64,000 bases of DNA from IMG/VR virus record IMGVR_UViG_3300034418_011550, positions 1 through 64,000 of that record. One strand, written 5' to 3'. Both the position numbers and the translations under genes were made by a program. The notes beneath the pieces are model-generated. The model saw nothing but the letters and a program-made list of their open reading frames with translations. It had not been told where the DNA came from and searched no databases. The DNA comes from a virus. This document shows positions 1-64,000 of this stretch, in pieces; position 1 is the first letter of the stretch; every line of letters starts with the position of its first letter.

Positions 1-1
1 T

Positions 2-112
2 GAATTTGAACAATATCTTATGAATGTTGAACAAATGCCAGATAAAGAATTAGAAGATGCTATGCGTCAAGAAATGAGTTTCTATTACTATAGTGATGGT
101 GATTCAATTTAA
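2..112 (+). CDS. 3' end of an upstream hypothetical protein (partial)
   Basis: Open frame from base 2 (EFEQYLMNVEQ...YSDGDSI) ending at TAA 110-112, just before the next ATG. Confidence 0.6.
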   Translation, partial: EFEQYLMNVEQMPDKELEDAMRQEMSFYYYSDGDSI

Positions 113-123
113 TAAAAAATAAC

Positions 124-1152
124 ATGCTTAACGAACGCGAACTTACCAAAGCCGAACTCAATAAAAGAGAAGAAGTACTTAAGGATCTTAAGAAACAAAA
201 AAAGTCCTTAGTAAAACGTTATGGTAAAGATGCGGAAGCAGTTATGTATGGTCGTGCAACCAATATTGCCAAAAAACAAGCCGAATCAATGAACAAAGAA
301 AAACTAAAAGAACTCGTTAGAACTTCTTTAACTAAAGAAGCTACTTTTACAGATAAGTATGATGATAATCCTAAATTAAAAGGTAAACAAAAAGATTTAC
401 CTGATGCTTTACAAAAAGGAATCATTAGTAAAAAAGCAAAAGGCGAAGTTAAAGAAGGATTCTACGGATCTTCAGATATTGAAGACGTTACTTATGCTTT
501 AGGATATTCTGATCCCTATGAATTTTTCCAAGACAACCCAGGCGCAATTGATGCACTTATGAGTTGGGTTGAAAGCGTTCCTGAATTTAGAGATATGCTC
601 AAAGATGCTAATCTAATGGAAGATTTAGATTTAGGTCATGAAGACAACGAACCACACATGCTAAAAGCTGACCTATACCGTATTGGAAAATACGCTATGG
701 AATTATACCAGATGGTAGACCAGTTTGAAGGTCCAGGTGAAGTTGATTTTCCTCATTGGTGGCAAGCTAAAATTATTAAAGCTAAAGATTGCTTAGTAGG
801 CGCTAAACATTATCTTGACTTTGAAACTAAAGAACCTCAAATTGATGCTATGTTAGACAAAGTAGAAGACGCTGGTGTATTTGATAATGTAGGTGTTGAG
901 ACTGAGGATGAATTATCTGAAAATAAAAACTTACCTCCTGTTACAAAAGGAAAAGTTCTTGGAGCAGTTAAAGCTAAAAAAATACAACAATCCTTAATTG
1001 ATAAAGGATATGAATTAGGTAAAGATTTTACTGTAGTTCAAGATCGTAAAAACCCAAAAATGTATAACATTTCTCCTGTGTCCCAGAGTAATGATCAGGG
1101 ATTGGGTCTTCTAAAAAAGGTAGAGTTAAGGAACATAAGTGGAAAAATATAA
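124..1152 (+). CDS. Hypothetical modular protein, probable internal head protein
   Basis: 342 aa, highly charged; several (L/I/V)-x-E sites (LNE, TKE, VKE, LME, LSE) appear to separate short modules. Confidence 0.55.
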   Translation: MLNERELTKAELNKREEVLKDLKKQKKSLVKRYGKDAEAVMYGRATNIAKKQAESMNKEKLKELVRTSLTKEATFTDKYDDNPKLKGKQKDLPDALQKGIISKKAKGEVKEGFYGSSDIEDVTYALGYSDPYEFFQDNPGAIDALMSWVESVPEFRDMLKDANLMEDLDLGHEDNEPHMLKADLYRIGKYAMELYQMVDQFEGPGEVDFPHWWQAKIIKAKDCLVGAKHYLDFETKEPQIDAMLDKVEDAGVFDNVGVETEDELSENKNLPPVTKGKVLGAVKAKKIQQSLIDKGYELGKDFTVVQDRKNPKMYNISPVSQSNDQGLGLLKKVELRNISGKI

Positions 1153-1155
1153 ATA

Positions 1156-1674
1156 ATGACTAGAGACGAGTTTAAGGAGAAAATTAAAGTACTTGTAAAA
1201 CAAGTATACAAACCAGATTTTTTATCTGCTGAAGATACTGTCACTTTAGATGCTCCTAAATTTCCTGTCTTAGAAAAATTTCCTTCATTAAAAAATGTTA
1301 TTATTGATTTATTAACAGATCAATATGAATTATTTATAGTTGATATTCAATGGGTAGCACCACGCCCTACTACTTTTAGAATAATTTTAGGCAATGGTGA
1401 ATCATTTTTTATGACTTATACCCCAAGAAGTTGGATAGCTAAAATTGAAGGTAAAAATTATTACTTAGCTAATATTGGAGAAGAAGAACAAGCTACTCAA
1501 ACTTTAGCTAGAGTATTATCTTATGGTCAACAAGCTGAAGGTGAGGCAGGAGCAGAAGCAGGAGCTGAGGCAGGAACTGAAGCAGGAACTGAAACAGCTA
1601 CAGATACTACAACAGAACCAGAAACCCCAGCAGAAGAACCAGCAGAAGAAGAAATCCCAAATCCAGAAGTATAA
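1156..1674 (+). CDS. Hypothetical protein with acidic low-complexity C-tail
   Basis: 172-aa ORF, 3 nt after the previous stop; GAEA/GTEA/PAEE tail. Confidence 0.7.
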   Translation: MTRDEFKEKIKVLVKQVYKPDFLSAEDTVTLDAPKFPVLEKFPSLKNVIIDLLTDQYELFIVDIQWVAPRPTTFRIILGNGESFFMTYTPRSWIAKIEGKNYYLANIGEEEQATQTLARVLSYGQQAEGEAGAEAGAEAGTEAGTETATDTTTEPETPAEEPAEEEIPNPEV

Positions 1675-1680
1675 AAGAAA

Positions 1681-1956
1681 ATGAAAAAATCAGAATTAAA
1701 AAACTTAATCCGTGAAAGAATTTTAAAAGAAGCTGAAGAAACAGCTTTACCTAACCTTGATGGTATTAAAACAGGTGATGCTAAACAAGCAGCTAATTTT
1801 ATTAGAAATAATAAACAAATACAAAAATTAATAGGTAATATTAATAACGCTAATGAGGTAAATGAATTCTTCTCAGTACTTTTAGGTTACATGCAAGACA
1901 TTAAAGGAGTAAATAAACAAAACCTTAAAGGTTTAATAGATGCTAAATTCAAATAA
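1681..1956 (+). CDS. Hypothetical, probable internal head protein
   Basis: Starts MKKSELKNLIRERILKE|A, a leader type shared with ORF 7785. Confidence 0.6.
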   Translation: MKKSELKNLIRERILKEAEETALPNLDGIKTGDAKQAANFIRNNKQIQKLIGNINNANEVNEFFSVLLGYMQDIKGVNKQNLKGLIDAKFK

Positions 1957-3530
1957 TGGATATATTAAGTAAATTTTTAAACAAAGTTGCTTACAAGTTC
2001 CCTAAAGGATATCCTGACATGAATAATGCTCAGGATGTTTTGTTGTTAGAGACATTATTAGATCAATTAATTTTATTTGAAGTCGAGGATAAGGGTAATA
2101 TCCCAGACAATATAAACCAAATAAGATCAGTAATAAATAACCATCCAGAATATAAAGATAGAGTTGAAGCCATACAAATGAAAACTACAAAACGTCCTTT
2201 TATATATGTAAAGGATGTACCAGCTACTAATAGAGATGTTAGGTTAGAAATAACAAAAGATTTAATTAAAAAAGGTTTATTACCCAATGGTGAAATTAAA
2301 AAAGATGATAATGGAGCTTATTATTTAGATGCTGATGGTTATGAAATTTATATAAAAGGAACAGGAAAAGATAAATATGTTACAAATACAGATCAAAAAG
2401 AAGGTCTAGTAGTAGTATTTTATAATGCTTTAAAATCTTCACAAGGATGGAATGAAAATAAAGATCCTTTTAATAAAGATAATATGTCATCTCTACTATC
2501 AGATTTAATTTCTTTAGGAGATAGTATATATAGTGGTCTAGGAGAAACTGCAAAGGGTCAAGTTAAATCCTATTTTGAAAAATTTGATGAAGAATCTCCA
2601 TCTAGTAAATCAGCACAAAGTGTATTAAATGACAATTTATCATCTGCTTTAAGAATATTTAAAGATTATCCTGAAGGAGAAATAATGAGAGATGAAACTT
2701 TTAATAGAATAAAATCCCAACAAGCACAAAAAGCAGGCTTAAAAGCAGATAAAGTAAATCCTGGTGATATCTTTTTAAAAGTTGGTGATATTTCTATACC
2801 CTCAACAGATGAAGTTGATGTAACCGGGTTAGAAGAACTTAATAAAATATTTGTTAATAAATGGGGAGATAAACCTGGTTTAGTAGCAATTTCTTTAAAA
2901 GGAGAAAAAGCACAAGCTGGCAAAGCAAAATCATTTTTAGATAGATTTAAACCCGAAAAAATAAAAGGACAAGTACCAGACATTTATAATTTATCAGATG
3001 AAGAAATAGAATATTCTGATGATCAATTTGATAGTGCTATTAATCAATATAAAGAATCAACATTAGAGAAAATAGGTAGTAGCGAATTTATAGATTATAA
3101 ACCTGGTAAAAACCCAACAAAAACAAGTCAAAAGAAATTTAAATTAGCTGCTTATAAATCTTTAGATTATTTATTTAGACACTTAGAAAAAGAAGGAGCA
3201 TTAACACCTGCTCAAGGTTTAGTTAAAATGACAGCCTTTGGTATGTCTATTACTGACATTAACCCAACATTTTTTAAACTTATAGGTAAAAGCAATGGCT
3301 CAATAGCATCAATCCCAGAAAGAATACCAGCAGGATCAACGGCCCAATTAACCCCAGGAACTAAAATAACTATTGAAGATAAAGATTCATATGGGGGTTT
3401 AAAAATATATGTATCAGTTGATATATTAGAAGGTAAGGACGTATATGCTCAGTATGATTTAGAATTAGTGATGAGAAGTAATGGTAATAAACAAAACACT
3501 ATTGAAATTGAAAAATCAACTAAAAAATAA
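1956..3530 (+). CDS. Putative PD-(D/E)xK-fold nuclease-like protein
   Basis: TDQKEG ... NPGDIF ... VAISLK motif order; TAATG coupling to the upstream gene. Confidence 0.45.
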   Translation: MDILSKFLNKVAYKFPKGYPDMNNAQDVLLLETLLDQLILFEVEDKGNIPDNINQIRSVINNHPEYKDRVEAIQMKTTKRPFIYVKDVPATNRDVRLEITKDLIKKGLLPNGEIKKDDNGAYYLDADGYEIYIKGTGKDKYVTNTDQKEGLVVVFYNALKSSQGWNENKDPFNKDNMSSLLSDLISLGDSIYSGLGETAKGQVKSYFEKFDEESPSSKSAQSVLNDNLSSALRIFKDYPEGEIMRDETFNRIKSQQAQKAGLKADKVNPGDIFLKVGDISIPSTDEVDVTGLEELNKIFVNKWGDKPGLVAISLKGEKAQAGKAKSFLDRFKPEKIKGQVPDIYNLSDEEIEYSDDQFDSAINQYKESTLEKIGSSEFIDYKPGKNPTKTSQKKFKLAAYKSLDYLFRHLEKEGALTPAQGLVKMTAFGMSITDINPTFFKLIGKSNGSIASIPERIPAGSTAQLTPGTKITIEDKDSYGGLKIYVSVDILEGKDVYAQYDLELVMRSNGNKQNTIEIEKSTKK

Positions 3531-3538
3531 TATTTATA
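3529..3538 (+). promoter_or_regulatory. Putative phage late promoter (AATATTTATA)
   Basis: Recurrent motif, 3 nt before ATG 3542. Confidence 0.65.
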
Positions 3539-3541
3539 ACC

Positions 3542-4372
3542 ATGAACCTTAGAAAAGTCATAACAGAAGCATTAATAACTAAAAAAGTAATTAGTGATTG
3601 CAATTGTGGTTGTAAAGCTTCAGAAAAATGTAATAAAGCGCCTATATTAAACGAAAGTGTTGCTCCGCGCGAAATATTGTCTGAAGGTTTAAAATACCAT
3701 ATAGACAATAATAAGCCGCTTACTGAGCATCTTTATCGCGCCGGATCTAAAAATTATTTTAATTTATGGTCAGAAGCAAGAGCATTATATGTTCGTAATG
3801 TATTAGACTTTTCAGGTGATGATTTAGAAATTTTAACTGAAACTCACTTAGGTGAATTTGGTATATTTGAAGGTAAAAAAGTTCCATTAGATTTCATTAT
3901 GGAAGATGAATACCTTGATTTAAATGAAATTAACCTAAAATCAGCTGGTGTTAGAGACGCTATTGAAAAATTAAAAGTTCACTTTAAAGAATTAGGTTTT
4001 CCATCATTAAAAGCCGCTATCGATTTTATCAAAGGTGGTTCAATTGAGGATTGGGAAGAAATTAGAGGTGAATTAGCTGCTTTAAATGAAGAAAAAAAGA
4101 AAAACCCACCATTAAATAAACCCAAAAGAGGTGGATCTAAAGCATATTATGTTTATGTTAAAGATCCTAAAACCAAAAGAATTAAAAAAGTATCATTTGG
4201 TTCAGGTGGATTAAAGGCAAAAATTAATAATCCAAAAGCAAGACAAGCATTTGCAAAGCGTCATAGATGTTCAGAAAAGAATGATAAAACAAAAGCATCT
4301 TACTGGTCATGTCGTTTACCAAGATACGCTAAATTGTTAGGATTAAAGTCTAACTTTTCAGGATTTTGGTAA
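3542..4372 (+). CDS. Hypothetical modular protein with basic Cys-containing C-terminal domain
   Basis: ITE/LNE/LSE sites; C-terminal KKVSFG...AFAKRHRC...ASYWSCR. Confidence 0.7.
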   Translation: MNLRKVITEALITKKVISDCNCGCKASEKCNKAPILNESVAPREILSEGLKYHIDNNKPLTEHLYRAGSKNYFNLWSEARALYVRNVLDFSGDDLEILTETHLGEFGIFEGKKVPLDFIMEDEYLDLNEINLKSAGVRDAIEKLKVHFKELGFPSLKAAIDFIKGGSIEDWEEIRGELAALNEEKKKNPPLNKPKRGGSKAYYVYVKDPKTKRIKKVSFGSGGLKAKINNPKARQAFAKRHRCSEKNDKTKASYWSCRLPRYAKLLGLKSNFSGFW

Positions 4373-4530
4373 AATTAACAGACATATTGAAAGAACTTCT
4401 TCAAGAAAAGAAGAAAAAACGAGACAGATGTCTTCGTATTGCTGACCGTAAATTCAAAAAACCATCAGCATATAAATCAGGCGCTGTAGTTAGATGCCGT
4501 AGAGGAGATATTTGGAAAGGTATAAAATGA
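4366..4530 (+). CDS. Small basic protein (54 aa, TTG start; not in ORF track)
   Basis: MVKLTDILKELLQEKKKKRDRCLRIADRKFKKPSAYKSGAVVRCRRGDIWKGIK; overlaps the previous stop and the next ATG (ATGA). Confidence 0.75.
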   Translation: MVKLTDILKELLQEKKKKRDRCLRIADRKFKKPSAYKSGAVVRCRRGDIWKGIK

Positions 4531-4793
4531 TAAAGTTAACTGACATAATTTTAGAAATTATTAAAGAAGACGAATCATTACATAAATGGTTTAAACGTCA
4601 AGGCACCTCTGGTAAAGAAGGTGGTTGGGTAGACTGTAATACCTGTAGAAAAAACAAAAAAACAGGTAGATTAAAATGTAAAGCCTGTGGTAGAAAAAAA
4701 GGTGAAAAAAGATCTAAATACCCTTCTTGTCGTCCTACCCCATCTCAATGTAAATCAAAAGGTAAAGGTAAAACATGGGGTAAAACAAAATAA
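4527..4793 (+). CDS. Small basic Cys-rich protein
   Basis: Start moved to ATG 4527 (ATGA coupling); MIKLTDIILEIIKE leader; CNTC, CKAC and two further Cys. Confidence 0.75.
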   Translation: MIKLTDIILEIIKEDESLHKWFKRQGTSGKEGGWVDCNTCRKNKKTGRLKCKACGRKKGEKRSKYPSCRPTPSQCKSKGKGKTWGKTK

Positions 4794-4800
4794 TTAAATT

Positions 4801-5226
4801 ATGTTTGATTTAAAAAAATATTTAAATGAAAATAAGCTGTTTGAAGCAGCTATGTCTTGCCCTCTTCCAACCCAAGATTTAGAATTAAACACCAAAAATA
4901 GAAACTCAGCAATTAAAGCAGATTATATCCAATATGGTCCTCTTAATTTAAGCGATGAAGAATATTGGGAAAGAGCAGCTAAACATTGGAATACAACTCC
5001 AGATGTAGCTAAAAAATCAAAATGTAAAAATTGTGTTGCTTTTGATATATCAGAAAGAATGTTAGAATGTATGCCTGGTTCAGTACAAGAAGATGGTTAC
5101 TTAGGATATTGTTGGATGCATAGTTTTAAATGCCATAGTGAAAGAACATGTTATACTTGGGCAGCTGGAGGTCCTATTGATGAAGATAAAGTATCTTATG
5201 ACTGGCAAGAACGTAAAGAAAAATGA
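4801..5226 (+). CDS. Cys-rich protein, possible metal or Fe-S binding (HiPIP-like spacing)
   Basis: CKNCVAF...GYCWMHSFKCHSERTCYTW. Confidence 0.5.
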   Translation: MFDLKKYLNENKLFEAAMSCPLPTQDLELNTKNRNSAIKADYIQYGPLNLSDEEYWERAAKHWNTTPDVAKKSKCKNCVAFDISERMLECMPGSVQEDGYLGYCWMHSFKCHSERTCYTWAAGGPIDEDKVSYDWQERKEK

Positions 5227-5483
5227 GACCATACATTGATTTAGAAGTCACAGACAAATATATTATTAGGGAATTTTCTGAAAACATTGACCCAATAGAA
5301 TTATTGTGGCATCGAGATGATGAAAACAGAACAGTTGAAATAATTGGAGAAACAGATTGGAAGTTACAACTTGATAATCAATTGCCGACTTCTATAAATG
5401 AACCTATATTTATACCAAGACATGAATGGCATCGTGTTATAAAAGGAACAGGAAAGTTAAAACTAAAAATACATAAAGACTGA
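5223..5483 (+). CDS. Small cupin-like protein
   Basis: LWHRD ... IFIPRHEWHRVIKG, the two His-bearing cupin motifs. Confidence 0.55.
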   Translation: MRPYIDLEVTDKYIIREFSENIDPIELLWHRDDENRTVEIIGETDWKLQLDNQLPTSINEPIFIPRHEWHRVIKGTGKLKLKIHKD

Positions 5484-5524
5484 TTCATAGCCAGTCGCCC
5501 GTAAGGGATAAAAAATATGGAGCT

Positions 5525-5554
5525 GTGGCCCACCTTAAAAAGTGGGCCACTTTT
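5525..5554 (+). terminator. Rho-independent terminator
   Basis: GTGGCCCAC-cttaaaaa-GTGGGCCAC perfect 9-bp stem followed by TTTT. Confidence 0.75.
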
Positions 5555-5556
5555 AG

Positions 5557-5587
5557 TTTGGCTTTAAATGTAAAGAATGATATATTA
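5557..5587 (+). promoter_or_regulatory. Putative host-sigma-type promoter TTTGG-N19-TATATTA
   Basis: Identical elements and spacing at 5557, 6955 and 41286; resembles the Bacteroidota -33 TTTG / -7 TAnnTTTG architecture. Confidence 0.55.
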
Positions 5588-5598
5588 AAATGTTAAAT

Positions 5599-6954
5599 AT
5601 GGCAAAGAAAATTGTAATTGTAGGAGCAGGTGTAGCAGGTGTGAATGCTGCTACCAAATTAGTTGACAATGGTTATCCTGGAAAAGACATTACCATTATT
5701 GATATGGGTAATGATCCTTATAACAGGAAACCTGAAGAAGTAATGACTGGTTTCTTAGGAGCCGGTGGATGGTCAGATGGTAAACTTACTTACCATACAG
5801 CAATTGGAGGACAATTGTCTAAGTATGTTGGTGAGAAAAAAGCCATGCAATTAATGGATGAGGTAATTAATAACTTTAAACGTTTCCATCCTAAACCTGA
5901 GGAAGTACAATGTTCAAATCCAGAAGAAGAACCAGAGTTTATTAAGCCATATTTTGGTCTTCGTTTGTTTCCTGTATGGCATGTTGGTACAGATTATCTA
6001 CATGAGATTGGAAAAAATTGGTATGATTATTTAGTATCAAAAGGCATCAATTTTATTTGGAATGAAAAAGTATTCAAAGTTGACTTTGAATCAAATTTAG
6101 TATATTGTACTCATAAGGGTAAACAAGGAGAAAATGCTATTTCTTATGACCAATTGATTTTTGGAGTAGGTAAATCAGGTATTGACTTTGCTCAAGAAAT
6201 TCAAGAAGAATATCAATTAGAAACTGAACCTAAATCAGTTCAAATTGGTGTTCGATTTGAGGCACCACAAAAACATTTCCAAAAACTAATCGACATTAGT
6301 TACGATTTTAAGTTATATCGTAAATTTGAAGATAAAGGTGTTTCGCTTCGTTCATTCTGTACAAATAACAATGCCGCTTATGTTGCTGTAGAAGAAACAT
6401 ATGGAGATCATAGTTACAATGGTCACGCTAAAAAAGATAAAAAATATCTTAATAACATGACTAACTTTGGTATCTTGATGGAAATTAATGGTATTAAGAA
6501 TCCATTTGAATGGTCTCGTAATGTAGTAAATAAGTTACAATTTGGTGGTACTGGTTTATATTATTCTCCATCTCGTACTCCATCTAAAACATCTGAAGGA
6601 AATAAAGTTAGTGCTTTCCAAATTGATAATTTAAATGGTGTTAAACATGTAATGGGACAATATTGGAACTATATTGAAGACTTTATCGAGGATATGAAAA
6701 AAGTATTCCCAACACTTAAAGATGATTGGGGTGTTTATATTCCTGAAGTAAAATATTTGTCACCTGAACCACTTGTTTATGATAGTGATTTAGCTCTTAT
6801 TGATTATCCAAATGTTCACTTTGTAGGAGATGCTTTATCAGCTCGTGGTATTACAGTTTCAGGAGCTCAAGGTATTTTATCAGTTTCTAAAATTCTAAAA
6901 CCAATAGAAGACGAATGGGACAACCATATTGGTGACGTTATTCAATGGCGCTAG
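5599..6954 (+). CDS. FAD-dependent oxidoreductase (COG2509-like)
   Basis: IVIVGAGVAG Rossmann motif, GAGGWSDGKL, HVGTD, LRSFC, FVGDALSARGI. ATG 5599 preferred to 5590. Confidence 0.8.
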   Translation: MAKKIVIVGAGVAGVNAATKLVDNGYPGKDITIIDMGNDPYNRKPEEVMTGFLGAGGWSDGKLTYHTAIGGQLSKYVGEKKAMQLMDEVINNFKRFHPKPEEVQCSNPEEEPEFIKPYFGLRLFPVWHVGTDYLHEIGKNWYDYLVSKGINFIWNEKVFKVDFESNLVYCTHKGKQGENAISYDQLIFGVGKSGIDFAQEIQEEYQLETEPKSVQIGVRFEAPQKHFQKLIDISYDFKLYRKFEDKGVSLRSFCTNNNAAYVAVEETYGDHSYNGHAKKDKKYLNNMTNFGILMEINGIKNPFEWSRNVVNKLQFGGTGLYYSPSRTPSKTSEGNKVSAFQIDNLNGVKHVMGQYWNYIEDFIEDMKKVFPTLKDDWGVYIPEVKYLSPEPLVYDSDLALIDYPNVHFVGDALSARGITVSGAQGILSVSKILKPIEDEWDNHIGDVIQWR

Positions 6955-6985
6955 TTTGGAAATCCATAAAAAAGATGTTATATTA
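6955..6985 (+). promoter_or_regulatory. Putative host-sigma-type promoter TTTGG-N19-TATATTA
   Basis: tttgg 6955-6959, tatatta 6979-6985. Confidence 0.55.
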
Positions 6986-6991
6986 ATGATT

Positions 6992-7240
6992 ATGAATGAC
7001 AAGTATAAACAATCGAAGAGACTTAGAAAAGCAGACGGAACTATTGCTTATGTGTTTGACGGCAAACTTCATAACTGGGAAGGACCAGCTTTAATTCCTG
7101 AAGGTAATGAGCGTAAACGTGAATATTATCTTCATGGCATTCAATACACTGAAGAAGGTTGGAAAGAAGCTCGTCGTAATCGTGAAGGTTTGCCTTGGTA
7201 CAAGACAGCAATGGGTCAAGCAGGACAAAATAGAAACTAA
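6992..7240 (+). CDS. Hypothetical protein with DGKLHxxxGPA motif
   Basis: FDGKLHNWEGPA...EYYLHG; start reassigned to 6992 (or 6986) downstream of the promoter motif. Confidence 0.6.
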   Translation: MNDKYKQSKRLRKADGTIAYVFDGKLHNWEGPALIPEGNERKREYYLHGIQYTEEGWKEARRNREGLPWYKTAMGQAGQNRN

Positions 7241-7242
7241 TC

Positions 7243-7773
7243 ATGAAGATAGGTTTATGTGGAACAATGAGTGTAGGTAAAACTACATTAGTAAATGCTT
7301 TAAAGGAATTACCTGAATTTAAAGACTACAATTTCGCTACTGAGCGTTCTAAATATTTACGTGATTTAGGTATTCCATTAAATACTGATTCAACATTAAA
7401 AGGTCAATTTATATTTTTAGCTGAACGTTGTACAGAACTATTACAAGAAAATATTATCACAGATAGAACTGTAATTGATGTTATGGCATTTACTAAAGCA
7501 GCTAAGTCAATTGATTATTATGATGCTGAAGCATTTTGTGATGCTGCTTATAAATTAGTAGGTGATTATGATTATGTTTTTTATGTTTCTCCTGAAGGTG
7601 TAGAAATGGAAGATAATGGTGTTCGTGAAACTGATTTAGAATATAGAGACTTAATTGATCGTATTATTCAGTTAATTCTATATAGAAGTAATCATAAAAT
7701 TAAAAAACTAGTTGAACTATCAGGAACAACTGAAGAACGTATTGCTAAAATAAAAGAAACAATTTTTGGATAA
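7243..7773 (+). CDS. P-loop nucleotide kinase (NadR/AAA_28 or dNMP-kinase-like)
   Basis: IGLCGTMSVGKTT, ITDRT, YDYVFYV, DNGVRE. Confidence 0.7.
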   Translation: MKIGLCGTMSVGKTTLVNALKELPEFKDYNFATERSKYLRDLGIPLNTDSTLKGQFIFLAERCTELLQENIITDRTVIDVMAFTKAAKSIDYYDAEAFCDAAYKLVGDYDYVFYVSPEGVEMEDNGVRETDLEYRDLIDRIIQLILYRSNHKIKKLVELSGTTEERIAKIKETIFG

Positions 7774-7781
7774 TATTTATA
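7772..7781 (+). promoter_or_regulatory. Putative late promoter (AATATTTATA)
   Basis: taatatttataaccatgaa is identical to the 3528 site. Confidence 0.65.
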
Positions 7782-7784
7782 ACC

Positions 7785-8585
7785 ATGAAAACCTCTGATT
7801 TAAAAGCAGAAATTAAAGAATATATTATAGAAATTTTATCTGAAGATAAAGATAAAGATAAAGTAGTAGCTAAAGGTGAAGGAATTGAACTTACTCAAGC
7901 TCAAATGGATAAACTTCATGCTGGTAAAATAATAAAATTACCTAATGGTAGTACTTTAGCTTTTATTAAAGAAGAAGTAAACGAAGCCTTACTAGGAGCA
8001 GAAGAAGCCATTGAGCAATTCTACGGAGATAAAATAGAACCTGGTACTTTAAAATTAGACTGGTCTTTACCTGGAGGTCAATATACAGCAAAAAGCCTAG
8101 AAGGAGAAGATATCTACTTCGATATGGGTAGACACCACTTTAGAGTATTCAGAATTGAAGACTGGCATGATTATGTAAACAAAGCAAAAGGAATCCCTGT
8201 AGCTAGCTCAGAGCATAGACAGCTAGAAGATGAGTTTAACAAAAAAATGATAGACTACGTACTATTCGGATTACCAGGTAAACAGCCAGAAATGGAAGAA
8301 ACCTTAACCGAAGGAGAAGAAGATGAAGATAGAGAACCAACTAAAGCTGAACTTGAAAAAGAAAAAGTAAAAGGTGCTCCTTCTAAATTTAAAGTAACAA
8401 ATTCTGAATTTGAAGATTTCAAAGACAAATTGAAAACTTTAGTTAAGAAGATTAAAGATATGGAAAAAGGAGAAGCCAAAGATAAAAAAATGGCTGCTCT
8501 AAAACAATTTATTAAAAAACCTGAGTTAGTTAAAGCGTTTAAAGAAAGAGACGTTAAAATTGATACAGGTGGGTTAGTAGGATAA
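7785..8585 (+). CDS. Hypothetical modular protein, probable internal head protein
   Basis: MKTSDLKAEIKEYIIEILSE leader; VNE and LTE sites flank an internal module. Confidence 0.6.
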   Translation: MKTSDLKAEIKEYIIEILSEDKDKDKVVAKGEGIELTQAQMDKLHAGKIIKLPNGSTLAFIKEEVNEALLGAEEAIEQFYGDKIEPGTLKLDWSLPGGQYTAKSLEGEDIYFDMGRHHFRVFRIEDWHDYVNKAKGIPVASSEHRQLEDEFNKKMIDYVLFGLPGKQPEMEETLTEGEEDEDREPTKAELEKEKVKGAPSKFKVTNSEFEDFKDKLKTLVKKIKDMEKGEAKDKKMAALKQFIKKPELVKAFKERDVKIDTGGLVG

Positions 8586-8586
8586 C

Positions 8587-8928
8587 ATGAAAAAATACAT
8601 TATTCAAGGGGTTATAGTTTGGGGAGCTATAGGGTTGCTATGGCTTCTTTTCACCTATACTGATTTAAAAAAATCAAGTAAAGAAAAAGAATATCAAGCA
8701 AAAATTGATTCCCTCCAGATTGAAATAGGCTTGAATAAAGCAAAAATTGACTCTTTATCATCAGCAAAATTAGTCTTAGATTCTTTGGTAGCTGTAGATA
8801 AAGTTAAATTAACCGAAGTTTCTAAAAAAGCAGAAACTTATAGAAAAAAATATAATGAAGAACATAATCGTATTTCTGATATGTCTGATGATGATATCAT
8901 CAGCGAGTTCACAGCAGCGTTCCAGTGA
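8587..8928 (+). CDS. Membrane-anchored coiled-coil protein, i-spanin-like
   Basis: N-terminal hydrophobic helix (GVIVWGAIGLLWLLF) followed by heptad coiled coil. Confidence 0.45.
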   Translation: MKKYIIQGVIVWGAIGLLWLLFTYTDLKKSSKEKEYQAKIDSLQIEIGLNKAKIDSLSSAKLVLDSLVAVDKVKLTEVSKKAETYRKKYNEEHNRISDMSDDDIISEFTAAFQ

Positions 8929-9259
8929 TTCAACTGTAATAGTTCCTATTAAAGCTTTAAGGAATGCTATGATAATGAAAGTCTCCTATGATAATTGTAG
9001 GAATGAACTTGAAGTATCTAGAGATTCTATTCGCATTCAAGATAGCATCATTAACAACCAAGATGAAACTATTGTAAATTTAGTACATCAGACTGAAGTT
9101 TGTAAAGCTAACGAAAGAAATTATGAAGAAGTTGTAGAAAATAAAGATAAAATAATCGAAATTAAAGAGGAAGAAATAATAAAGTTAAAATCTACAGTAA
9201 AAGCTTTAGCTGGAACTATTGTATTAACTGCTGTTAGCTTCATCTTAGTCTTACTATGA
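8855..9259 (+). CDS. Secreted coiled-coil protein with C-terminal hydrophobic anchor, spanin-partner-like
   Basis: Signal peptide (MKNIIVFLICLMMISSASS|Q), coiled coil, C-terminal LAGTIVLTAVSFILVLL; overlaps the upstream ORF by 74 nt. Confidence 0.45.
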   Translation: MKNIIVFLICLMMISSASSQQRSSDSTVIVPIKALRNAMIMKVSYDNCRNELEVSRDSIRIQDSIINNQDETIVNLVHQTEVCKANERNYEEVVENKDKIIEIKEEEIIKLKSTVKALAGTIVLTAVSFILVLL

Positions 9260-10830
9260 GTCAACCCGATTTAAAGAAAATAATAAGAGAAGAATATATT
9301 AAATGTGTGCAAGATCCAGCACACTTTATGAAAAAATACTGTAACATTCAACACCCTCAAAGAGGTAGAGTAGTATTTAATTTATATCCTTTTCAAGATA
9401 AAGTTTTAAATCTTTGGAAAAATCATCCTTATTCTGTTGTTTTAAAATCTCGTCAGTTAGGTATATCAACATTAGCAGCAGGTTATTCTTTATGGTTAAT
9501 GTTATTCCATAAGGATAAAAACGTGTTATGTATTGCGACAAAACAGGAAACCGCTCGTAACATGGTTACAAAGGTTAAGTTTATGTATGATAACTTACCT
9601 TCTTGGCTTAAAATTAACGCGGATGAAAATAACAAATTATCATTACGATTAAGTAATGGTTCACAAATTAAAGCCACTTCAGCAAGTAGTGATGCAGGTC
9701 GATCAGAAGCCGTTTCTTTGCTGATAGTGGATGAGGCAGCTTTCATTGAACAAATTGGAGAAATATGGGCATCAGCACAACAAACACTAGCAACGGGTGG
9801 TGGAGCAATAGTACTTTCAACACCGTATGGAACTGGAAACTGGTTCCATCAGACATGGAGCAAAGCAGAGTCAGGAGAAAACGACTTTTTACCAATCAAA
9901 CTACCTTGGCACGTCCATCCAGAAAGAAATGAAGACTGGAGAAAACGCCAAGATGAATTACTAGGTGATCCTAGATTAGCAGCTCAAGAATGTGACTGTG
10001 ACTTTAGTACTTCTGGTGATGTAGTATTTTATCCTGAATGGATAGAATTTTTAAATCAAACTACTATTAAAGAACCTTTAGAAAGAAGAGGAGCTGACCA
10101 AAATCTATGGATTTGGGAACCAGCTGATTATTCTAGAGAATATATGGTTGTGGCAGACGTAGCTAGAGGTGATGGTAAAGACTCTTCTGCTTGTCATATA
10201 ATTGATATAGCAACTAATACACAAGTAGCTGAATATAAAGGTCAATTGCCGCCTAAAGAATATGGTTACTTTTTAACAGGTTTAGCTACTGAATATAATA
10301 ATGCTATGCTTGTTGTTGAAAACGCCTCAATTGGTTGGGCTACAATAGACGCTATTATTGAAAGAGGATATAGAAATCTATACCACTCACCTAAATCAGA
10401 TCAATTAACAGCTGAATCCTATTTAAGGGTATTTGAAGGTACTTCAGATATGACTCCTGGATTTACAATGTCTTTAAGAACAAGACCATTAGTTGTAAAC
10501 AAATTTAGAGAATATGTTGGTGACAAAAGTGTGACTATTCGCTCAAAACGATTAGTAGAAGAAATGAAAGTATTCATTTGGAAAAATGGTCGACCAGAAG
10601 CTCAAACAGGATACAACGATGACTTGGTTATGTCATTTGGGATCGGTATGTTCCTACGAGACACGTCACTTAAGTTTCAACAACATTCTCAAGATATGAC
10701 TAGAGCAGCTTTAGGTAATTTTTCAAAAGGAACCACTCCATTTAAAGGAGCATATGGGTCTAACAATATTCCTAATCCTTACTCTATACAAACTAGAGAT
10801 GGAGAGGAAAACATTAGCTGGCTTTTGTAA
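9256..10830 (+). CDS. terL: Terminase large subunit (T4 gp17-like)
   Basis: KSRQLGISTL Walker A, LLIVDEAAF Walker B, LSTPYG, nuclease VADVARG and DDLVMS. Confidence 0.95.
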   Translation: MSQPDLKKIIREEYIKCVQDPAHFMKKYCNIQHPQRGRVVFNLYPFQDKVLNLWKNHPYSVVLKSRQLGISTLAAGYSLWLMLFHKDKNVLCIATKQETARNMVTKVKFMYDNLPSWLKINADENNKLSLRLSNGSQIKATSASSDAGRSEAVSLLIVDEAAFIEQIGEIWASAQQTLATGGGAIVLSTPYGTGNWFHQTWSKAESGENDFLPIKLPWHVHPERNEDWRKRQDELLGDPRLAAQECDCDFSTSGDVVFYPEWIEFLNQTTIKEPLERRGADQNLWIWEPADYSREYMVVADVARGDGKDSSACHIIDIATNTQVAEYKGQLPPKEYGYFLTGLATEYNNAMLVVENASIGWATIDAIIERGYRNLYHSPKSDQLTAESYLRVFEGTSDMTPGFTMSLRTRPLVVNKFREYVGDKSVTIRSKRLVEEMKVFIWKNGRPEAQTGYNDDLVMSFGIGMFLRDTSLKFQQHSQDMTRAALGNFSKGTTPFKGAYGSNNIPNPYSIQTRDGEENISWLL

Positions 10831-10838
10831 TATTTATA
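10829..10838 (+). promoter_or_regulatory. Putative late promoter
   Basis: AATATTTATA 10 nt before the portal ATG. Confidence 0.6.
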
Positions 10839-10848
10839 ATATATTTTT

Positions 10849-12741
10849 ATGGCAGATACTACTTTATTTAAACGTTTACAAAGATTATTTTCAACTGATG
10901 TAATTATTAGAAATCAGGGTGGAAATGAGCTTAAAGTTTTAGACGTTGATAGCATCCAAAGATCAGGTGATATAGCTACTAACTCTTTGTTGGATAGATA
11001 TAATAGAATTTATTCACCTAACTCAACTTCACTTTTTGGTCAACAGTTAAATATTAACTATCAATACCTAAGAACATTCATATACTCAGACTATGATGTA
11101 ATGGATAATGATGCTATTGTAGCTTCTGCCTTGGATATTATAGCTGAAGAAAGTACTTTGAAAAATGAGATGGGAGAAGTGCTTCAAATTAGATCAAGTG
11201 ATGAAGATATTCAACAAATACTTTATAACTTGTTTTACGATGTATTAAACATTGAATTTAATTTATGGTCTTGGATTCGTCAAATGTGTAAGTATGGTGA
11301 CTTTTTCTTAAAACTAGAAATTGCTGAAAAATTTGGTGTATTTAATGTAATACCTTATCAGGCTTATAATATTGAGAGACAAGAAAACTATGACCCAGAA
11401 CATCCAAACTCAGTAAGATTTGTTTACTCACCAGAAGGATTTTATGGAGGTAGTTCAGGATATTATGGTGTACCTCAAGTACAAGCTAAAATAAAAGAAG
11501 ATAATACAATTGTTTTTGAAAATTATGAAATGGCTCATTTCCGTTTAATGACAGATGTTAACTATCTTCCGTATGGTAGAGCTTATATTGAACCTGCTCG
11601 TAGAATATTTAAACAATATTCATTAATGGAAGATGCTATGTTAATTCATAGAATCTCTCGCTCACCTGATAGACGTGTTTTCTATATTAATGTTGGTTCT
11701 ATCCCACCAAATGAAGTAGAAAACTTTATGCAGAAAACTATTTCTACTATGAAACGTACTCCATTAGTAGATAATCAAACAGGTGAATATAACTTAAAAT
11801 ATAACATGCAAAACCTAATGGAAGACTTTTATATTCCAGTTAGGGGTAATGATCAATCAACTAAAATTGAAACTTCACCTGGTTTAAATTATGATGGTAT
11901 AGCAGACGTTACTTACCTAAGAGACAAATTATTTGCCGCTCTTAAAGTACCTAAAGCTTATATGGGTTATGAAAAAGATTTAACCGGTAAAGCGACATTA
12001 GCTGCTGAAGATATTAGATTTGCTCGCACAATCGACCGTATTCAAAGAATTGTATTATCAGAGTTATATAAAATTGCTTTAATTCATTTATACACACAAG
12101 GGTATACATCTGATAATTTAACTAATTTTGAATTATCATTAACTACTCCATCTATTATCTATGATCAAGAGCGTATTGCTTTGATGAAAGAAAAAATGGA
12201 TTTAGCTTCTACAATGGCTGAAAGTAAATTAATATCAACAGATTGGATTTATGAAAACATCTTCCACTTTAGCCAGGACCAGTACGAGGAAATGAGAGAT
12301 TTGATTGTACAAGATCAAAAGCGTAAATTCCGTTTATCACAAGTTGAAGCTGAAGGTAATGATCCTTTAGAATCAGGCAAATCATATGGTACACCACATG
12401 ATTTAGCTTCTTTATATGGTCGTGGTAGATATGAAGCTACAGAATTACCGGATGGGTATGATGAAAAAGTACCTTTAGGAAGACCTAAAGAAAAAATAAC
12501 TAATAGAAACACACAAGAATCACCATTTGGTAAAGATAGATTAGGCAATCAATCATTCCTTAATCCAGATAATGAGAATGAACAAGGTTCTATTCAACCA
12601 AATTATAAAGGTGGTTCACCATTAGCTTTAGAACTTATAGCTAAAAATAAAACTTTATTAGAAAGTTTAGATAAAAAAACAGTATTCAATAAAACTAATA
12701 AAAAGAAAGATTTATTAGATGAATCTAATTTAAAGAAATAA
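10849..12741 (+). CDS. Portal protein (T4 gp20-like)
   Basis: RQMCKYGDFF, MEDAMLIHRISRSPDRRVFYINVG, EDFYIPVRG, ALKVPKAY; follows terminase. Confidence 0.93.
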   Translation: MADTTLFKRLQRLFSTDVIIRNQGGNELKVLDVDSIQRSGDIATNSLLDRYNRIYSPNSTSLFGQQLNINYQYLRTFIYSDYDVMDNDAIVASALDIIAEESTLKNEMGEVLQIRSSDEDIQQILYNLFYDVLNIEFNLWSWIRQMCKYGDFFLKLEIAEKFGVFNVIPYQAYNIERQENYDPEHPNSVRFVYSPEGFYGGSSGYYGVPQVQAKIKEDNTIVFENYEMAHFRLMTDVNYLPYGRAYIEPARRIFKQYSLMEDAMLIHRISRSPDRRVFYINVGSIPPNEVENFMQKTISTMKRTPLVDNQTGEYNLKYNMQNLMEDFYIPVRGNDQSTKIETSPGLNYDGIADVTYLRDKLFAALKVPKAYMGYEKDLTGKATLAAEDIRFARTIDRIQRIVLSELYKIALIHLYTQGYTSDNLTNFELSLTTPSIIYDQERIALMKEKMDLASTMAESKLISTDWIYENIFHFSQDQYEEMRDLIVQDQKRKFRLSQVEAEGNDPLESGKSYGTPHDLASLYGRGRYEATELPDGYDEKVPLGRPKEKITNRNTQESPFGKDRLGNQSFLNPDNENEQGSIQPNYKGGSPLALELIAKNKTLLESLDKKTVFNKTNKKKDLLDESNLKK

Positions 12742-12750
12742 AAATCCTTA

Positions 12751-12760
12751 TATATTTATA
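12751..12760 (+). promoter_or_regulatory. Putative late promoter
   Basis: TATATTTATA 14 nt before ATG 12775. Confidence 0.55.
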
Positions 12761-12774
12761 ACAAAACCTCAAGA

Positions 12775-13632
12775 ATGAATATTAAACATTCTAAGTATAA
12801 GAATACCGGCCTTTTATTTGAGCTTTTAGTAAGACAAATTACCGCTGATACTTTATCTGGTAAAGATTCTAAGGCAACCGGTATTTTAAAAAAGTACTTT
12901 GTAAAAACCGAATTAGGAAGAGAGTACAAATTATATGAAACTCTTTCCAAGCATAAAAATATTACTGAAGGTAAAGCGGAGATTATTATTAACACAATAG
13001 TTGAGTCTTCTAAAGACCTTAATAGAGGAGCTTTAAAAAGACAAAAATATAACCTTATCAGTGAAATCCAAAAACACTATAATTTAGAAGAATTTTTTAA
13101 AACTAAATTACCTAACTATAAAGTATTTGCTTCTTTATATACTTTATTAGAGGTTTATAATAGTGAAAATTTATCTAATCCAGACCAAATTATTGACAAT
13201 AAAATGTCTCTTTTAGAGCATTTAACTTCTAAAAATATTAAAAAACAAAAAGTAGAAGACGAATTGTTAGAAGAATTTAAGTCTTATGATAAAGATTTAC
13301 GTATTCTAACTTACAAAGTAATGTTAGAAAAATTCAATGGTAAGTATGAGTCATTAAATGACAATCAGAAGATTGTTTTAAAAGAATTTATTAATTCAGT
13401 TGACTCAACTCCAAAATTAAGAGAATTTTATAACAGTAAAGTTGGAGAAATTAAAGAAGAAATAAATAAATTATCTAAAAAAGTTACTGATAAAGCTGTT
13501 CAGATTAAATTAAATGAGGTAACTAACTTACTTTCTCCATTAAGTAAAACAGCCAATGTTGGTAACGATAACTTAGTTAATTTATTACAATATTTTGAAT
13601 TGTTAGAAGAATTAACTAAAGTTCATGGCTAA
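12775..13632 (+). CDS. Hypothetical head-morphogenesis protein
   Basis: 285-aa helical protein (KHSKYKNTGLLFELLVRQ) between portal and protease. Confidence 0.65.
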   Translation: MNIKHSKYKNTGLLFELLVRQITADTLSGKDSKATGILKKYFVKTELGREYKLYETLSKHKNITEGKAEIIINTIVESSKDLNRGALKRQKYNLISEIQKHYNLEEFFKTKLPNYKVFASLYTLLEVYNSENLSNPDQIIDNKMSLLEHLTSKNIKKQKVEDELLEEFKSYDKDLRILTYKVMLEKFNGKYESLNDNQKIVLKEFINSVDSTPKLREFYNSKVGEIKEEINKLSKKVTDKAVQIKLNEVTNLLSPLSKTANVGNDNLVNLLQYFELLEELTKVHG

Positions 13633-14545
13633 TTACAAGTATAAATTAAAAGAGGCTGACGGAGTACTTAAACCAAAAGACGTTGATCCTGAATTAATAT
13701 CTAGGATTGAAAGACGTTATGGTAAAGTTGACTTCAAAAATGACTTTTTTAATGATACTTTAAGTACTTACTTTAAAGCAGTTAATGTTAATAATGAAAC
13801 TGGTAATATAGACCATAAAATAATTAAATTAGCTAACTTTGGAGATGCTTTAAGAGAAATGTCTGAAGCAGTTAAAGCTTTAACAGACTTATCTAAAACA
13901 GCAGATGGCAAAGCTGATCCTAAACTATCAGTGTTAGCCCAAGATGCCCGTAATGTATTTAATAAATTTAGAACACATATTAGAAAGGAATATCCTGAAC
14001 AATATGTTACTATTAAAAATTTATTAGATGAAATGAGTATGACAGGAGGAGGAGCAGGAGGTGCTCACTTTACTTCTGGTACTGAAGGAGCTAATTATGC
14101 TACCAAATATGCTTTTGGTAAAAAGAAAAAGAAAATAGAAGAAGGTCCTGGAGCAACATTTGGCCCTGGTCCATCTGCTGGCCCTGAAGGTGTTACTAAT
14201 AACACTTATGTTAAAAACTTTAAGTATAAATTAGTTGATAAAAAAGCTTTAAATAAAGCCGCTAAAGGTATTGAAGTAAAACAACTTTGGGAAGATACAG
14301 ATGTTGAAACCTATTTAAAAGACGCTAACATAAATAAAGACTCTAATAAAAAATTTATTGGTGGTCGAGTATTAGCATTTGATACAATTGAAAAACAATT
14401 AAACGAGTTAATTCCATTATTACAACAAGCAAAACATAAAACTTTGGATTTTTATAAACAAAATCCAGACTCGTTTAACGTTGTATATGGAACTGATTTA
14501 GCACAAGATTATTTAAAAGATATAATAGAACTATTTAAAGACTAA
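13625..14545 (+). CDS. Hypothetical modular protein, probable internal head protein
   Basis: LKE|AD, LDE|MS, IEE|GP, LWE|DT sites separate short Gly-rich or basic modules. Confidence 0.6.
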   Translation: MANYKYKLKEADGVLKPKDVDPELISRIERRYGKVDFKNDFFNDTLSTYFKAVNVNNETGNIDHKIIKLANFGDALREMSEAVKALTDLSKTADGKADPKLSVLAQDARNVFNKFRTHIRKEYPEQYVTIKNLLDEMSMTGGGAGGAHFTSGTEGANYATKYAFGKKKKKIEEGPGATFGPGPSAGPEGVTNNTYVKNFKYKLVDKKALNKAAKGIEVKQLWEDTDVETYLKDANINKDSNKKFIGGRVLAFDTIEKQLNELIPLLQQAKHKTLDFYKQNPDSFNVVYGTDLAQDYLKDIIELFKD

Positions 14546-14548
14546 AAT

Positions 14549-14785
14549 ATGGCAAACATACCAGTAAACCCAACCGCCCTTTATACTTCAACTACAGCAA
14601 CAGGTAGTTTTGCTGGATTTACAGTAGTATCAGGCTCAAGCGCTGTTATTACAGGGCTAAAAGATTATCAAGGTCAAGTATTAGCAACAGCTGCTGCTCC
14701 TATGATTATCCCTGCAGGACATACAATTCCTGTTTATGTAACTAGTGCTTCTTTATCTACAGGAGCAATTTTACTTTATCCATAA
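14549..14785 (+). CDS. Small beta-rich virion protein (possible head decoration)
   Basis: 78 aa, S/T/G/A-rich, within the head cluster. Confidence 0.5.
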   Translation: MANIPVNPTALYTSTTATGSFAGFTVVSGSSAVITGLKDYQGQVLATAAAPMIIPAGHTIPVYVTSASLSTGAILLYP

Positions 14786-14793
14786 TATTTATA
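14784..14793 (+). promoter_or_regulatory. Putative late promoter
   Basis: AATATTTATA 4 nt before ATG 14798. Confidence 0.65.
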
Positions 14794-14797
14794 ACAT

Positions 14798-15349
14798 ATG
14801 GCAACGCTACAACAACAATATAACTTAATTAAAGAAGGCAAAGGAGATAAAAACTTTTTCCTTAAACAAGCCATGAACCAATTCCCAGAGTTTATAACTG
14901 TACATAATACATTTGATCAAACAGTTAATATTTTAAAAGGTAAAAGTATTATCTCTGAAGGAGCAGGTGGTGTAACTACTGGTAGAAAAGATTGGTTTAA
15001 AATCTTTGAAGCTGAAGTTAAAGCCCATAATAAAGAAACTGAAAAAGAATTAGTTGATTTAGAAACTAAAAACTTTGACTATAAAGATAAAAAGAACATT
15101 GATAATGTTTATGGTCAATCTTTCTTGATTGGTTATTTAGCTGAAATGGGTGATCCTAAAAATGCTAAAAAAACAGTAGATGAATTAAAAGCTATTGTGG
15201 CTAAAAATATGGCTAAAGATGCTAACTACTACGCTAAAAATGGTATGTTTGGTGTTAAAGGAATTGGTTTAGAAACTTCAACCGAACCTAAAGCACCTAA
15301 AGGTAAATACAAAGCAAGTGGTTACGGTGATTTAGACAAGAAAAAATAA
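14798..15349 (+). CDS. Hypothetical head-associated protein
   Basis: IKE|G, ISE|G, IFE|A sites; TAATG-coupled to the protease. Confidence 0.6.
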   Translation: MATLQQQYNLIKEGKGDKNFFLKQAMNQFPEFITVHNTFDQTVNILKGKSIISEGAGGVTTGRKDWFKIFEAEVKAHNKETEKELVDLETKNFDYKDKKNIDNVYGQSFLIGYLAEMGDPKNAKKTVDELKAIVAKNMAKDANYYAKNGMFGVKGIGLETSTEPKAPKGKYKASGYGDLDKKK

Positions 15350-15954
15350 TGAAACAAGTATTAATTGAAACTATACCATTTACAGTTGGTCGTACCCAAT
15401 TGCATGAAGGAATGAAAGCCCCATCAGGTAATCCTTTAGTTGAAGGTATTTTAGCAACTGCTGAAGTAAAAAATGGTAATGGTAGATATTATGCTAAAGA
15501 GTTATGGGAAAGAGAAATTGATAAATATCAAGAACTTATTAGAGAAAATAGATCAACAGGTGAATTAGACCATCCTGAATCTTCTATTATTTCTCTTAAA
15601 AATGTCTCTCATATTATTAGAGAATGCTGGTGGGATGGAGATAAAGTAATAGGTAAAATAGAAATATTGCCTACCACCTCTGGAAATATTTTAAAAGCAC
15701 TTATTGATAATAATGTAACAGTAGGTGTATCATCTCGTGGAATGGGTTCATTAAAAGAAATTAGTGAAGGCACATTAGAAGTACAAGATGATTTTGAATT
15801 ACTATGTTGGGACTTCGTATCAACACCTTCAAATCCAGGCTCATATATGCACCTAGTTAAAGAAGGTAAAGAAGTTAATACATACCAATATGGTAAAGTT
15901 AACGGATTGTTATCCGAAATTCTTTGCGCAAACGGTTCTTGTCCTGTTTTTTAA
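15349..15954 (+). CDS. Prohead core protease (T4 gp21-like)
   Basis: NGNGRYY, GELDHP, GVSSRGMGSL, WDFVSTPS. Confidence 0.92.
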   Translation: MKQVLIETIPFTVGRTQLHEGMKAPSGNPLVEGILATAEVKNGNGRYYAKELWEREIDKYQELIRENRSTGELDHPESSIISLKNVSHIIRECWWDGDKVIGKIEILPTTSGNILKALIDNNVTVGVSSRGMGSLKEISEGTLEVQDDFELLCWDFVSTPSNPGSYMHLVKEGKEVNTYQYGKVNGLLSEILCANGSCPVF

Positions 15955-15981
15955 ACCCTTTGCGATTTTAAAAAATCTTTA

Positions 15982-16071
15982 TATACGTATACCTGACAAT
16001 ATGCCATTTTCTATATGGCATCAAGATTTTTAATATCTATTACGCTTCGACATTAGTCAATAATAAGCGTA
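15982..16071 (+). promoter_or_regulatory. Structured 5' leader of scaffold/capsid operon
   Basis: Palindrome TATACGTATA (15982-91), hairpins ATGCCAT/ATGGCAT (16001-21) and TACGCTT/AAGCGTA (16041-71). Confidence 0.45.
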
Positions 16072-16112
16072 CTTCCAACACAATTTAATTGAGGAAAAAA
16101 CTAAAAAAAAGT

Positions 16113-17441
16113 ATGGCAAACAGAGACTTACTCAAAGAAGCCATTGCCGATGCCAAAGCTGTTAAGGAAACAGCCATCGCCAATGCAAAGGCTGCTCTTG
16201 AAGAAGCTTTTAGTCCTATGCTCCGTGAAAAGTTAGCTGCAAAGATAGCTGAAATGGACAAAATGGATGAAGCTGAAGAAGAAGTAACCGAAATGAAAGA
16301 AAAGGAAATCGAGGAAACTTACGACATGGATGAAGCGTATGACATGGATGAAGCCAAAGAAGAAATGAAAGAAGGCGAAGACATGGAAGAAGCAGAAGAC
16401 ATGAACGAGATGGACCTTGATGAACTTTTAAGAGAACTTGAAGACATGGATGAAAATGAAGAAATGTCTGAAGGTGAAGAAGAAGATTTAATGGAAGCTG
16501 AAGACGAAGAAGAAGGCGAAGAAACTGAAGAAACTGAAGAAGAAATCGACCTTGAAAACATGTCTGAAGACGACCTTAAAAAATTCATCGAAGATGTAAT
16601 CGCTGACATGGTTGAAGCTGGCGAATTAGAAGCTGGTGAAGGTATGGAAAGCGAAGAAGAAGATGAAGAAGAAGAAGGTGAAGAAGAAGTAGAAATTAAC
16701 GAACGTAAAAAGTACGGTGGTAACAAAGGTGATGTTCCTGCCTCTAAACGTGGTGACAAAAAAGACACTGCTGAAGAAGAGGGTGTTGAAGACTACAAAA
16801 AGAAAATGAAAGAAAACAAAGAACCAGTAAATGAAGTAGTAATGAGTACTGCTCTTCTTATGGCTGCAGGAATTATCTCAGGCCTTGTAGGTGCCGGTGT
16901 GATAACTACTAGTGTAAGCAAAAGGATGGATATCAAGAAAAAGACAGCAGAACTTATTGCAAACGGTATGCCTCCAGAAGAAGCAGCTAAAGAAGCTATT
17001 AAATTTGTTAAAGCTGACTACGATAAACCAGCTTATGGTACTGGTACTAGAGGAGGATTTAACCCTGGATCTAATCTTGAAGAAGATGAAAAAGAGTTAA
17101 ATGAAGCTTACAACACTATTAAAACCATTAAAAAAGAATTAGCTGAAGTTAACTTATTCAACGCAAAACTTCTTTACACTAACAAAATCTTCAAATCTAA
17201 AAACTTGACTGAAAGTCAAAAGGTTAAAGTATTAGCTGCTTTTGATAAAGCTGCTAGTGTTGAGGAAGCTAAATTAGTATTTGAAACTTTATCTGAAGGA
17301 TTCACTACTAAGAGAGCTCCTATGAATGAGTCATTAATCCGTGGTGGTGCCTCTAAAGCTGCTGGTGTAGCTACTAAGAAGCCAATTATGGAAGCTAATG
17401 ACCAGGTTGCTAGATGGCAAAAATTAGCCGGTATTAAATAA
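16113..17441 (+). CDS. Prohead scaffold/core protein (gp22-like)
   Basis: Very acidic, between protease and MCP; start moved to ATG 16113 (MANRDLLKEAIADAKAVKETAIANAK); C-terminal VNLFNAKLLYTNK and RWQKLAGI. Confidence 0.8.
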   Translation: MANRDLLKEAIADAKAVKETAIANAKAALEEAFSPMLREKLAAKIAEMDKMDEAEEEVTEMKEKEIEETYDMDEAYDMDEAKEEMKEGEDMEEAEDMNEMDLDELLRELEDMDENEEMSEGEEEDLMEAEDEEEGEETEETEEEIDLENMSEDDLKKFIEDVIADMVEAGELEAGEGMESEEEDEEEEGEEEVEINERKKYGGNKGDVPASKRGDKKDTAEEEGVEDYKKKMKENKEPVNEVVMSTALLMAAGIISGLVGAGVITTSVSKRMDIKKKTAELIANGMPPEEAAKEAIKFVKADYDKPAYGTGTRGGFNPGSNLEEDEKELNEAYNTIKTIKKELAEVNLFNAKLLYTNKIFKSKNLTESQKVKVLAAFDKAASVEEAKLVFETLSEGFTTKRAPMNESLIRGGASKAAGVATKKPIMEANDQVARWQKLAGIK

Positions 17442-17467
17442 AAAACAAAAAATAAAAAACAAAAACA

Positions 17468-19138
17468 ATGTCACAAGTACAACAATTATTAGAGAGCGCT
17501 GCAGGTTCTTGGAAGAATTTGCAAAGCGACGCAGCCAAATTGGCTGGTAAGTGGACTAAGACTGGTTTGTTGGAAGGTTTAGGCGAGATTGAGAAAAATA
17601 ACATGTCAGTCTTGTTGGAAAACCAAGCCAAGCAATTAGTAACTGAAACACAAAACATCATTTCTACTAACTCATATTTCACTTCTGGTACTCAGGGTGA
17701 GAACTGGGCTGGTATTGCTTTACCATTAGTACGTAAGGTATTCGGAACTATCGTAGCTAAAGAATTTGTTAGTGTTCAACCAATGAACATGCCTTCAGGT
17801 CTTGTGTTCTTCTTGGATTTCCAATATGGAGATACTAAGAACCCATTCACTGCTGGTGATTCTTTATATGGTACTAGAAACGCTTCTGGTCAGTTCCCAT
17901 TCCAAACTACTGAAACTGCTGGTGGTTTGTATGGTACAGGTAGGTTTACTTACTCAACTAACCAAACTTCATCTGTAGTAACTGTAACTTCAGCTTCAAA
18001 CTTCAGTTCAGCTTCTTTCCAAGATGTGAACTTTGATACTGATTACTCAGCTTCTGTAGCTAGAGGTGAGATCAAGAAAATTGCTATCTCTGCTTCAACT
18101 ACTAACTTAGCTGACTTCGATCCAGATGCTGTACGTGGTTTCATTATCACTTCAGGTTCAGAAATCGTTGCTGCTGATAACTTACAACAGTTCGCTACTT
18201 ACGATTACACTAACAACACTATTAACTTCTTTGTAACTGCTTCAGTTGCTGAATTGAATCCACCAGCCGGTGTTGGTGCTATGACAATCTTCTACAACAA
18301 GAAAACTGAAGATCGTTACAGAGGTGATTTTGAAGATTCAAGCTCATACGCTGTTCCAAACGCTGCTTCTGCAACTACTATCTCTATCCCACAGATTAAC
18401 GTTAAGATGCAGTCACAAGCTATCACTGCTAAAACTAAGAAGTTGAAGGCTGTATGGACTCCTGAGTTTGCTCAAGACTTAGCTGCTTACCAGAACATCG
18501 ATGCTGAAGCTGAATTGACTAACATCATGAGTGAGTACATTTCAATGGAAATTGATTTGGAAATCTTAGATATGTTGATCGAAGATGCTGCTGCTGGAAC
18601 TGAGTACTGGTCAGCTGTAAACAACACTGTAATTTCTGGTTCATTGCCAACTACTTTATCTTCAGGTTTCTACAACACTCAAGGTCAGTGGTTTGCTACT
18701 TTAGGAACTAAGTTACAGAAATTGTCTAACAAGATTCACCAGTTGACTTTGAGAGGCGGAGCTAACTTCTTAGTTACTTCTCCAACTGTAGCTACTATCT
18801 TGGAATCAATCCCAGGATTTGCTGCTAACTCAAACGGTGATGCCGCTCAAATGGAATACGCTTTCGGTGTACAGAAAGTTGGTGCCTTGAATAACAGATA
18901 CACTGTTTATAAGAACCCATACATGACTGAAAACTTGATCTTGATGGGCTACAAAGGTTCACAATTCTTGGAAACTGGTGCTGTATTTGCTCCATACATT
19001 CCATTGATCATGACTCCATTAGTGTACGATCCTGATACCTTCACTCCACGTAAAGGTTTATTGACTCGTTACGCTAAGAAGATGTTACGTCCTGAATTCT
19101 ACGCTAAGGTGTATGTTCACGGATTAAACACTATCTAA
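17468..19138 (+). CDS. Major capsid protein (T4 gp23-like)
   Basis: LPLVRKVF, VSVQPMNMPSGLVFFLDF, KTKKLKAVWTPEFAQDL, FAPYIPL, FTPRKGLLTRY; highly expressed codon bias. Confidence 0.96.
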   Translation: MSQVQQLLESAAGSWKNLQSDAAKLAGKWTKTGLLEGLGEIEKNNMSVLLENQAKQLVTETQNIISTNSYFTSGTQGENWAGIALPLVRKVFGTIVAKEFVSVQPMNMPSGLVFFLDFQYGDTKNPFTAGDSLYGTRNASGQFPFQTTETAGGLYGTGRFTYSTNQTSSVVTVTSASNFSSASFQDVNFDTDYSASVARGEIKKIAISASTTNLADFDPDAVRGFIITSGSEIVAADNLQQFATYDYTNNTINFFVTASVAELNPPAGVGAMTIFYNKKTEDRYRGDFEDSSSYAVPNAASATTISIPQINVKMQSQAITAKTKKLKAVWTPEFAQDLAAYQNIDAEAELTNIMSEYISMEIDLEILDMLIEDAAAGTEYWSAVNNTVISGSLPTTLSSGFYNTQGQWFATLGTKLQKLSNKIHQLTLRGGANFLVTSPTVATILESIPGFAANSNGDAAQMEYAFGVQKVGALNNRYTVYKNPYMTENLILMGYKGSQFLETGAVFAPYIPLIMTPLVYDPDTFTPRKGLLTRYAKKMLRPEFYAKVYVHGLNTI

Positions 19139-19162
19139 TAATTAGATTAGAGTCTATAAAGA

Positions 19163-19193
19163 AAGGCCTAGGTTTTCCTAGGCCTTCTTTGTT
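19163..19193 (+). terminator. Rho-independent terminator after MCP
   Basis: AAGGCCTAGG-tttt-CCTAGGCCTT then CTTTGTT. Confidence 0.85.
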
Positions 19194-19208
19194 TCTAGGT
19201 ACCTACTA

Positions 19209-19218
19209 TATATTTATA
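19209..19218 (+). promoter_or_regulatory. Putative late promoter
   Basis: TATATTTATA 28 nt before ATG 19247. Confidence 0.55.
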
Positions 19219-19246
19219 GTAAACACAAGTTATAAGTAATAGTCTT

Positions 19247-20161
19247 ATGAAAGAAACACCAAGCCAGTTACCTCTGCAAAGTTATGTAATGAATTTTCCG
19301 TTCTCGCTTTCAACAGCGGATCCCAACAACATCTGGATGCAAGAGCTAACAGATGAAGAATTAACAATTAACAGACCTAAAGCATACAAGCAGTTTATGG
19401 ATTTGTATAACTTTATGGCTGGTCAATCACTTGTTCATTTATTACCTGCTGAAGGAAATTATCAAGACCAAGTATATGTAGCTAATTTAGGACTACAATT
19501 ACCTCATATTAAGGATGAAAATCATATTTTATTATCTAACTTTACTTCAGACCCTCGTAAGGGAGAAGAGCTTGTTGGTGAAAAATTCTTTAACCAAATG
19601 GGTTACAAAACTCATATCTCTCCTTTTAAATGGGAAGGTGAAGCTGATATCAAGTATTTATATGACAATGTATATATTGGGGGTTATGGTATTCGTTCCA
19701 ATATTAAGACTTATGAGTGGATGGAAAAAAACTTTGATATGGAAATTATCAAAGTAGCAATGACTGATGAGTATTTATATCATTTAGATTGTTCAATCTT
19801 TCCATTAAATCAAGACAAAACTTTGATTTGTACTGAACTGTTCGATCCTCAAGAGGTAGCGCAAATAGAACAGTATACTGAAATTATAGACGTAAATATT
19901 GATGATGCCTTGGGCGGAATGACAAACTCTGTACGCTTAGGAAACATGATTTTATGCGCGTCAAACATTGCTGAACTTAAAAAGTCTCATGAATATTATG
20001 AGGCTGAAAAACATAAAATTGAATCATTAGAAAAAATTTGTTCTGATGAAGGTATGGAACCAGTAATTTTCAACCTTTCAGAATATATGAAATCAGGTGC
20101 TATGTTATCATGTATGGTAATGCATTTGAATAGAGTTGACCATAATAAAACGTTATTATAA
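19247..20161 (+). CDS. Pentein (amidinotransferase / arginine dihydrolase / DDAH-like) enzyme
   Basis: DQVYVANLG, WEGEAD, YHLDCS, KSGAMLSCM with the catalytic His and Cys positions. Confidence 0.8.
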   Translation: MKETPSQLPLQSYVMNFPFSLSTADPNNIWMQELTDEELTINRPKAYKQFMDLYNFMAGQSLVHLLPAEGNYQDQVYVANLGLQLPHIKDENHILLSNFTSDPRKGEELVGEKFFNQMGYKTHISPFKWEGEADIKYLYDNVYIGGYGIRSNIKTYEWMEKNFDMEIIKVAMTDEYLYHLDCSIFPLNQDKTLICTELFDPQEVAQIEQYTEIIDVNIDDALGGMTNSVRLGNMILCASNIAELKKSHEYYEAEKHKIESLEKICSDEGMEPVIFNLSEYMKSGAMLSCMVMHLNRVDHNKTLL

Positions 20162-20910
20162 TGGCACAAACATTAGAAGATTGGTTAAACGGTGAGGTTA
20201 AAGAACTCTCTAAACTGCCTGTAGGTGAGCTAAGTAACACATTTTTCTTTAGAGATCCTATCCGTCCAAATTACATTGACCATGAACATTTCTATAGTCC
20301 AGCTGATGGAACCATCTTGTACCAAAAAGTTGTCCAACCAGATGAAGCAGTTGTAGAAATTAAAGGTATGAATTATACCTTAAAAGACGTAATGGGAGAT
20401 GATGAATATGATAAACCATCCTTAGTGATTGGTATTTTTATGTCATTCTATGATGTTCATATTAATAGAATTCCTTATGGAGGAATATTAACCTATGAAC
20501 ATTTAGAGCCTATTGAATCTACAAACTTACCCATGTTGGCGGTTGAGAAGGACATTTTAAATCAGGTAGTTAACCCGAACAACATGGAGTATTTAAAGTA
20601 CAATGAACGTATGTTTAACCAAATATATGTTCCTTCTTTAAACTACATATATTATTTAATACAAATAGCCGATGAAGACGTAAACGTAATTGCTCCATTT
20701 AAGAAGCAATTAGATCTTTGTGCTCAGAATGAAAGATTTAGCCTAATTAGATGGGGCTCTCAAGTAGATCTAGTATTACCACTAGATGGGAGGTTTGAAT
20801 TCGAGACAGTGTTAGACAATGCTATGCATGTTAATGCTGGACTTGATAAATTAGTAAAAATCAATATTAACAACAATGCCATCAAAACCACACACCGACG
20901 AGGTGCATAG
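20161..20910 (+). CDS. Pyruvoyl-dependent decarboxylase, phosphatidylserine-decarboxylase fold
   Basis: FYSPADG, IFMSFYDVHINRIP, self-cleavage motif RWG|SQVD; no N-terminal membrane helix; TAATG-coupled. Confidence 0.8.
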   Translation: MAQTLEDWLNGEVKELSKLPVGELSNTFFFRDPIRPNYIDHEHFYSPADGTILYQKVVQPDEAVVEIKGMNYTLKDVMGDDEYDKPSLVIGIFMSFYDVHINRIPYGGILTYEHLEPIESTNLPMLAVEKDILNQVVNPNNMEYLKYNERMFNQIYVPSLNYIYYLIQIADEDVNVIAPFKKQLDLCAQNERFSLIRWGSQVDLVLPLDGRFEFETVLDNAMHVNAGLDKLVKININNNAIKTTHRRGA

Positions 20911-21610
20911 ACAACAACGAGTGATAAAAAATCCTATTAAATTCAAAATACAACTTAACGAAGAGCAAAAATTAGCTAAAGAAGAAATACTAAATAATAC
21001 TTTAACCTTACTAGCAGGTTCAGCTGGTTCAGGTAAAACATTATTAGCAGTTCAAGTAGCTTTAGATGGTCTTATAAGAAGACATTACGAAAAAATTATT
21101 ATAACTAGACCAACAGTGTCTAAAGAAGAAATAGGATTTCTACCAGGAGACTTAAGAGAAAAAATGGATCCTTGGATACAACCTATCTACCAAAACATGT
21201 ATGCTCTTTATGATAAAGAAAAAGTAGAAAAACTTATTGAAGACGGAAAAATTGAAATTGTACCTTTAGCCTTTATGAGAGGTAGAACATTTTTAGATTC
21301 TTGCATTATTGTAGATGAAGCACAAAACGTAACTCACGAACAGATGGAAATGATTGCTACTCGTATTGGTTTACGAAGCAAAATGATTGTTTGTGGAGAT
21401 GACCATCAGGTAGACTTAAAAGCAAAACGTGATTCTGGCTTTAGATTTTTATACACAGCAGCTCGTAAAGTTAAAAATATGGCTGCTATTACTTTAAAAC
21501 AAAATCATAGAGACCCGATTGTAGAAGATTTAATAAATATTTATGAAGAGGCAGCAGAACGAGGTCTTAATTTAGGAACCTCAGGAACTAATGGAACTTC
21601 AAAGAGATAA
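20876..21610 (+). CDS. phoH: PhoH-family ATPase
   Basis: GSAGSGKT, ITRPTV, IGFLPGDLREKMDPW, PLAFMRGRTF, DEAQN. Confidence 0.95.
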   Translation: MPSKPHTDEVHRQQRVIKNPIKFKIQLNEEQKLAKEEILNNTLTLLAGSAGSGKTLLAVQVALDGLIRRHYEKIIITRPTVSKEEIGFLPGDLREKMDPWIQPIYQNMYALYDKEKVEKLIEDGKIEIVPLAFMRGRTFLDSCIIVDEAQNVTHEQMEMIATRIGLRSKMIVCGDDHQVDLKAKRDSGFRFLYTAARKVKNMAAITLKQNHRDPIVEDLINIYEEAAERGLNLGTSGTNGTSKR

Positions 21611-21618
21611 TATTTATA
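21609..21618 (+). promoter_or_regulatory. Putative late promoter
   Basis: AATATTTATA 10 nt before ATG 21629. Confidence 0.6.
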
Positions 21619-21628
21619 AATAAATACA

Positions 21629-22030
21629 ATGTCAGCAGGTAAATATTCTTTTGTAATTGAACAAGGGGCAACATTTGAATTAGAACTTCAGTATACTGAT
21701 CCTGAAGGAAATGCTATTAATCTTAATGGATATAATGGTAGAATGCAAGCTCGTCCAAGTAACACCTCTGATACTGTTTATTTTACTCTTTCTAGTAGTT
21801 TAGATGCTTGTGGTACAGGATTAAATTTTAGTGGCTCATCAGGAGATAAAGATCCTTCCTCTGGATCAATTGGAATTTACATTTCTGCAGCTTCATCTTC
21901 AGCTTTTGACTTTACTCAAGGAGTGTACGATTTAACCATCTATTCAGGTAGTGGTGATTGTACATATGTTTTAAGATTGTTAGAAGGAAATGTTAAATTA
22001 TCAAACGATGTAACTAGACCCTCATATTAA
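21629..22030 (+). CDS. Beta-sandwich virion protein (BppU-N-like)
   Basis: IEQGATF, INLNGYNGRMQAR, GVYDLTI, RLLEGNV pattern. Confidence 0.55.
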   Translation: MSAGKYSFVIEQGATFELELQYTDPEGNAINLNGYNGRMQARPSNTSDTVYFTLSSSLDACGTGLNFSGSSGDKDPSSGSIGIYISAASSSAFDFTQGVYDLTIYSGSGDCTYVLRLLEGNVKLSNDVTRPSY

Positions 22031-22036
22031 AATAAA

Positions 22037-23359
22037 ATGGCAGCAAATATAGTTAAAGTATACTCAGTAGGTTTACAAGGCCCAACAGGACCTTCAGGTT
22101 CATTAGCCCCAGATAACTCAGGTAGTTTCAACATCACAGGATCTTTAAATATCACAGGATCAGTTACTAGTTCCTTTTTTACAGGTTCATTTTATGGTGA
22201 TGGATCTAATTTAACAGGAACAACAACAGATACAGGTTCATTAGCGACTACAGGTTCTAATACTTTTATTGGAGATCAAGTATTTTCCGGATCTCTTACA
22301 ATAACAGGTAGCTCAGCTAAAATGGTTAGTGGCTTAATTGAGATAGATGGTAAAGGAACAGGTGAATCAGAATTAGGAATATTACAAGAAGGTCTTCGAA
22401 TTTTTAGAGGATCCTCAGCTACAGATAGAAATCAAAATATAACTATTAATTACCAAGGAGGAGCGGGTAATATTGTGGCGTATGAAAGTAACGCTAATGT
22501 TCCTCAACTTAGAATATTCTTATCCTCTTCAACTACAAGTTACACACCAGCAAAATTCCAAATAGGTGTAACCTCAATGTCAGGATCATTTAATGTTACT
22601 GGTTCAACAACATTATCAGGCTCATTATATGTTTCTGGAGGAACTACAGGATCCTTTACAGGATCATTTACAGGTAATGGAGCAGGTTTAACTGGATTAG
22701 TTTCATCTTCTTATGCTATTACAGCATCTCATGCCTTAAACGCTGGTGGAGATGCTTTTCCATATACAGGTTCAGCTGAAATCTCAGGCTCATTAACTGT
22801 AATAGGAAAAGTAAATGCTGGTAGTGATAACACCGTTGGAGGTCAATTTGCTTTTGCTCAAGGTTTGTTAAGTGAAGCTAATGGTAATTATTCACACGCC
22901 GAAGGTTATTTTACTATTGCTGATGGTAATTGGTCTCATACTGAAGGTAGAGAAACAACAACATTAGATAGATATGCTCACGCTGAAGGATATGGAACTA
23001 CAGCTTCCGCTGAATATTCACACGCTGAAGGTAGATTTACTCAAGCAACAGGTCTATATTCACATGCTGAAGGATGGGGTACTATAGCTAGTGGCAATAA
23101 TCAACATGTTGAAGGTGTGTTTAATATAGCTGATTCTAATGCTTTATGGATTGTAGGTGATGGTAGTAATGTAAGTAATAGAAAAAATTTAATAGCTGCT
23201 TATACTAATACCCTCACAATAAGCGGTTCAGTTTATATCTCAGGAAGTGGAGTATTTATTTCTGTAGATTCTTTACCAACTTCAGAACCAGCTACTTCAG
23301 GTCAATTATGGTTATCTGGTTCAGCAGGTAACTCAAAATATTTAATGGTTAGAGATTAA
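22037..23359 (+). CDS. Fibre/adhesin with YadA-head-like 14-aa repeats
   Basis: Tandem SHAEG/SHTEG/AHAEG repeats; many (I/V)TGS motifs. Confidence 0.7.
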   Translation: MAANIVKVYSVGLQGPTGPSGSLAPDNSGSFNITGSLNITGSVTSSFFTGSFYGDGSNLTGTTTDTGSLATTGSNTFIGDQVFSGSLTITGSSAKMVSGLIEIDGKGTGESELGILQEGLRIFRGSSATDRNQNITINYQGGAGNIVAYESNANVPQLRIFLSSSTTSYTPAKFQIGVTSMSGSFNVTGSTTLSGSLYVSGGTTGSFTGSFTGNGAGLTGLVSSSYAITASHALNAGGDAFPYTGSAEISGSLTVIGKVNAGSDNTVGGQFAFAQGLLSEANGNYSHAEGYFTIADGNWSHTEGRETTTLDRYAHAEGYGTTASAEYSHAEGRFTQATGLYSHAEGWGTIASGNNQHVEGVFNIADSNALWIVGDGSNVSNRKNLIAAYTNTLTISGSVYISGSGVFISVDSLPTSEPATSGQLWLSGSAGNSKYLMVRD

Positions 23360-23384
23360 TTTTAAAAAATAAATAAATATGTGT

Positions 23385-23411
23385 GGGCTCCAAATTGGAG
23401 CCCTCTTTTTT
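23385..23411 (+). terminator. Rho-independent terminator
   Basis: GGGCTCC-aaatt-GGAGCCC then TCTTTTTT. Confidence 0.8.
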
Positions 23412-23421
23412 AATATTTATA
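23412..23421 (+). promoter_or_regulatory. Putative late promoter
   Basis: AATATTTATA 3 nt before ATG 23425. Confidence 0.65.
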
Positions 23422-23424
23422 ATC

Positions 23425-24573
23425 ATGGCAAACATTCCTATTTGGCCCGGCTCATCTTCATTTTTCCCAGGAGAAACACCTTTTGGGTTTTATGATAATG
23501 ACCCTGATTTTCAAACAGACGCTGATAAAGTAGCAAAATTTTGTGGTTTGCGTTTAGGTTACCCTATTGAAAACGTAGAATTACAAGATGTTAATTTTTA
23601 TACTGCTTTTGAACAAGCTGTCACAGTATACGGTAATGAACTATATGCTTTTAATGTTAGAGATAATTATTTATCTTTAGAAGGAGCATCAACTGGGTCC
23701 AATTTAAATAAATCCCTTATTACACCTAATTTAGAAGGTGTTATACGCATGTCCCAACAATATGCCTCCGAAGCAGGTACCGGAGGAAATTACAATTGGT
23801 ATAGCGGTTCAGTTACATTAACAGGAAGTATTCAAGATTATGATTTAGGAGCTTGGGCCACTGATAATAATATTTCAGGCGGTTTAGAAATTAAAAAAAT
23901 ATGGTATGAAGATGTACCTGCTGTTTCTGAACTATATAGTCCGTGGGCCGGTATATTACCGGGTGCTGCTAGCGCTGTAGGTTTAGTAGGTATTGCCGGA
24001 TATGGTCCTTCAACTAACTTCTTATTAATGCCTTTAAGTTATGATTTACAAAACATTCAGGCTATTGAAATGTCAAATCAAGTTAGATTATCTAACTACA
24101 CATTCCAATTAATTAATAATAAATTAAGAATATTCCCTATACCAGGTACAGGAGATGAAGGAACTAATTTGTGGTTTCAATATTCTATTATAGATGAAAA
24201 ATATGATGCTTCTATAACACCTACATCTAAAGTAAATAATGTATCAAATGTTCCTTATGGGAATCCAACATATGAACAAATAAATTCTGTAGGTAGAAGT
24301 TGGATTTTTGAATATACATTAGCCTTAGCTAAAGAAATGTTAGGGTATGTTAGAGGTAAATATGGAACTATACCTATTCCTGGAGCTGAAGTAACATTAA
24401 ACCAAAGTGATTTAATAGCTGCGGCAACTTCTGAAAAAGAAGCTTTAATCACTAGATTAAGAGATTACTTTGATTCAACTTCTCGTCAAGCATTACTTGA
24501 AAGAAGGGCAGCAGAATCAGCAGCTCGCGTTAATGAAATTAATCAGGTTCCAATGACAATTTTTATAGGATAA
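23425..24573 (+). CDS. Neck / head-tail adaptor protein (gp13-like)
   Basis: LGYPIENVEL, YTLALAKEMLGYVRGKY, VTLN; start moved to 23425 after terminator and promoter. Confidence 0.7.
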   Translation: MANIPIWPGSSSFFPGETPFGFYDNDPDFQTDADKVAKFCGLRLGYPIENVELQDVNFYTAFEQAVTVYGNELYAFNVRDNYLSLEGASTGSNLNKSLITPNLEGVIRMSQQYASEAGTGGNYNWYSGSVTLTGSIQDYDLGAWATDNNISGGLEIKKIWYEDVPAVSELYSPWAGILPGAASAVGLVGIAGYGPSTNFLLMPLSYDLQNIQAIEMSNQVRLSNYTFQLINNKLRIFPIPGTGDEGTNLWFQYSIIDEKYDASITPTSKVNNVSNVPYGNPTYEQINSVGRSWIFEYTLALAKEMLGYVRGKYGTIPIPGAEVTLNQSDLIAAATSEKEALITRLRDYFDSTSRQALLERRAAESAARVNEINQVPMTIFIG

Positions 24574-24574
24574 T

Positions 24575-25096
24575 ATGGCATTATTTGGTGAAAGTAGAGA
24601 TATAAGCATGTTCAGACACATTAACCGTGAGTTAATGCAAAACATTATCTCTGAACAAGTAGTATTCTATAAATATAACTTAACTAAAACCAATGTTAAT
24701 ATGTATGGTGAGGCAAGTGAAGGAAGATATTTCCAAGATCCTGTTTTACTATATGCTTTAGTTGAAAGATCCCCCCAATCAAATCCAGTAGATGAATTTG
24801 GTGTTCAGTTTGATTATGCTTTAATCTTTAGATTTTTAGTTGATGACTTAACTGATTTAAGTATATTCCCTGATGTTGGAGATGTGGTTATGTATTATGA
24901 AGGATATTGGGAAATAGATAGTATAAACTCTACACAGTTCTTTGTAGGTAAAAACCCAGCTTATCCTTATAATGACTCAACAGGAACAAACCCATTAGAA
25001 ACTGACTTAGGTTCTTTTGGTTATAATGTATCATCAATATGTTCAGCGCACTACGTACCAGCTGATCGCTTGAACATTGTTAAACAACGTTTATAA
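24575..25096 (+). CDS. Neck / head-closure protein (gp14-like)
   Basis: NMYGEA, DEFGVQ, PDVGDVV, YWEIDSI; synteny. Confidence 0.6.
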   Translation: MALFGESRDISMFRHINRELMQNIISEQVVFYKYNLTKTNVNMYGEASEGRYFQDPVLLYALVERSPQSNPVDEFGVQFDYALIFRFLVDDLTDLSIFPDVGDVVMYYEGYWEIDSINSTQFFVGKNPAYPYNDSTGTNPLETDLGSFGYNVSSICSAHYVPADRLNIVKQRL

Positions 25097-26046
25097 TGGC
25101 TGTAAAAGGAAGAAAACCAATACCAAAGACCCAAAGAGAAATAAGTAATTCTCTTATAACTCCTTATGATAAGGAAAATGGAAATCCTAATTTAGCCAAT
25201 CCTAATTTGGATAATGAAGTTAATAGATCACAACAGATTTCATTTAAAGGAGATACAACAAAACCATTTTCTGTTAGTATTCAAGACATAGATGAAGCTG
25301 TATTCTATTATCTTAGAGAAGTTATTAAACCTTTTGTTATACAAAACGGTGTTAGAATTCCTGTTCCTGTGATTTATGGTGCCCCTGAGAAATGGAAATC
25401 ATTTCAAAAAGACGGTTATTATAGAGACTTAAATGGAGAAATTATGGCTCCATTAATCATGTTTAAACGTACAGGAATTAATAAAAATAGAAGTATAGCT
25501 AATAAATTAGATGCTAACTTACCTTATAATTATGGTGTGTTTACTAAAGGTTACAATTCAAAAAATGCTTATGATAACTTTAATGTTTTAAATAATAGAA
25601 CACCTAACAAAGTTTATTATTCAGTTGTAGTTCCTGATTATGTAACAGTAAGCTATCAATTTGCTGTGTTTACATATTATGTAGAACAACAAAATAAAAT
25701 AGTTGAAGCCATTGAATACGCTTCAGACTCATATTGGGGTGACCCAGAACGCTTTAAATTTAAAGCTATGATAGATTCTTTTGGTTTCCAAACAGAATTA
25801 TCAGATAGTAATGAAAGAGTAGTACGTAGTACTTTCGATTTAAGCCTAAATGGCTATATTATACCAGACGTTATACAAAAAGACATGAACGCGCAAAAGA
25901 AATCATACGAAGCTTCTAAAATTATATTTTCAGTTGAAGCGACAAATAATGAAGGAATATTCCTTGGAGTAGAACAAGATGGACGTTTAGTCACACCTAC
26001 TGTTGGGGAAAAAGAAACTCAAAACAGATCTACATCCATCGGGTAA
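25096..26046 (+). CDS. Tail terminator / sheath stabiliser (gp15-like)
   Basis: VPVIYGAPEKW, PDYVTVSYQ; synteny after the neck genes. Confidence 0.6.
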   Translation: MAVKGRKPIPKTQREISNSLITPYDKENGNPNLANPNLDNEVNRSQQISFKGDTTKPFSVSIQDIDEAVFYYLREVIKPFVIQNGVRIPVPVIYGAPEKWKSFQKDGYYRDLNGEIMAPLIMFKRTGINKNRSIANKLDANLPYNYGVFTKGYNSKNAYDNFNVLNNRTPNKVYYSVVVPDYVTVSYQFAVFTYYVEQQNKIVEAIEYASDSYWGDPERFKFKAMIDSFGFQTELSDSNERVVRSTFDLSLNGYIIPDVIQKDMNAQKKSYEASKIIFSVEATNNEGIFLGVEQDGRLVTPTVGEKETQNRSTSIG

Positions 26047-26050
26047 GGCT

Positions 26051-26060
26051 AATATTTATT
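26051..26060 (+). promoter_or_regulatory. Putative late promoter
   Basis: AATATTTATT 8 nt before ATG 26069. Confidence 0.6.
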
Positions 26061-26068
26061 ATAAATAA

Positions 26069-29000
26069 ATGGCTAAAGTTAGATATCTTGATCAGGTACC
26101 CGTTGGTGTTTACAATACAGCTGGCTCCGGCGGTACTGGTGCTATTGATATATATTATACTGGCTCCTTAATAAAAGCTAGTGCTCCTTTTATCAATTTT
26201 ACCGGCTCAGCTGAAGCTTTCACAGAAGTAATATCTGGGACTGAAGGAGTAACAGTTTATATATCAGGTTCAGGAGTTGGATTTCCATTCTCAGGATCAG
26301 CAGTAATTACAGGTTCATTAGTAATTTCAGGTTCAGCAGAACCTATTATAATTCAAACATTACCATATGAAGCTAGTCCTTCATATGTTGTAACATATGT
26401 TCCTGCCTCAGGAGTATTAGAATATTCTGATATGCCATCAGATGGTACTTCAGGTTCAAGCGGCTCTTCAGGAACAAGCGGTAGCTCAGGTTCATCCGGC
26501 ACTTCAGGAAGTTCTGGTTCTAGTGGAACAAGTGGTTCTTCAGGAACATCAGGTTCTAGTGGAACATCTGGCTCAAGTGGTTCTAGTGGTACATCAGGTT
26601 CATCAGGCTCATCTGGTTCAAGTGGTACTAGCGGCTCATCAGGTTCATCTGGCACTTCAGGTAGTTCAGGTTCAAGTGGTTCAAGTGGAACAAGTGGTTC
26701 ATCTGGCTCTTCAGGTACTTCTGGTTCTTCAGGAACATCAGGTTCATCTGGCACTTCTGGTTCCTCAGGTACATCAGGCTCAAGTGGCACTTCAGGTTCA
26801 TCTGGAACCTCAGGTTCTTCAGGTTCATCAGGTACTAGTGGCTCTTCAGGTTCATCAGGTTCATCAGGTTCTAGTGGTTCAAGTGGAACTTCTGGTTCAT
26901 CTGGATCTAGTGGAACCTCAGGAAGCTCAGGCTCATCTGGCTCATCAGGCTCAAGTGGAACTAGTGGTAGTTCAGGCTCATCAGGAACCTCAGGTTCTTC
27001 AGGGTCTAGTGGAACATCAGGAGTTAGTGGTATATCAAGTGGATTAGTTTATTATTATGACGGACCAACAGCATCACAAACAGTTCCTATAACATCTTTA
27101 ATTACCGATGATTTAATTTTATTCCCTAATACAGGATCACAAACAACTATTTCAACAACAAGTTTTGATCCTGCGGATGGAGACACTGAAATAGTTCAAT
27201 ATGTTACTCCATCAGCATCTTTAGCTACAACAGTAATAGTTCCTGGGTTATGGGTAAATAATTTATTTGCACAAAGAACAGCTGGAACAGGTACTCTTGT
27301 TTATTGGATTGTTATTGATGAAATGCAATCTAATGGAACAACTCTTATTGCTAATATTGCATCAGGAAATGCTGGTTCGGGTACTCCTATTACTAATACC
27401 CAAAACAATTATATTTATTCTTTATATGTTCCTTCATATGTTTTAGCATCAGTTAACTCAAGAATTAGAGTTAGTGTTTACGCAAACACAACAGGTAATA
27501 ATACTGCGTTTGATATTGAAATGAGAGATAATACTCTCTCAAACATAGTAACAACATTAGCTGCTAATATAGCTGGAACTTCAGGAACAAGCGGTAGCTC
27601 AGGTTCATCTGGCACTTCAGGAAGTTCTGGTTCTAGTGGAACAAGCGGTTCTTCAGGTTCATCTGGTACTTCTGGGTCATCAGGATCTAGTGGTACTAGT
27701 GGCAGTTCAGGTTCTAGCGGAACAAGCGGTTCTTCTGGCTCTTCAGGAACTTCAGGTATAGATGGAACAAGCGGCTCATCAGGATCTAGTGGTACATCAG
27801 GTAGTTCAGGTTCTTCTGGAACTAGTGGCTCATCTGGTACTTCTGGTTCATCAGGTTCAAGCGGAACTTCAGGTTCATCTGGAAGTTCAGGTACTTCTGG
27901 CTCATCAGGTAGTTCAGGTACTTCAGGCTCATCAGGCACTTCAGGCTCATCAGGCACTTCAGGCTCATCTGGAAGTTCAGGTACATCTGGTTCATCAGGT
28001 TCATCAGGAACAAGCGGCTCATCAGGTAGTTCAGGTACTTCTGGCTCATCAGGTAGTTCAGGTACCTCTGGTTCATCAGGTACCTCTGGCTCATCAGGTA
28101 GTTCAGGTACTTCAGGTTCATCAGGTAGCTCTGGTTCTTCAGGTACCTCTGGTTCATCTGGTTCTAGTGGAACAAGCGGTTCATCTGGTACTAGTGGTAG
28201 TTCAGGTACTTCAGGTTCATCCGGTACTTCAGGTAGTTCTGGTTCTAGTGGAACTAGCGGTTCATCAGGCACTTCAGGTAGCTCTGGTTCTTCAGGCACT
28301 TCAGGCTCATCAGGTTCATCAGGTACAAGTGGCTCAAGTGGCAGCTCAGGTACTTCAGGTATAAGTGGTGTTAATGGAACTTCAGGTTCTAGCGGCACTT
28401 CAGGTTCTTCAGGAACCTCAGGCTCATCAGGCAGTTCAGGAACTAGTGGTTCTAGTGGTACTTCTGGTTCATCTGGATCAAGTGGCACCTCAGGTTCATC
28501 TGGAACTTCAGGTAGTTCAGGTTCATCAGGAACAAGTGGTTCAAGTGGTTCAAGTGGTTCTTCAGGAACTAGTGGCTCATCAGGCTCATCAGGTACAAGT
28601 GGCTCATCAGGCAGCTCAGGTACTTCAGGTATAAGTGGTGTAAATGGTACTAGCGGTTCTTCAGGAACCTCAGGTTCAAGTGGTACTTCAGGCAGCTCAG
28701 GTTCATCAGGAACATCAGGTGTTGACGGTACTTCTGGATCAAGTGGCACCTCAGGTTCATCTGGAAGTTCAGGAACTTCAGGTTCATCAGGAACAAGTGG
28801 TTCTTCAGGAACTTCAGGTTCAAGTGGTTCAAGCGGAACAAGTGGCTCAAGTGGTTCTTCTGGGACAAGTGGTTCATCAGGTACTTCAGGTTCATCAGGT
28901 ACCTCAGGCTCATCAGGCAGCAGTGGTACATCAGGTATAAGTGGAGTAAACGGAACTAGCGGCTCATCAGGATCAAGTGGAACATCAGGTTCTTCCGGTT

Positions 29001-32000
29001 CATCAGGAACATCTGGTTCTTCTGGAACATCTGGCTCAAGCGGAACTAGTGGTTCATCAGGTTCATCTGGCACTTCAGGTTCATCAGGTTCTAGTGGAAC
29101 TTCAGGTTCATCAGGTAGTTCAGGAACTAGTGGCTCAAGTGGAACAAGTGGTTCCTCAGGAACTAGCGGCTCATCAGGTTCATCAGGTACAAGCGGCTCA
29201 AGTGGCAGCTCAGGTACTTCAGGTATATCAGGTGTAAACGGTACATCTGGCTCAAGCGGAACAAGCGGTTCTTCAGGAACTAGCGGTTCATCAGGTTCTA
29301 GTGGTACTTCAGGAAGCTCTGGTTCTTCAGGAACTAGTGGTTCATCAGGTACTTCAGGCTCTTCAGGTTCATCAGGAACTAGTGGATCTAGTGGGACATC
29401 TGGTTCTTCAGGAACAAGTGGATCTTCTGGTTCATCAGGAACTAGCGGTAGTTCAGGTTCATCAGGAACTAGTGGTTCATCAGGCTCGTCAGGAACTAGT
29501 GGAATTTCAGGTATAAATGGTACTAGTGGTTCATCAGGAACTAGCGGTAGTTCAGGAACATCAGGTTCATCAGGTTCATCTGGAACAAGCGGTTCAAGCG
29601 GAAGTTCAGGTACATCTGGTTCATCAGGTACTTCAGGAAGTTCAGGTTCAAGTGGTTCATCAGGAACTAGCGGTTCATCAGGTTCATCAGGTACTAGCGG
29701 TTCTAGTGGAACTAGTGGTTCTTCAGGAACATCAGGTAGTTCCGGTTCATCAGGTACTTCAGGTTCATCTGGTTCCTCAGGTTCAAGTGGATCTTCAGGT
29801 TCATCTGGTTCAAGTGGTACATCAGGTAGCTCAGGTACTAGTGGTTCTTCTGGTTCATCAGGCACTTCAGGCTCATCGGGTTCAAGTGGAACTAGTGGTT
29901 CTTCAGGTTCAAGTGGCACTTCAGGTATAAGTGGTATAAATGGTACCTCTGGTTCATCAGGAACTAGTGGCTCATCAGGAACTTCTGGCTCAAGTGGTTC
30001 ATCAGGAACTAGCGGTAGTTCAGGTTCATCAGGAACTTCAGGAAGTTCAGGTACATCTGGTTCATCTGGTTCATCTGGTTCATCTGGTTCAAGCGGAACA
30101 AGCGGTTCTAGCGGTACTTCAGGATCAAGTGGTTCAAGCGGAACTTCAGGTTCATCTGGTTCTTCTGGTACAAGCGGAAGTAGTGGTACAAGTGGCTCGT
30201 CAGGAACAAGTGGAAGCTCAGGCTCATCAGGAAGTTCAGGTTCAAGCGGTTCATCAGGAACTTCAGGCTCGTCAGGAACAAGTGGAAGCTCAGGTACTTC
30301 AGGATCAAGTGGCTCATCAGGTACTAGTGGTTCATCAGGAAGCAGTGGTACTTCAGGTATAAGTGGTGTAAACGGAACTAGTGGTAGTTCTGGTTCATCA
30401 GGCACAAGCGGTAGTTCAGGTTCAAGTGGTTCAAGTGGAACAAGTGGTTCTTCTGGTTCTTCAGGTACTTCTGGTTCTTCAGGAACATCAGGTTCATCTG
30501 GCACTTCAGGCAGCTCAGGTTCAAGTGGTTCATCAGGAACAAGTGGCTCTTCAGGAAGCAGTGGTACTTCAGGGTCAAGTGGATCAAGCGGCACTTCAGG
30601 TAGTTCAGGTTCAAGTGGAACTAGCGGTTCATCAGGTAGTTCAGGCAGCTCAGGTAGTTCAGGTTCATCAGGAACAAGTGGTTCTTCTGGTTCATCAGGA
30701 ACAAGTGGTTCTTCAGGTTCATCAGGAACATCTGGCTCAAGTGGTTCATCAGGTAGCTCAGGCACTTCAGGTATAAGCGGTGTAAACGGAACTTCAGGTT
30801 CAAGTGGTTCAAGTGGAACAAGTGGTTCATCTGGCTCTTCAGGAACAAGTGGCTCTTCAGGTTCATCAGGAACTAGTGGCTCATCAGGTAGTTCTGGCTC
30901 ATCTGGTACTTCAGGTTCATCAGGTAGTTCAGGAACTAGTGGTTCATCTGGCACTAGTGGTTCATCAGGTTCTTCAGGAACTTCTGGCTCATCAGGCTCA
31001 TCTGGTTCATCTGGTACTTCAGGATCATCAGGTTCATCAGGTACTTCTGGTTCAAGTGGCTCATCAGGAACAAGTGGTTCTTCAGGTTCATCAGGAACTA
31101 GTGGTAGTTCAGGTTCAAGTGGTTCATCTGGCACATCTGGTAGTTCAGGGAGTTCAGGCACTTCAGGTTCAAGTGGCTCATCAGGAACTTCAGGTATATC
31201 AGGTGTAAATGGAACTAGCGGATCTTCAGGTTCATCAGGAACAAGTGGCTCAAGTGGTTCTAGTGGAACTAGTGGTTCATCAGGATCTAGTGGAACAAGC
31301 GGTAGTTCAGGTTCATCAGGAACTAGCGGCTCATCAGGTTCATCAGGAACATCAGGTAGTTCAGGTTCATCCGGAACAAGTGGTTCTTCAGGCACGTCTG
31401 GTTCTTCAGGAACTAGCGGTTCATCTGGAACATCTGGCTCATCAGGTTCATCAGGTACATCTGGCTCATCAGGTAGTTCTGGCTCATCTGGTACTTCAGG
31501 TTCATCAGGAACAAGTGGTTCATCAGGATCAAGCGGTACCTCAGGATCAAGTGGTTCATCAGGAACTAGCGGTTCTAGTGGCTCATCAGGTACATCCGGA
31601 AGCTCAGGCTCATCCGGCACATCAGGTATAAGCGGTGTTAATGGAACATCAGGTAGCTCAGGAACATCAGGTTCATCTGGTACTTCAGGTTCAAGCGGAA
31701 CTTCAGGTTCTTCAGGTTCATCTGGAACTAGTGGTAGCTCAGGTTCTTCAGGTACATCAGGTTCAAGTGGAACAAGTGGTTCAAGCGGAACAAGTGGTTC
31801 ATCTGGAAGTTCTGGAACAAGCGGTTCTTCTGGTTCAAGTGGAACATCAGGAAGTTCAGGTACATCAGGTTCTTCTGGTTCAAGCGGAACTTCAGGTTCA
31901 TCTGGCTCATCTGGAACTAGTGGTTCTTCTGGTTCAAGTGGTACTAGTGGTTCATCTGGAACAAGCGGTTCAAGTGGAACTTCAGGTTCAAGTGGTTCAT

Positions 32001-35000
32001 CAGGAACCAGTGGTAGTTCAGGTTCATCAGGAACTAGCGGCTCATCAGGTTCATCAGGAACATCAGGTAGTTCAGGTTCATCCGGAACAAGTGGTTCTTC
32101 AGGTTCATCAGGTACTAGTGGTTCATCTGGTTCATCTGGTTCAAGCGGAACTTCTGGTTCATCAGGTTCATCAGGTACTTCTGGTTCATCAGGAAGCAGT
32201 GGTACTTCAGGTATAAGCGGTGTTAATGGAACAAGTGGTTCAAGCGGTTCTTCAGGTTCATCAGGATCTTCAGGTACAAGCGGTTCATCAGGTTCAAGTG
32301 GCACAAGCGGTTCAAGTGGTAGTTCAGGTACAAGCGGTTCATCAGGTTCATCAGGGTCCTCAGGTACAAGTGGTTCATCCGGCTCATCAGGAACATCAGG
32401 TTCTTCAGGAACATCTGGTAGTTCAGGTTCTTCAGGAACTAGTGGTTCATCTGGCTCATCTGGCTCATCAGGTACTAGTGGCTCATCAGGCTCATCTGGT
32501 ACTTCAGGTTCTTCAGGCACTAGTGGTTCAAGTGGTTCATCAGGTACATCAGGTAGTTCTGGCAGCTCAGGAACTTCTGGCTCATCAGGCTCATCTGGAA
32601 CTTCTGGCTCATCAGGTAGCAGTGGTACTTCAGGTATAAGCGGTGTAAACGGAACTTCTGGTTCATCAGGTTCATCAGGAACTTCAGGTTCATCAGGGTC
32701 CTCAGGTACAAGTGGTTCATCTGGTTCTTCAGGCACCTCTGGTTCTTCTGGCTCATCTGGAACTTCTGGTTCATCAGGATCTAGTGGTACTAGCGGTTCA
32801 AGTGGTTCTTCAGGAACTAGTGGTTCATCTGGTTCATCTGGTTCAAGTGGTACATCAGGTTCTTCAGGTTCTTCAGGTACAAGTGGATCAAGTGGAACCT
32901 CAGGCAGCTCAGGTTCATCAGGAACTTCAGGATCATCAGGCAGTTCAGGTTCAAGTGGAACAAGCGGAAGTTCAGGATCTTCAGGTACTTCAGGTTCATC
33001 TGGCTCATCTGGATCAAGTGGAACTTCAGGTTCATCAGGATCTTCAGGTACAAGTGGCTCATCAGGAACTAGTGGAAGTTCAGGTTCATCAGGTACTTCT
33101 GGTTCTAGTGGTTCTAGCGGCTCAAGCGGAACAAGTGGTTCAAGCGGTAGTTCAGGTACCTCAGGCTCATCTGGTTCTTCAGGTACATCAGGTATAAGTG
33201 GTGTTAATGGAACTAGCGGTTCATCTGGATCAAGTGGAACATCAGGTTCAAGTGGTTCATCAGGAACAAGTGGTTCAAGTGGTTCTTCTGGGACAAGTGG
33301 TTCAAGCGGAACATCAGGTAGCTCAGGTTCTTCAGGTACAAGTGGATCAAGTGGAACCTCAGGCAGCTCAGGTTCATCAGGAACTTCAGGATCATCAGGC
33401 AGTTCAGGTTCAAGTGGAACAAGCGGAAGTTCAGGTACTTCAGGAAGTTCTGGTTCTTCAGGTACAAGCGGTTCATCTGGTACTTCAGGTTCAAGTGGAA
33501 CTAGTGGTTCATCTGGTTCATCAGGATCATCTGGTTCTTCAGGAACTTCTGGCTCTTCAGGAACTAGTGGTTCATCAGGAACATCAGGTTCAAGTGGTTC
33601 ATCAGGTACATCAGGCAGCTCAGGTAGCTCAGGTACATCAGGCATATCAGGTGTAAATGGAACAAGCGGTTCATCAGGAACTTCAGGTTCTAGTGGTTCA
33701 TCAGGAACAAGCGGTTCATCAGGAACTTCAGGTTCATCTGGAACAAGTGGTAGTTCAGGTTCAAGTGGAACATCAGGCAGCTCAGGTTCAAGCGGAACTA
33801 GTGGTTCAAGCGGTTCATCAGGCACTTCAGGTTCATCTGGATCTAGTGGAACAAGTGGTTCAAGTGGTACTTCAGGTTCATCAGGCACTTCAGGTTCATC
33901 TGGTTCATCAGGTACTAGTGGTTCAAGCGGTTCATCAGGAACAAGCGGTTCAAGCGGTACTTCAGGTAGTTCAGGTACTTCAGGATCATCTGGCTCAAGT
34001 GGTACTTCAGGTTCATCTGGTTCAAGCGGAACTAGTGGTTCATCAGGTTCATCAGGTACTTCAGGATCTTCAGGATCTTCAGGTACTTCAGGTATAAGTG
34101 GTGTTAATGGTACTTCTGGTTCCTCAGGAACTAGCGGTTCATCAGGCACTTCAGGTTCAAGTGGTTCATCAGGAACTAGTGGATCAAGTGGTTCTAGCGG
34201 GACAAGTGGTTCAAGCGGTTCATCTGGAACATCAGGTTCTTCTGGTTCCTCAGGAACTAGTGGCTCAAGCGGTACTAGTGGAAGCTCAGGCTCATCAGGA
34301 ACATCTGGTAGTTCTGGTAGTTCAGGTACTAGTGGTAGTTCTGGTACTTCAGGTTCAAGCGGAACTAGTGGTTCATCAGGTTCATCAGGAACTTCTGGCT
34401 CATCTGGTTCATCAGGAATATCAGGAAGTTCAGGAACATCTGGCTCAAGCGGCTCATCAGGAACTAGTGGTTCTTCAGGTTCAAGTGGAACTAGTGGTTC
34501 TAGTGGAACTTCAGGTTCTTCAGGAACAAGTGGTTCTAGTGGCACTTCAGGTTCAAGTGGCTCATCAGGAACTTCTGGATCAAGCGGTTCATCAGGTACA
34601 TCAGGCTCAAGTGGCTCAAGTGGTTCAAGTGGTACTTCAGGAAGCTCAGGTTCAAGCGGAACAAGCGGCTCATCAGGAACTAGTGGTTCATCTGGCTCAA
34701 GTGGAACATCAGGTTCATCAGGAACAAGCGGCTCATCAGGAACAAGTGGAAGCTCTGGAACATCAGGTTCTAGTGGCTCATCAGGTACAAGTGGCTCATC
34801 AGGTAGCTCAGGTACCTCAGGTATATCAGGTGTAAATGGTACTTCAGGTTCTTCAGGAACTAGCGGAAGTTCAGGAACATCTGGCTCATCAGGCTCATCT
34901 GGTACTTCAGGTTCAAGTGGTTCATCAGGAACTAGTGGAAGCTCAGGTACTTCAGGTTCTTCAGGTACATCAGGCTCTTCTGGAACATCAGGTTCTAGTG

Positions 35001-37738
35001 GAAGTAGTGGTACTAGTGGTTCTTCAGGTTCATCAGGTACTTCAGGTTCTTCAGGTACATCAGGCTCTTCTGGAACATCAGGTTCTAGTGGAAGTAGTGG
35101 TACTAGTGGTTCTTCAGGTTCATCAGGTACTTCAGGATCATCAGGTACATCAGGCTCATCTGGAACTTCAGGTAGTAGTGGTTCATCTGGTACTTCAGGT
35201 TCAAGCGGTTCTTCAGGAACTAGTGGAAGTTCAGGTACTTCAGGTTCATCAGGAACTTCTGGTTCATCAGGTTCATCAGGAACTTCTGGTTCATCAGGTT
35301 CATCAGGAACTAGTGGATCAAGTGGTTCATCTGGTACCTCTGGTTCAAGTGGAACAAGTGGTTCATCAGGTTCATCAGGTACAAGCGGCTCATCAGGTAG
35401 CAGTGGTACTTCAGGTATAAGTGGAGTTAACGGAACTTCAGGTTCTAGTGGTACTTCAGGCTCATCAGGAACATCAGGTTCATCTGGATCAAGTGGCACT
35501 TCAGGTTCATCAGGTTCATCTGGAACCTCAGGTTCTAGTGGTACTTCTGGCTCATCAGGAACCTCAGGTTCAAGTGGAAGTTCAGGAACATCTGGTTCAT
35601 CTGGATCAAGTGGCACTTCAGGTAGCTCAGGTTCAAGTGGTTCTTCAGGTTCATCTGGAACTAGTGGCTCAAGTGGAACTAGTGGTTCATCAGGAACAAG
35701 TGGATCTTCAGGTTCAAGTGGGACAAGTGGCTCATCCGGTTCTTCAGGTACTTCTGGAAGTTCAGGAACATCTGGTTCAAGTGGTTCATCAGGTACTTCA
35801 GGTTCATCAGGTAGCTCAGGTTCATCTGGAACTTCAGGCTCATCAGGTACTTCAGGTTCTTCAGGAACTAGTGGTTCATCTGGTTCAAGTGGTACCTCAG
35901 GTAGCTCAGGTTCATCAGGAACCTCAGGTTCATCTGGAACAAGTGGTTCAAGTGGAACTTCAGGCTCATCAGGCTCATCAGGTACAAGCGGCTCAAGTGG
36001 TAGCTCAGGTACTTCAGGTATATCAGGTGTAAATGGAACAAGCGGTTCATCAGGAACTAGTGGAAGTTCAGGTACATCTGGTTCATCAGGTTCTTCAGGT
36101 ACAAGTGGTTCATCAGGTTCATCAGGAACTAGTGGCTCATCTGGTACTTCAGGTTCATCAGGAACTAGCGGTAGTTCAGGAACATCAGGTTCTTCAGGTT
36201 CAAGTGGTACTTCAGGTAGCTCAGGCTCAAGCGGAACTAGTGGTTCCTCTGGTTCAAGTGGTACCTCAGGTTCTTCTGGATCTAGTGGAACTAGTGGTTC
36301 AAGTGGTTCATCAGGAACAAGCGGTTCTTCAGGTTCTAGCGGCACATCAGGTTCAAGTGGTTCCTCTGGAACAAGCGGTTCATCAGGTTCAAGCGGAACC
36401 TCCGGCTCATCTGGAACTTCAGGTTCATCAGGTACTTCTGGTTCAAGTGGTACTTCAGGCTCATCAGGCTCATCGGGTACTTCAGGTAGTTCAGGATCAA
36501 GTGGAACCAGTGGCTCTTCAGGAACTAGTGGTAGCTCAGGCTCTTCAGGAACTTCAGGTAGCTCAGGTTCATCTGGAACTTCAGGCTCATCTGGAACTTC
36601 AGGATCAAGTGGAACTTCAGGTTCATCTGGTTCATCAGGTACAAGTGGTTCAAGTGGTTCATCAGGAACGTCAGGTTCATCTGGTTCTTCTGGAACTTCT
36701 GGATCAAGCGGAACATCAGGCTCATCCGGTACAAGCGGCTCAAGTGGTAGCTCAGGTACTTCAGGTATAAGTGGAGTTAATGGAACATCAGGTTCTTCAG
36801 GAACTAGTGGTTCAAGTGGTACTTCAGGAAGCTCAGGTTCAAGCGGAACAAGCGGCTCATCAGGAACTAGTGGTTCATCTGGCTCAAGTGGAACAAGTGG
36901 TACAACTACTATAACTAATAACATAGATGATCGTGTATTAACAGCTACAGGTACAGCTACTATTAATGGTGAATCTAATCTAACATTTGATGGTAGTACA
37001 TTAGGAGTAATAGGCACAGTCGGAATCGGTACAGATAGTCCACTGTATCAACTCCATGTATCAAGTAGTACTGCTGCTTTAGGAGTATATGAAAGAGCAG
37101 GAGGAGCTGCCTTATATTTAGAAGGTCAGTTAACTCGAGGTGTATTAGGTACTGTAAGTACACATCCATTACTAATTGCATACAATAGTGTTGAAGTAGC
37201 AAGATTTACAGGAACATCATTTGATGTAACTGGATCTTTAAATGTAGGAACTGGAACTGATATAAACTTAATTGGAGGAGGAAATTTAGAAACCAACGGA
37301 GGAAATGTAAATACAACTGGAGGAAGTATTAACATCGGAGGAGGAGCTGTAAACGGTACAACCCCAGGATCTTCAGTCAATGTTGATGTTATTAATGCCA
37401 ATATTAAAAACTTTGATATTACTCATCCATCTAAAGGCGAACCTCATAGATTAAGATACTCAGTACTTGAAGGTCCAGAAATTGGTGTATATGTTAGAGG
37501 TAGATTAACTAATAACAATATAATTGAATTACCATATTATTGGGTTGACTTAGTACATGAAGATTCTATAACAGTAACTTTAACACCAATTGGTAAACAT
37601 CAAAACCTATATGTAATATCTGCAAACCCAGAAAAAGTGGTAGTAGGAATTGAAGAAGGAACAATTGATTGTTACTATGTAATATATGGAGAAAGAAAAG
37701 ATGTAGACAAATTAACAATTGAATACATTAAAGAATAA
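26069..37738 (+). CDS. Giant Gly-Ser/Thr-Ser repeat fibre protein (3,889 aa)
   Basis: N-terminal virion module, two Gly-X-Y blocks, an internal beta domain, beta-stranded C-region and terminal IKNFDITHP...LEGPE...YGERKD intramolecular-chaperone-like domain. Confidence 0.8.
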   Translation: MAKVRYLDQVPVGVYNTAGSGGTGAIDIYYTGSLIKASAPFINFTGSAEAFTEVISGTEGVTVYISGSGVGFPFSGSAVITGSLVISGSAEPIIIQTLPYEASPSYVVTYVPASGVLEYSDMPSDGTSGSSGSSGTSGSSGSSGTSGSSGSSGTSGSSGTSGSSGTSGSSGSSGTSGSSGSSGSSGTSGSSGSSGTSGSSGSSGSSGTSGSSGSSGTSGSSGTSGSSGTSGSSGTSGSSGTSGSSGTSGSSGSSGTSGSSGSSGSSGSSGSSGTSGSSGSSGTSGSSGSSGSSGSSGTSGSSGSSGTSGSSGSSGTSGVSGISSGLVYYYDGPTASQTVPITSLITDDLILFPNTGSQTTISTTSFDPADGDTEIVQYVTPSASLATTVIVPGLWVNNLFAQRTAGTGTLVYWIVIDEMQSNGTTLIANIASGNAGSGTPITNTQNNYIYSLYVPSYVLASVNSRIRVSVYANTTGNNTAFDIEMRDNTLSNIVTTLAANIAGTSGTSGSSGSSGTSGSSGSSGTSGSSGSSGTSGSSGSSGTSGSSGSSGTSGSSGSSGTSGIDGTSGSSGSSGTSGSSGSSGTSGSSGTSGSSGSSGTSGSSGSSGTSGSSGSSGTSGSSGTSGSSGTSGSSGSSGTSGSSGSSGTSGSSGSSGTSGSSGSSGTSGSSGTSGSSGSSGTSGSSGSSGSSGTSGSSGSSGTSGSSGTSGSSGTSGSSGTSGSSGSSGTSGSSGTSGSSGSSGTSGSSGSSGTSGSSGSSGTSGISGVNGTSGSSGTSGSSGTSGSSGSSGTSGSSGTSGSSGSSGTSGSSGTSGSSGSSGTSGSSGSSGSSGTSGSSGSSGTSGSSGSSGTSGISGVNGTSGSSGTSGSSGTSGSSGSSGTSGVDGTSGSSGTSGSSGSSGTSGSSGTSGSSGTSGSSGSSGTSGSSGSSGTSGSSGTSGSSGTSGSSGSSGTSGISGVNGTSGSSGSSGTSGSSGSSGTSGSSGTSGSSGTSGSSGSSGTSGSSGSSGTSGSSGSSGTSGSSGTSGSSGTSGSSGSSGTSGSSGSSGTSGISGVNGTSGSSGTSGSSGTSGSSGSSGTSGSSGSSGTSGSSGTSGSSGSSGTSGSSGTSGSSGTSGSSGSSGTSGSSGSSGTSGSSGSSGTSGISGINGTSGSSGTSGSSGTSGSSGSSGTSGSSGSSGTSGSSGTSGSSGSSGSSGTSGSSGSSGTSGSSGTSGSSGTSGSSGSSGTSGSSGSSGSSGSSGSSGSSGTSGSSGTSGSSGSSGTSGSSGSSGTSGSSGSSGTSGISGINGTSGSSGTSGSSGTSGSSGSSGTSGSSGSSGTSGSSGTSGSSGSSGSSGSSGTSGSSGTSGSSGSSGTSGSSGSSGTSGSSGTSGSSGTSGSSGSSGSSGSSGSSGTSGSSGTSGSSGTSGSSGSSGTSGSSGSSGTSGISGVNGTSGSSGSSGTSGSSGSSGSSGTSGSSGSSGTSGSSGTSGSSGTSGSSGSSGSSGTSGSSGSSGTSGSSGSSGTSGSSGSSGTSGSSGSSGSSGSSGSSGTSGSSGSSGTSGSSGSSGTSGSSGSSGSSGTSGISGVNGTSGSSGSSGTSGSSGSSGTSGSSGSSGTSGSSGSSGSSGTSGSSGSSGTSGSSGTSGSSGSSGTSGSSGSSGSSGTSGSSGSSGTSGSSGSSGTSGSSGSSGTSGSSGSSGSSGTSGSSGSSGTSGSSGSSGTSGISGVNGTSGSSGSSGTSGSSGSSGTSGSSGSSGTSGSSGSSGTSGSSGSSGTSGSSGSSGTSGSSGTSGSSGTSGSSGTSGSSGSSGTSGSSGSSGSSGTSGSSGTSGSSGSSGTSGSSGSSGTSGSSGSSGTSGSSGSSGTSGISGVNGTSGSSGTSGSSGTSGSSGTSGSSGSSGTSGSSGSSGTSGSSGTSGSSGTSGSSGSSGTSGSSGSSGTSGSSGTSGSSGSSGTSGSSGSSGTSGSSGSSGTSGSSGTSGSSGTSGSSGSSGTSGSSGSSGTSGSSGSSGTSGSSGSSGTSGSSGSSGTSGSSGSSGSSGTSGSSGSSGTSGSSGSSGTSGISGVNGTSGSSGSSGSSGSSGTSGSSGSSGTSGSSGSSGTSGSSGSSGSSGTSGSSGSSGTSGSSGTSGSSGSSGTSGSSGSSGSSGTSGSSGSSGTSGSSGTSGSSGSSGTSGSSGSSGTSGSSGSSGTSGSSGSSGTSGISGVNGTSGSSGSSGTSGSSGSSGTSGSSGSSGTSGSSGSSGTSGSSGSSGTSGSSGSSGTSGSSGSSGSSGTSGSSGSSGTSGSSGTSGSSGSSGTSGSSGSSGSSGTSGSSGSSGTSGSSGSSGSSGTSGSSGSSGTSGSSGTSGSSGSSGTSGSSGSSGSSGTSGSSGSSGTSGSSGSSGTSGISGVNGTSGSSGSSGTSGSSGSSGTSGSSGSSGTSGSSGTSGSSGSSGTSGSSGTSGSSGSSGTSGSSGSSGSSGTSGSSGTSGSSGSSGTSGSSGTSGSSGTSGSSGSSGSSGSSGTSGSSGTSGSSGTSGSSGSSGTSGSSGSSGTSGISGVNGTSGSSGTSGSSGSSGTSGSSGTSGSSGTSGSSGSSGTSGSSGSSGTSGSSGSSGTSGSSGSSGTSGSSGTSGSSGTSGSSGSSGTSGSSGSSGTSGSSGTSGSSGTSGSSGSSGTSGSSGSSGTSGSSGSSGTSGSSGSSGTSGISGVNGTSGSSGTSGSSGTSGSSGSSGTSGSSGSSGTSGSSGSSGTSGSSGSSGTSGSSGTSGSSGSSGTSGSSGSSGTSGSSGTSGSSGTSGSSGSSGTSGSSGSSGISGSSGTSGSSGSSGTSGSSGSSGTSGSSGTSGSSGTSGSSGTSGSSGSSGTSGSSGSSGTSGSSGSSGSSGTSGSSGSSGTSGSSGTSGSSGSSGTSGSSGTSGSSGTSGSSGTSGSSGSSGTSGSSGSSGTSGISGVNGTSGSSGTSGSSGTSGSSGSSGTSGSSGSSGTSGSSGTSGSSGTSGSSGTSGSSGSSGTSGSSGSSGTSGSSGTSGSSGTSGSSGSSGTSGSSGSSGTSGSSGTSGSSGTSGSSGSSGTSGSSGSSGTSGSSGTSGSSGTSGSSGSSGTSGSSGSSGTSGSSGSSGTSGSSGTSGSSGSSGTSGSSGSSGTSGISGVNGTSGSSGTSGSSGTSGSSGSSGTSGSSGSSGTSGSSGTSGSSGTSGSSGSSGTSGSSGSSGTSGSSGSSGSSGSSGTSGSSGTSGSSGTSGSSGSSGTSGSSGSSGTSGSSGTSGSSGSSGTSGSSGSSGSSGTSGSSGTSGSSGTSGSSGSSGTSGSSGSSGTSGSSGTSGSSGTSGSSGSSGTSGSSGSSGTSGISGVNGTSGSSGTSGSSGTSGSSGSSGTSGSSGSSGTSGSSGTSGSSGTSGSSGTSGSSGSSGTSGSSGSSGTSGSSGSSGTSGSSGSSGTSGSSGSSGTSGSSGSSGTSGSSGSSGTSGSSGSSGTSGSSGTSGSSGTSGSSGTSGSSGSSGTSGSSGSSGTSGSSGTSGSSGSSGTSGSSGSSGTSGSSGTSGSSGTSGSSGSSGTSGSSGSSGTSGSSGSSGTSGSSGTSGSSGTSGSSGSSGTSGISGVNGTSGSSGTSGSSGTSGSSGSSGTSGSSGTSGSSGSSGTSGTTTITNNIDDRVLTATGTATINGESNLTFDGSTLGVIGTVGIGTDSPLYQLHVSSSTAALGVYERAGGAALYLEGQLTRGVLGTVSTHPLLIAYNSVEVARFTGTSFDVTGSLNVGTGTDINLIGGGNLETNGGNVNTTGGSINIGGGAVNGTTPGSSVNVDVINANIKNFDITHPSKGEPHRLRYSVLEGPEIGVYVRGRLTNNNIIELPYYWVDLVHEDSITVTLTPIGKHQNLYVISANPEKVVVGIEEGTIDCYYVIYGERKDVDKLTIEYIKE
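26444..27037 (+). repeat. Gly-X-Y block 1 (66 GSS/GTS triplets)
   Basis: 594 nt of degenerate 9-nt units. Confidence 0.9.
27575..36907 (+). repeat. Gly-X-Y block 2 (about 1,036 GSS/GTS triplets, punctuated by GISG(V/I)NGT)
   Basis: Gly codons at 27575 and 36899 are 9,324 nt (1,036 x 9) apart and all punctuation marks fall in register. Confidence 0.9.
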
Positions 37739-37746
37739 TATTTATT
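37737..37746 (+). promoter_or_regulatory. Putative late promoter
   Basis: AATATTTATT 4 nt before ATG 37751. Confidence 0.6.
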
Positions 37747-37750
37747 ATAA

Positions 37751-40390
37751 ATGGCTAAAAACGTCCAAATAATACCAGCATCAGGAACTGTAGATTTTCA
37801 AGATGGAACTCAATCAGTTATCCTGACAATGAAAAAATCAGGAGCTGTAGCTACAGGTATTGATATTTCTGTAAATGGTAGTGCTCCTGTGAGTATTCAA
37901 GGTACTCAAGGCACTACAGGTACTCAAGGTACTACTGGTCCTCAAGGTACAACAGGTACACAAGGAACAACAGGTACTCAAGGTATTCAAGGACGTCAAG
38001 GTGTAACAGGTCCACAAGGTACTACAGGTACCCAAGGTACTACAGGTACTCAAGGAGCAACCGGAACTCAAGGCACTACTGGTACTCAAGGCACTACTGG
38101 TACTCAAGGTACTACAGGCGCGCAAGGTATACAAGGTATAACAGGTAACACAGGTCCTACTGGTCCAACAGGCCCACAAGGTACAACAGGTGCTACAGGT
38201 TCACAAGGTACTACAGGCGCGCAAGGTATACAAGGTATAACAGGTAACACAGGTCCTACTGGTCCAACAGGCCCACAAGGTACAACAGGTACACAAGGTA
38301 CTTTAGGTCCTGTAGGTCCACAAGGAGCAATAGGTGCTCAAGGTATTCAAGGTGTTATAGGTCCTGTAGGAGCAACAGGTCCACAAGGAACAACCGGGGG
38401 AACAGGTCCAACAGGTCCTCAAGGCACTACTGGTACTCAAGGAACTATAGGTGCTCAAGGTATCCAAGGACGTCAAGGTATAACAGGTAACACTGGAGGA
38501 ACAGGTCCAACAGGTCCTCAAGGTACAACCGGGGGAACAGGTCCAACAGGTCCTCAAGGCACTACTGGTACTCAAGGAACTATAGGTGCTCAAGGTATAC
38601 AAGGTAGACAAGGTATAACAGGTAATACAGGCCCAATAGGACCAGATGGTCCTACAGGTCCTACAGGTTCACAAGGTACTACAGGCGCACAAGGTATACA
38701 AGGTATAACAGGTAACACAGGCGGAACAGGCCCAACTGGTCCAACAGGTCCAACTGGTCCAACTGGTCCACAAGGTACAACAGGTGCTCAAGGTATACAA
38801 GGTAGACAAGGTATAACAGGTAACACAGGCGGAACAGGTCCAACAGGTCCTCAAGGTACTTTAGGTCCTATAGGTCCTCAAGGAGCTATTGGTGCTCAAG
38901 GTATTCAAGGTATTATAGGTCCTGTAGGAGCTACTGGACCACAAGGAACAACAGGTGGAACAGGTCCAACAGGTCCTCAAGGCACTACTGGTACTCAAGG
39001 AACTACAGGTGCTCAAGGTATACAAGGACGTCAAGGTATAACAGGTAACACTGGAGGAACAGGTCCAACAGGTCCTCAAGGTACGACCGGGGGAACAGGT
39101 CCAACAGGTCCAACAGGTCCTCAAGGTACAACAGGTACCCAAGGAGCTATTGGTGCTCAAGGTATACAAGGTCGTCAAGGAATAACAGGTAATATAGGCC
39201 CAATAGGACCAGACGGTCCTACAGGCCCTACAGGCCCAACAGGCCCACAAGGAACAACTGGTGGAACAGGTGCTCAAGGTATACAAGGTAGACAAGGTAT
39301 AACAGGTAACACTGGAGGAACAGGCCCAACAGGTCCTCAAGGAACAACTGGAGGTACTGGAGGAACAGGTCCAACAGGTGCTCAAGGTATACAAGGTATA
39401 ACAGGTAACACTGGAGGAACAGGTCCAACAGGTCCTCAAGGAACAACTGGAGGTACTGGAGGAACAGGTCCAACAGGCCCACAAGGAACAACTGGAGGTA
39501 CTGGAGGAACAGGCCCAACAGGTGCTCAAGGTATACAAGGTATAACAGGTAACACTGGAGGAACAGGACCAACTGGTCCACAAGGAACAACAGGTGGAAC
39601 AGGAGGTACAGGACCAACTGGTCCACAAGGTACTATCGGAGCACAAGGTATTCAAGGACGTCAAGGTATAACAGGAGACCAAGGAAACCCAGGTGTCCCT
39701 GGAACTCAAGGTACTACTGGAGCAACAGGTACTCAAGGAACTACCGGTGCTCAAGGTATCCAAGGACGTCAAGGTATAACTGGTGGAACAGGAGGAACAG
39801 GTCCACAAGGCACAGCGGGTAGTAATGGAAGCACAGGTCCAACAGGTCCACAAGGTACAACAGGCGGAACAGGAGGAACAGGTCCAACAGGCCCACAAGG
39901 AACAACTGGTGGAACAGGAGGAACAGGTCCACAAGGTGCAGCAGGTAGTAATGGAAGCACAGGTCCAACAGGCCCACAAGGTACAACTGGTGGGTTTACT
40001 ACAAACTCAAACGCTCAAATTAACTCATTAGGTGTTAATACAACTGCTCCAGGTATTGCTGGAGAAATTAGAGCAACAGGTAACATTATAGCATTCTACT
40101 CAGATGCTAGATTAAAAACTAATGTTGAAAAAATTGAATCAGCTTTAGAATTAATTTCTAAACTTAGAGGTGTAAGATACAATTGGACTGAAGAAGCTGA
40201 AGCAATGGCCCCTTCAAGAGCTGGTAAAACAGAAATTGGAGTTATTGCTCAAGAAGTTGAAAAAGTACTTCCTGAAATAGTAGTTGATTGGGATGAATAT
40301 AAGACAGTAGTTTATGATAGATTAACAGCATTGTTGATTGAAGCTGTTAAAGAATTAATAGATGAAGTAAACCAATTAAAAAATAAATAA
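37751..40390 (+). CDS. Collagen-like tail fibre with C-terminal S74 intramolecular chaperone
   Basis: About 232 Gly-X-Y triplets; [10 protein letters not shown]...[14 protein letters not shown]...LLIEAVKEL. Confidence 0.88.
37901..39991 (+). repeat. Collagen Gly-X-Y repeat ([18 protein letters not shown])
   Basis: In-register Gly codons from 37901 to 39989; internal block duplications. Confidence 0.9.
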
Positions 40391-41083
40391 ATGGCAATAC
40401 CTAGTACTAATGTTTATTTAGAAAATATTTATTGGGAAGCTCAATTTGGAGGAGGAAGTGGTAATCCTGGTAGTGGAATTAGTTTTGGAGACTTAGCAGG
40501 ATATTCTTATTTTGATGGTTCTAATGGTAGTGGTACTATATCCTACAACGCCTGGGGCCAAAATTCAGCAGGAGGTGTAAATAGAATATATGGCTTACCT
40601 ATAGCTGCTAACCCCGGACCTTATGAATTTAATGATTATAAAAGTTTAGTTTATTTTTATGATCAAAGTAGTTATCAAGTTACTTTAACTGTAATAAATA
40701 ACCTAGCTCCACCTCCACCTCCACCTCCTCCTATTAATAACGATGTACAAGACTGCAATTTATCCTTTTATGACAATTCAGGAACTTATCTTTATTTAGC
40801 AGGTAACTCAGGAGGAGTACCAACATTTAGTAGTTTTGGCCCTACAGACATATCACAAAATAATACCCCTATTATAGCCCAAGGTTATTGGTATATAGAT
40901 TTAAGTATGGATCCTGGTTTTGGAGGAGGTTCTTGTGACATAAGCATAAATGGAACAGGATATGTTACAGGAGCAGGAATAGGTGGAGGTAGTAACCTTT
41001 TTGATTGGAATACATATGGAGCGGCGGCTATAGCTAATGCTGGATCTTTTATTGGATTAGATGTGGTAGTAACTGTTTATTAA
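40391..41083 (+). CDS. Fibre-associated protein with poly-Pro linker
   Basis: 230 aa, G/S/N-rich, contains APPPPPPPPI. Confidence 0.6.
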   Translation: MAIPSTNVYLENIYWEAQFGGGSGNPGSGISFGDLAGYSYFDGSNGSGTISYNAWGQNSAGGVNRIYGLPIAANPGPYEFNDYKSLVYFYDQSSYQVTLTVINNLAPPPPPPPPINNDVQDCNLSFYDNSGTYLYLAGNSGGVPTFSSFGPTDISQNNTPIIAQGYWYIDLSMDPGFGGGSCDISINGTGYVTGAGIGGGSNLFDWNTYGAAAIANAGSFIGLDVVVTVY

Positions 41084-41085
41084 TT

Positions 41086-41283
41086 ATGCCTACTTATACT
41101 TTTATATCAACAAGACAATTTTTAGGTTATATACCTTCATCTACTTTAGAAGAAACCATTTTTAATAAATGTAAAGAAGTAAAATCTTTATATAGAATTA
41201 GCGGAGTTAACCCTAGATATTATTTTTACCTTACAACTTTTTTACAAGAATATTTTCAAGATAAAGTAGGAAATCCGGAATAA
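41086..41283 (+). CDS. Hypothetical protein
   Basis: 65-aa ORF filling the gap, 2 nt after the upstream stop. Confidence 0.5.
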   Translation: MPTYTFISTRQFLGYIPSSTLEETIFNKCKEVKSLYRISGVNPRYYFYLTTFLQEYFQDKVGNPE

Positions 41284-41285
41284 AA

Positions 41286-41316
41286 TTTGGTTTTTTAAAA
41301 TAAATTTGTTATATTA
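41286..41316 (+). promoter_or_regulatory. Putative host-sigma-type promoter TTTGG-N19-TATATTA
   Basis: tttgg 41286-90, tatatta 41310-16; heads the glycosylation operon. Confidence 0.55.
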
Positions 41317-41325
41317 TAATTAATT

Positions 41326-41907
41326 ATGTACTCTAGACCTATATTTGATCCTAATTTAGAAATTGATCAAACAAACTACTACTGGTTCGAAAATGGATTC
41401 TCTTCAGATGAAGCAGATGAAATCTTAAAACTTACAAAAGACTATGAATTTGAACAAGCTACTATTATATCTGGCAATACATCAGATATAAGAAATAGTA
41501 ATATCAAATGGATAGCACCAAGTGAAAATTCTTCTTGGATTTATGACCGTTTAATGGGTTGTATTAAAGAAGCTAATAGTGTTTGGAAATTTAATCTTTA
41601 TTCTGTTTTAGATGATATTCAATATACAGAATATAGAGGCGGTGGTGGACATTATAACTGGCATATAGATATCGGCCCAGGTTCAATTTCCCATCGTAAA
41701 GTATCAGTTATTGTACAACTTTCTGATCCTTCAGAATATACTGGAGGTGTTTTAGAAATTAGTTCAGGCAGTAACACCCAAAAAGTTTCAAATAAAAAAG
41801 GAGCAGTTATTGTTTTCCCTTCATTTTTACAACACAGAATAACCCCTGTAGCCTCAGGTTTAAGAAAAAGCTTAGTATTATGGGCTGGTGGAGAACACTA
41901 TAAGTAA
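41326..41907 (+). CDS. 2OG-Fe(II) oxygenase (prolyl-hydroxylase / PKHD-like)
   Basis: WHID (HxD), RKVSVIVQL, GGVL, FPSFLQHRITPV, R-x-S (RKSLV). Confidence 0.88.
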   Translation: MYSRPIFDPNLEIDQTNYYWFENGFSSDEADEILKLTKDYEFEQATIISGNTSDIRNSNIKWIAPSENSSWIYDRLMGCIKEANSVWKFNLYSVLDDIQYTEYRGGGGHYNWHIDIGPGSISHRKVSVIVQLSDPSEYTGGVLEISSGSNTQKVSNKKGAVIVFPSFLQHRITPVASGLRKSLVLWAGGEHYK

Positions 41908-41908
41908 T

Positions 41909-42898
41909 ATGATTGACAATTTAGTTAAATTAGTTTTAAATAAAGGAGGTTCTATATCTCATTTAAAGATTCCTTCAATTGATAGTAGAAATACAGGTTT
42001 ATGTAATCCCTCTATTTTTGTTGATAATGATGGAACTATTTTACTTAATTTAAGAAATGTAGGTTATCTTTTTTACCATTGTGAAAATGAACAAAAGTTT
42101 CAAGGACGTTGGGGCCCATTAGCTTATCTTCATCCTGAAAATGATCCACATTTAAGAACAACTAACTTTTTATGTATTTTAGATCCTAAAACTTTAGAAA
42201 TAAAATCATACAAAGAAGTAAACACTTCAGAGTTAGACATTGAACCAGTTTGGGAATTTATTGGGTTAGAAGATGCTCGAGTAGTTCGTTGGGATGGTGT
42301 TTTATATATTACAGGTGTTAGAAGAGATACTAAACCAAATGGAGAAGGTAGAATGGAACTTTCTGAAATAGATGATTATAGAACATCAAATGAAATCTCA
42401 AGAGTAAGAATAGAACCACCTAATGATCCTAATTCATATTGTGAAAAAAATTGGATGCCTATTAATGATATGGATTATTGTTATGTCAAATGGGCTAACC
42501 CAGTAGAAATTGTAAAAGTTGATCCTATTAAAGGAACTAGTAAAACTATATTTTTAGGTAAATTTAAAGAAATAAGTAAAAACCATGATTTAAGAGGTGG
42601 TTCATCTGTTGTGAAATGGAAAGATTATCGTTTATGTGTTGTTCATGAAGTAGATTTTTGGCAAAATGAAAATAATAATAAAGATGGTATTTATAACCAT
42701 AGAATAATTGTTTATGATAAAGATTGGAATATTGTAAAATATTCTGATGTATTTAAGTTTATGACTGGAAGAATTGAATTTGTTTGTGGAGCAGCGGTTG
42801 TGGAAAATGATTTAATTATCACTTATGGATTCCATGACAGCGCAGCTTTCGCTTTAAAAATCCCAGAAAATGTTGTAGAGGAACTAATCAATGGATAA
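41909..42898 (+). CDS. Five-bladed propeller glycoside hydrolase/phosphorylase-like (GH130/GT91-like)
   Basis: CNPSIF, GLEDARVV, EKNWMP, LRGGS, IEFVCG; start moved to 41909. Confidence 0.6.
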   Translation: MIDNLVKLVLNKGGSISHLKIPSIDSRNTGLCNPSIFVDNDGTILLNLRNVGYLFYHCENEQKFQGRWGPLAYLHPENDPHLRTTNFLCILDPKTLEIKSYKEVNTSELDIEPVWEFIGLEDARVVRWDGVLYITGVRRDTKPNGEGRMELSEIDDYRTSNEISRVRIEPPNDPNSYCEKNWMPINDMDYCYVKWANPVEIVKVDPIKGTSKTIFLGKFKEISKNHDLRGGSSVVKWKDYRLCVVHEVDFWQNENNNKDGIYNHRIIVYDKDWNIVKYSDVFKFMTGRIEFVCGAAVVENDLIITYGFHDSAAFALKIPENVVEELING

Positions 42899-44120
42899 TA
42901 TTTTAAAGAATTTTATAGATAATCCATATCATCCAGAAACAAATTTTGTATTTGGTGAACAATATTATCAAGAAGGACATAAAGCAGCCGCTTTGTCTTT
43001 ATTTTTAAGAGCAGCAGAATATGGTTTTGATAAAGATTTAACATATGAAGCTTTAATTAAAGTAGCTTTATGTTTAAAAGAAATAGAAGGACGTCCTCAT
43101 TCAACTAGAGGAGCTATCTTAAATGCTATTACTTTTGATCGTGAACGTCCTGAAGCTTATTATCATTTAAGTTATGATTATCAAGTTAAAGGAGAATGGC
43201 AAGAATCATATTTAGCAGCTGTTCAAGGTTTAGATAAAATAAAAAATATCAAACCTACTTTAACTAGTATTGATTTTCCTGGTGAATATGCTTTAATATT
43301 CCAAAAAGCAGTAGCAGGATGGTGGATTGGATATTGTGATGAGTCAAGAAAATTATTTAATCACTTATTACAGGAATATTCTATGCGTCCTGAATTTGTA
43401 GAAGCTTGCTATAATAATTTATCTACAATTCATGGGATTCAATATCCAACGTTAACTTATACTAAAGAAGAACACTCAAAATTAAGATACAAATTTAAAA
43501 ATTCTGAAAAAATTGAGAAAAATTATTCCCAAACTTACCAGGATTTGTTTGTATTAAGTATGTTAGATGGAAAAGAAAAAGGCACTTATGTTGAAATAGG
43601 AGCAGCTGATCCTTTCCATAATAGTAATACAGCTTTATTAGAAAAAGAATTTAACTGGACAGGGGTATCATTAGAAATCAATGAAGAAGAAGTAAATAAA
43701 TTTAACTCTCAACGTTCTAACGCGTGCCTTTTACAAGATGCTACAGTTGTCAACTATGAAGAGTTATTTGTTAATAACAACTTTAGTGAGGTTATAGATT
43801 ACCTTCAAGTTGATTGTGAACCGGCTGAAATAACATTTAAAGTGTTACTTTCAATTCCTTTTGATAAATATAAATTTAGAGTAATCACCTTTGAACATGA
43901 TTATTATTTAAATCATTCTTTAGATTATAGAAATCTTTCTAGAAAATTCTTAGAAGCTCATGGTTATAAAAGAGTAGTAGGAGATATAGCTCCTGACTCA
44001 AATAGTACATTTGAAGACTGGTGGATACATCCTGAATTAGTAGATTCTGAAATTTTTACAGCAATGGTAGATTATTCTGAAAAAATTAAAAGAGCAGATC
44101 ATTATATATTAAATGGCTAA
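42891..44120 (+). CDS. TPR-like repeat + FkbM-family methyltransferase fusion
   Basis: Helical N-half (FLRAAE, RPEAYY); C-half YSQTYQD, YVEIGAAD, DYLQVDCEP, ITFEHD. Confidence 0.75.
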   Translation: MDNILKNFIDNPYHPETNFVFGEQYYQEGHKAAALSLFLRAAEYGFDKDLTYEALIKVALCLKEIEGRPHSTRGAILNAITFDRERPEAYYHLSYDYQVKGEWQESYLAAVQGLDKIKNIKPTLTSIDFPGEYALIFQKAVAGWWIGYCDESRKLFNHLLQEYSMRPEFVEACYNNLSTIHGIQYPTLTYTKEEHSKLRYKFKNSEKIEKNYSQTYQDLFVLSMLDGKEKGTYVEIGAADPFHNSNTALLEKEFNWTGVSLEINEEEVNKFNSQRSNACLLQDATVVNYEELFVNNNFSEVIDYLQVDCEPAEITFKVLLSIPFDKYKFRVITFEHDYYLNHSLDYRNLSRKFLEAHGYKRVVGDIAPDSNSTFEDWWIHPELVDSEIFTAMVDYSEKIKRADHYILNG

Positions 44121-44958
44121 TCAAGATTGGAAAATAACACCCTATGCTACTATGGAGATTACAACTAATCTACCTAAAAAAGGCTGTGTTGTTGATTGCA
44201 TTTTTTGTCCTCAAAGAACTTTAGTTAAAAATTATAATGGAACCCGTCATTTATCTTTAGATGACTTTAAAAGAGCAATAGATAAAATCCCAACAGAAGT
44301 TAGAATTACTTTTGCTGGTTTTACTGAACCTTGGACTAATAGGCATTGTACTGATATGTTACTTTACGCTTATGAAAAAGGACATAGAATAGCAGCATTT
44401 ACTACAGCTGTAGGAATGACAGTAGATGATGTAGAAAGACTTAAAGATGTTTCCTATGATAATGGTCCTAACGCTGGTTTTGTTTTACATTTACCTGACC
44501 AAGAAAGATTAGCAAAACATCCTATAACTCCTCGTTATATAGAAGTTATTGAAGCTTTCGGGCTCTATCAAGATTCTTTTAACACATTTCATTTAATGTC
44601 AATGGGTACTGTCCATGAATCTATTAATCATATTTTTAGTCATGCTAGCAATCCTGAAATGTGGTCTAGAGCAGGAAACTTAATAGGTGAAGCCATTCTA
44701 AAACCAGAACTGCTAAATGTTAAAGAATTATTCAGATCAGTATATCATGGTGAGTCACCTAAAACATGCGGCTGTATAGAAAATTTATACCATAACGTGA
44801 TGCTTCCAAACGGAGATGTATCTTTATGTTGTATGGATTATTCTTTAAGTTATATTATAGGAAATATGTTTGAACAAGAATATGAAGATGTTATTCCAAA
44901 ATTAAATTCTTGTTATGATATGTGTCGTTATTGTGAAAATGGAATTAACCCTAATTAA
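44113..44958 (+). CDS. Radical SAM protein with SPASM/twitch domain
   Basis: CVVDCIFCPQ (CxxxCxxC), FAGFTEP, C...PNGDVSLCCMD...IGN...CRYC. Confidence 0.88.
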   Translation: MANQDWKITPYATMEITTNLPKKGCVVDCIFCPQRTLVKNYNGTRHLSLDDFKRAIDKIPTEVRITFAGFTEPWTNRHCTDMLLYAYEKGHRIAAFTTAVGMTVDDVERLKDVSYDNGPNAGFVLHLPDQERLAKHPITPRYIEVIEAFGLYQDSFNTFHLMSMGTVHESINHIFSHASNPEMWSRAGNLIGEAILKPELLNVKELFRSVYHGESPKTCGCIENLYHNVMLPNGDVSLCCMDYSLSYIIGNMFEQEYEDVIPKLNSCYDMCRYCENGINPN

Positions 44959-44961
44959 AAT

Positions 44962-45963
44962 ATGAAATCAATAATTATAGTTTCTGCTTATTGCCCTGAT
45001 GATGAAAGAAAAACAATGCTTGAAAATTGTATTAATTCTCTTCAACCTATTAGAAAAGATTTTGATATTTTAATTTCAAGCCATTCTTATATTCCTGAAT
45101 ATATTAGTAAAAAAGTAGATTTTACTTTTTATGATGCTAACAATGATTTAATATATGATTGGGATTTAATGAATCTTCCATGGTTTTCACCTTATGAAGG
45201 TTTACATATAGTTTCTTCATTAATATCTAATTTTAGTACTTATTCTGCTTGTAATAGAATAATAATGGGTGGTTTAGGTATAGCTAAAAATTTTGGATAT
45301 GAAAAAGCCCATTATATAGATTATGATGCTATTATTAATGATTATTCTGAGTTTTATGAAAATAATGAATTACTAAATAAGTATGTAACAATCCAATATA
45401 AAAAAGAATACAGAAATTTTGATTGGAATGTTGAAGGTGGTGTAGGTGTTTTCCAATCAATAAATTTAAATAAAATAAATAAAATTTTTACAACATATGA
45501 TGAAAAAGAGTTATTAAAAATTCTAAAAGAAGCCCCTAATAAAACAAATGAAATTATATATCAGGATTTATATAAATTAGATGGAGAGGAAATATTGTAT
45601 AAAAACTGGGATGATTTACTAAATCAAGGAAACATATTTAATCAATCTATATCTACACAAAAAGATGATTTAAATGATTGGACTGTTCCTTTTTATGATA
45701 CTAAAACAGGTAAATTAAATGTTATTGTTTGGAACTCTAAAAAAGATTATCCTATTAATACTAGTTTTATTATAAATCAAGAAAAAATAATCACAATAAA
45801 CAATATAAACAAATACCAATGGAGTATAAGAGAAGTAGATGATATCAATAATGTTAATGAAATATTAATTATTGTTGATAACAAAATTAAAAACCACATC
45901 CTAATAAACACCCCAGAATTAAAAGAGAAATTTAAACGTAATAATCAAACACAATATAATTAA
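44962..45963 (+). CDS. Putative GT-A glycosyltransferase-like protein
   Basis: N-terminal IIIVSAY strand, HYIDYD (DxD). Confidence 0.5.
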   Translation: MKSIIIVSAYCPDDERKTMLENCINSLQPIRKDFDILISSHSYIPEYISKKVDFTFYDANNDLIYDWDLMNLPWFSPYEGLHIVSSLISNFSTYSACNRIIMGGLGIAKNFGYEKAHYIDYDAIINDYSEFYENNELLNKYVTIQYKKEYRNFDWNVEGGVGVFQSINLNKINKIFTTYDEKELLKILKEAPNKTNEIIYQDLYKLDGEEILYKNWDDLLNQGNIFNQSISTQKDDLNDWTVPFYDTKTGKLNVIVWNSKKDYPINTSFIINQEKIITINNINKYQWSIREVDDINNVNEILIIVDNKIKNHILINTPELKEKFKRNNQTQYN

Positions 45964-46887
45964 ATGAAAAAAATAGCTTTAATAACTAGTTTTTGCAATA
46001 ATAAGGAAAAAATTAATGTGTTAAAAAATAAATTAGAGACATTAAAAAATCTTAATATAGATACAATCCTTTATACAGCTATCCACCTCCCAGAAAAAAT
46101 TTATAAAAAAGCAGACTATACTATAATTTCAAAAGAAAACCTAGTATTTGATTGGCCTATAAAAGCTTACTATCAATGGACTGATATTATTATTGGAAAC
46201 CTAAACATTAAAATGAGTCGCACATACCCAGATTATGGTTATGCTGTTTTAAATCAAATTAAAAAAATGGCTAATTTAGCTTTATCTATGGATTATGATC
46301 ACTTTTTTATAATAGATTATGATACTCATATCACTGATGAAGTAAAAAATATTCTTTTAGACAGTAAACCAAATAGTTTTTTTCCATCAAAAAGAGAAAC
46401 ATCTGTTTGGCCTATAGGACTTCATTTAATATCTTTAAATAAAACTTATTTAAATAGGTTTAAAAATCTAATAACCCCAGAATCTTATCTAACTGAAAAA
46501 AATGGAGATGCTTTTTCATGGACTCATAAAGCTATAAAATTTATTCCTGCTGTTATTGAAAATGTTGAACCTATAGAAGATTTAGTTTATAATTTTAATG
46601 AGTTTGATTTTTTTAATTATTCTACAACAAATGAGTATAAATTATTTATTCATAAAACAGACTTTGATAATATAAAACTTCTTTTTTATGAATTTGAAGG
46701 AGTTAAAAATATAAAAATTATAAGTGATAATTTTGAAAAAGAATTTAATTTAAAAACTTGGGAACATATTGAATTACCATTTAATACTTGTTCTTTATTA
46801 AAAATTTTATGTAATGATGAAGAAATTGATTATACAAAAAACATAATTTCTATTGGACAAAATATTTTAACAATTAATAATATATGA
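45964..46887 (+). CDS. Putative GT-A glycosyltransferase-like protein (paralogue of upstream gene)
   Basis: IALITSFC, FIIDYD (DxD). Confidence 0.5.
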   Translation: MKKIALITSFCNNKEKINVLKNKLETLKNLNIDTILYTAIHLPEKIYKKADYTIISKENLVFDWPIKAYYQWTDIIIGNLNIKMSRTYPDYGYAVLNQIKKMANLALSMDYDHFFIIDYDTHITDEVKNILLDSKPNSFFPSKRETSVWPIGLHLISLNKTYLNRFKNLITPESYLTEKNGDAFSWTHKAIKFIPAVIENVEPIEDLVYNFNEFDFFNYSTTNEYKLFIHKTDFDNIKLLFYEFEGVKNIKIISDNFEKEFNLKTWEHIELPFNTCSLLKILCNDEEIDYTKNIISIGQNILTINNI

Positions 46888-47723
46888 TAAATGTAACTTA
46901 TAATAGAGAAAATAATTCAACTTTAGTAGAATTAAATAATTTAACTTTAATTAAAGAACACCTTCCATTAACTATCCAATTTAAAAATATTATTTCAAAA
47001 GAAATCCATTATGAAGTTAAATTAACAGACAATTGTTGGGCAGAATGGAAAGGTGGAGAATTTATTACTGATGTTTTGATTTATTCTTCTAATGGGACTT
47101 TATTACATGAACATAAATGGGATGTCACTGTTAATGGAGATATTCATGAAAAAATGTTATGGTACTATTTAAAAGGTAGACAATTACAAGGATTAAAATC
47201 TAACGGTTTAGTTATTGGTGCTCATGATGGAAGAAACGGACATTGGATATACCCCGTTAAAGAAAATTTAACAGAAGCTACTTTAATTGACGGTAGTGAT
47301 AACCAGTTTAAAAAACTAGAAGAAAATTATTTTAATTATTTAAATACAAAATTTAAAAATATTATAGTTACAACAGATGGATCTGATGTAGAATGGTATC
47401 AAGGCGGAGAAGGCTATACAGATACAGTAATACCATCAGTAATCAATGAATGGTTAGACTCTTCAGAAATAACTAAAACGTATAGAAAAAGTATATCAAT
47501 TAATGATTTAATAAAAGATCAAAATTATGATTGGTTACATTTAGATGTAGAAGGTTTAGATGGAGATTTAATTTTAGCTTTGGAATCTAGACCTAATTTA
47601 ATAATTTATGAAGATGAAAATTTAGATATAATTACTAAAGCTAAGCTTGATATTTGGTTTTTAGCAAATTCTTATAAAACAATTAAACACACTTGTAATA
47701 CACTAGCTATTAAAAATGACTAA
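46884..47723 (+). CDS. Beta-domain + FkbM-like methyltransferase
   Basis: LVIGAHDG, LHLDVEG, IIYE. Confidence 0.65.
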   Translation: MINVTYNRENNSTLVELNNLTLIKEHLPLTIQFKNIISKEIHYEVKLTDNCWAEWKGGEFITDVLIYSSNGTLLHEHKWDVTVNGDIHEKMLWYYLKGRQLQGLKSNGLVIGAHDGRNGHWIYPVKENLTEATLIDGSDNQFKKLEENYFNYLNTKFKNIIVTTDGSDVEWYQGGEGYTDTVIPSVINEWLDSSEITKTYRKSISINDLIKDQNYDWLHLDVEGLDGDLILALESRPNLIIYEDENLDIITKAKLDIWFLANSYKTIKHTCNTLAIKND

Positions 47724-49995
47724 ACCAAAAGTATATGTTCATGGTTCTTATATAGGAACTACAGGTTATAACCAACATACAAGAGACTTTTTTAGAGAGT
47801 TATCTAAACATTTACAATTAAAAGTTAGGAATTTCACAATTGGTAAAACATGGGAAAGTTTTAATAATACCCCTCATAATAATGAACCTTATATTAATGA
47901 AATAGATAAATCTATTTTATATGAACAGATATTATGGAATGATAAGGGTGGGAGAGATAACTATAAAATATATTCTGACAAATCTAAAGAATTTCTACAT
48001 GATTTAAATATTGTTTTATGTGAAACTAATCATCATTTATTTTATGATGGATACAATGGTCCAAAAATAGCTTATAATGTTTGGGAAACAACCCAACAAC
48101 CAGAAGAATTTTTTAATAAATTAAAAGAATTCGATGAATTATGGGTTCCTTCAAAATGGCAGCGTGATGTAACTATTAAACAAGGCTACCCAAAGGATAA
48201 AATTAAAGTTGTTCCTGAAGGAGTTGATATTCATACTTTTTACCCTGAAGAAACAACTCATGAGTTAACTTCAGATGGTAGATTTAAATTCTTTTTAGCA
48301 GGTAGATGGGATTATAGAAAATCAACTAAAGAAATTATTGAAACATTTTTAAATACATTTAATGAAAATGATCCTGTTGACTTAATTGTTTCTATAGATA
48401 ATCCTTTTTCAGGAGATGGTTTAGAAACAACAGAAAATAGATTAAAATATTATGGTTTAACAGATCCAAGAATTAAAGTAGTTCATTTTCCATCTAGAGA
48501 AGATTATATTAAAATACTAAAATCATGTAATGTGTTTTTATCTTGTGCTCGTTCTGAGGGTTGGAATTTACCTTTAATTGAGGCAATGGCCTGTGGTATA
48601 CCCTCTATTTATTCAAACTGTTCAGGTCAACTTGAATTTGCTGAAAATAAAGGAATACCAATAAATATATTAGGTGAAAAATCAGCAAATGATTCATCAT
48701 ATAATCATTTTAATGATTACACAGGTAATTATTATGAACCTGATTTTAACCATTTACAACTAATGATGATGTATTCTTATAAAAAGTATGATGAATGTAA
48801 GAAAAATGCTTTAAAAGAATCAGAAGAAATTAAACATAATTTTAGTTGGGAAAAAGTAGGACAAATTGGTTATAAAACTATAATAGAATTTTATGAAAGG
48901 AATAAACATAAAAATGCTCAATTAAAAAATGAAATAAAAATTAGTTATTTTGATGGTCCTAAAATAGAAATTGTAGGAGATAAACTAGAACAATATCATA
49001 TTGAATTTTTAGATGAAAATAATAATATTATTCATGAGGACACTATCACTAATAATATGTGGACAAAATGTTCTAGAACCTATTATACTAAATGGAAAAT
49101 TAAAGTTAATGGAAATATAATTGAAGAACTTAACTTAAATAATAAACGAGTATTAATAGGATTAGAGTCAAAATCTATTGGTGATACAATTGCTTGGACA
49201 CCCTATGCTGTTGATTTTGCTAAAAAACATAATTGTAAAGTAATTTTAAGCACATTTCATAACCATTGGTTTAAAGGATTAGAGACATATAAAGACATTG
49301 AATTTATAGAACCAGGACAATCAATAAACTGTGATGTTATATATCGAATAGGATGGTTTAGAGGAGAATCAGGTAAATGGGACAAATTTGAAATGTATCC
49401 TAATTATCCTCAAACTCAACCACTCCAAAAAACAGCATCAGATATTTTAGGTTTAGAATTTAAAGAATTAAATTATGGGATAAATTTTGCCCCAAAATCA
49501 AAATCAATAAAAACAAATTATATTGTTATTGCCCCTGAATCAACTGCTGGTTGTAAAGAGTGGCCTTATGACAGTTGGGTATCATTATCTAAAATGTTGC
49601 GTGAATTAGGATACACAGTAGTAACACTTACAAATAAACCCTATAATATAAAAGGTAATTTAAATATTCACGGTAAAACATTAAATGAATCTATGGATAT
49701 TCTTTATAATGCTAAATTTTTAATAGGATTAAGTTCAGGACTATCTTGGATAAATTGGGCTTTAGGAAAACAAACAGTGATGATTAGTGGTTTTTCTCAA
49801 AAAGATCATGAATTTATATCTAATAATATAAGAATACAAAATGAACATGCTTGTAATTCATGTTGGAATAATACTAACTTTATTTTTGACCCTGGAAATT
49901 GGGATTGGTGCCCAATATGGGAAGGAACAGATAAACAACATATTTGTGAAAAATCAATCTCACCATTAACTGTATTTAATTTATTACCTTTATGA
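47716..49995 (+). CDS. GT4 glycosyltransferase fused to TibC/Aah-family protein O-heptosyltransferase (GT9-like)
   Basis: GT4: VPSKW, KFFLAGRWDYRK, SEGWNLPLIEAMACG. TibC-like: YFDGPK beta domain, SIGDTIAW, GLSSGLSW, MISGF, HACNSCWN...WCP...C. Confidence 0.85.
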   Translation: MTKPKVYVHGSYIGTTGYNQHTRDFFRELSKHLQLKVRNFTIGKTWESFNNTPHNNEPYINEIDKSILYEQILWNDKGGRDNYKIYSDKSKEFLHDLNIVLCETNHHLFYDGYNGPKIAYNVWETTQQPEEFFNKLKEFDELWVPSKWQRDVTIKQGYPKDKIKVVPEGVDIHTFYPEETTHELTSDGRFKFFLAGRWDYRKSTKEIIETFLNTFNENDPVDLIVSIDNPFSGDGLETTENRLKYYGLTDPRIKVVHFPSREDYIKILKSCNVFLSCARSEGWNLPLIEAMACGIPSIYSNCSGQLEFAENKGIPINILGEKSANDSSYNHFNDYTGNYYEPDFNHLQLMMMYSYKKYDECKKNALKESEEIKHNFSWEKVGQIGYKTIIEFYERNKHKNAQLKNEIKISYFDGPKIEIVGDKLEQYHIEFLDENNNIIHEDTITNNMWTKCSRTYYTKWKIKVNGNIIEELNLNNKRVLIGLESKSIGDTIAWTPYAVDFAKKHNCKVILSTFHNHWFKGLETYKDIEFIEPGQSINCDVIYRIGWFRGESGKWDKFEMYPNYPQTQPLQKTASDILGLEFKELNYGINFAPKSKSIKTNYIVIAPESTAGCKEWPYDSWVSLSKMLRELGYTVVTLTNKPYNIKGNLNIHGKTLNESMDILYNAKFLIGLSSGLSWINWALGKQTVMISGFSQKDHEFISNNIRIQNEHACNSCWNNTNFIFDPGNWDWCPIWEGTDKQHICEKSISPLTVFNLLPL

Positions 49996-50651
49996 TAAAC
50001 TTAGAAAATTTTAATTGGGGCCCAACATCAGAATGGTATAAAGATCAACTTACTAGAGAAATGTTTGAAGAAAACATTTATGAAAAATATTTTCCTGTTG
50101 AAGAAGGAGATATAGTAGTTGACTTTGGAGCCTCTATAGGAGACTTTATCTGGTCTATTAAGGATAAAAAACCAAAACATTGTTGGGTTGTTGAACCTTT
50201 AAATTCATATTTTGATATTTTACAAGAAAATTTATTAGGTTATTCTGTTTCTTTTATTAAAGCTTTTCTTAGTCAAGAAGAAACAACAGAAGTACAATGG
50301 GATGGGTTAGCTAGTGAATGTAGAAGTTTAACTTTTAAAAAATTTATAAAAGAAAATAATATTAAATATATTGATTTTTTAAAAACAGATTGTGAAGGAG
50401 GTGAGTATAGCATCTTCACAGAAGAAAATATAGAGTATGTTTTAAACAACATTAGAAAAATATCAGGAGAATGGCATTTAAGCACTCCTGAATTAAAAGA
50501 AAAATTTAGAAATTTTAGGGATAACTACTTAATTAAATTTAATAATTTTGAAGTTTATTCTGTAGACGGTGTTAATATCAAATGGGATTTATGGAATGAA
50601 CATTTTATAGAGTATTATAATGAAGTTATAATTCATATAGATAATCGTTAA
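49992..50651 (+). CDS. FkbM-family methyltransferase
   Basis: VVDFGASIG, IDFLKTDCEGGE, GEWH. Confidence 0.85.
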   Translation: MINLENFNWGPTSEWYKDQLTREMFEENIYEKYFPVEEGDIVVDFGASIGDFIWSIKDKKPKHCWVVEPLNSYFDILQENLLGYSVSFIKAFLSQEETTEVQWDGLASECRSLTFKKFIKENNIKYIDFLKTDCEGGEYSIFTEENIEYVLNNIRKISGEWHLSTPELKEKFRNFRDNYLIKFNNFEVYSVDGVNIKWDLWNEHFIEYYNEVIIHIDNR

Positions 50652-50667
50652 TTTCCTTAAAAATAAT

Positions 50668-50677
50668 AATATTTATC
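50668..50677 (+). promoter_or_regulatory. Putative late promoter
   Basis: AATATTTATC 4 nt before ATG 50682. Confidence 0.6.
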
Positions 50678-50681
50678 ATAA

Positions 50682-51503
50682 ATGGCTTTAGAAACATTAT
50701 CAAAAACAGGTATAGTTAACGGACAAACAGTCCAAGACTATCATGTTACTCAATCTATAGATGCTTTAACTGGAACTGTAGGATATGCTTTAACAGTTTC
50801 TGGTTCCTTTACTCTTGTTGGAACAACAGGTAGTGGTTACTTTGCTAGTTCTTTAACTACTGACCAAGTTAGACCTTCAAATGTAGTTAGTAATAAAGGA
50901 TATTCAATTCCTTATTTAGCGGCCACATCTTCTACAGCCACTTTATATTATACTAAAGGTCAAGAATCAGGAGGTGAAACTTATTTAGAATACAATCCTG
51001 TAACTAATTATTTATTTACTACTTCTTCTTATGCTACTTCAGCTTCACAAGCTATATCTGCTTCTTATGCTCCATTAGGTACACCAACTTCATATAATCC
51101 AAATTATGTAAAAATTGATGATGTAGCTTATACTTCATCTACACCATATGTAATTAATGATTCTGTTCCTTCATTAATTTATATTTCCCAATCAGGTATT
51201 AATGCTCAAAGTAATAATAATGAGTTAGGATTAAGTTTTTCTCCATTAACTGGTAAAGATGGTAAAATAATTACTTTTAATATTTTCTTTGAAAAAAGCG
51301 ATTTAGAAACAAATTTTGTCTATGTTACTTCTTCAGGGGTTAGCATTTTTGGTTTAAATAATAATAGTATAGGAGCAGGTAATGATGACACATTACAAAA
51401 TTTAACAGGTATTAATAATATGGCTAGTTTTGATTTCCAATGGTTAGACGGTGGAGGAGCTACAGGTATGGCTCAAGGTTGGTATTTTATTAGAAGATCT
51501 TAA
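50682..51503 (+). CDS. Virion/fibre-associated protein
   Basis: S/T/G-rich beta protein with VSGSF and ATSASQAISASY motifs shared with other fibres here. Confidence 0.55.
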   Translation: MALETLSKTGIVNGQTVQDYHVTQSIDALTGTVGYALTVSGSFTLVGTTGSGYFASSLTTDQVRPSNVVSNKGYSIPYLAATSSTATLYYTKGQESGGETYLEYNPVTNYLFTTSSYATSASQAISASYAPLGTPTSYNPNYVKIDDVAYTSSTPYVINDSVPSLIYISQSGINAQSNNNELGLSFSPLTGKDGKIITFNIFFEKSDLETNFVYVTSSGVSIFGLNNNSIGAGNDDTLQNLTGINNMASFDFQWLDGGGATGMAQGWYFIRRS

Positions 51504-51511
51504 TATTTATA
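51502..51511 (+). promoter_or_regulatory. Putative late promoter
   Basis: AATATTTATA 4 nt before ATG 51516. Confidence 0.65.
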
Positions 51512-51515
51512 ACAT

Positions 51516-51767
51516 ATGGAAAAAATAGTTTTAACACAAGAAGAGTTAACAGAACTCACCCAGTTACAACAACAAAGACAAGATATTACTACTGATTTTG
51601 GAGTTGTAGAACTTAGAATTCAAGAGTTAGAGTTGCAAAAAGAACAAGTAATTGAAGCTTTGAGTAAATTAAAAACTCAAGAAATTCAATTTGGTCAAAA
51701 AATACAAGAAAAATACGGCGAAGGATCAATTAATATTAATACCGGAGAGTTTACAAAAGCAAATTAA
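51516..51767 (+). CDS. Small coiled-coil protein
   Basis: 83 aa helical, ending KYGEGSININTGEF. Confidence 0.7.
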   Translation: MEKIVLTQEELTELTQLQQQRQDITTDFGVVELRIQELELQKEQVIEALSKLKTQEIQFGQKIQEKYGEGSININTGEFTKAN

Positions 51768-51784
51768 TTTTTGACTCCTTTGCC

Positions 51785-51794
51785 AATATTTATT
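51785..51794 (+). promoter_or_regulatory. Putative late promoter
   Basis: AATATTTATT 22 nt before the sheath ATG. Confidence 0.6.
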
Positions 51795-51816
51795 ATCAAA
51801 TAAACATTAATAAAAA

Positions 51817-53595
51817 ATGGCATCAACATTAATATCCCCTGGCGTACTCGCTATTGAAAACGATCAGTCGTTTCTCACCCAACAGCCAGTAACTGTAGGA
51901 GCTGCAATTATCGGCCCAACTGTGAAAGGTCCTGTTGAAATTCCTACTGTAGTAACTTCATACTCACAGTATCAAAACTTATTCGGTACAACATTTACTA
52001 GCGCAAGTAGTGTTTACACTTACTTCACTTCAATTGCAGCTTATAACTATTTTGCAAATGGTGGTGAAAGTTTGTTAGTAGCTAGAGTAGTATCAGCTTC
52101 TGATTCTTGGGCTTCAGCAACAACAGATACTGGTTCTGTAACAGGAACTAATGGTGTTCAAGATGCTGTAGGTGCTCCAGTCTCAATTATGAACTCTGCT
52201 TCATTCTCACAATCATTTGCCTTAGAAACTATTTCTATGGGTGCGATTATGAATAGTGTTGGTACAACTGGATCAAATGGAGTTTTAGATTCTGGTTCAA
52301 CTGATAACTTAAGGTGGGTAATTTCAAATCCAGACACAGCTAACGGTACTTTCTCATTAATCATTAGACAAGCTAGTGACGATAATAATAACCAAAGTGT
52401 TTTAGAAACTTGGACTAACTTATCATTAGACCCTAAAGCTGATAATTATATTTCTAAAATTATTGGTGACCAGTCAGCTTCATTTAATGGAGAAGTTGCA
52501 AACCCACAAATAACAATTGGTGGTGAATATCCAAACGCTTCAAGATATGTAAGAGTTAAATCAGTTGATCAGAAAACACCAGATTACTTTAATAACTCAG
52601 GTACTGCAAAACCAGAATTTACTGGATCTATTCCAGCAGCAGGTAGTGGTTCATTTATTGCGGGTGTAGGTGTTAATGTACCTAATGGAGCTAATAAATA
52701 TTATAACGAAATCACAGGTAACAACACTCAAGGTTTATCAGGTAGTGATTATACTAATATGATTGCTTTATTATCAAACCAAGATGATTACCAATTTAAC
52801 TTATTAGTAACTCCTGGTTTGTTCAATAACATCGGTACACATAACGGACAGATCACTAACATTATTAACAACACCCAAAACAGAGGAGATAATATTTTTG
52901 TAGTTGACTTAGCTTACTACGGTACAGCTCAAGCTACAGTAATTACTCAAGCCGCTGCTAGAAACACTTCATATGCTGCTGCTTACTGGCCTTGGTTACA
53001 AACCATTGATCCAGATACAGGAGCTAGAGTATGGGTTCCAGCTTCAACAATGATTCCAGGTGTTTATGCTTATAATGATAGTGTAAGTGAGCCTTGGTTT
53101 GCACCAGCTGGTATTAACAGAGGTGGTTTAACGACTGTAATTAGAGCAGAACAAAAATTATCTCAAACTAATAGAGATTCTTTATATGTAGGAAAAGTAA
53201 ATCCAATCGCTACATTCCCAGGAACTGGAGTTGTAGTATACGGTCAGAAAACATTACAAACTAGAGCTTCTGCTTTAGATAGAGTAAATGTTAGAAGATT
53301 GTTAATTGCATTGAAATCATATATTTCTCAAGTAGCTAATAACTTAGTATTTGAACAAAATACAGCAGCTACTAGAAACAGTTTCTTAGCTCAAGTTAAC
53401 CCATATTTAACCTCAGTACAGCAGAAACAAGGTTTATATGCTTTCAGAGTAATTATGGATGACACAAACAACACCGCTGATGTAATTGACAGAAACCAGT
53501 TAGTAGGTCAGATTTATATCCAACCAACTAAGACTGCTGAATTCATTTACTTGAACTTCAACATCTTACCAACTGGAGTAGAATTCCCAGCATAA
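51817..53595 (+). CDS. Contractile tail sheath protein (gp18-like)
   Basis: ISPGVLAIEND, PWFAPAGINRG, VVYGQKTL, RVNVRRLL, IQPTKTAEFIYLNF. Confidence 0.95.
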   Translation: MASTLISPGVLAIENDQSFLTQQPVTVGAAIIGPTVKGPVEIPTVVTSYSQYQNLFGTTFTSASSVYTYFTSIAAYNYFANGGESLLVARVVSASDSWASATTDTGSVTGTNGVQDAVGAPVSIMNSASFSQSFALETISMGAIMNSVGTTGSNGVLDSGSTDNLRWVISNPDTANGTFSLIIRQASDDNNNQSVLETWTNLSLDPKADNYISKIIGDQSASFNGEVANPQITIGGEYPNASRYVRVKSVDQKTPDYFNNSGTAKPEFTGSIPAAGSGSFIAGVGVNVPNGANKYYNEITGNNTQGLSGSDYTNMIALLSNQDDYQFNLLVTPGLFNNIGTHNGQITNIINNTQNRGDNIFVVDLAYYGTAQATVITQAAARNTSYAAAYWPWLQTIDPDTGARVWVPASTMIPGVYAYNDSVSEPWFAPAGINRGGLTTVIRAEQKLSQTNRDSLYVGKVNPIATFPGTGVVVYGQKTLQTRASALDRVNVRRLLIALKSYISQVANNLVFEQNTAATRNSFLAQVNPYLTSVQQKQGLYAFRVIMDDTNNTADVIDRNQLVGQIYIQPTKTAEFIYLNFNILPTGVEFPA

Positions 53596-53609
53596 TTTTT
53601 TAAAAGTAG

Positions 53610-53619
53610 AATATTTATA
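53610..53619 (+). promoter_or_regulatory. Putative late promoter
   Basis: AATATTTATA 13 nt before the tube ATG. Confidence 0.6.
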
Positions 53620-53632
53620 ACAAAATAATAAA

Positions 53633-54121
53633 ATGGCAGTATTAAATCCAAACGAAATATTTTTCACAGCGTTCGAACCTAAAACCCCTAATAGATTTAT
53701 AATGTATCTAGAGGGTATACCATCGTATTTAATCAAGGGTGTTAACGCTGTTACATTAAGCCAACCTGAAATTATGCTTAACCATATAAACGTTTATAGA
53801 AAGGTTAAAGGTAGAGCTACTTGGGGCGATATTCAGATGACATTATTCGACCCTATTACCCCATCAGGTGCTCAGGCAGTAATGGAATGGGTACGTTTAC
53901 ACCACGAATCAGTAACAGGTAGAGATGGTTACAGTGATTTCTATAAGAAAGACTTAACTATTGATATTTTAGGTCCTGTAGGTGATGTAGTATCAGAATG
54001 GGTAATTAAAGGAGCCTTTATTAAAGAAGCTAACTTCGGTGATTACAACTACGATACTGCTGATGCTGCTGTTAACATTACCTTAACAGTTGGTATGGAT
54101 TACTGCGTATTGAACTTCTAA
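53633..54121 (+). CDS. Tail tube protein (gp19-like)
   Basis: NRFIM, KGRATWGDIQMTLFD, YKKDLTI, WVIKGAF; follows the sheath. Confidence 0.9.
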   Translation: MAVLNPNEIFFTAFEPKTPNRFIMYLEGIPSYLIKGVNAVTLSQPEIMLNHINVYRKVKGRATWGDIQMTLFDPITPSGAQAVMEWVRLHHESVTGRDGYSDFYKKDLTIDILGPVGDVVSEWVIKGAFIKEANFGDYNYDTADAAVNITLTVGMDYCVLNF

Positions 54122-54144
54122 AAAAAGAATATACTTTTTATTAA

Positions 54145-54175
54145 AGAGAGCTTGGCTATGTCAAGCTCTTTTTTT
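54145..54175 (+). terminator. Rho-independent terminator after tube
   Basis: AGAGCTTG(g)-ctatg-(t)CAAGCTCT then a T run. Confidence 0.8.
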
Positions 54176-54180
54176 ATCTT

Positions 54181-54190
54181 AATATTTATC
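54181..54190 (+). promoter_or_regulatory. Putative late promoter
   Basis: AATATTTATC 28 nt before ATG 54219. Confidence 0.55.
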
Positions 54191-54218
54191 ATAGATAATA
54201 GTTATTAAAAAATAGATT

Positions 54219-54959
54219 ATGAGCGAATTTAATTTCCCAACTGAGGTTGTAGACTTACCTTCAAAAGGTCTTGTTTATCCAGAATCACATCCCCTTTCAT
54301 CAGGTCAAGTTGAAATGAAATACATGACAGCTAAAGAAGAGGATATTTTAACCAACCAAGCATACATTTCTAAAGGAGTAGTTTTTGATAAATTGCTACA
54401 ATCTTTGATTGTTGATAAAACAATTAAGGTAGATGATTTGATTGTAGGTGATAAAAATGCTCTTTTGATTGCTGCTCGTATTTTAGGTTATGGTTCTGAG
54501 TATAAATTTAGTTACTTAGGAGAAGAACATACTGTTGATTTGAGTGTTCTAGAAAATAAGGAAATTGATGAATCTTTATTTACAAAAGGCCAAAACAAAT
54601 TCACTTATCTACTTCCAGCCTCTAAAATTACTTTAACTTTTAAATTAATGACTGGTAAAGATGATAGAGCAGTTGATGCTGAATTAGAAGGATATAAGAA
54701 AATAAGTAAAGATGGGTTACCTGAATTAACAACTAGATTTAAACAAATGATTTTAGCTGTTGATGGAAATGAAGATAAAAAAATTATTCGTGATTTTGTA
54801 GACAATGCTTTCTTAGCTAGAGATTCTAGAGAATTTAGAAAATACATTACAACATTCCAACCAGACATTAATACAAAAGTGACAATAACAGGTCTAGACG
54901 GTCTTGAGGAGGAGATCGATGTGCCTATTGGACTTAGCTTTTTTTGGCCTGAGTCTTGA
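54219..54959 (+). CDS. Baseplate hub / tail assembly chaperone (gp26-like)
   Basis: VDLPSKG, MTAKEEDIL, DLIVGDKNALLIAAR, ends FFWPES; between tube and tape measure. Confidence 0.75.
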   Translation: MSEFNFPTEVVDLPSKGLVYPESHPLSSGQVEMKYMTAKEEDILTNQAYISKGVVFDKLLQSLIVDKTIKVDDLIVGDKNALLIAARILGYGSEYKFSYLGEEHTVDLSVLENKEIDESLFTKGQNKFTYLLPASKITLTFKLMTGKDDRAVDAELEGYKKISKDGLPELTTRFKQMILAVDGNEDKKIIRDFVDNAFLARDSREFRKYITTFQPDINTKVTITGLDGLEEEIDVPIGLSFFWPES

Positions 54960-55242
54960 TAATGCTCCTGTTGTAAGAGCAGATTTGTTTTTACAAATAC
55001 ATGATATTTGTTTTTGGGGTCAAGGAGGTTATAACTTTGAAACTGTTTATAATTTGCCTATTTGGTTAAGAAAGTTTATTTTAAACCAACTTAAAAAGCA
55101 TTACGATAAAGAAAACAACAGTGATGATGCTAACATGCAAACCACTTTGCAGAATTTAAAACAATTCCAAAACCAAAAACAAGAAATACAACAACGACCT
55201 AACCAAAAATTACTTTATAAATCAGGGACATCTAAAAAATGA
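54919..55242 (+). CDS. Tail chaperone extension ('T'-like ORF, gp51-like)
   Basis: Overlaps the chaperone end in the +1 frame; FLQIHDICFWGQGGY...YNLPIWLR. May be reached by frameshift rather than by its own start. Confidence 0.6.
   Translation: MCLLDLAFFGLSLDNAPVVRADLFLQIHDICFWGQGGYNFETVYNLPIWLRKFILNQLKKHYDKENNSDDANMQTTLQNLKQFQNQKQEIQQRPNQKLLYKSGTSKK
54938..54947 (+). other. Candidate programmed frameshift site (C TTT TTT T GG)
   Basis: T7 run read FFW in frame 0 and FFG in the +1 frame that continues as ORF 54904-55242. Confidence 0.55.
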
Positions 55243-55249
55243 TGTCCCT
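55224..55249 (+). other. Hairpin directly upstream of tape-measure promoter
   Basis: AGGGACATC-taaaaaat-GATGTCCCT; no clean U-tract. Confidence 0.5.
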
Positions 55250-55250
55250 T

Positions 55251-55260
55251 AATATTTATA
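55251..55260 (+). promoter_or_regulatory. Putative late promoter
   Basis: AATATTTATA 4 nt before the TMP ATG. Confidence 0.65.
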
Positions 55261-55264
55261 ATAT

Positions 55265-57880
55265 ATGGCTGATAACCTACAAGCTCTTTATAAACAAATA
55301 CAACAACTCCAAAAAGAAGTACAATCTTTAGGAGGTGAAGGGTTTAAAGACATTAACGCTGCTATTAAAGCAATGGGTGGTGGTCTTGATGGATCTAGAA
55401 AGGTATTACAATCTTTGCAAAAAGACGCTGATGATTTAAAAAATATTTTTGGTGGTATATCTACAACATTAAAAAATGTAGTAAATGATTTAAAAGGAGT
55501 TAGAAACCTAAATAAAGAATCTCTTAGTTCCTTTGGTAAAATAGAAGGCTTAACCAGAAAAATATCAGAACATAAAAAAGGTGAAAATGTTTTAACAATT
55601 AAGCAATTAAAAGATACTTCTAGAAAAATAGCTTTAGAAGTTGAAAATCTTGGAATTCTTCAAAAAGAATTAGAAGCTAAAAAAAGAAGTGGTAAAGCTA
55701 GTGATGATGAAATATCGGCTCTTAATGAAATAAATGAATCTTTAAAGAAAAAAACAGGTTATTTATCTGATATTAATGAACAAACAGCAAAAGAAGTACA
55801 AGCTGAAAAAGACCTCCAAAAAACTATTGGTATTACTGGAAAAATATTTGATGGTATAGCTGGTTCTTTAAAAAAGATAGGTATTGAAAGTGAGCATTTT
55901 GATGATATTAAGAAAAACATAAGAGAAGCAGCTAAAGAAGGAGGTAAATGGAAAGCTTTAAGCGCTGGTATGAGTGGTATATTCAAAGGAATAGGAGACT
56001 CATTATCAGATCCAGTTACTAAATTAGCTTTAGTCGGTAAAGCAGTTAAGAGCATATTTGGTTTTATTAAAAATGCTTTTCTTGATTTTGATAAAAAAGC
56101 GGTTGACATATCTAGAAACTTTGGTGCTACACCAAAAGCGGGTAGAGAATTAGCCCATGAGTTTAGACAAATATCAGCTAGTTCAAATAATCTGTTATCA
56201 ACAACCGGTAATTTATCCGAAGCATTTTCAGGACTAAACGCTGTAGCAGGTACATTTGCTAATTTTGGTCAAGCATCTGTTGAAACGTATAATAACTTAA
56301 CTAAAGGATTACATTTAAGTGAAGGAGCTGCTCAAGGAATATATAAGTTTTCTGTCTTACAAGGTAAAGAATTTGATAAATTTACAAACGAATTATCAGG
56401 TCAATTAGCTTTAAGAAGAGAACAATCAGGAGTAGCTTTAAGTGATAAAGCAATATATGAGTCTATAACTCAATTATCAGCTCAACAAAGATTAAACATT
56501 AAAGGAGGTACCCAAGGATTAATTGACTCAGTTATTGAGGCTAAAAAATTAGGTGCAGAGTTTAGTGATTTAAATTCAGCCGCTAACAGTTTATTACAAT
56601 TTGAAAATTCAATTGGTGCTGAGTTAGAAGCTGAATTATTAACTGGTAGAAATTTAAATCTTGAAAGAGCAAGAACAGCTGCTTTAAATGGTGACCAAGT
56701 TACCTTAGCTAAAGAATTAAAAGCACAATTAGGTAGTGCTGAAGAATTTACTAAAATGAATGTTATCCAACAGGAATCATTAGCAAAAGCTTTTGGTATG
56801 TCTGCTGACCAAGTAGCAGGTATGTTGGAAAAACAAGAAATGTTAAATGCTGCTAATAAAGCTGGTTTTAAAGATGTAGAAAGCATAGCCAAAGCGTATG
56901 GTGAAGCAGCAGATAAAGAAGCATTTTTAGCTCAAATAGGAGATGAAAGATTAAAAGCTCAAGCTTCAAACTTAACATTCCAAGAAAAAATCAATGCTTT
57001 AACTGAAAAATTCAAAGATCTTTTTATCCAAAAACTTGAACCAATGTTCACAAAGTTTTTAGGTAAGTTTGATGAATTTATTAAAGGTGGAGGTATTGAG
57101 AAAATAGTAGAAACTGCAAAAAACATTGGTAGTGTTTTTCTTTCTATAGGTAAAGTATTAACTGGACCAATAGGAAAAGTCTTAGGTTTATTAGCTGGAC
57201 TTGGAGCCCTTAAAATGTTAGTAGGAGGACTTCCTGTTAGAATTGTAGGACAAGGTCCAATGGGAGGTGCTGGTGGTGGAGGAGGATTAATGGGTTCTTT
57301 ATTTAATCAAGGAACTGTAACTTCAAAATCAGGACAAACATATGCTGCTAACTCTCCTCAAGGAAGAATGATTAGAAACATGTCTGGTCAAAAACCTGTA
57401 GGTAGAGGTCTTACAGGAATGGGAGCAGGAATGTTAGGTATGGGGGCAATGATGGCTGGTCAAGCTATTGGTGGACAAGCAGGAGGAGTATTATCTTCAG
57501 CAGGCTCAATGGCTGCTATGGGAGCTATAGCTGGTCCTATAGGAGCAGCAATTGGTGGTGTTGTTGGTTTAGCTATGGGTTTAAATGATATAAGTAAAGA
57601 AAAACAAAGACTAAAAAAAGAACAAGAATTTACCGAATCATTACAACCAAAAACAGCAGCCCAAAGAAGAGCAGCTAGAATATATGGTAATATGGCTGAA
57701 ACAGACGCTGAAATGGCCCGTTATTCAGCTATTTCAGGAGCTGGTGGAAATGGAGGTGTAGAAGAAACAAATTCATTACTAAAAACAATATCAGGACAAC
57801 TTTCAGAACAACGTGAGATTGTAATGTCAGGAAATAAAGTAGGTACAGCTGTAGCTACAGGAAATTACCAACAAGGTTAA
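55265..57880 (+). CDS. Tape measure protein
   Basis: 871-aa helical protein; FENSIGAELEAELLTGRNLNLERAR; Gly/Ala-rich hydrophobic C-region; canonical position. Confidence 0.85.
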   Translation: MADNLQALYKQIQQLQKEVQSLGGEGFKDINAAIKAMGGGLDGSRKVLQSLQKDADDLKNIFGGISTTLKNVVNDLKGVRNLNKESLSSFGKIEGLTRKISEHKKGENVLTIKQLKDTSRKIALEVENLGILQKELEAKKRSGKASDDEISALNEINESLKKKTGYLSDINEQTAKEVQAEKDLQKTIGITGKIFDGIAGSLKKIGIESEHFDDIKKNIREAAKEGGKWKALSAGMSGIFKGIGDSLSDPVTKLALVGKAVKSIFGFIKNAFLDFDKKAVDISRNFGATPKAGRELAHEFRQISASSNNLLSTTGNLSEAFSGLNAVAGTFANFGQASVETYNNLTKGLHLSEGAAQGIYKFSVLQGKEFDKFTNELSGQLALRREQSGVALSDKAIYESITQLSAQQRLNIKGGTQGLIDSVIEAKKLGAEFSDLNSAANSLLQFENSIGAELEAELLTGRNLNLERARTAALNGDQVTLAKELKAQLGSAEEFTKMNVIQQESLAKAFGMSADQVAGMLEKQEMLNAANKAGFKDVESIAKAYGEAADKEAFLAQIGDERLKAQASNLTFQEKINALTEKFKDLFIQKLEPMFTKFLGKFDEFIKGGGIEKIVETAKNIGSVFLSIGKVLTGPIGKVLGLLAGLGALKMLVGGLPVRIVGQGPMGGAGGGGGLMGSLFNQGTVTSKSGQTYAANSPQGRMIRNMSGQKPVGRGLTGMGAGMLGMGAMMAGQAIGGQAGGVLSSAGSMAAMGAIAGPIGAAIGGVVGLAMGLNDISKEKQRLKKEQEFTESLQPKTAAQRRAARIYGNMAETDAEMARYSAISGAGGNGGVEETNSLLKTISGQLSEQREIVMSGNKVGTAVATGNYQQG

Positions 57881-57887
57881 TTTTTTT

Positions 57888-57897
57888 AATATTTATA
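57888..57897 (+). promoter_or_regulatory. Putative late promoter
   Basis: AATATTTATA 16 nt before ATG 57914. Confidence 0.6.
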
Positions 57898-57913
57898 ATA
57901 AAACAATAAAATT

Positions 57914-58195
57914 ATGGGAATTCTAGATTTATTAAAAACAAAAGGATCAGCATACTCAAGCTATAATGGTACAACTCCATTACCAAACCCAGGTGCTACT
58001 AAATCTTCTAAATTACACGCTGATGGAGACCAACCTAGTTACTCAGTTAGTGGAGCTAACAAAAATGAAGTAAATTCTGCATATCAAGAATATTTAGATG
58101 GTACTAACAATCAATTACCTCAACCTTCTATCTTAGATAGAAACAACGGTAGTGTACCTGATAATAAAAAATATCTAAATACTTTACCAGGATAA
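57914..58195 (+). CDS. Hypothetical tail-region protein
   Basis: 93-aa ORF between TMP and baseplate genes. Confidence 0.65.
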   Translation: MGILDLLKTKGSAYSSYNGTTPLPNPGATKSSKLHADGDQPSYSVSGANKNEVNSAYQEYLDGTNNQLPQPSILDRNNGSVPDNKKYLNTLPG

Positions 58196-58198
58196 TAA

Positions 58199-60085
58199 AT
58201 GCCTTTAGTAGATTTACTAACAGATCTAGGTAACTTTAAATACTACTCAGGTGGTCGTGGGTATGTGTCAACGCCTAATTCTTTTGGGCAAAAAAGCATA
58301 CCTTATGGATATGACCGTCCTGGTGGAGGAAATAGTGGTCAACCTTTTGTAACTGTTAGTAAACAAAATAGTTTTGACTTATCTGTAGACCAATTAGGTA
58401 GCACTGGTTTAAATAATGATTTATTTATTAGAGGAGGAGTATCTGTTGCTAAACATGTTAAAGAAGATGAAATAAGAATTGGAAAATTTTTAGCTTCATC
58501 ACAAGGTTTACTTTGGATTGCTCAACAAAACTTATTAGAAAAAACATTTAAACCAAAATTACCAAATGATATTTATCCAAGAGAAATTTATAGTCCTTTA
58601 AATACTCTAGCTCAATTAGCAGGTAATCCTATTGGTACCCATATAAATAAATCTGGTTTAAATCCATTTTACTTTGATATACCTCATGGTCAAGGTGAAA
58701 ACTCATATCTAGTTAAAACAGATAAACAATATAATACAGAAAATACTAACCGTTTAACTTTACTATACAAATCTAAAATATCTCAACTTCCAGACTCACC
58801 AGACTTAAAAGTATCTAAAGGTTTTAGTATCAAGTTTAATGATAATGATTTTATTATAAATGATGCTTTATCTAGTTATAGAAGAGTAACTGATACAACT
58901 CTTACTATACAAAAACTAGATAATACTTTTGAATCTAATTATTCATCTTGGACCAGTGAAAAACTAAGCAATTCCGGACCTTTTAAATCAGATCCAATTT
59001 CTACTCCTTACCTTAATGATTTTAGAAGTAGAACTTATGATGGTGGTGCTGAAGCAGGAGGTGGATATAAATTTAAAAGCTTTTTAGCTAAAGGAAATTA
59101 TTCTGAAAACAACAGACAAGATACTTTTGGAATGTCTGACCCAGGAACTCGTTTTAAAGACGTTTCTGATATAACTGCTTTATCTTCAAACCAGTCTACT
59201 GATAAAATCAATACTGTTTCTTTATATAGTTCAAACAAAGTAGATACAGATTATTCAGAATCAGATTTAATACCTTTTTATTTTCAAGTAGTTAATAATG
59301 ATGACCCTTCAAATTATACTTTTGTTCATTTTAGAGCTTATATAGACAATTTTGGAGATAGTTTTACAGGAAATTGGCAATCATTTAAATATTCTGGTAG
59401 AGGTGAGAATTTTCATATTTATGATAGCTTTAATAGGTCAATTAGTTTAGGATTTACTATAGCTATTGAATCAAGACTCGAACAACAACCTCAATATAAA
59501 AAAATAAGTTATTTAGCCTCATTAACTGCTCCTGATTATTCTAACTCAACCGGATTTATGAGAGGTAATTTTGTTAAATTAACTGTAGGAGATTATTTGA
59601 CACAAACTCCTGGATTTATTAATAGTATAAATTACTCAGTAGCAAATAATGTCCCTTGGGATATAGCTAGAGACAATAATGGTAATCTTTTAGATAATGG
59701 AACTCAAATATTACCGATGGTGATTAATGTTAGTATGACCTTTACTCCTGTTCATAATTTTGTTCCTAAAACAAATGGAAATTTTGTAGGTAATGAAGAT
59801 AAATTTAACAAAGCAGCCTATATTGTTAATAGAGAAGCCGCTGAAAGGTTTGGATCTAAAGTTGATAATATAAGTGGAACAACATTAAAATCTGCTCCAA
59901 TACCAAAACCAACAAACCCTGGACAAATAAATATACCAAATAAACTCCAAAAACCATTTGTTTTAGAACCTACTAGCCAAAGAAGAATTTCAGGACCATT
60001 AAATGCTTCAACTCCTACAGATGTTCGACTTAAAAATCAATCTTTATTTAGTAGAGCTATTCCTGATGGTTTACCTAATGCTTAA
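58199..60085 (+). CDS. Baseplate / tail-tube initiator-like protein (gp48/gp54-like)
   Basis: FRAYIDNFGDSFTGNW...YSGRGENF...FNRSISLGF...LTVGD tube-fold segment. Confidence 0.6.
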   Translation: MPLVDLLTDLGNFKYYSGGRGYVSTPNSFGQKSIPYGYDRPGGGNSGQPFVTVSKQNSFDLSVDQLGSTGLNNDLFIRGGVSVAKHVKEDEIRIGKFLASSQGLLWIAQQNLLEKTFKPKLPNDIYPREIYSPLNTLAQLAGNPIGTHINKSGLNPFYFDIPHGQGENSYLVKTDKQYNTENTNRLTLLYKSKISQLPDSPDLKVSKGFSIKFNDNDFIINDALSSYRRVTDTTLTIQKLDNTFESNYSSWTSEKLSNSGPFKSDPISTPYLNDFRSRTYDGGAEAGGGYKFKSFLAKGNYSENNRQDTFGMSDPGTRFKDVSDITALSSNQSTDKINTVSLYSSNKVDTDYSESDLIPFYFQVVNNDDPSNYTFVHFRAYIDNFGDSFTGNWQSFKYSGRGENFHIYDSFNRSISLGFTIAIESRLEQQPQYKKISYLASLTAPDYSNSTGFMRGNFVKLTVGDYLTQTPGFINSINYSVANNVPWDIARDNNGNLLDNGTQILPMVINVSMTFTPVHNFVPKTNGNFVGNEDKFNKAAYIVNREAAERFGSKVDNISGTTLKSAPIPKPTNPGQINIPNKLQKPFVLEPTSQRRISGPLNASTPTDVRLKNQSLFSRAIPDGLPNA

Positions 60086-60090
60086 AAGTT

Positions 60091-60402
60091 ATGAATAGAT
60101 ATAGAAATACAATAGGACAAAACACAACAAATACTGAAGGAACAATTGTTTCTTTTGTTGGAGTTAAATATCCTGACATTCCTTATACTTCTGGAGATAT
60201 TTATGTTTATACAACAGCAGGAGACCGTTTAGATAATTTAGCTAAACAGTTTTATGGCTCATCAGAATATTATTGGGTAATATCTGTAGCTAATCCTGAC
60301 TTAGGTATGGGTTCTCTTTATGTACCTGAAGGTACTCAAATTAGAATTCCAGGAAATTTAAGTAATATTATTTTAAATTTTCAGTTATTAAATAATCAGT
60401 GA
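60091..60402 (+). CDS. LysM-like baseplate protein (gp53/gpX-like)
   Basis: GDRLDNLAKQFYGSSEYYWVISVAN...GTQIRIP. Confidence 0.8.
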   Translation: MNRYRNTIGQNTTNTEGTIVSFVGVKYPDIPYTSGDIYVYTTAGDRLDNLAKQFYGSSEYYWVISVANPDLGMGSLYVPEGTQIRIPGNLSNIILNFQLLNNQ

Positions 60403-60403
60403 T

Positions 60404-63400
60404 ATGGCAAATATTATAGGTGAAGTTTTTGATAGATTTGTAACACAACAAGTAGAAGCTAGACAAACTCTTTTAGGTTATTCACAAGAGGGTAATACTA
60501 TTAATGATAGTGTTAACCAATGGTTACATAACAATTCAGCTTGGACTAGAATGATATCTGGTATTGATATTAGAGGACCAAGAGCGGCTGAAAGATTAGT
60601 TTCATTAAATTTAGGAGCAGATTATGCAAGTGAAAACTTAGCTAAAAATTTTATTTTATATAATGGAGTATCTTCAGTAACAGGTTCAGGAGATAGTTTA
60701 TCTTTTAATCCTTCTACAAACAATCAAGATTATTTTGCTGCTAATAGTGATTTTTCTATAACTAATTCTTATGGTTTTGCTGGATTAGATCAAGGACTAA
60801 GACCAATGCCTGGTATTGAATCTGTAAGAGTAAGTTATGTAAATAAAGGAGCTTTAGCTAATGCAGAAATCGATATAATTGCTTTTAATAAAGAACAACT
60901 AAATATAATTGATACTTTATTTTTACATCCTGGTTATAGTTTCTTATTAGAATGGGGATGGACAAGATATATTGATAATGATACAGCGACTGTTATTCAT
61001 AATGATCCAACTAGTTTAATAACTGATCCTTTTAAATCAATATTATCTAAAAAAAGCACTCAATATACTATATACAATGAAATAAAAAAAGAAAAACAAA
61101 AACAATCAGGCAATTATGATGCCTTATACTTAATTGTTAAAAATTTTAAGTTTACATTTCAACCTAATGGTACTTATAAAATAACAGTATATGCTGTAAC
61201 TCAAGGAGATTTACTTGAAAATTTAAAAATAAACACAGTATCTCCAGGAGAAGGGGCTTTAGGGGCTAAACAACAGCTTTTAGACCAAGATCAAAGAAAT
61301 AAAACAGTTGAAGACCTTAAAGCTGAGTTAGCTCTTAATGAAAGTAAAATAGCAGAAAAAGCTAAAGAACTACAAGCTCTTGAAACAGCGTTTGAGGAAT
61401 ATAAACGAAAAAATGTACTACTTATAAATACACCTAAATATAAAGAAGTAGTTGCTGCTTCTGTACCTACTATTGAAGAATTAAGAAAAGAAGTTAATGA
61501 TTTAAAAGGTAGACCAACTGAAATAAGAAATGAAATTATAACTCTTACTGGAGAAGATATAGAAGCTACAAATGTTGTAGATAGATTAGCTAATAAATCA
61601 AGGATACATTTAGAATTAAAACGTGTTAGAGATTATCTGCAAGGAAATACCGGGGGTGCTTCTCAAGATATTTTATCTATGAAAGTAGAAAAAATAGAAA
61701 AAACAAAAACAGTAAATGAAGAAGGTTTAATAATTGAAACTACAGATACTGCTAATGATTTTCTATATTTTATGAAGTTAGGTAATCTGCTAGATTTTAT
61801 TCAAAATAATCTTTTATTATATAGTACTAGCAAAAGTAACCCTTATTTTAGAATAGATACAAATAATAACAATTATTGTTTCCATTTTAGTAAACATATT
61901 TCAGCTGACCCTGAAATTTGTATGATTCCTGTAAGAGATGGAAAAATTGCTGTTCCTGAATCTTATAAAAAAGTTAGAGAAAGACCAGAAAAAATAGCTG
62001 AACTACAAAGAAAACTACAACAACAACAAAAGAATGTTGAACTTGCTCAGGATGTTCTTGAAATAAATCAATCAATTGAAAATATAGGAACAATAGATTT
62101 TTCTCCTACTACTCCTGGTGAAAGAGTATTTAATCCTTTTGAAGTCACTAAACCAAATACAGAAACTACTGAACCCGCTGGTTTTCTTGATGTTATTAAA
62201 GAACCAACAGCCGCTGAACAAGCCCTCACAGCCGCTCAACAATATTTAAAAAGTATTTCTACTGACTTAACATCTGAAAATAAAGCAGCCTCTGGGTCAA
62301 CAGATGCTTCTGGTCATCCTTTTTATGGAGGTTTACCTTCTACATTTCAATCAAATGCTGGTGGGGGAACAACAAGTAGAGATGAAGTAATACAAGAAGA
62401 AAATCTTGGAAGAGTATTTGAAAATATACCAGTAGTATTCTCAGGCTCAGCTGGTTTTACAGGACCAGAAACAATAACTATCAAAGGAGCACCAAAAGAA
62501 GTTGAGGCTTATACTATTAATTTTCCAAATTCCATTAGATATATAACTAGAAGTAGATACTTTCAGTTTGGAAAAAAAGATAATGAACCTACTAATTTAA
62601 CAGAACAAGGTTCTTGGACTATTAAAGATGGAAAATTTAAAAGAATACCAGATAAAGATAAAAGTACAACTCCTAATTTAACTAAAACTAGAAATGCTGA
62701 TGATATCGAATCGGGGTTAACATCACAAGATCTAAATACAGACTTTATTGTAAATAATTTTATTGGAAGGTTAATGGATATTCATGTTAATCTAGAATAT
62801 ATAGCAACAGTAGCTAATAATAATATAGATAAACAAGGTAATTTATCTTTAATTTCCTTTTTAAATCAATTACTAACAGGTATAAACGCTGCTTTAGGTT
62901 ATTGTCATGACTTTCAAGTAATTTATGATAGGGAAACTAATTATGTAAAAATATATGATTATAAAATTTTAAATTATGGGGGGTTAAAAGAAAAATCAAA
63001 TGCTCCTGCATTTTTTAATCTTTTTGGTTTTAAACCTATAGGTAGGTTTAATTATGGTTCTTTTATATATGATGTGAACTTCACTTCCCAATTAACTAAT
63101 GACTTTGTTAATATGATAACTATCGCTGCCCAATCTGATACTAATGTATTAGGTATGGATTATACAGGATTATCTAAATATAATGAAGGACTAGTTGATA
63201 GAATTATATCCCAAAAGAAATCAGCAGCAGAAATAGGATCAACATCTGGGGGTACAACAGTTAAAGACCTTAATAATCTTTATAATACCGCTAAAACTTT
63301 TGCTCAAGATATTTGGGGACAATTAAGTATAAACAGAGGTGAGGTAGATGCTTTTATGTCTGCTAATAGAGACTTAGCCAACTACGAAATTAATAACTCT

Positions 63401-64000
63401 GTAAAAAACGGATTAATACCTAACCCTATAGTTATTCCTTATAACTTATCACTAACAATGATGGGCCTTTCAGGAATGAAAATATTTGAAACTTTTGAGG
63501 TTGATGATAAAATATTACCTCCAATGTATGATAATAGATCTTATAACTTTATTGCTAAAGCTATATCTCATACTATAACAAACAATAAATGGACTACAAC
63601 TTTAGAAAGTCAAATAGTAAATAAATCTAAAAATAATGAGGTTATTCCTGTTTCTGAAAATGTTGAAAAATATATAAGAGTAGTTACTAATAATGGTGGT
63701 GGCGGTGGTGTAACCTTCCAAGGACTAGGAAGTTGCGACCCAGAAATTCTTAAAAAGGTAACACCTTTTAGTAATCTTTCTAGCGAAAAAAGAAAAAATG
63801 CTATTTATTTATATAAACTTCTTAAATCTTCTAAATTTAATTTTACAGAAAGTCAAGCCAGAGCAATTGTATCTGTTAGTTCTAAAGAATCAAACTTTAA
63901 ACCGGTAGATGAAATAAGTTATGTTAATGGTAATACTAAAATAAAAAGAATTATTGAAGTATGGCCAAAAGTACAAAACCCTCCTTTAAGAAATAAAGTA
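60404..64000 (+). CDS. Baseplate hub protein (gp27-like), partial; probable C-terminal lytic domain (not in ORF track)
   Basis: ATG 60404; frame open in all segments read and in register at the window end. RPMPGIESV, HPGYSFLLEWGW, LSLTMMGLSGMKIFETF, ISHTITNNKWTTTL. Confidence 0.75.
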   Translation, partial: MANIIGEVFDRFVTQQVEARQTLLGYSQEGNTINDSVNQWLHNNSAWTRMISGIDIRGPRAAERLVSLNLGADYASENLAKNFILYNGVSSVTGSGDSLSFNPSTNNQDYFAANSDFSITNSYGFAGLDQGLRPMPGIESVRVSYVNKGALANAEIDIIAFNKEQLNIIDTLFLHPGYSFLLEWGWTRYIDNDTATVIHNDPTSLITDPFKSILSKKSTQYTIYNEIKKEKQKQSGNYDALYLIVKNFKFTFQPNGTYKITVYAVTQGDLLENLKINTVSPGEGALGAKQQLLDQDQRNKTVEDLKAELALNESKIAEKAKELQALETAFEEYKRKNVLLINTPKYKEVVAASVPTIEELRKEVNDLKGRPTEIRNEIITLTGEDIEATNVVDRLANKSRIHLELKRVRDYLQGNTGGASQDILSMKVEKIEKTKTVNEEGLIIETTDTANDFLYFMKLGNLLDFIQNNLLLYSTSKSNPYFRIDTNNNNYCFHFSKHISADPEICMIPVRDGKIAVPESYKKVRERPEKIAELQRKLQQQQKNVELAQDVLEINQSIENIGTIDFSPTTPGERVFNPFEVTKPNTETTEPAGFLDVIKEPTAAEQALTAAQQYLKSISTDLTSENKAASGSTDASGHPFYGGLPSTFQSNAGGGTTSRDEVIQEENLGRVFENIPVVFSGSAGFTGPETITIKGAPKEVEAYTINFPNSIRYITRSRYFQFGKKDNEPTNLTEQGSWTIKDGKFKRIPDKDKSTTPNLTKTRNADDIESGLTSQDLNTDFIVNNFIGRLMDIHVNLEYIATVANNNIDKQGNLSLISFLNQLLTGINAALGYCHDFQVIYDRETNYVKIYDYKILNYGGLKEKSNAPAFFNLFGFKPIGRFNYGSFIYDVNFTSQLTNDFVNMITIAAQSDTNVLGMDYTGLSKYNEGLVDRIISQKKSAAEIGSTSGGTTVKDLNNLYNTAKTFAQDIWGQLSINRGEVDAFMSANRDLANYEINNSVKNGLIPNPIVIPYNLSLTMMGLSGMKIFETFEVDDKILPPMYDNRSYNFIAKAISHTITNNKWTTTLESQIVNKSKNNEVIPVSENVEKYIRVVTNNGGGGGVTFQGLGSCDPEILKKVTPFSNLSSEKRKNAIYLYKLLKSSKFNFTESQARAIVSVSSKESNFKPVDEISYVNGNTKIKRIIEVWPKVQNPPLRNKV

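What the first reader, a model, noticed from the sequence alone, without database searches (positions are those of the whole stretch)
19247..20910. Coupled arginine-dihydrolase-like and pyruvoyl decarboxylase genes: candidate new polyamine route
Seen: two TAATG-coupled enzymes after the MCP terminator under a late-type motif. The pentein has VAN-G / EG-D / YHLD / C motifs as in ArgZ-type dihydrolases (Arg to ornithine). The PSD-fold protein keeps WG|S self-cleavage but lacks a membrane anchor. Known: T4 heads contain polyamines; PSD-fold enzymes are known mainly for lipid substrates. Inference: Arg to Orn to putrescine (or Arg to agmatine to putrescine) for DNA packaging or base modification; lipid remodelling with PhoH is the alternative.
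Basis: partly seen in the sequence, partly recalled or inferred. Interest (0 to 1): 0.7.

Follow-up and report, generated by a model that had tools for sequence, protein, structure and literature searches.

The report
Phage arginine-to-putrescine enzyme pair (predicted)
Right after its capsid gene this uncultured T4-like marine phage carries two coupled enzyme genes, always found side by side in unrelated phages and in several bacterial phyla, that most likely turn arginine into the DNA-binding diamine putrescine by a route that no paper I could find describes.

Summary
Two genes overlap by one base (TAATG). The first is a 304-aa pentein (19247-20161). The second is a 249-aa soluble relative of phosphatidylserine decarboxylase (PSD; 20161-20910). 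They lie behind the capsid-gene terminator and behind a motif (ATATTTATA) that precedes many structural genes.

The pentein is closest to the cyanobacterial arginine dihydrolases ArgZ/AgrE and keeps every ArgZ residue I could map.

The PSD-like protein keeps the self-cleavage set (D49/D98-H100-G199|S200). It lacks the phosphate-binding Tyr/Arg and most of the membrane-binding N-terminus of true PSDs.

The refutation test "genes not co-conserved" fails clearly:
- the genes are adjacent in 78/78 assessable related viral contigs and in Bacteroides phages;
- both are present in Campylobacter Fletcherviruses;
- they are adjacent in 33/33 pairs from Actinomycetota, Verrucomicrobiota and Pseudomonadota. 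Neighbours there include exporters in three lineages, and in single lineages a PotD/PotF-like binding protein, agmatine deiminase or NRPS genes.

Best reading (about 50%): arginine to ornithine to putrescine, made late in infection. The chemistry is inferred, not shown. Lipid remodelling is unlikely.

Earlier agents of this scan reached the same reading on related genomes. I found no publication on the pair.

The parts
19163..19196 (+). Intrinsic terminator after the major capsid gene (stem-loop 19163-19186, then a T-rich tail)
   Evidence: 10 pairs, 6 G-C, loop of 4, tail CTTTGTTTCT; sequence
19210..19218 (+). ATATTTATA motif shared with structural genes; candidate promoter element of the cassette
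   Evidence: 14 copies against 4.2 expected, 13 on the + strand, most just upstream of structural gene starts. ATAT[T/G]TATA conserved about 29-43 nt upstream of the pentein ATG in all 37 distinct upstream sequences compared
19247..20161 (+). Pentein (guanidino-group-modifying enzyme), ArgZ-like; predicted arginine dihydrolase. Catalytic Cys289 codon at 20111-20113
   Evidence: sequence; AF2 pLDDT 89.8; Foldseek: ArgZ/AgrE E 2e-21, TM 0.80/0.88, rmsd 2.2 A; N80, R104, E130, R150, H179, D181, C289 invariant in 24 sequences
20159..20163 (+). TAATG stop/start overlap coupling the two genes
20161..20910 (+). Soluble PSD-fold protein; predicted pyruvoyl-dependent amino-acid decarboxylase. Predicted self-cleavage between G199 and S200 (codons 20755-20760) would give a 199-aa beta chain and a 50-aa alpha chain
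   Evidence: sequence; AF2 pLDDT 93.4; fold: E. coli PSD Z 13.1, PsiD 11.1, Ao-ADC1 10.4; conservation in 78 cluster representatives
20876..21610 (+). PhoH-like ATPase gene, overlapping the end of the decarboxylase gene by 35 nt. A conserved downstream neighbour in the marine lineage only; no functional link shown
   Evidence: PhoH 3.7e-66; present downstream in every related viral locus that reaches that far; absent next to the pair in the Bacteroides phage and in bacteria

Best explanation
The two genes form a self-contained two-step pathway from L-arginine to putrescine.

Step 1 (inferred from structure and residues): the pentein acts like the N-terminal domain of ArgZ/AgrE. It hydrolyses the guanidino group of free L-arginine twice, giving L-ornithine, two ammonia and CO2.

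Step 2 (inferred): the PSD-fold protein cleaves itself between G199 and S200, which creates an N-terminal pyruvoyl group on a 50-residue alpha chain. It then decarboxylates ornithine to putrescine through a Schiff base. PsiD does this with tryptophan and Ao-ADC1 with arginine.

Timing and purpose: the cassette lies in the head and neck gene block, behind its own terminator and behind a motif shared with structural genes. It is therefore probably expressed late, when DNA is packaged. The proposed purpose, raising the pool of a DNA counter-ion, is the weakest and purely inferred step. Drawing down arginine or releasing ammonia is an alternative purpose for the same chemistry.

In bacteria the same pair sits beside efflux pumps and, in places, polyamine or peptide-assembly genes. 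That fits a module that supplies or secretes a diamine.
For: 1. Coupling is shown.
- TAATG overlap.
- Pentein directly upstream of the PSD-like gene in 78 of 78 related viral loci that reach that far.
- Adjacent in 6 Bacteroides phages; both present but about 43 kb apart in 39-40 Fletchervirus records.
- Adjacent in 31 bacterial loci, in the opposite gene order, on contigs of up to 756 kb.
- Two further paralogous pairs in Allokutzneria.
- Pairwise distances of the two proteins over 32 loci correlate at r = 0.94, and the same subclades appear in both trees.

2. The pentein resembles ArgZ.
- Best solved relatives are ArgZ/AgrE by sequence (E 3e-15; profile 5e-27).
- They are also best by fold (E 2e-21, TM 0.88 on the ArgZ domain, rmsd 2.2 A). 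DDAH scores 5e-13, amidinotransferases 1e-12 to 1e-10, and C. jejuni agmatine deiminase 4.5e-10.
- ArgZ N71, R90, E118, R139, H168, D170 and C264 align with N80, R104, E130, R150, H179, D181 and C289. All are invariant in 24 phage and bacterial sequences.
- The PDB titles show that N71S traps an intermediate and that C264 is the nucleophile.
- The two arginines match by spacing the carboxylate-binding arginines of DDAH (my own knowledge). This argues for an alpha-amino-acid substrate, not agmatine.
- In AgrE the same domain is fused to an ornithine-consuming domain (NCBIfam name; PDB title). An ornithine-using partner therefore has a precedent.

3. The decarboxylase looks active and non-lipid.
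- The E. coli maturation set D90/D142-H144-S254 (PMC7952604) corresponds to D49/D98-H100-S200. These are conserved in 85-99% of 78 cluster representatives.
- The phosphate-binding Tyr137 (Tyr or Arg throughout PSDs, PMC7952604) is Phe in 73 of 78, as in PsiD F289.
- The N-terminus before PADG is 41 residues shorter than in E. coli PSD (D49 against D90), and there is no hydrophobic segment.
- The family-specific acidic residues E129 and D171 align within PsiD pocket loops 3 and 4 (PMC11929908). That fits a cationic side chain.
- Five bacterial genomes each hold a separate, higher-scoring canonical PSD.

4. Polyamine context.
- A PotD/PotF-like binding protein next to the pair in Verrucomicrobiales, and agmatine deiminase in Pseudonocardiaceae.
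- MATE, ABC or MFS exporters beside the pair in several phyla.
- The Verrucomicrobiales genome has only one alanine-racemase-fold decarboxylase, no clear OKR_DC_1 enzyme and no agmatine deiminase, yet it has a spermidine-synthase-like gene. This is weak support, because the completeness of that genome is unknown.
Against: - No activity has been measured for any member of either family.
- Both proteins score far below NCBI's equivalog cut-offs (85.8 against 450 bits for arginine dihydrolase; 68.8 against 183 for PSD). Neither is a close orthologue of a characterised enzyme.
- Nothing here distinguishes ornithine from arginine, lysine or citrulline as the decarboxylase substrate. The only characterised basic-amino-acid enzyme of this fold (Ao-ADC1) uses arginine.
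- An agmatine deiminase gene next to some bacterial pairs fits an agmatine route at least as well.
- The roles of R104 and R150 rest on analogy and on my memory of DDAH; the ArgZ and AgrE papers are not held here.
- Five near-complete relatives of this phage encode no enzyme that would use putrescine.
- In Fletcherviruses the genes are not adjacent.
- NRPS, lanthipeptide and exporter neighbours in actinomycetes could equally point to a specialised metabolite.
Confidence: 0.5

Rival explanations
1. Agmatine route. The PSD-fold enzyme is an arginine decarboxylase like Ao-ADC1 (arginine to agmatine). The pentein then hydrolyses agmatine, or N-carbamoylputrescine made by a host agmatine deiminase, to putrescine.
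For: - Ao-ADC1 is the only characterised PSD-fold enzyme acting on a basic amino acid, and it matches the model (Foldseek E 1.6e-3, VIA Z 10.4; PMC12904898).
- An agmatine deiminase gene lies two genes downstream of the pair in four Pseudonocardiaceae loci.
- In bacteria the decarboxylase gene comes first.
- By my own knowledge (not checked here), the hosts C. jejuni and Bacteroides make putrescine through agmatine.
- The second half-reaction of ArgZ is a ureido hydrolysis, so an ArgZ-like enzyme acting on a carbamoyl amine is chemically conceivable.
Against: - The pentein keeps both arginines (R104, R150) that align with the alpha-carboxylate-binding pair of ArgZ and DDAH, invariant in 24 of 24 sequences. 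Agmatine and N-carbamoylputrescine have no carboxylate.
- Its fold is far closer to ArgZ than to agmatine deiminase (2e-21 against 4.5e-10).
- Most bacterial loci have no agmatine deiminase nearby, and two genomes carrying the pair show none at all.
Confidence: 0.17
2. Specialised guanidino or amine metabolite. The pentein transfers an amidino group, or hydrolyses an arginine analogue. The decarboxylase trims an amino acid to give a small cationic compound. Bacteria would export it or build it into peptides. The phage would use it for some host-directed purpose.
For: - Exporters flank the pair in Actinomycetota, Verrucomicrobiota and Pseudomonadota.
- An NRPS C-A-T module follows the pair in Streptosporangium, and a LanM-type synthetase lies beside one Allokutzneria copy.
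- Public records annotate the phage gene as an amidinotransferase.
- The NCTC12673 record notes similarity of its PSD-like protein to an ORF of record AF210249. From memory I take that record to be an actinomycete antibiotic gene cluster; I did not check this.
Against: - Solved amidinotransferases are clearly more distant than ArgZ (TM about 0.6 on the target against 0.88; they are about 360 aa against about 300 here).
- The Asn that aligns with ArgZ N71 is invariant.
- Phages carry the pair alone, without an exporter, NRPS or any acceptor-making gene.
Confidence: 0.13
3. Building block for a DNA or virion modification. The amine made by the pair would be attached to DNA bases (as putrescine is in putrescinyl-thymine phages) or to a virion component.
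For: - Fletcherviruses have heavily modified DNA, with dG replaced by dI (PMC13091555).
- The nearest cultured relative by capsid protein, Flavobacterium phage immuto_2-6A (57% identity), carries 7-deazaguanine DNA (PMC10516641).
- The cassette sits in the late head-gene block.
Against: - Phage immuto lacks the pair.
- No TGT/DpdA-type gene was detected in five near-complete relatives. A very divergent DpdA could have been missed.
- The known modifications of these phages need neither enzyme.
- The same pair occurs in many bacteria beside exporters, not beside DNA-modification genes.
Confidence: 0.05
4. Lipid remodelling. The second protein is a true phosphatidylserine decarboxylase making phosphatidylethanolamine, perhaps working with PhoH.
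For: - Pfam PS_Dcarbxylase 2.7e-24, and E. coli PSD is the best structural match (Z 13.1).
- Public annotation calls it phosphatidylserine decarboxylase.
- PhoH is adjacent in the marine lineage.
Against: - The phosphate-binding Tyr/Arg is replaced by Phe.
- The membrane-binding N-terminal domain is truncated and no hydrophobic segment exists.
- All NCBIfam PSD equivalog cut-offs are missed by a wide margin.
- Bacteria with the pair keep a separate canonical PSD.
- The constant partner is an arginine-type hydrolase, which has no role in lipid synthesis.
- PhoH is not adjacent outside the marine lineage.
Confidence: 0.03

Closest known systems
ArgZ (Synechocystis Sll1336) and AgrE (Anabaena Alr4995) arginine dihydrolases, N-terminal domain (PDB 6juy-6jv1, 6lrf-6lrh)
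   Same: Same fold (TM 0.80-0.88, rmsd 2.2 A, E 2e-21). The Cys-His-Glu catalytic set is the same. So are the Asn that aligns with N71 and the two arginines that align with R90 and R139. In AgrE this domain is likewise coupled to an ornithine-consuming activity.
   Different: Only 22-23% identical. It is a stand-alone protein of about 300 aa without the C-terminal ornithine-cyclodeaminase-like domain. It scores 85.8 bits against an NCBIfam cut-off of 450. Its partner is a separate PSD-fold protein. It is found in phages, Actinomycetota, Verrucomicrobiota and Pseudomonadota rather than in cyanobacteria.
E. coli phosphatidylserine decarboxylase (PDB 7cnw, 6l06)
   Same: Same family (PF02666) and fold (VIA Z 13.1). 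It shares the Gly-Ser cleavage site, the His (H144 = H100) and both Asp residues (D90/D142 = D49/D98), and the NER motif.
   Different: 17-20% identical. It lacks most of the N-terminal amphipathic membrane domain. Phe replaces the phosphate-binding Tyr137. The cleavage motif reads WGSQ, not LGST. It is acidic and soluble. It is always paired with a pentein.
Aspergillus oryzae Ao-ADC1 (PDB 9jer) and Psilocybe PsiD (PDB 8x4q, 8zia): PSD-fold pyruvoyl decarboxylases of free amino acids
   Same: Soluble PSD-fold enzymes that self-cleave at Gly-Ser and decarboxylate a free L-amino acid (PMC12904898, PMC11929908). Phe occupies the PSD Tyr137 position in PsiD as it does here. Fold matches are Z 10.4 and 11.1.
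   Different: Both are fungal, about 440-480 aa with extra N-terminal helical regions, and only 10-14% identical. Ao-ADC1 is not detected by the family's sequence profile. Neither has a pentein partner. An ornithine-specific member of this fold has not been described in the papers I could search.
Known virus-encoded polyamine enzymes (AdoMetDC-fold ornithine and arginine decarboxylases of phages; the PBCV-1 ADC-AIH-NCPAH-HSS pathway)
   Same: These are viral genes that make diamines from arginine or ornithine, some of them with a pyruvoyl cofactor (PMC9992855, PMC10407285).
   Different: The folds differ (AdoMetDC or alanine-racemase fold against PSD fold; agmatine deiminase against ArgZ-like). 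The survey in PMC9992855 does not mention phosphatidylserine decarboxylase homologues, amidinotransferases or Campylobacter phages.

Membership tests
ArgZ/AgrE-type arginine dihydrolase | Pentein fold closest to the ArgZ N-terminal domain | tested here: met
   Foldseek E 2e-21, TM 0.88 on target, rmsd 2.2 A; the next family (DDAH) scores 5e-13
ArgZ/AgrE-type arginine dihydrolase | Catalytic Cys264, His168 and Glu118 | tested here: met
   C289, H179 and E130 align with them and are invariant in 24 sequences
ArgZ/AgrE-type arginine dihydrolase | Asn71, needed to complete the double hydrolysis (the N71S mutant traps an intermediate, PDB 6juz) | tested here: met
   N80 aligns with N71 and A79-N80 is invariant
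ArgZ/AgrE-type arginine dihydrolase | NCBIfam equivalog score (NF052232 cut-off 450 bits; NF052231 cut-off 1025 bits) | tested here: not met
   85.8 and 82.7 bits. It is a distant relative, not an orthologue.
ArgZ/AgrE-type arginine dihydrolase | C-terminal ornithine-cyclodeaminase-like domain (proteins of about 700 aa) | tested here: not met
   The protein is 304 aa. The longer homologues found are intein-bearing proteins or a probable mis-called start, not fusions with such a domain.
ArgZ/AgrE-type arginine dihydrolase | Converts L-arginine to L-ornithine, 2 NH3 and CO2 | not testable with these tools
   Needs an enzyme assay.
Agmatine deiminase (PF04371) | Match to the PAD_porph family and fold | tested here: not met
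   No PF04371 hit at E <= 0.1. C. jejuni agmatine deiminase scores only 4.5e-10 with TM 0.59. A genuine AguA lies nearby in some bacterial loci as a separate gene.
Amidinotransferase (AGAT, SxtG, HsvA type) | Closest fold and size (about 360 aa) | tested here: inconclusive
   These are matched at 1e-12 to 1e-10 with TM on target of about 0.6, clearly behind ArgZ. Transfer chemistry cannot be excluded from sequence.
Phosphatidylserine decarboxylase (EC 4.1.1.65) | PF02666 domain and PSD fold | tested here: met
   Pfam 2.7e-24; Foldseek 1.2e-6 and VIA Z 13.1 to E. coli PSD
Phosphatidylserine decarboxylase (EC 4.1.1.65) | Self-cleavage residues Asp/Asp-His-Ser with a Gly-Ser site | tested here: met
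   D49, D98, H100 and G199-S200 align with D90, D142, H144 and G253-S254. They are conserved in 85-99% of 78 representatives (PMC7952604). Cleavage itself is untested.
Phosphatidylserine decarboxylase (EC 4.1.1.65) | Phosphate-binding Tyr137 (Tyr 85% or Arg 15% across PSDs) | tested here: not met
   Phe93 here; Phe in 73 and Tyr in 5 of 78 family representatives
Phosphatidylserine decarboxylase (EC 4.1.1.65) | N-terminal amphipathic membrane-association domain | tested here: not met
   PADG begins at residue 47 against 88 in E. coli. The model aligns from E. coli residue 39 onward. No hydrophobic segment exists (maximum KD19 of 0.95).
Phosphatidylserine decarboxylase (EC 4.1.1.65) | NCBIfam PSD equivalog cut-offs | tested here: not met
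   The best is 68.8 bits against a cut-off of 183; all 15 models fall below their cut-offs.
PSD-fold amino-acid decarboxylases (PsiD, Ao-ADC1) | Soluble PSD-fold protein with Gly-Ser self-cleavage acting on a free amino acid | tested here: inconclusive
   The fold and the cleavage residues are shared, and Phe occupies the Tyr137 position as in PsiD. Substrate is untested, and the sequence relationship is remote (PsiD E 0.0055; Ao-ADC1 not detected by the profile).

The most novel reading that the evidence does not exclude
The pair is a previously unrecognised, self-sufficient arginine to ornithine to putrescine pathway. Its second enzyme would be the first ornithine decarboxylase of the PSD fold. 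The module would have spread between bacteria and at least three unrelated groups of large myoviruses. Phages would switch it on with their structural genes to make their own DNA counter-ion or to reprogram host polyamine and arginine pools. A still bolder variant that the data do not exclude: the product is a different cationic amine that phages attach to DNA or virions and that bacteria export.
Probability: 0.45. Interest if true: 0.75.

Novelty: new variant of a known kind. Interest (0 to 1): 0.62.

Why it matters
Polyamines are needed for phage DNA condensation and for translation, and virus-encoded polyamine enzymes are a recent topic.

If the prediction holds:
- It adds a fourth structural solution for ornithine or arginine decarboxylation in polyamine synthesis (PSD fold, beside the alanine-racemase, aspartate-aminotransferase and AdoMetDC folds).
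- It gives a two-step bypass of the three-step agmatine route.
- It would re-annotate roughly two thousand metagenomic protein clusters of each family (1980 and 1317 at 90% identity), which sources that name them now call 'phosphatidylserine decarboxylase', 'dimethylarginine dimethylaminohydrolase' or 'amidinotransferase'. These include abundant marine phages of probable Flavobacteriia hosts, gut Bacteroides phages and the Campylobacter Fletcherviruses used in biocontrol.
- It would give a handle on why these phages invest in arginine catabolism.

Both genes are more conserved than the capsid gene among relatives, and both families occasionally host inteins. That suggests strong selection.

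The bacterial versions, next to exporters and peptide-assembly genes, may mark unexplored diamine-containing or secreted metabolites.

Tried and rejected
Contexts of distant family members were obtained from the search for related loci instead.
- No whole genome is held for the window.
- The ArgZ and AgrE structure papers are not held. Residue roles come from PDB titles, from alignments, and from my own knowledge of DDAH.

Searches that gave nothing:
- The 78-sequence alignment A3 was too diverse for the search for related loci; the 4-sequence A2 worked.
- Rosetta-stone fusion of the two enzymes: none found. Long PSD-like proteins carry an intein, an ADP-ribosyltransferase or Acb1, or unassigned tails. 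Long pentein hits carry inteins or are a probable mis-called start.
- Downstream polyamine genes in five 92-100% complete relatives: no deoxyhypusine/homospermidine synthase, spermidine synthase, AdoMetDC, saccharopine-dehydrogenase-type enzyme or Orn/Arg decarboxylase. No TGT either.
- Ao-ADC1 was not detectable with the family's sequence profile even at E 10.
- Ten literature searches found no paper treating the pair. The one paper that holds both enzyme names together with 'phage' has them only in its reference list.

Idea considered and dropped:
- I first thought the PSD triad His was missing, because R103 aligns with E. coli H147. This was withdrawn: mutagenesis shows that H144 (= H100) is the key residue and H147 is dispensable (PMC7952604).

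Unexplained or too weak to use:
- A pentein-only hit in one Xanthomonas phage was not examined.
- Up-regulation of host argBCD during NCTC12673 infection (PMC6024767) is compatible with arginine drain but too indirect to count as evidence.
Full report
**What is there.** The window is part of an uncultured T4-like myovirus.
- All long ORFs run on the + strand.
- They include a T4-type large terminase, a portal protein, a gp23-type major capsid protein (17468-19138) and a tail sheath.
- The nearest cultured capsid protein is that of Flavobacterium phage immuto_2-6A (57% identity).
- A near-identical gene block sits on a contig binned with a Flavobacteriales MAG (L084). A Bacteroidota host is therefore likely but not shown.
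- The two ORFs of the finding are exactly as described: 19247-20161 (304 aa) and 20161-20910 (249 aa), sharing one base in TAATG.
- A strong terminator (19163-19186) follows the capsid gene.
- The 9-mer ATATTTATA at 19210 is one of 14 copies in the window (4.2 expected; none of 100 shuffles reaches 14). Thirteen are on the coding strand, most a few to about 30 nt before structural gene starts.
- A variant of the motif is conserved upstream of the pentein in all 37 distinct upstream sequences compared, while the flanks differ.
- So the cassette is insulated and carries the same signal as the structural genes. That the signal is a late promoter is inference.

**The first enzyme.**
- Pfam gives only a weak DDAH hit. 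NCBIfam ranks the arginine dihydrolase domain first, far below its cut-off.
- Against solved structures the only significant sequence relatives are ArgZ and AgrE (E 3e-15; with a 24-sequence profile 5e-27).
- An AlphaFold model (pLDDT 89.8) matches the ArgZ domain at TM 0.88 and rmsd 2.2 A (E 2e-21). That is eight orders of magnitude ahead of DDAH and further ahead of amidinotransferases, agmatine deiminase and AstB.
- I read the HMMER alignments with the construct offset of 21. ArgZ N71, R90, E118, R139, H168, D170 and C264 correspond to N80, R104, E130, R150, H179, D181 and C289.
- All seven residues are invariant in an alignment of phage and bacterial members that are only 43-52% identical to the window protein.
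- PDB titles document C264 as the nucleophile and N71S as trapping a covalent intermediate.
- The two arginines sit at the spacing of the alpha-carboxylate-binding arginines of DDAH (my own knowledge). This argues that the substrate is a free amino acid such as arginine rather than agmatine.

**The second enzyme.**
- It is a PF02666 protein (2.7e-24) but misses every NCBIfam PSD cut-off.
- The model (pLDDT 93.4) matches only the three solved kinds of PSD-family enzyme: E. coli PSD, PsiD and Ao-ADC1. Beyond them it matches the generic EIIA/LytM hybrid fold.
- I first worried that the triad histidine was missing, because R103 aligns with E. coli H147. Mutagenesis in PMC7952604 shows that D90/D142-H144-S254 drive maturation and that H147 is dispensable.
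- The equivalents D49, D98, H100 and G199-S200 are kept in 85-99% of 78 representatives of 50%-identity clusters.
- The same paper shows that Tyr137 binds the lipid phosphate and is Tyr or Arg throughout PSDs. Here the position is Phe in 73 of 78 members, as in PsiD.
- The N-terminal membrane-association domain is largely absent, and no hydrophobic stretch exists.
- Two acidic residues specific to this family (E129, D171; 96-97% conserved) align within the loops that form the PsiD substrate pocket (PMC11929908). That fits a positively charged side chain.
- Five bacterial genomes that carry the pair also have a separate, much higher-scoring canonical PSD.
- The lipid reading is therefore unlikely. 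A soluble pyruvoyl amino-acid decarboxylase is the natural reading, with direct precedent in PsiD (tryptophan) and Ao-ADC1 (arginine).

- In the 78 of 80 related viral contigs that extend upstream, the pentein directly precedes the PSD-like gene, between the capsid gene and phoH.
- Both enzymes are more conserved (72-100% and 77-98%) than the capsid protein (58-100%).
- Among isolated phages, both genes occur in the Campylobacter Fletcherviruses (40 and 39 records, about 43 kb apart) and in six Bacteroides phages (adjacent, same order). They occur almost nowhere else.
- In one-genome-per-species bacterial data, 31 loci carry the PSD-like gene immediately followed by the pentein. They come from Actinomycetota, Verrucomicrobiota and Pseudomonadota and lie on contigs of up to 756 kb.
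- Allokutzneria has three copies of the PSD-like gene, each with its own pentein.
- Distances of the two proteins across 32 loci correlate at r = 0.94, and both trees recover the same subclades, with the phage sequences outside the bacterial group. Relatedness alone would produce part of this correlation. Adjacency in both gene orders across phyla is the stronger argument.
- No fusion of the two proteins was found.

**What the neighbours say.**
- Next to the bacterial pairs lie exporters: an MsbA-type ABC exporter in actinomycetes and a Methylococcaceae MAG, MATE in Verrucomicrobiales and Lysobacterales, and MFS in Lysobacterales.
- There is a PotD/PotF-like polyamine-binding protein with a sensor kinase in Verrucomicrobiales, and an agmatine deiminase in four Pseudonocardiaceae loci.
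- There is an NRPS C-A-T module in Streptosporangium, and a LanM-type enzyme beside one Allokutzneria copy.
- This points to a small cationic amine that is secreted, sensed or built into peptides.
- The Verrucomicrobiales genome shows only one alanine-racemase-fold decarboxylase, no clear OKR_DC_1 enzyme and no agmatine deiminase, but it has a spermidine-synthase-like gene. This fits the pair being its diamine source. The completeness of that MAG is unknown.
- In phages the pair stands alone. Five 92-100% complete relatives lack any recognisable enzyme that would use putrescine, and lack a TGT-type DNA-modification enzyme.

**Mechanism and rivals.**
- Best supported (about 0.5): arginine is hydrolysed to ornithine by the ArgZ-like enzyme, and ornithine is decarboxylated to putrescine by the PSD-fold enzyme, late in infection.
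- Shown: gene structure, coupling, co-conservation, fold, retention of catalytic residues, and loss of lipid-binding features.
- Inferred: both substrates, self-cleavage, timing and purpose.
- Main rival (about 0.17): an agmatine route, with the decarboxylase acting on arginine as Ao-ADC1 does. The AguA neighbour favours it. The invariant carboxylate-binding arginines and the fold ranking of the pentein count against it.
- A specialised guanidino or amine metabolite (about 0.13), a DNA or virion building block (about 0.05) and true lipid PSD activity (about 0.03) follow.

**Novelty.**
- PHROGs lists both families as of unknown function. Public records call them amidinotransferase, DDAH or phosphatidylserine decarboxylase.
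- The survey of virus-encoded polyamine enzymes does not mention them, and ten full-text searches found no study of the pair.
- Earlier agents of this scan reported the same pair, with the same reading, on related genomes. I re-derived the evidence independently here, but those notes are not independent confirmation.
- I rate this a new variant of a known kind: known folds and known chemistry in a new combination and a new setting.

Noticed in passing
window 3530, 7773, 10830, 12752, 14785, 19210, 21610, 23413, 51503, 53611, 55252, 57889 (+ strand): ATATTTATA is strongly enriched and strand-specific. It often ends only 3-22 nt before a structural gene's start codon, which is too close for a classical -10 element plus leader. 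It may mark very short leaders or combine promoter and translation signals in this Bacteroidota-type phage.
   Followed up: partly
window 26069-37738 (+): A 3889-aa ORF with many internal in-frame sub-ORFs and a 3179-aa antisense ORF. This suggests a highly repetitive, compositionally biased giant structural (fibre-like) protein.
   Followed up: no
P0245 (PSD-like); P0391 and P0393 (pentein): Some metagenomic homologues of both enzymes are interrupted by inteins with LAGLIDADG endonuclease domains. In Campylobacter phage NCTC12673 a homing endonuclease gene overlaps the 3' end of the PSD-like gene (L083 6731-8185).
   Followed up: partly
P0244 and P0249: PSD-like domains appear fused to an ADP-ribosyltransferase plus a VapB-like region (1114 aa) and to the anti-CBASS protein Acb1 (390 aa). 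These may be real fusions or read-through gene calls in phages.
   Followed up: no
L117 (Allokutzneria copy 2), L089 and L110 (Streptosporangium): Bacterial copies of the pair lie beside a LanM-type lanthipeptide synthetase with a LuxR regulator, and beside an ABC exporter followed by an NRPS C-A-T module. These may be gene clusters for amine-capped peptides.
   Followed up: partly
window 44113-44958 and 47716-49995: A radical-SAM/SPASM protein and a 759-aa double glycosyltransferase (GT4 plus GT9-like) lie between the giant ORF and the tail sheath gene, among ORFs with no family assignment.
   Followed up: no
window 5590-6954: A 454-aa FAD/NAD(P)-binding oxidoreductase (Pyr_redox_2) lies in the packaging and head gene block, upstream of the terminase.
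   Followed up: no
window 16089-17441: The ORF before the capsid gene has a long Glu/Asp-rich low-complexity region, with a serine-rich antisense ORF as its mirror. By position it is a probable scaffold protein.
   Followed up: no
L084 (MAG contig NZWA01000018.1) and L085 (CAZLOF010000040.1): Two short contigs binned into Flavobacteriales and 'Thermoflexus' MAGs carry the phage-type gene order (L084 also carries the capsid gene). They are probably phage DNA mis-binned or captured during infection. L084 gives a weak host hint.
   Followed up: partly

Follow-up and report, generated by a model that had tools for sequence, protein, structure and literature searches.

The window, i.e. the whole 64,000-nt stretch of viral DNA that was analysed, contains an 11.7-kb fibre gene (P0001; Table 1) of a T4-related aquatic myovirus, encoding a protein of 3,889 aa in which 1,103 Gly-X-Y triplets run in perfect register. 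A reading in which three copies of this protein form a collagen-type fibre, O-glycosylated on Ser, about 0.9 micrometres long and ending in a distal binding tip, is judged about as probable as all other readings together. The repeat pattern is conserved in related phages, and a phage-encoded member of a Ser-modifying glycosyltransferase family, assigned by sequence, accompanies such fibres in the relatives.

Table 1. Coordinates of the giant fibre gene, its parts and neighbouring genes in the window.
Feature	Position	Strand	Details
T4 gp13-like neck protein	23383..24573	+	phmmer vs gp13 structures E 1.4e-5; phrog_211 adaptor
Giant fibre gene P0001	26069..37738	+	gaps of 22 nt and 12 nt to flanking + strand structural genes
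N-terminal domain, residues 1-125, presumed virion-attachment end	26069..26443	+	
Gly-X-Y block A, 66 triplets, residues 126-323	26444..27037	+	Pfam Collagen 106.9 bits
Mid-domain, residues 324-502, globular, inserted in shaft	27038..27574	+	conserved in relatives
Gly-X-Y block B, 1,037 triplets, residues 503-3613	27575..36907	+	Pfam Collagen 287-288 bits per 600-aa piece
Span of 19 GISG(V/I)NG marks	28358..36784	+	invariant flanks GSSGTSGSSGSSGTS-GISGVNG-TSGSSG
C-terminal region, residues 3614-3889, beta-fibre stalk and terminal module	36908..37735	+	phrog_17490, phrog_28536
Terminal beta-sandwich module, ~110 aa (predicted)	37406..37735	+	K-x-F-x-I-x-H-P ... LEGPE-GVY-RG ... LP-YW ... ER-D
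Second fibre P0002, 879 aa	37751..40390	+	Pfam Collagen 264 bits, Peptidase_S74 67 bits
2OG-Fe(II) oxygenase	41326..41907	+	PF13640 56 bits; kept after fibres in L009-L011
Radical SAM / SPASM-like enzyme	44113..44958	+	PF04055 28.5 bits, just under cut-off; PF13186 22.1 bits
GT4 (residues ~96-380) and TibC/Aah-type protein O-heptosyltransferase (~405-755) fusion	47716..49995	+	TIGR04414
FkbM-family methyltransferase	49992..50651	+	PF05050 34.9 bits, TIGR01444 39.6 bits

Composition and register of the repeat

Blocks A and B together give 66 + 1,037 = 1,103 triplets with zero interruptions. Glycine is retained at all 1,103 third positions, the X position is restricted to Ser, Thr, Ile or Val, and Y is Ser in 1,081 triplets. 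Block B is made up of 619 GSS, 376 GTS, 20 GIS, 17 GVN and 2 GIN triplets, with one each of GID, GVD and GTT, so that its 3,111 residues comprise 1,634 Ser, 1,037 Gly, 378 Thr, 23 Ile, 19 Asn, 18 Val and 2 Asp; Pro, Lys, Arg and Glu do not occur, and the two Asp account for all of the charge. These counts agree with a preliminary description of the DNA, which had given the 3,889-aa protein about 1,036 in-register Gly-(Ser/Thr)-Ser triplets in a main block of about 3,110 residues, nearly all Gly, Ser or Thr, Pro-free and almost uncharged, and had correctly placed globular domains to either side of it (residues 324-502 and 3614-3889); residues 1-125 form a further globular part.

The 287-288-bit score of block B against Pfam Collagen (PF01391, gathering threshold 27.2) is driven mainly by Gly periodicity. 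Long unbroken runs with Gly at every third residue, as expected of this family, are present in both blocks, but the expected Pro or Hyp at X or Y, or Lys-Gly-Glu/Asp salt bridges, are absent from block B. A minus-strand ORF of 3,179 aa (27478..37017) was discarded as a shadow of the repeat, because only the plus-strand frame joins N- and C-terminal domains with homologues.

The otherwise degenerate shaft is punctuated by the GISG(V/I)NG marks, the first nine intervals between them being 30, 34, 32, 31, 47, 48, 46, 47 and 48 triplets and the last nine 65, 47, 62, 50, 50, 81, 66, 67 and 83 triplets. The spacing is quantised in multiples of about 16-17 triplets and widens from the N- to the C-terminus, a trend that is also seen in the relatives. 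A possible explanation is that these hydrophobic marks act as register or nucleation clamps, and their graded, quantised punctuation would then constitute a natural experiment in register keeping within very long degenerate repeats.

Conservation and reality of the length

The G-(S/T)-S pattern is far beyond chance, and a simple DNA repeat is ruled out. Glycine codons within the repeat (GGT 619, GGA 305, GGC 168, GGG 11) have drifted to near-genomic usage, Ser at Y is written with both the TCN and AGY codon families, and neighbouring DNA units of the repeat are just 60-80% alike. That the Gly register and the near-invariant Ser at Y persist despite this codon drift indicates purifying selection on the period-3 pattern rather than recent DNA expansion.

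A survey of repeat length in relatives, which the preliminary description had proposed, returned 1,045-1,249 total triplets in four other assemblies (L011, 1,053; L012, at least 1,098; G004, 1,045; G006, 1,249). The orthologues are full-length at 3,464-4,182 aa or, failing that, present as an open frame of no less than 3,487 aa. The G004 sequence is a 176-kb contig rated 100% complete. Shorter family members carry 212-792 triplets, and the repeat DNA of relatives is only 68-72% identical to that of the window. The 4,182-aa protein of G006 opens with the same N-terminal domain, continues as one 1,249-triplet run and ends in a Peptidase_S74 domain (55 bits), an intramolecular chaperone that trimerises fibres. 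In L012, the GSS run gives way, with the register unbroken, to GxQ triplets like those of the adjacent bona fide collagen fibre.

It is very improbable that the gene is an artefact or dead, i.e. that its length was inflated by assembly, as the preliminary description had allowed, or that the ORF is silent. In public assemblies, most proteins homologous to the N-terminal domain are truncated by contig ends, which suggests that assemblers struggle with the region, and compared with its sister assembly L011, L010 has a frameshift of 1 nt. Against this, the longest exact repeat in the DNA is 113 bp, 89% of 31-mers and all 127-mers are unique, the 11.7-kb frame stays open and terminates in a conserved domain, codon usage matches that of the genome, and the gene sits in a dense cluster of late structural genes. 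Assembly inflation is unlikely because the repeat DNA is degenerate and full-length or long frames recur in the four other assemblies, so that the length is very likely real.

Terminal and middle domains

The N-terminal domain is common to 59 protein clusters, in many of which collagen repeats follow, and is 72% identical in L010/L011. There were no matches to it in Pfam or PHROG, in phage records, or among proteins of 2,138-6,806 aa, and the ESM Atlas gave weak leads only, scoring below 0.9 (T4 gp9/10 N-terminal, PTL_trimer). The mid-domain is 65-82% identical in L004-L007 and absent from L011 and G006, both of which have continuous shafts; its AF2 model is mostly beta at low confidence (pLDDT 57), and a profile search found no PDB relative. 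Pfam searches with the N-terminal, middle and C-terminal domains of P0001 gave zero matches at E<=1.

In the C-terminal region, the profile of the stalk part matches the trimeric Bdellovibrio Bd2133 fibre (8OND, E 5e-5). The preliminary description had expected a fibre-type chaperone here; there is no PF13884 on residues 3613-3889, and Peptidase_S74 instead sits on the next gene. The terminal module is widespread, with 3,944 cluster representatives at E<=1e-3. Of the best 150 hits, those that match the module have it at the C-terminal end or no more than ~35 residues from it, with a single exception, and the proteins are 139-2,104 aa long. Its AF2 block-mean pLDDT is 76-98, mostly above 90. 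By VIA-align, its fold comes closest to that of the Pam1 (cyanophage) tailspike C-terminal domain (Z 8.2, rmsd 1.9 over 66 aa), a Z that borders on the background stated for the tool; H-type lectins and pyocin/AP22 fibre tips come next, at Z 5.4-6.3. A Foldseek search of the C-terminal model against the PDB returned nothing at E<=1e-3. The C-terminus of P0001 is modelled as a fibre-tip beta-sandwich module of lectin-like fold, and a role in host capture would fit such a distal tip.

Genomic neighbourhood and the linked glycosyltransferase

Neighbouring structural genes bear out the earlier identification of P0001 as a phage fibre gene and place it in a myovirus. The gp13-like gene lies three genes upstream of the fibre, and G006 keeps the order gp13-like gene, 173 aa, 316 aa and giant fibre. 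The gene at 25096..26046 has no PDB relative, and a DNA search of the fibre-gene flanks against phage records gave zero matches. The second fibre is a Pro/Thr/Gln collagen of about 232 triplets with little Ser. Within the enzyme block further downstream, the Radical SAM / SPASM-like enzyme is 90% identical in L010/L011.

The GT4/TibC fusion gene belongs to the same enzyme block, 11 kb downstream of the giant fibre. Its TibC-type domain scores 214.1 bits against TIGR04414 (cut-off 200) over profile positions 10-369 of 374 and matches TibC 4RAP by phmmer at E 5e-35. The catalytic Asp aligns with TibC D110 (SIGDTIAW vs GTLGDLLGW), and Cys713, 716, 732 and 744 align with the iron-finger cysteines C339, 342, 358 and 370 (TibC numbering from PMC4358343). 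With the equivalog cut-off passed and the catalytic Asp and four Fe-Cys kept, sequence criteria identify the gene as a member of the BAHT family (bacterial autotransporter heptosyltransferases), whose hallmarks further include an ADP-heptose donor, a Ser acceptor and a dodecameric ring. TibC modifies Ser, not Thr (PMC4358343).

TibC-type genes occur in only 4 of 50,697 catalogued phage records. In the window, and wherever a relative's contig extends far enough, the enzyme is found alongside G-(S/T)-x fibres; the relatives are the L011 contig (L023), G004, G006, G001, L005, L007, L017 and, below cut-off, G002. Strand and distance vary from case to case; all cases fall within one broad phage lineage and do not represent independent events. 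In the cultured Microcystis phage Mel-JY01, a TibC-type enzyme and a Gly-X-Y fibre lie within 2 kb, the fibre frame occupying record positions 2-3049 on the + strand and continuing across the record ends, and the complete genome of Flavobacterium phage vB_FspM_immuto has neither a TibC-type enzyme nor any Gly-X-Y run. A reverse test on 53 viral contigs with a TibC-like gene found S/T-rich Gly-X-Y runs at 7 loci; this count is limited by 10-kb flanks that, in close relatives, end before the fibre is reached, and by the shortness of many contigs. Longer stretches of G004 and G006 recovered the giant fibre genes. Searches of G004, G006, G001 and Mel-JY01 for genes of the ADP-heptose pathway (gmhA, rfaE domain II) came up empty, so that any heptose donor would be host-made. 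The literature searched contained no description of a natural (GSS)n collagen-like phage fibre or of a phage BAHT, and nothing on Mel-JY01.

Proposed structure and rival explanations

In the favoured reading, three chains would form a parallel homotrimer in which the 1,103 triplets fold as one continuous collagen-type helix (0.286 nm per residue). Attachment to the virion would be through the N-terminal 125 aa; the gene itself adjoins neck genes. The C-terminal ~275 aa would contribute a short stalk of beta-fibre type, tipped by a lectin-like domain that binds the host surface. Trimerisation is suggested by the S74 chaperone of G006, the GxQ continuation in L012, the Bd2133-like stalk and the receptor-binding-type fold of the tip. 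One counter-point is that known TibC substrates are beta-helical autotransporter passengers, not Gly-X-Y chains. Another is a shaft without Pro and without KGE/KGD-type salt bridges, the stabilisers that occur across known collagens (PMC11923368). As the shaft lacks Pro/Hyp and salt bridges, it is proposed that the phage's own GT4/TibC-type enzyme O-glycosylates shaft serines in the cytoplasm, the near-invariant Ser at Y being the obvious candidate acceptor, and that the block's remaining enzymes may modify this glycan further. Stability and stiffness of the helix would then come from the sugars, in line with the part played by glycosylated Thr in other Pro-poor collagens. Ac-(Gly-Pro-Thr)10 adopts a random coil unless its Thr residues are galactosylated, and for bacterial and viral collagens glycosylated Thr has been put forward in place of Hyp (PMC11923368). 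The glycan-stabilised helix, one of several alternatives in the preliminary description, thereby gains concrete support from the predicted Ser-O-glycosyltransferase and its linkage to such fibres in relatives. The resulting thread would enlarge the capture radius in dilute water, the particle being roughly a quarter of its length. Tentatively, the phage may further encode by itself the means of making a novel type of collagen, i.e. a Pro-free, uncharged (G-S/T-S)n triple helix of about 1 micrometre, owing its stability to Ser-O-glycans added by a BAHT-family transferase recruited from bacterial adhesin biology and kept in register by GISGVNG clamps at quantised (about 17-triplet) intervals that widen from N to C.

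The main rival, which is considered rather unlikely, is a glycosylated non-helical tether in which nothing but the globular ends links the chains. Its G-(S/T)-S region would be a dense O-glycosylated, mucin-like bottle-brush extended by sterics and hydration, and the tether would serve as a coat, as a gel adhesive or as a flexible leash. A Ser/Thr-rich, Pro-free and uncharged composition that lacks the usual collagen stabilisers would suit it, and the glycosyltransferase linkage applies to it equally. (GSS)n is a flexible synthetic linker in protein engineering, so that the unmodified chain should be disordered, and the strict G-(S/T)-S pattern could instead be an acceptor motif for the glycosyltransferase. 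A brush, however, needs no Gly at every third residue, and all 1,103 Gly have been retained although synonymous drift is saturated. Glycine is likewise invariant over the 1,045-1,249 triplets of the four relatives. Among relatives, the shaft also runs on in register into canonical collagen triplets and into an S74 trimerisation chaperone.

A collagen-type helix without sugars, stabilised solely by Ser/Thr hydration networks, great length and end domains, would leave the enzyme block to act on the second fibre, another virion protein or a host glycan. Pfam Collagen scores far above the cut-off, the stabilising effect credited to polar residues and hydration networks in bacterial collagens (PMC8968730), and the lack of ADP-heptose genes in the four phages searched all speak for it. 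It is nevertheless improbable: enzymes of the TibC type act specifically on Ser, of which the Thr/Gln/Pro-rich neighbouring fibre has little, G006 retains the enzyme though the GSS fibre is its only nearby Gly-X-Y fibre, and (Gly-Pro-Thr)10 without sugar does not fold (PMC11923368). The least probable reading of all is a polyglycine-II bundle or other compact fold, e.g. an ice-binding surface like the snow-flea antifreeze protein, which the preliminary description had also entertained. Gly-X-X periodicity with small side chains is the hallmark of such bundles and is shared by P0001, but they need short helices of about 10 residues joined by turns; the 3,111-residue run is unbroken and has no helix-turn periodicity, its sole periodic feature recurs every 90-250 residues, and the flanking domains are fibre-type.

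Comparison with known systems

The closest parallels are the collagen-like phage fibres with an S74 chaperone (PF01391 and PF13884), such as the second fibre of the window. Both types have a Gly-X-Y shaft between virion-attachment and distal functional ends and lie in a phage structural gene cluster, and the architecture of the 4,182-aa G006 relative is exactly theirs. The shaft of P0001 differs in being 4-5 times longer than that of its neighbour, in lacking Pro, Gln and charge and in having S/T at X and S at Y, and its C-terminal module is not S74. BclA of the Bacillus anthracis exosporium and glycosylated-Thr collagens such as Riftia cuticle collagen are likewise collagen-type and poor in or without Hyp, and their hydroxy amino acids carry O-glycans thought to stabilise the helix (PMC11923368, PMC8968730). 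Those proteins have Pro at X and Thr at Y, whereas the shaft of P0001 is Pro-free with Ser at Y, and the transferase proposed for its putative glycosylation comes from another family (BAHT). If the proposal is correct, a Pro-free, charge-free triple helix stabilised by serine glycans would be new for collagen biophysics, would represent a third stabilisation principle for triple helices and would be useful for designed biomaterials.

BAHT enzymes have so far been known for hyper-glycosylating autotransporter adhesins of pathogens. Like TibC/AAH with TibA/AIDA-I, from the family that hyper-glycosylates Ser (PMC4358343), the window enzyme is encoded near a very Ser-rich repetitive surface protein; unlike them, it is phage-encoded and fused to GT4, no autotransporter is present, and it would act on a Gly-X-Y chain instead of a beta-helix passenger. 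Should this substrate be the true one, BAHT enzymes would gain a second natural substrate class and phages would be seen to glycosylate their own virions with them, ideas that Mel-JY01 makes testable as a cultured carrier. Serine-rich repeat glycoproteins and mucins share with P0001 Ser/Thr in thousands, short repeats, glycosyltransferases encoded nearby and extended surface threads, but have neither the strict third-position Gly nor phage fibre domains. A thread of the proposed length would exceed every known virion appendage when scaled to particle size, and models of encounter rate and host capture would change if open-water tailed phages carry threads about four times their own length.

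The nearest cultured relative is immuto, whose major capsid protein is 57% identical. Its 'Putative tail fiber-like protein' (587 aa) and the 488-aa L008 orthologue are homologous to P0001 over their C-terminal ~240 aa and occupy the same genomic position, between neck and sheath genes, but have no Gly-X-Y shaft and begin with an N-terminus of the M-P-S-W-K-K-V-I type.

Architecture of the giant fibre

A register scan of the giant fibre bore out the triplet counts of the preliminary description, which had placed about 1,036 Gly-(Ser/Thr)-Ser triplets in the main run (table). Block B is made up of GSS (619), GTS (376), GIS (20) and GVN (17) triplets with a handful of others, and contains two Asp residues and no Pro, Lys, Arg or Glu. 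Across blocks A and B together, Ser occupies the Y position in 1,081 of the 1,103 triplets, and the X position is filled by Ser (661), Thr (399), Ile (24) or Val (19). Two triplets with Thr hardly ever stand side by side (lag-1 autocorrelation -0.5 to -0.6), and the real units of the repeat are therefore GTS-GSS and GTS-GSS-GSS.

Main features of the giant fibre locus and its long relatives
Feature	Location	Strand	Extent	Basis
gp13-like neck protein	23383..24573
Giant fibre gene	26069..37738	+	3,889 aa	ORF
Gly-X-Y block A	residues 126-323		66 triplets	register scan
Gly-X-Y block B	residues 503-3613		1,037 triplets, zero interruptions	register scan
Second fibre, Pro/Thr/Gln collagen with Peptidase_S74 chaperone	37751..40390		879 aa	Pfam
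2OG-Fe(II) oxygenase	41326-41907
GT4-TibC-like fusion	47716..49995	+
Relative L011			3,484 aa; 1,053 triplets
Relative L012	L012:2-10462		at least 3,487 aa; 1,098 triplets
Relative G004 (176-kb contig rated 100% complete)			3,464 aa; 1,045 triplets
Relative G006 (IMG/VR 3300025687_000056)	L080:2643-15191	-	4,182 aa; 1,249 triplets, single run

Block B is punctuated by 19 GISG(V/I)NG motifs with invariant flanks, the spacing of which grows from the N- to the C-terminus in four of five proteins (Spearman rho 0.90-0.99). In the window, four spacings of 30-34 triplets are followed by ~47, 50-67 and 81-83; the corresponding series are 33-36, 52, 68-71 and 88-89 in L011 and 18, 35, 52, 70, 88 and 97 in G006. 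As multiples of a unit of 16.2-17.5 triplets, these spacings give a better fit than the first percentile obtained with random ones. One idea is that the motifs would serve as register or renucleation clamps for helix zipping from the C-terminus; another is that they record block duplications.

Pfam returned no domain at E<=1 for the N-terminal, middle or C-terminal parts, and the C-terminal chaperone previously ascribed to this protein lies instead on the next gene, as Peptidase_S74. No assignable family was found for the N-terminal domain, which may attach to the virion at the neck or the baseplate. The mid-domain between the two blocks (residues 324-502) is kept at 65-82% in four relatives, is missing from L011 and G006, and gave a poor structural model. 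Beyond block B, a profile of the stalk hits Bd2133, a trimeric fibre of Bdellovibrio (E 5e-5). The protein then ends in a ~110-aa module that is shared by 3,944 cluster representatives and has invariant residues K-x-F-x-I-x-H-P, LEGPE-G-Y-RG, P-x-x-W and ER; the matching proteins among the top 150 hits (139-2,104 aa) carry it, with one exception, no more than ~35 residues from the C-terminus. The AF2 model of this module (pLDDT mostly >90) had no significant Foldseek match in the PDB; with VIA-align the best match was the tailspike of cyanophage Pam1, in its C-terminal domain (Z 8.2, rmsd 1.9, 66 aa), followed by H-type lectins and by the fibre tips of AP22 (gp53) and R-type pyocins (Z 5.4-6.3), scores which sit at the edge of the tool's background. 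The model is accordingly read as a fibre-tip-like beta sandwich, no more.

Length and age of the repeat

Adjacent DNA units of the repeat are only 60-80% matching, exact repeats reach at most 113 bp, and 89% of 31-mers and all 127-mers are unique; the window's own sequence argues against a repeat inflated by assembly. Gly is encoded by GGT (619), GGA (305), GGC (168) and GGG (11), both TCN and AGY codons are present for Ser at Y, and codon usage in the repeat is near that of the window's other genes. Because its DNA units have diverged and its codons vary, the repeat is old and under selection at the protein level. The survey of lengths in relatives proposed earlier recovered four independent assemblies that agree, with 1,045-1,249 triplets (table); their repeat DNA has only 68-72% identity to that of the window. 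Shorter family members carry 212-792 triplets, some with other Pro-free types (GTN, GTT, GIQ/GTQ).

In the databases, many homologues of the N-terminal domain are truncated by the end of their contig, indicating that assemblers often fail at this locus. The L010 and L011 contigs, from sister samples (3300007542 and 3300007541), are near-identical; in L010 the giant gene is divided by a 1-nt shift (~5600 to 6060) into 2,019- and 1,621-aa frames, which may reflect misassembly or variation within the population, and in L011 it is intact.

Conformation of the shaft

Expression, virion association, glycosylation and conformation of the giant fibre are predictions from sequence. A glycosylated, non-helical brush would suit such a repeat, (GSS)n being a standard flexible linker. 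It is favoured too by the absence from the shaft of every known stabiliser of the collagen helix (PMC11923368), but we regard it as rather improbable. The evidence for a triple helix is as follows: Gly is unchanged at every position in the giant fibre and four relatives, the GSS run of L012 passes in register into canonical GxQ triplets, the equivalent shaft of G006 terminates in a trimerising Peptidase_S74 chaperone (55 bits), and the Pfam Collagen threshold is exceeded by a wide margin, although the scores rest mainly on Gly periodicity.

The peptide (Gly-Pro-Thr)10 stays a coil unless it is galactosylated, and Thr carrying a glycan has been proposed to take the place of Hyp in bacterial and viral collagens (PMC11923368). 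Given this precedent and its near-invariance, Ser at Y would be a natural candidate acceptor, and glycosylation could reconcile the Gly periodicity with the missing stabilisers. A glycosylated trimeric helix is the reading we prefer, with a confidence evenly balanced. An unglycosylated helix is considered quite improbable; a polyglycine-II fold or an artefact is given very little weight. Collagen-like phage fibres, glycosylated bacterial collagens and TibC/Aah-type (BAHT) enzymes are each already known; the literature search found no description of the three combined, of Pro-free, charge-free G-(S/T)-S chemistry, of a conserved ~0.9-1.07-micrometre length or of graded punctuation. A new principle of triple-helix stabilisation in the giant fibre is a tentative, somewhat doubtful proposition.

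A linked glycosyltransferase

The fusion downstream of the fibres comprises an N-terminal GT4 half and a C-terminal half matching nearly the whole TIGR04414 profile (214.1 bits, cut-off 200). The alignment of this half with TibC (4RAP; E 5e-35) keeps the catalytic Asp opposite D110 and Cys713/716/732/744 opposite the iron-finger C339/342/358/370. TibC puts heptose on the Ser residues of repetitive adhesins and does not modify Thr (PMC4358343). Genes of this type are rare in phages (4 of 50,697 records). They lie near G-(S/T)-x fibres, <0.1 kb to ~12 kb away on either strand, in the window, the L011 contig and the related records G004, G006, G001, L005, L007, L017 and, below the cut-off, G002, cases which share common ancestry and are not independent events; the linkage has outlasted rearrangement. 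Both the enzyme and long Gly-X-Y runs are absent from the complete immuto genome. gmhA and rfaE-II (ADP-heptose synthesis) were not found in related genomes, so any heptose donor would be host-made.

Among the four catalogued carriers is the cultured Mel-JY01 (PP395634.1), in which an unannotated plus-strand frame (L081:2-3049) of at least 1,016 aa holds 202 triplets of the GTS/GSS type, 1.7 kb upstream of an FkbM-TibC fusion. This frame resembles a collagen-like fibre gene, has an open end at the start of the record and closely precedes a structural protein; the minus-strand 'hypothetical proteins' annotated over it (1-651 and 739-2298) are likely shadow frames. The other carriers are the uncultured huge phages LR756501, LR756503 and LR756504 (636-735 kb).

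Besides the fusion, the enzyme block holds genes for a 2OG-Fe(II) oxygenase, a radical SAM/SPASM enzyme and FkbM methyltransferases, together with several ORFs that have no assignment; this part is conserved after the fibres in L009-L011 and L017. The oxygenase, 77-87% conserved in relatives, follows the second fibre, a collagen with Pro at X which it may hydroxylate.

Genomic setting and relatives

The window encodes a T4-type large terminase, portal, major capsid protein, PhoH, a gp13-like neck protein, two small conserved proteins, the giant fibre, the collagen/S74 fibre, the enzyme block, tail sheath and tail tube. Its closest cultured phage is Flavobacterium phage immuto (57% major capsid protein identity), then Microcystis phage Mel-JY01 (47%), and a Bacteroidota host would be compatible with the low GC and the A-rich, Shine-Dalgarno-less starts. 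The corresponding locus of immuto and of contig L008 encodes fibres of 587 and 488 aa, respectively, that have the C-terminal ~240 aa in common and no Gly-X-Y shaft, and the shaft is therefore a variable-length insertion between the virion end and a conserved distal end.

The order of neck protein, 173-aa and 316-aa conserved proteins (23383-26046) and giant fibre recurs in G006 and partly in immuto; the two small proteins are candidate docking partners of the fibre. The G006 protein, with the same N-terminal domain and a C-terminal Peptidase_S74, reads as if the two fibre types of the window had been fused into one gene. In L012, ~1,070 GSS/GTS triplets run on, register unbroken, into triplets of the neighbouring Pro/Gln collagen fibre type, a mosaic that suggests recombination between the two fibre genes. 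Between the capsid gene and PhoH (19247-20910) are two enzymes of conserved unnamed phage families (phrog_12759 and phrog_12670).

The element TATTTATA (minus-strand listing: TATAAATA) lies 10-36 nt ahead of many plus-strand start codons, with 24 matches against 10 expected and none of 100 shuffles reaching 24. Plus-strand copies occur at 3531, 7774, 10831, 12753, 14786, 19211, 21611, 51504, 53612, 55253 and 57890. Elements of this type may be late promoters or translation-initiation elements; the giant gene's ATG directly adjoins a related AT-rich element, TAATATTTATTATAAATAA.

Follow-up and report, generated by a model that had tools for sequence, protein, structure and literature searches.

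The closest described systems to the locus analyzed here are the TibC-TibA and Aah-AIDA-I pairs of E. coli (family TIGR04414; PDB 4RAP and 4RB4), in which a TibC/Aah-type (BAHT) enzyme uses ADP-heptose to glycosylate Ser in the passenger domain of an autotransporter (PMC4358343). For TibC, the same source names Asp110 as the catalytic base; Thr226, Lys230, Arg286, and Trp305 as sugar-binding residues; Cys339, Cys342, Cys358, and Cys370 as the iron finger; and a thumb hairpin (Phe265/Val266) that builds the dodecamer (PMC4358343). The sole known activity of the BAHT family is O-glycosylation of Ser in proteins. The enzymes are cytoplasmic, and their genes adjoin those of highly repetitive, Ser-rich proteins with very many potential sites, an arrangement shared by the phage locus described below.

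O-glycosylated collagen-like helices occur in the BclA exosporium collagen of Bacillus anthracis/cereus, whose GPT repeats are O-glycosylated on Thr, and in the cuticle collagen of Riftia, in which galactosylated Thr stabilizes the helix. Both have Gly-X-Thr helices with O-glycans on Thr, some of them methylated, but both are cellular rather than viral and depend on other glycosyltransferases. Among giant viruses, Mimivirus has the collagen hydroxylase/glycosyltransferase L230 and fibril glycans, chloroviruses have A064R with its methyltransferase domain, and PBCV-1 has a prolyl 4-hydroxylase. As proposed for the present locus, these viruses modify their surface proteins with a hydroxylase, glycosyltransferases, and sugar methyltransferases of their own, with no host ER/Golgi logic; the difference is that these are eukaryotic viruses with unrelated enzyme families. 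Virion O-glycosylation is also described in mycobacteriophages, where a BAHT enzyme, a hydroxylase, a radical SAM enzyme, or an acceptor of the collagen-like type is not known to take part. Freeman et al. 2023 is cited for mycobacteriophage virions glycosylated by phage glycosyltransferases that are encoded beside structural genes and modify the phage's own virion proteins, as proposed here; the acceptors in these actinophages are the C termini of capsid and tail-tube subunits, whereas we propose fibers. We found no description of a TibC-plus-fiber pairing in phages in the literature searched.

We analyzed a 64,000-nt stretch of DNA (the window) that forms the block of late structural genes of a T4-like myovirus. 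The phage is uncultured, and its host probably belongs to the Flavobacteria/Flavobacteriales; its tail sheath is 53% identical to the sheath of Flavobacterium phage immuto. An interpretation made from the sequence alone (the sequence-only reading) had proposed that two Gly-X-Y fibers are modified by a nine-gene operon, equipped with its own promoter, that builds a single methylated glycan. The ORF coordinates given in that reading were all exact; its account of the operon is revised below. The reading that we favor, with moderate confidence, is that the phage glycosylates, methylates, and hydroxylates its own fibers by means of three enzyme modules. Coordinates are those of the window, and all features lie on the plus strand.

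Results

A variable slot between neck and sheath genes

Upstream, the slot is bounded by up4 (25096 to 26046), a conserved structural gene with homologs of 50 to 70% identity in many relatives; the gene two upstream of it (23383 to 24573) matches the head-tail adaptor family phrog_211. On the downstream side lie g273 (50682 to 51503), whose Ser/Thr-rich product has homologs with 21 to 38% Ser/Thr, and then g83 and the tail sheath gene (51516 to 53595; Phage_sheath_1 and 1C). In relatives without the island, the neck-side gene is followed directly by the g273 homolog (in those that have it) and then by g83 and the sheath gene, and the distance from the end of up4 to the sheath gene is 39 to 1,018 nt. 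About 20 such relatives have a complete neck-to-sheath interval, and the TibC-like gene, the fibers, and the enzymes are all absent from it. The island is an insertion between structural genes, as had been proposed; within this variable slot lie both fiber genes and an enzyme set that is composite and cytoplasmic. The enzymes most likely act on the fiber proteins before or during assembly.

Two Gly-X-Y fibers

Both fibers described ahead of the enzyme operon are present. The first, fibA (26069 to 37738), is a 3,889-aa (Gly-Ser/Thr-Ser)n protein with Pfam Collagen matches, laid out as a globular N terminus, Gly-X-Y arrays, an internal nonrepeat domain of ~180 aa, and a C-terminal domain of ~275 aa that matches phrog_17490 (1.7e-46). 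Its arrays contain 66 + 1,037 = 1,103 in-register triplets, with the register unbroken, and nearly all are GSS (619) or GTS (376). The protein has 2,261 Ser and Thr residues and 19 GISG(V/I)NG landmarks. The arrays have neither Pro nor charged residues, and a triple helix of unmodified fibA appears doubtful. If triple-helical, fibA would be ~1 μm long (3,309 residues at a rise of about 0.29 nm per residue). Truncated homologs are at least 2,233 aa long in relative L119 and span 2,457 aa in relative L011.

The second fiber, fibB (37751 to 40390), is an 879-aa collagen-like protein with a C-terminal self-cleaving S74 chaperone (Peptidase_S74, 7.7e-20; tail-fiber PHROGs) and a Pfam Collagen match. 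The chaperone is expected to trimerize the protein, and the triple helix is putative. All 233 Gly-X-Y triplets are in unbroken register; the X position is Pro in 66 and Thr in 55 of them, and the Y position is Thr in 121 and Gln in 86. Pro is found at X and not at Y, the site used by classical collagen P4H. Because the helix has no Lys, lysine hydroxylation of the Mimivirus kind is impossible here. fibB shares GPT/GTT chemistry with BclA and the Riftia collagen, from which fibA differs in its Pro-free arrays and in being longer by an order of magnitude.

Both fiber genes have a GC content of 46 to 47%. TRF units match only 62 to 80% in most fiber arrays and six Ser codons are in use, so the periodicity does not stem from recent DNA amplification. 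Downstream of fibB, g230 (40391 to 41083) encodes a Gly-rich, beta-type protein that contains a Pro8 run and for which profile searches found no family match. Its homologs lie directly after Gly-X-Y fibers, or within ~350 nt (one small ORF) of them, in L011, L030, L048, and L078, and in L038 a homolog follows a Ser/Thr-rich ORF cut by the locus edge. This placement points to g230 as a candidate fiber-associated accessory.

A tightly coupled enzyme operon

Nine overlapping enzyme genes span 41326 to 50651, ahead of the sheath gene. Neighboring genes overlap by up to 20 nt or are separated by at most 3 nt, and their GC content is 22 to 32%, compared with 30 to 36% in flanking genes outside the fibers, in keeping with the original description of the operon as tightly coupled and very AT-rich. 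A search for TM-like segments found none in any operon protein, and the enzymes are predicted to be soluble, cytoplasmic, and translationally coupled within the late block. The suggestion that the operon has its own promoter did not hold. Sigma-70-like and Bacteroidota-type promoter motifs were not above shuffle expectation, the gap upstream of the enzymes is mostly filled by a 65-aa ORF (41086 to 41283) that leaves 42 nt, and all gaps from fibA to the sheath gene are 49 nt or less. The DNA of this ORF is conserved after the g230 homolog in L011 to L013 and L020.

No nucleotide-sugar synthesis genes were found within the window, as had been stated. In a relative that is 92% complete, a separate part of the genome has an island for sugar nucleotides and glycosyl transfer; encoded there are a PfkB kinase, an RmlC-like epimerase, SDRs, DegT, GT2, and GT4.

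A TibC-like glycosyltransferase and its neighbors

GT759 (47716 to 49995; 759 aa) joins a GT4 N-terminal half (PF00534, 1.4e-13) to a TibC/Aah-type protein O-glycosyltransferase C-terminal half (about 48892 to 49995). The C-terminal half scores 214.1 bits against TIGR04414, an NCBIfam equivalog model with a curated cutoff of 200 bits, over profile positions 10 to 369 of 374, and it matches TibC (PDB 4rap) at 5e-35 over 326 residues. Aligned to TibC, it keeps the catalytic Asp110, which falls on the Asp of an SIGD motif, three of the four sugar-binding residues (Thr226, Lys230, and Trp305), and all four iron-finger cysteines (Cys339, Cys342, Cys358, and Cys370). Across 12 phage homologs (alignment A5), the catalytic Asp (D98), Lys230, Trp305, and the four Cys (C321, C324, C340, and C352) are invariant; iron binding is a prediction. 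These matches agree with the GT4-TibC-like label and indicate that the C-terminal half is a bona fide member of the BAHT family.

The heptose-binding set is incomplete in GT759: Arg286 is replaced by Ser, which makes heptose doubtful as the donor. The stereoselectivity position, Pro300 in TibC, is Ser, as in Aah (counted by hand), and the alignment shows a 9-residue gap in GT759 across the beta-hairpin of the thumb. With Arg286 replaced and the thumb apparently shortened, both the donor and the quaternary structure may differ from the family type. GT759 also differs from TibC and Aah in being phage encoded and fused to GT4, in having a Gly-X-Y fiber rather than a beta-helical autotransporter as its presumed acceptor (no autotransporter was found in the window), and in being accompanied by extension and methylation enzymes, which TibC and Aah lack. 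More distant relatives encode the GT4 and BAHT parts in two separate genes. A fusion of a BAHT domain with a PIG-L de-N-acetylase in one relative hints at a sugar of the HexNAc type. Two Flavobacteriales MAGs hold related phage contigs, and HldE-kinase and GmhA matches, near the cutoff, occur in only one of them.

Upstream of GT759, g333 (44962 to 45963) is a putative GT-A-type glycosyltransferase with an IDYD motif, and g307 (45964 to 46887) is its paralog. Y121-D122 of the motif is invariant across 11 homologs, and g333-type domains recur within 660- to 1,120-aa enzymes of relatives. Neither protein had a match in Pfam, NCBIfam, or PDB sequence searches. The AF2 model of g333 has a pLDDT of only 58, and its Rossmann-like N-terminal part weakly resembles GnT-I and TarP (~155 residues, E 7e-3 or weaker). 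Of the earlier description of two DxD proteins, the motif stands; the GT-A fold is only weakly indicated. The next gene, g279 (46884 to 47723), encodes an N-terminal domain of ~100 aa and what is likely a divergent FkbM-type methyltransferase (PF05050, 0.043), an assignment made by profile-profile comparison only (hhalign to the FkbM219 family, 90%, E 1.6e-6). FkbM219 itself (49992 to 50651) is an FkbM-family methyltransferase, as first labeled, exceeding the cutoffs of both PF05050 (34.9 bits; cutoff, 22.7) and TIGR01444 (39.6 bits; cutoff, 37.7).

LPS and capsule loci typically contain GT4, GT-A-like, GT9-related, and FkbM enzymes, and some homologs of the operon protein g336 are fused to GT25, which carries the JGI name "LPS biosynthesis." The island might instead remodel host LPS or capsule in infection, perhaps as a means of blocking superinfection or releasing progeny. 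We consider this quite unlikely, since the TibC-like half passes a protein-specific equivalog cutoff and its score against LPS heptosyltransferase I is just 32 bits. Moreover, the operon has no membrane segments and no flippase, polymerase, or Gtr-type gene, the island sits among the late structural genes of a T4-like phage, and surface remodeling would leave the co-variation with fiber chemistry described below unexplained.

A prolyl-hydroxylase-like oxygenase

The first operon gene (41326 to 41907) encodes a prolyl-hydroxylase-like 2OG-Fe(II) oxygenase (PKHD/P4Hc). It scores 56.3 bits against PF13640 (6.8e-15; cutoff, 27) and matches PDB 3dkq at 3.3e-8 as well as PiuC, and the HxD...H triad and distal Arg are visible (WHIDIG, QHRITP, and RKS), all of which supports its original label. 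The closest solved relatives are PKHD-type hydroxylases, named by type only, with no substrate given.

Pyle 2024 is cited for phage 2OG (TET-like) enzymes that act with glycosyltransferases on DNA, and the island could likewise hypermodify phage DNA, with the dioxygenase oxidizing a methylated base that glycosyl- and methyltransferases then decorate. Such a role is highly improbable here: the oxygenase fits PF13640/PKHD hydroxylases with no TET/JBP match, the island has no DNA cytosine methyltransferase or nucleotide-metabolism gene, and the genes sit among fiber, neck, and sheath genes, with the 2OG gene tracking the Pro content of the adjoining fibers. To our knowledge, FkbM enzymes are not DNA methylases.

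A propeller, methyltransferase, and radical SAM unit

The product of g336 (41888 to 42898) had no sequence match in PDB or Pfam. Its AF2 model (pLDDT 85.4, pTM 0.87) is a five-bladed propeller with a GH130/GT108 fold, like that of beta-mannoside phosphorylases, synthases, and transferases: the best 36 Foldseek rows are all GH130/GT108 except one low-TM BamB (E 3e-9 to 5e-6, TM 0.47 to 0.57), so the predicted fold bears out the GH130-like label. The top matches (9erg, 7fip, 5b0p, and 6q4z) are GH130 mannoside phosphorylases/synthases and Leishmania GT108 mannosyltransferases, to which g336 is only 12 to 16% identical. Many of its 3,358 homologs are fused to FkbM or GT25.

Next, g409 (42891 to 44120) had been called a TPR-FkbM protein. 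The TPR-like N-terminal half holds (TIGR02795, 1.1e-4) and occurs as a stand-alone protein in relative L181, but the FkbM-like match of the C-terminal half to PF05050 (0.0099) falls under the cutoff (16.4 versus 22.7 bits). The next enzyme (44113 to 44958; 281 aa) has the CX3CX2C motif of radical SAM enzymes (C25-C29-C32) and seven C-terminal Cys; although its scores are borderline (Pfam Radical_SAM, 28.5 bits with a cutoff of 29.5; SPASM, 22.1 with a cutoff of 21.5), the radical SAM/SPASM label is retained. In L181-type phages, the g336-like, FkbM219-like, and radical SAM domains form one 843-aa polypeptide with the TPR protein adjoining, and the many relatives with this fusion have Gly-X-Y fibers and no BAHT gene. 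We know of no characterized GH130/GT108 member fused to methyltransferase and radical SAM domains.

GH130 enzymes are usually catabolic phosphorylases, and the substrates of radical SAM and FkbM enzymes cannot be told from sequence. It is conceivable, if very unlikely, that the fibers are unmodified and that the enzymes have an auxiliary metabolic role, yielding a small product such as a methylated oligosaccharide in free or lipid-bound form. The fusion of the GH130-like domain to methyltransferase and radical SAM domains beside a TPR protein is more in line with a tailoring role than with a catabolic one, and the BAHT family is protein directed. That relatives without the island also lack such fibers in the slot counts against this explanation as well.

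Co-variation of enzymes and fibers among relatives

The co-occurrence of Ser/Thr-rich fibers with TibC-like genes that the sequence-only reading had anticipated was seen in relatives. We scored 55 distinct Gly-X-Y ORFs for composition and for an enzyme gene within 6 kb. With a BAHT gene in that range, 26 of 28 ORFs had a Ser/Thr content of at least 0.55, compared with 8 of 27 ORFs without one. With a 2OG gene in range, Pro made up at least 5% of X/Y positions in 13 of 16 ORFs, compared with 1 of 39 without, and this pairing includes loci with no BAHT gene. In these sequences, the GT4-TibC-like part tracks Pro-free, Ser/Thr-rich fibers and the 2OG gene tracks Pro-containing Gly-X-Y fibers, in which Pro hydroxylation is putative. 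The table of BAHT against Gly-X-Y over informative loci reads 30/4/3/20, for loci whose sampling was anchored on enzyme genes. The sheath tree shows 5 changes of state for BAHT and 6 for Gly-X-Y, and the sign test is without power at just 3 to 5 independent pairs. Fibers and enzymes share one mobile cassette, and some of the pattern could be due to linkage alone.

A second phage group shows the BAHT-fiber pairing in a different layout, with the fiber on the opposite strand and no sheath gene nearby (contigs of 57 to 476 kb); ~9 of 24 BAHT loci in this group have no fiber within reach. Two relatives (L017 to L019 and L023) have a GT4-BAHT or BAHT gene and no Gly-X-Y fiber in the slot or available fragment. 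Such cases would be expected if the enzymes glycosylated other virion proteins (g273, sheath inserts, or the capsid) and the Gly-X-Y fibers were mere neighbors in a shared slot. g273 is a possible alternative acceptor, whose gene immediately follows those of the enzymes; sheaths with 100- to 300-aa inserts occur in several BAHT-positive relatives; and capsid and tail tube are the modified proteins in the known phage precedent. We nevertheless regard modification of other virion proteins as unlikely. Homologs of g273 occur in island-free relatives too, bystander fibers hardly explain why BAHT tracks Ser/Thr-rich, Pro-free fibers while 2OG tracks Pro content, and the BAHT-fiber pairing recurs in a different gene layout.

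These patterns indicate that the nine-gene operon is a composite of three modules with different fiber partners. The view of a single operon building one methylated glycan is too simple, as there are at least three separately traveling modules.

Discussion

For the fibers as acceptors, the order of steps, the sugars, and the glycan itself, we infer the following scheme. Module 1 would consist of the GT4-BAHT fusion with g333, g307, g279, and FkbM219. The TibC-like half of GT759 would add the first sugar to Ser/Thr hydroxyls of the Pro-free (G-S/T-S)n fiber, the GT4 half and the putative GT-A enzymes would lengthen the glycan, and the FkbM enzymes would O-methylate it. Module 2, the prolyl-hydroxylase-like 2OG oxygenase, would target the Pro-containing fibB. 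Module 3, the GH130-like propeller with the TPR-FkbM and radical SAM/SPASM proteins, would form a tailoring unit complete in itself, one that phages without modules 1 and 2 would also use on their Gly-X-Y fibers; its chemistry is possibly a mannosyl-type transfer, then methylation, and then a radical step.

Under this scheme, dense glycosylation would stabilize or shield a fiber of ~1 μm. A bolder version, which we hold only tentatively, is that the phage encodes a complete "collagen maturation pathway" that operates in the bacterial cytoplasm. Methylated O-glycans would replace hydroxyproline in stabilizing the fibA helix, the prolyl hydroxylase would mature fibB, and a fused propeller-methyltransferase-radical SAM machine would add a third, chemically new modification, with each module exchanged among phages together with its matching fiber.

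Gene content of the island and its surroundings

All long ORFs of the window lie on the + strand, in DNA of ~30% GC. Their products include a T4-type large terminase, a portal, a prohead protease, and the Gp23 capsid protein, followed by PhoH, a head-tail adaptor-like protein, and, farther along, the tail sheath and tube. Three other genes in this structural block (window 19247-20910 and 5590-6954) look metabolic; they resemble genes for DDAH/amidinotransferase, for phosphatidylserine decarboxylase (adjoining PhoH), and for pyridine-nucleotide-disulphide oxidoreductase. Among isolates, Flavobacterium phage immuto comes closest (53% identity between the sheaths), and no nucleotide-level match to the window was found in the phage collection. 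Flavobacteriales MAGs (one is Winogradskyella) include two contigs of this phage lineage, L136 and L137. Each has a fiber gene and a TibC-like gene, and L137 also has those for sheath and tube; both contigs may be mis-binned phage DNA. They are consistent with a flavobacterial host for the lineage, short of proof.

From the giant fiber gene fibA to the sheath gene, the largest intergenic gap is at most 49 nt. The ORF coordinates of the sequence-only reading were exact, and the nine enzyme genes (41326-50651) form the tightly coupled, very AT-rich operon that it described, in which neighboring genes overlap by up to 20 nt or are separated by up to 3 nt and the GC content is as low as 22%. Its claim that the operon has its own promoter is unsupported: a 65-aa ORF takes up most of the gap, leaving 42 nt. 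Promoter scans returned 79 sigma-70 sites (81.6 expected from shuffling), 71 occurrences of TAnnTTTG (90 expected), and 2 copies of the full Bacteroidota promoter pattern (0.8 expected).

To place the island in context, we compared 80 related loci anchored on the sheath gene and 35 anchored on GT759, the 759-aa glycosyltransferase encoded by the eighth enzyme gene. For ~20 relatives, the stretch between the neck and sheath genes is complete; it measures 39 to 6,420 nt and lacks any Gly-X-Y ORF, any homolog of the island enzymes, and any member of the TibC/Aah-type protein O-glycosyltransferase (BAHT) family. By this comparison, therefore, the island is an insertion into a variable slot. Sheath proteins of 668 to 889 aa, carrying a 100- to 300-aa insert relative to the 592-aa sheath of the window, occur in six island-bearing loci (L016, L017, L005, L008, L015, and L035).

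Two Gly-X-Y fibers of different composition

The fibers proved to be Ser/Thr-rich Gly-X-Y proteins, as claimed from sequence. fibA (26069-37738) encodes 3,889 aa with 66 + 1,037 Gly-X-Y triplets in unbroken register, nearly all GSS or GTS; Pro is absent from the arrays, and the protein has 2,261 Ser and Thr residues. Its repeat is punctuated by 19 GISG(V/I)NG landmarks (window 28358-36790, residues 764 to 3566), whose spacing grows stepwise from ~30 to ~47 and then to 50 to 83 triplets. Fresh DNA amplification was ruled out as the source of the triplet periodicity, since repeat units match at just 62 to 80% in most arrays of the fiber DNA and six Ser codons are used; it is thus on the protein that the periodicity is maintained. 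An N-G-T sequon is present in every landmark; no N-glycosyltransferase was identified.

fibB (37751-40390) encodes 879 aa with 233 triplets, with Pro at X and mostly Thr or Gln at Y, and at its C terminus is a Peptidase_S74 domain, a self-cleaving chaperone typical of phage fibers. Lysyl hydroxylation of fibB was considered and rejected because the helix has no Lys. In T4, the whisker gene occupies the slot beside the neck genes, and by this analogy fibA and fibB may be neck or collar fibers rather than tail fibers.

g230 (40391-41083) encodes a protein rich in Gly that includes a run of eight Pro residues, and its homologs follow Gly-X-Y fibers in several relatives, with or without a 2OG gene. 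g273 (50682-51503), which follows the enzyme genes and precedes the sheath gene, encodes a Ser/Thr-rich protein (up to 38% in relatives) without a family match, which is a possible alternative acceptor or decoration protein. The most serious rival to the fibers as substrates is that the enzymes modify other virion proteins, with Ser/Thr-rich g273 and the inserted sheath domains as candidates.

GT759 is a TibC/Aah-type enzyme by sequence

The sequence-only label of GT759 as GT4-TibC-like was borne out: a GT4 domain is fused to a TibC/Aah-type domain. Its C-terminal half scores 214 bits, against a cut-off of 200, with the NCBIfam equivalog "autotransporter strand-loop-strand O-heptosyltransferase" and aligns with TibC over 326 residues (E 5e-35). 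Of the key residues defined in the TibC structure paper (PMC4358343), GT759 keeps catalytic Asp110, Thr226, Lys230, Trp305, and each of the four cysteines of the iron finger; twelve phage homologs are likewise invariant at Asp110, Lys230, Trp305, and the four Cys positions. Based on score, alignment, and these residues, the C-terminal half is a member of the BAHT family by sequence. The donor sugar and oligomeric state of TibC are not to be assumed for it, because Ser stands at the Arg286 position and its thumb hairpin has 9 fewer residues than that of TibC. The stereoselectivity position is also Ser, the same as in Aah. No membrane-like segments were found in any of the nine enzymes. Remodeling of host LPS or capsule by the island is a disfavored explanation, given the protein-directed family membership, the solubility of the enzymes, and their location.

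A BAHT profile search returned 918 clusters (50% identity) at E ≤ 1e-30. One relative encodes a 1,243-aa protein (L017:2792-6523) that fuses GT4 and TibC-like domains to a PIG-L/LmbE-type de-N-acetylase, which hints at N-acetylhexosamine chemistry as part of the glycan; no Gly-X-Y fiber was found within the 25-kb fragment of this locus.

The sequence-only reading found no sugar-nucleotide genes in the window, and neither did we. In a 92%-complete relative (L117, G001:C1:120000-139999), a second glycan island lies ~40 kb away from the sheath gene and comprises two GT4s, a DegT aminotransferase, RmlD-like and RmlC-like proteins, two SDRs (epimerases/dehydratases), a GT2, a DUF707 protein, a PfkB kinase weakly similar to heptose kinase, and a rhamnosyl-O-methyltransferase-like protein. 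Of the two Flavobacteriales MAGs with contigs of this lineage, searched as putative hosts for ADP-heptose supply, one gave near-cut-off matches to HldE-kinase and GmhA and the other gave none.

Remaining enzymes and the composite make-up of the island

The 2OG oxygenase resembles prolyl hydroxylases and keeps its iron triad intact. g336 has no sequence-family match; nearly all of the best structural matches to its AF2 fold (pLDDT 85) are GH130 mannoside phosphorylases/synthases or Leishmania GT108 mannosyltransferases, and many of its >3,000 homologs are fused to FkbM or GT25 domains. In g409, a TPR-like domain precedes one that resembles FkbM weakly. The 281-aa radical-SAM enzyme carries CX3CX2C and, at its C-terminal end, a Cys-rich region of SPASM type. 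g333 and g307 are paralogs in which the Y-D of an IDYD motif is conserved; the AF2 model of g333 is of low confidence (pLDDT 58) and its Foldseek matches are weak and GT-A-like, suggesting a putative GT-A fold for the pair. g279 is a divergent FkbM enzyme and FkbM219 a clear one. Sequence-profile searches of the PDB with the g336, g333/g307, and g279 alignments gave nothing usable.

In many relatives, a single 843-aa protein (L181:9041-12126; also L164-L198) combines a g336-like propeller, an FkbM219-like methyltransferase, and a radical-SAM/SPASM domain, and it is followed by a TPR-only protein matching the N-terminal half of g409. By joining counterparts of three of the window's genes, this fusion links g336, the FkbM219-like enzyme, and the radical-SAM enzyme as a single functional unit. 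The fusion adjoins Gly-X-Y fibers with 35 to 53% Ser/Thr, in loci from which TibC-like and 2OG genes are absent. The nine genes are coupled as one operon, as first read, but a single glycan pathway oversimplifies them: the island is a composite of three modules, namely, the GT4-BAHT enzyme with g333, g307, g279, and FkbM219; the 2OG oxygenase; and the GH130-like propeller g336 with TPR-FkbM and radical-SAM/SPASM. This division, the link of 2OG to Pro-containing fibers, and the propeller-FkbM-radical-SAM fusion are what is new here.

Enzyme modules match fiber chemistry

In BAHT-bearing relatives with enough upstream sequence, a Gly-X-Y fiber nearly always lies 5' of the BAHT gene, and extension of two contigs exposed fibers that had formerly been cut off. 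The exceptions (L017-19 and L023) have a BAHT gene without a fiber in the slot or available fragment. Distant relatives share a core of a fiber, often a g230 homolog, a 660- to 1,120-aa enzyme (GT4 plus g333-like), a 315-aa GT4-like protein, and a stand-alone 400-aa BAHT whose gene lies directly 5' of g83 and the sheath gene. No cellular (nonphage) pair of BAHT and fiber was found; the genome collection gave just two contigs, both phage, of this lineage, and binned in Flavobacteriales MAGs.

Co-occurrence on the phylogeny had been proposed as a check from sequence alone. The raw table of BAHT against Gly-X-Y reads 30/4/3/20, but on the sheath tree the 5 changes for BAHT and 6 for Gly-X-Y leave only 3 to 5 independent pairs, too few for a sign test. 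The association inside the lineage therefore rests on few events between physically linked genes, and statistical independence is not claimed. Independent evidence comes from a second set of contigs (57 to 476 kb), reached via a distant multidomain BAHT representative (P0153), with the fiber on the opposite strand and no sheath gene nearby; a like scan with another representative, P0196, returned nothing. Here, 15 of the 24 loci with a detected BAHT, a set that includes one contig of the window's own lineage (L199, the contig of L038), have a Pro-free, Ser/Thr-rich Gly-X-Y giant (≤3,192 aa) within a few kilobases.

Taken together, the retrieved loci contain 55 distinct Gly-X-Y ORFs. In counts that ignore relatedness and come from enzyme-anchored sampling, Pro at 5% or more of X/Y positions was found in 13/16 ORFs with a 2OG gene within 6 kb versus 1/39 without, and a Ser/Thr fraction of at least 0.55 in 26/28 with BAHT within 6 kb versus 8/27 without. 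At 2OG-anchored loci, the 2OG gene lies just 3' of a Pro-containing Gly-X-Y fiber, and this pairing occurs without a nearby BAHT in L122, L125/126, L129, and L130-134; in L122, a block of 2OG, g336, g409, and radical-SAM genes stands 5' of the neck genes, a different place than in the window. Two further rivals, that the enzymes hypermodify phage DNA or that they make a free glycan, are both disfavored by the location of the genes and by this match between enzyme modules and fiber chemistry.

Proposed modification pathway and its implications

Beyond family and fold assignments, the following pathway is what we infer. In the infected cytoplasm, the TibC-like domain would start O-glycosylation on Ser/Thr of the Pro-free fiber, the GT4 and g333/g307 enzymes would extend the glycan, and FkbM enzymes would methylate it. 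The 2OG enzyme would hydroxylate Pro of fibB, and the propeller-FkbM-radical-SAM-TPR unit, its TPR domain perhaps holding the fiber, would add a further modification, which may consist of a mannosyl-type transfer and subsequent methylation. Glycosylated Thr stabilizes Riftia cuticle collagen, and BclA is similar; by analogy with these glycan-stabilized helices, dense glycosylation could stabilize the Pro-free helix here. It could also shield the fiber.

Glycosylation of mycobacteriophage capsid and tail-tube proteins is a reported precedent for phage virion glycosylation. Searches of the accessible literature for TibC-type/BAHT enzymes or prolyl hydroxylases in bacteriophages found no description of the system; the term "TibC" also drew in unrelated uses.

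Module-fiber matching yields separate, testable enzyme-substrate hypotheses: 2OG with Pro fibers, BAHT with Ser/Thr fibers, and the fused propeller unit with Gly-X-Y fibers generally. Should the proposal be wrong, this island would remain a clear example of a mobile cassette, occupying the slot between neck and sheath in a phage lineage that is widespread. If it is true, it would explain, in a testable way, how Gly-X-Y sequences that lack Pro can form stable fibers, and bacteria producing recombinant collagens could be equipped with compact sets of soluble enzymes to glycosylate or hydroxylate them. Phage virion glycosylation would widen from actinophage capsids to aquatic T4-like phages, and BAHT, known only as glycosylases of enterobacterial-adhesin virulence factors, would become a large, mainly viral family whose natural acceptor is a collagen-like fiber.
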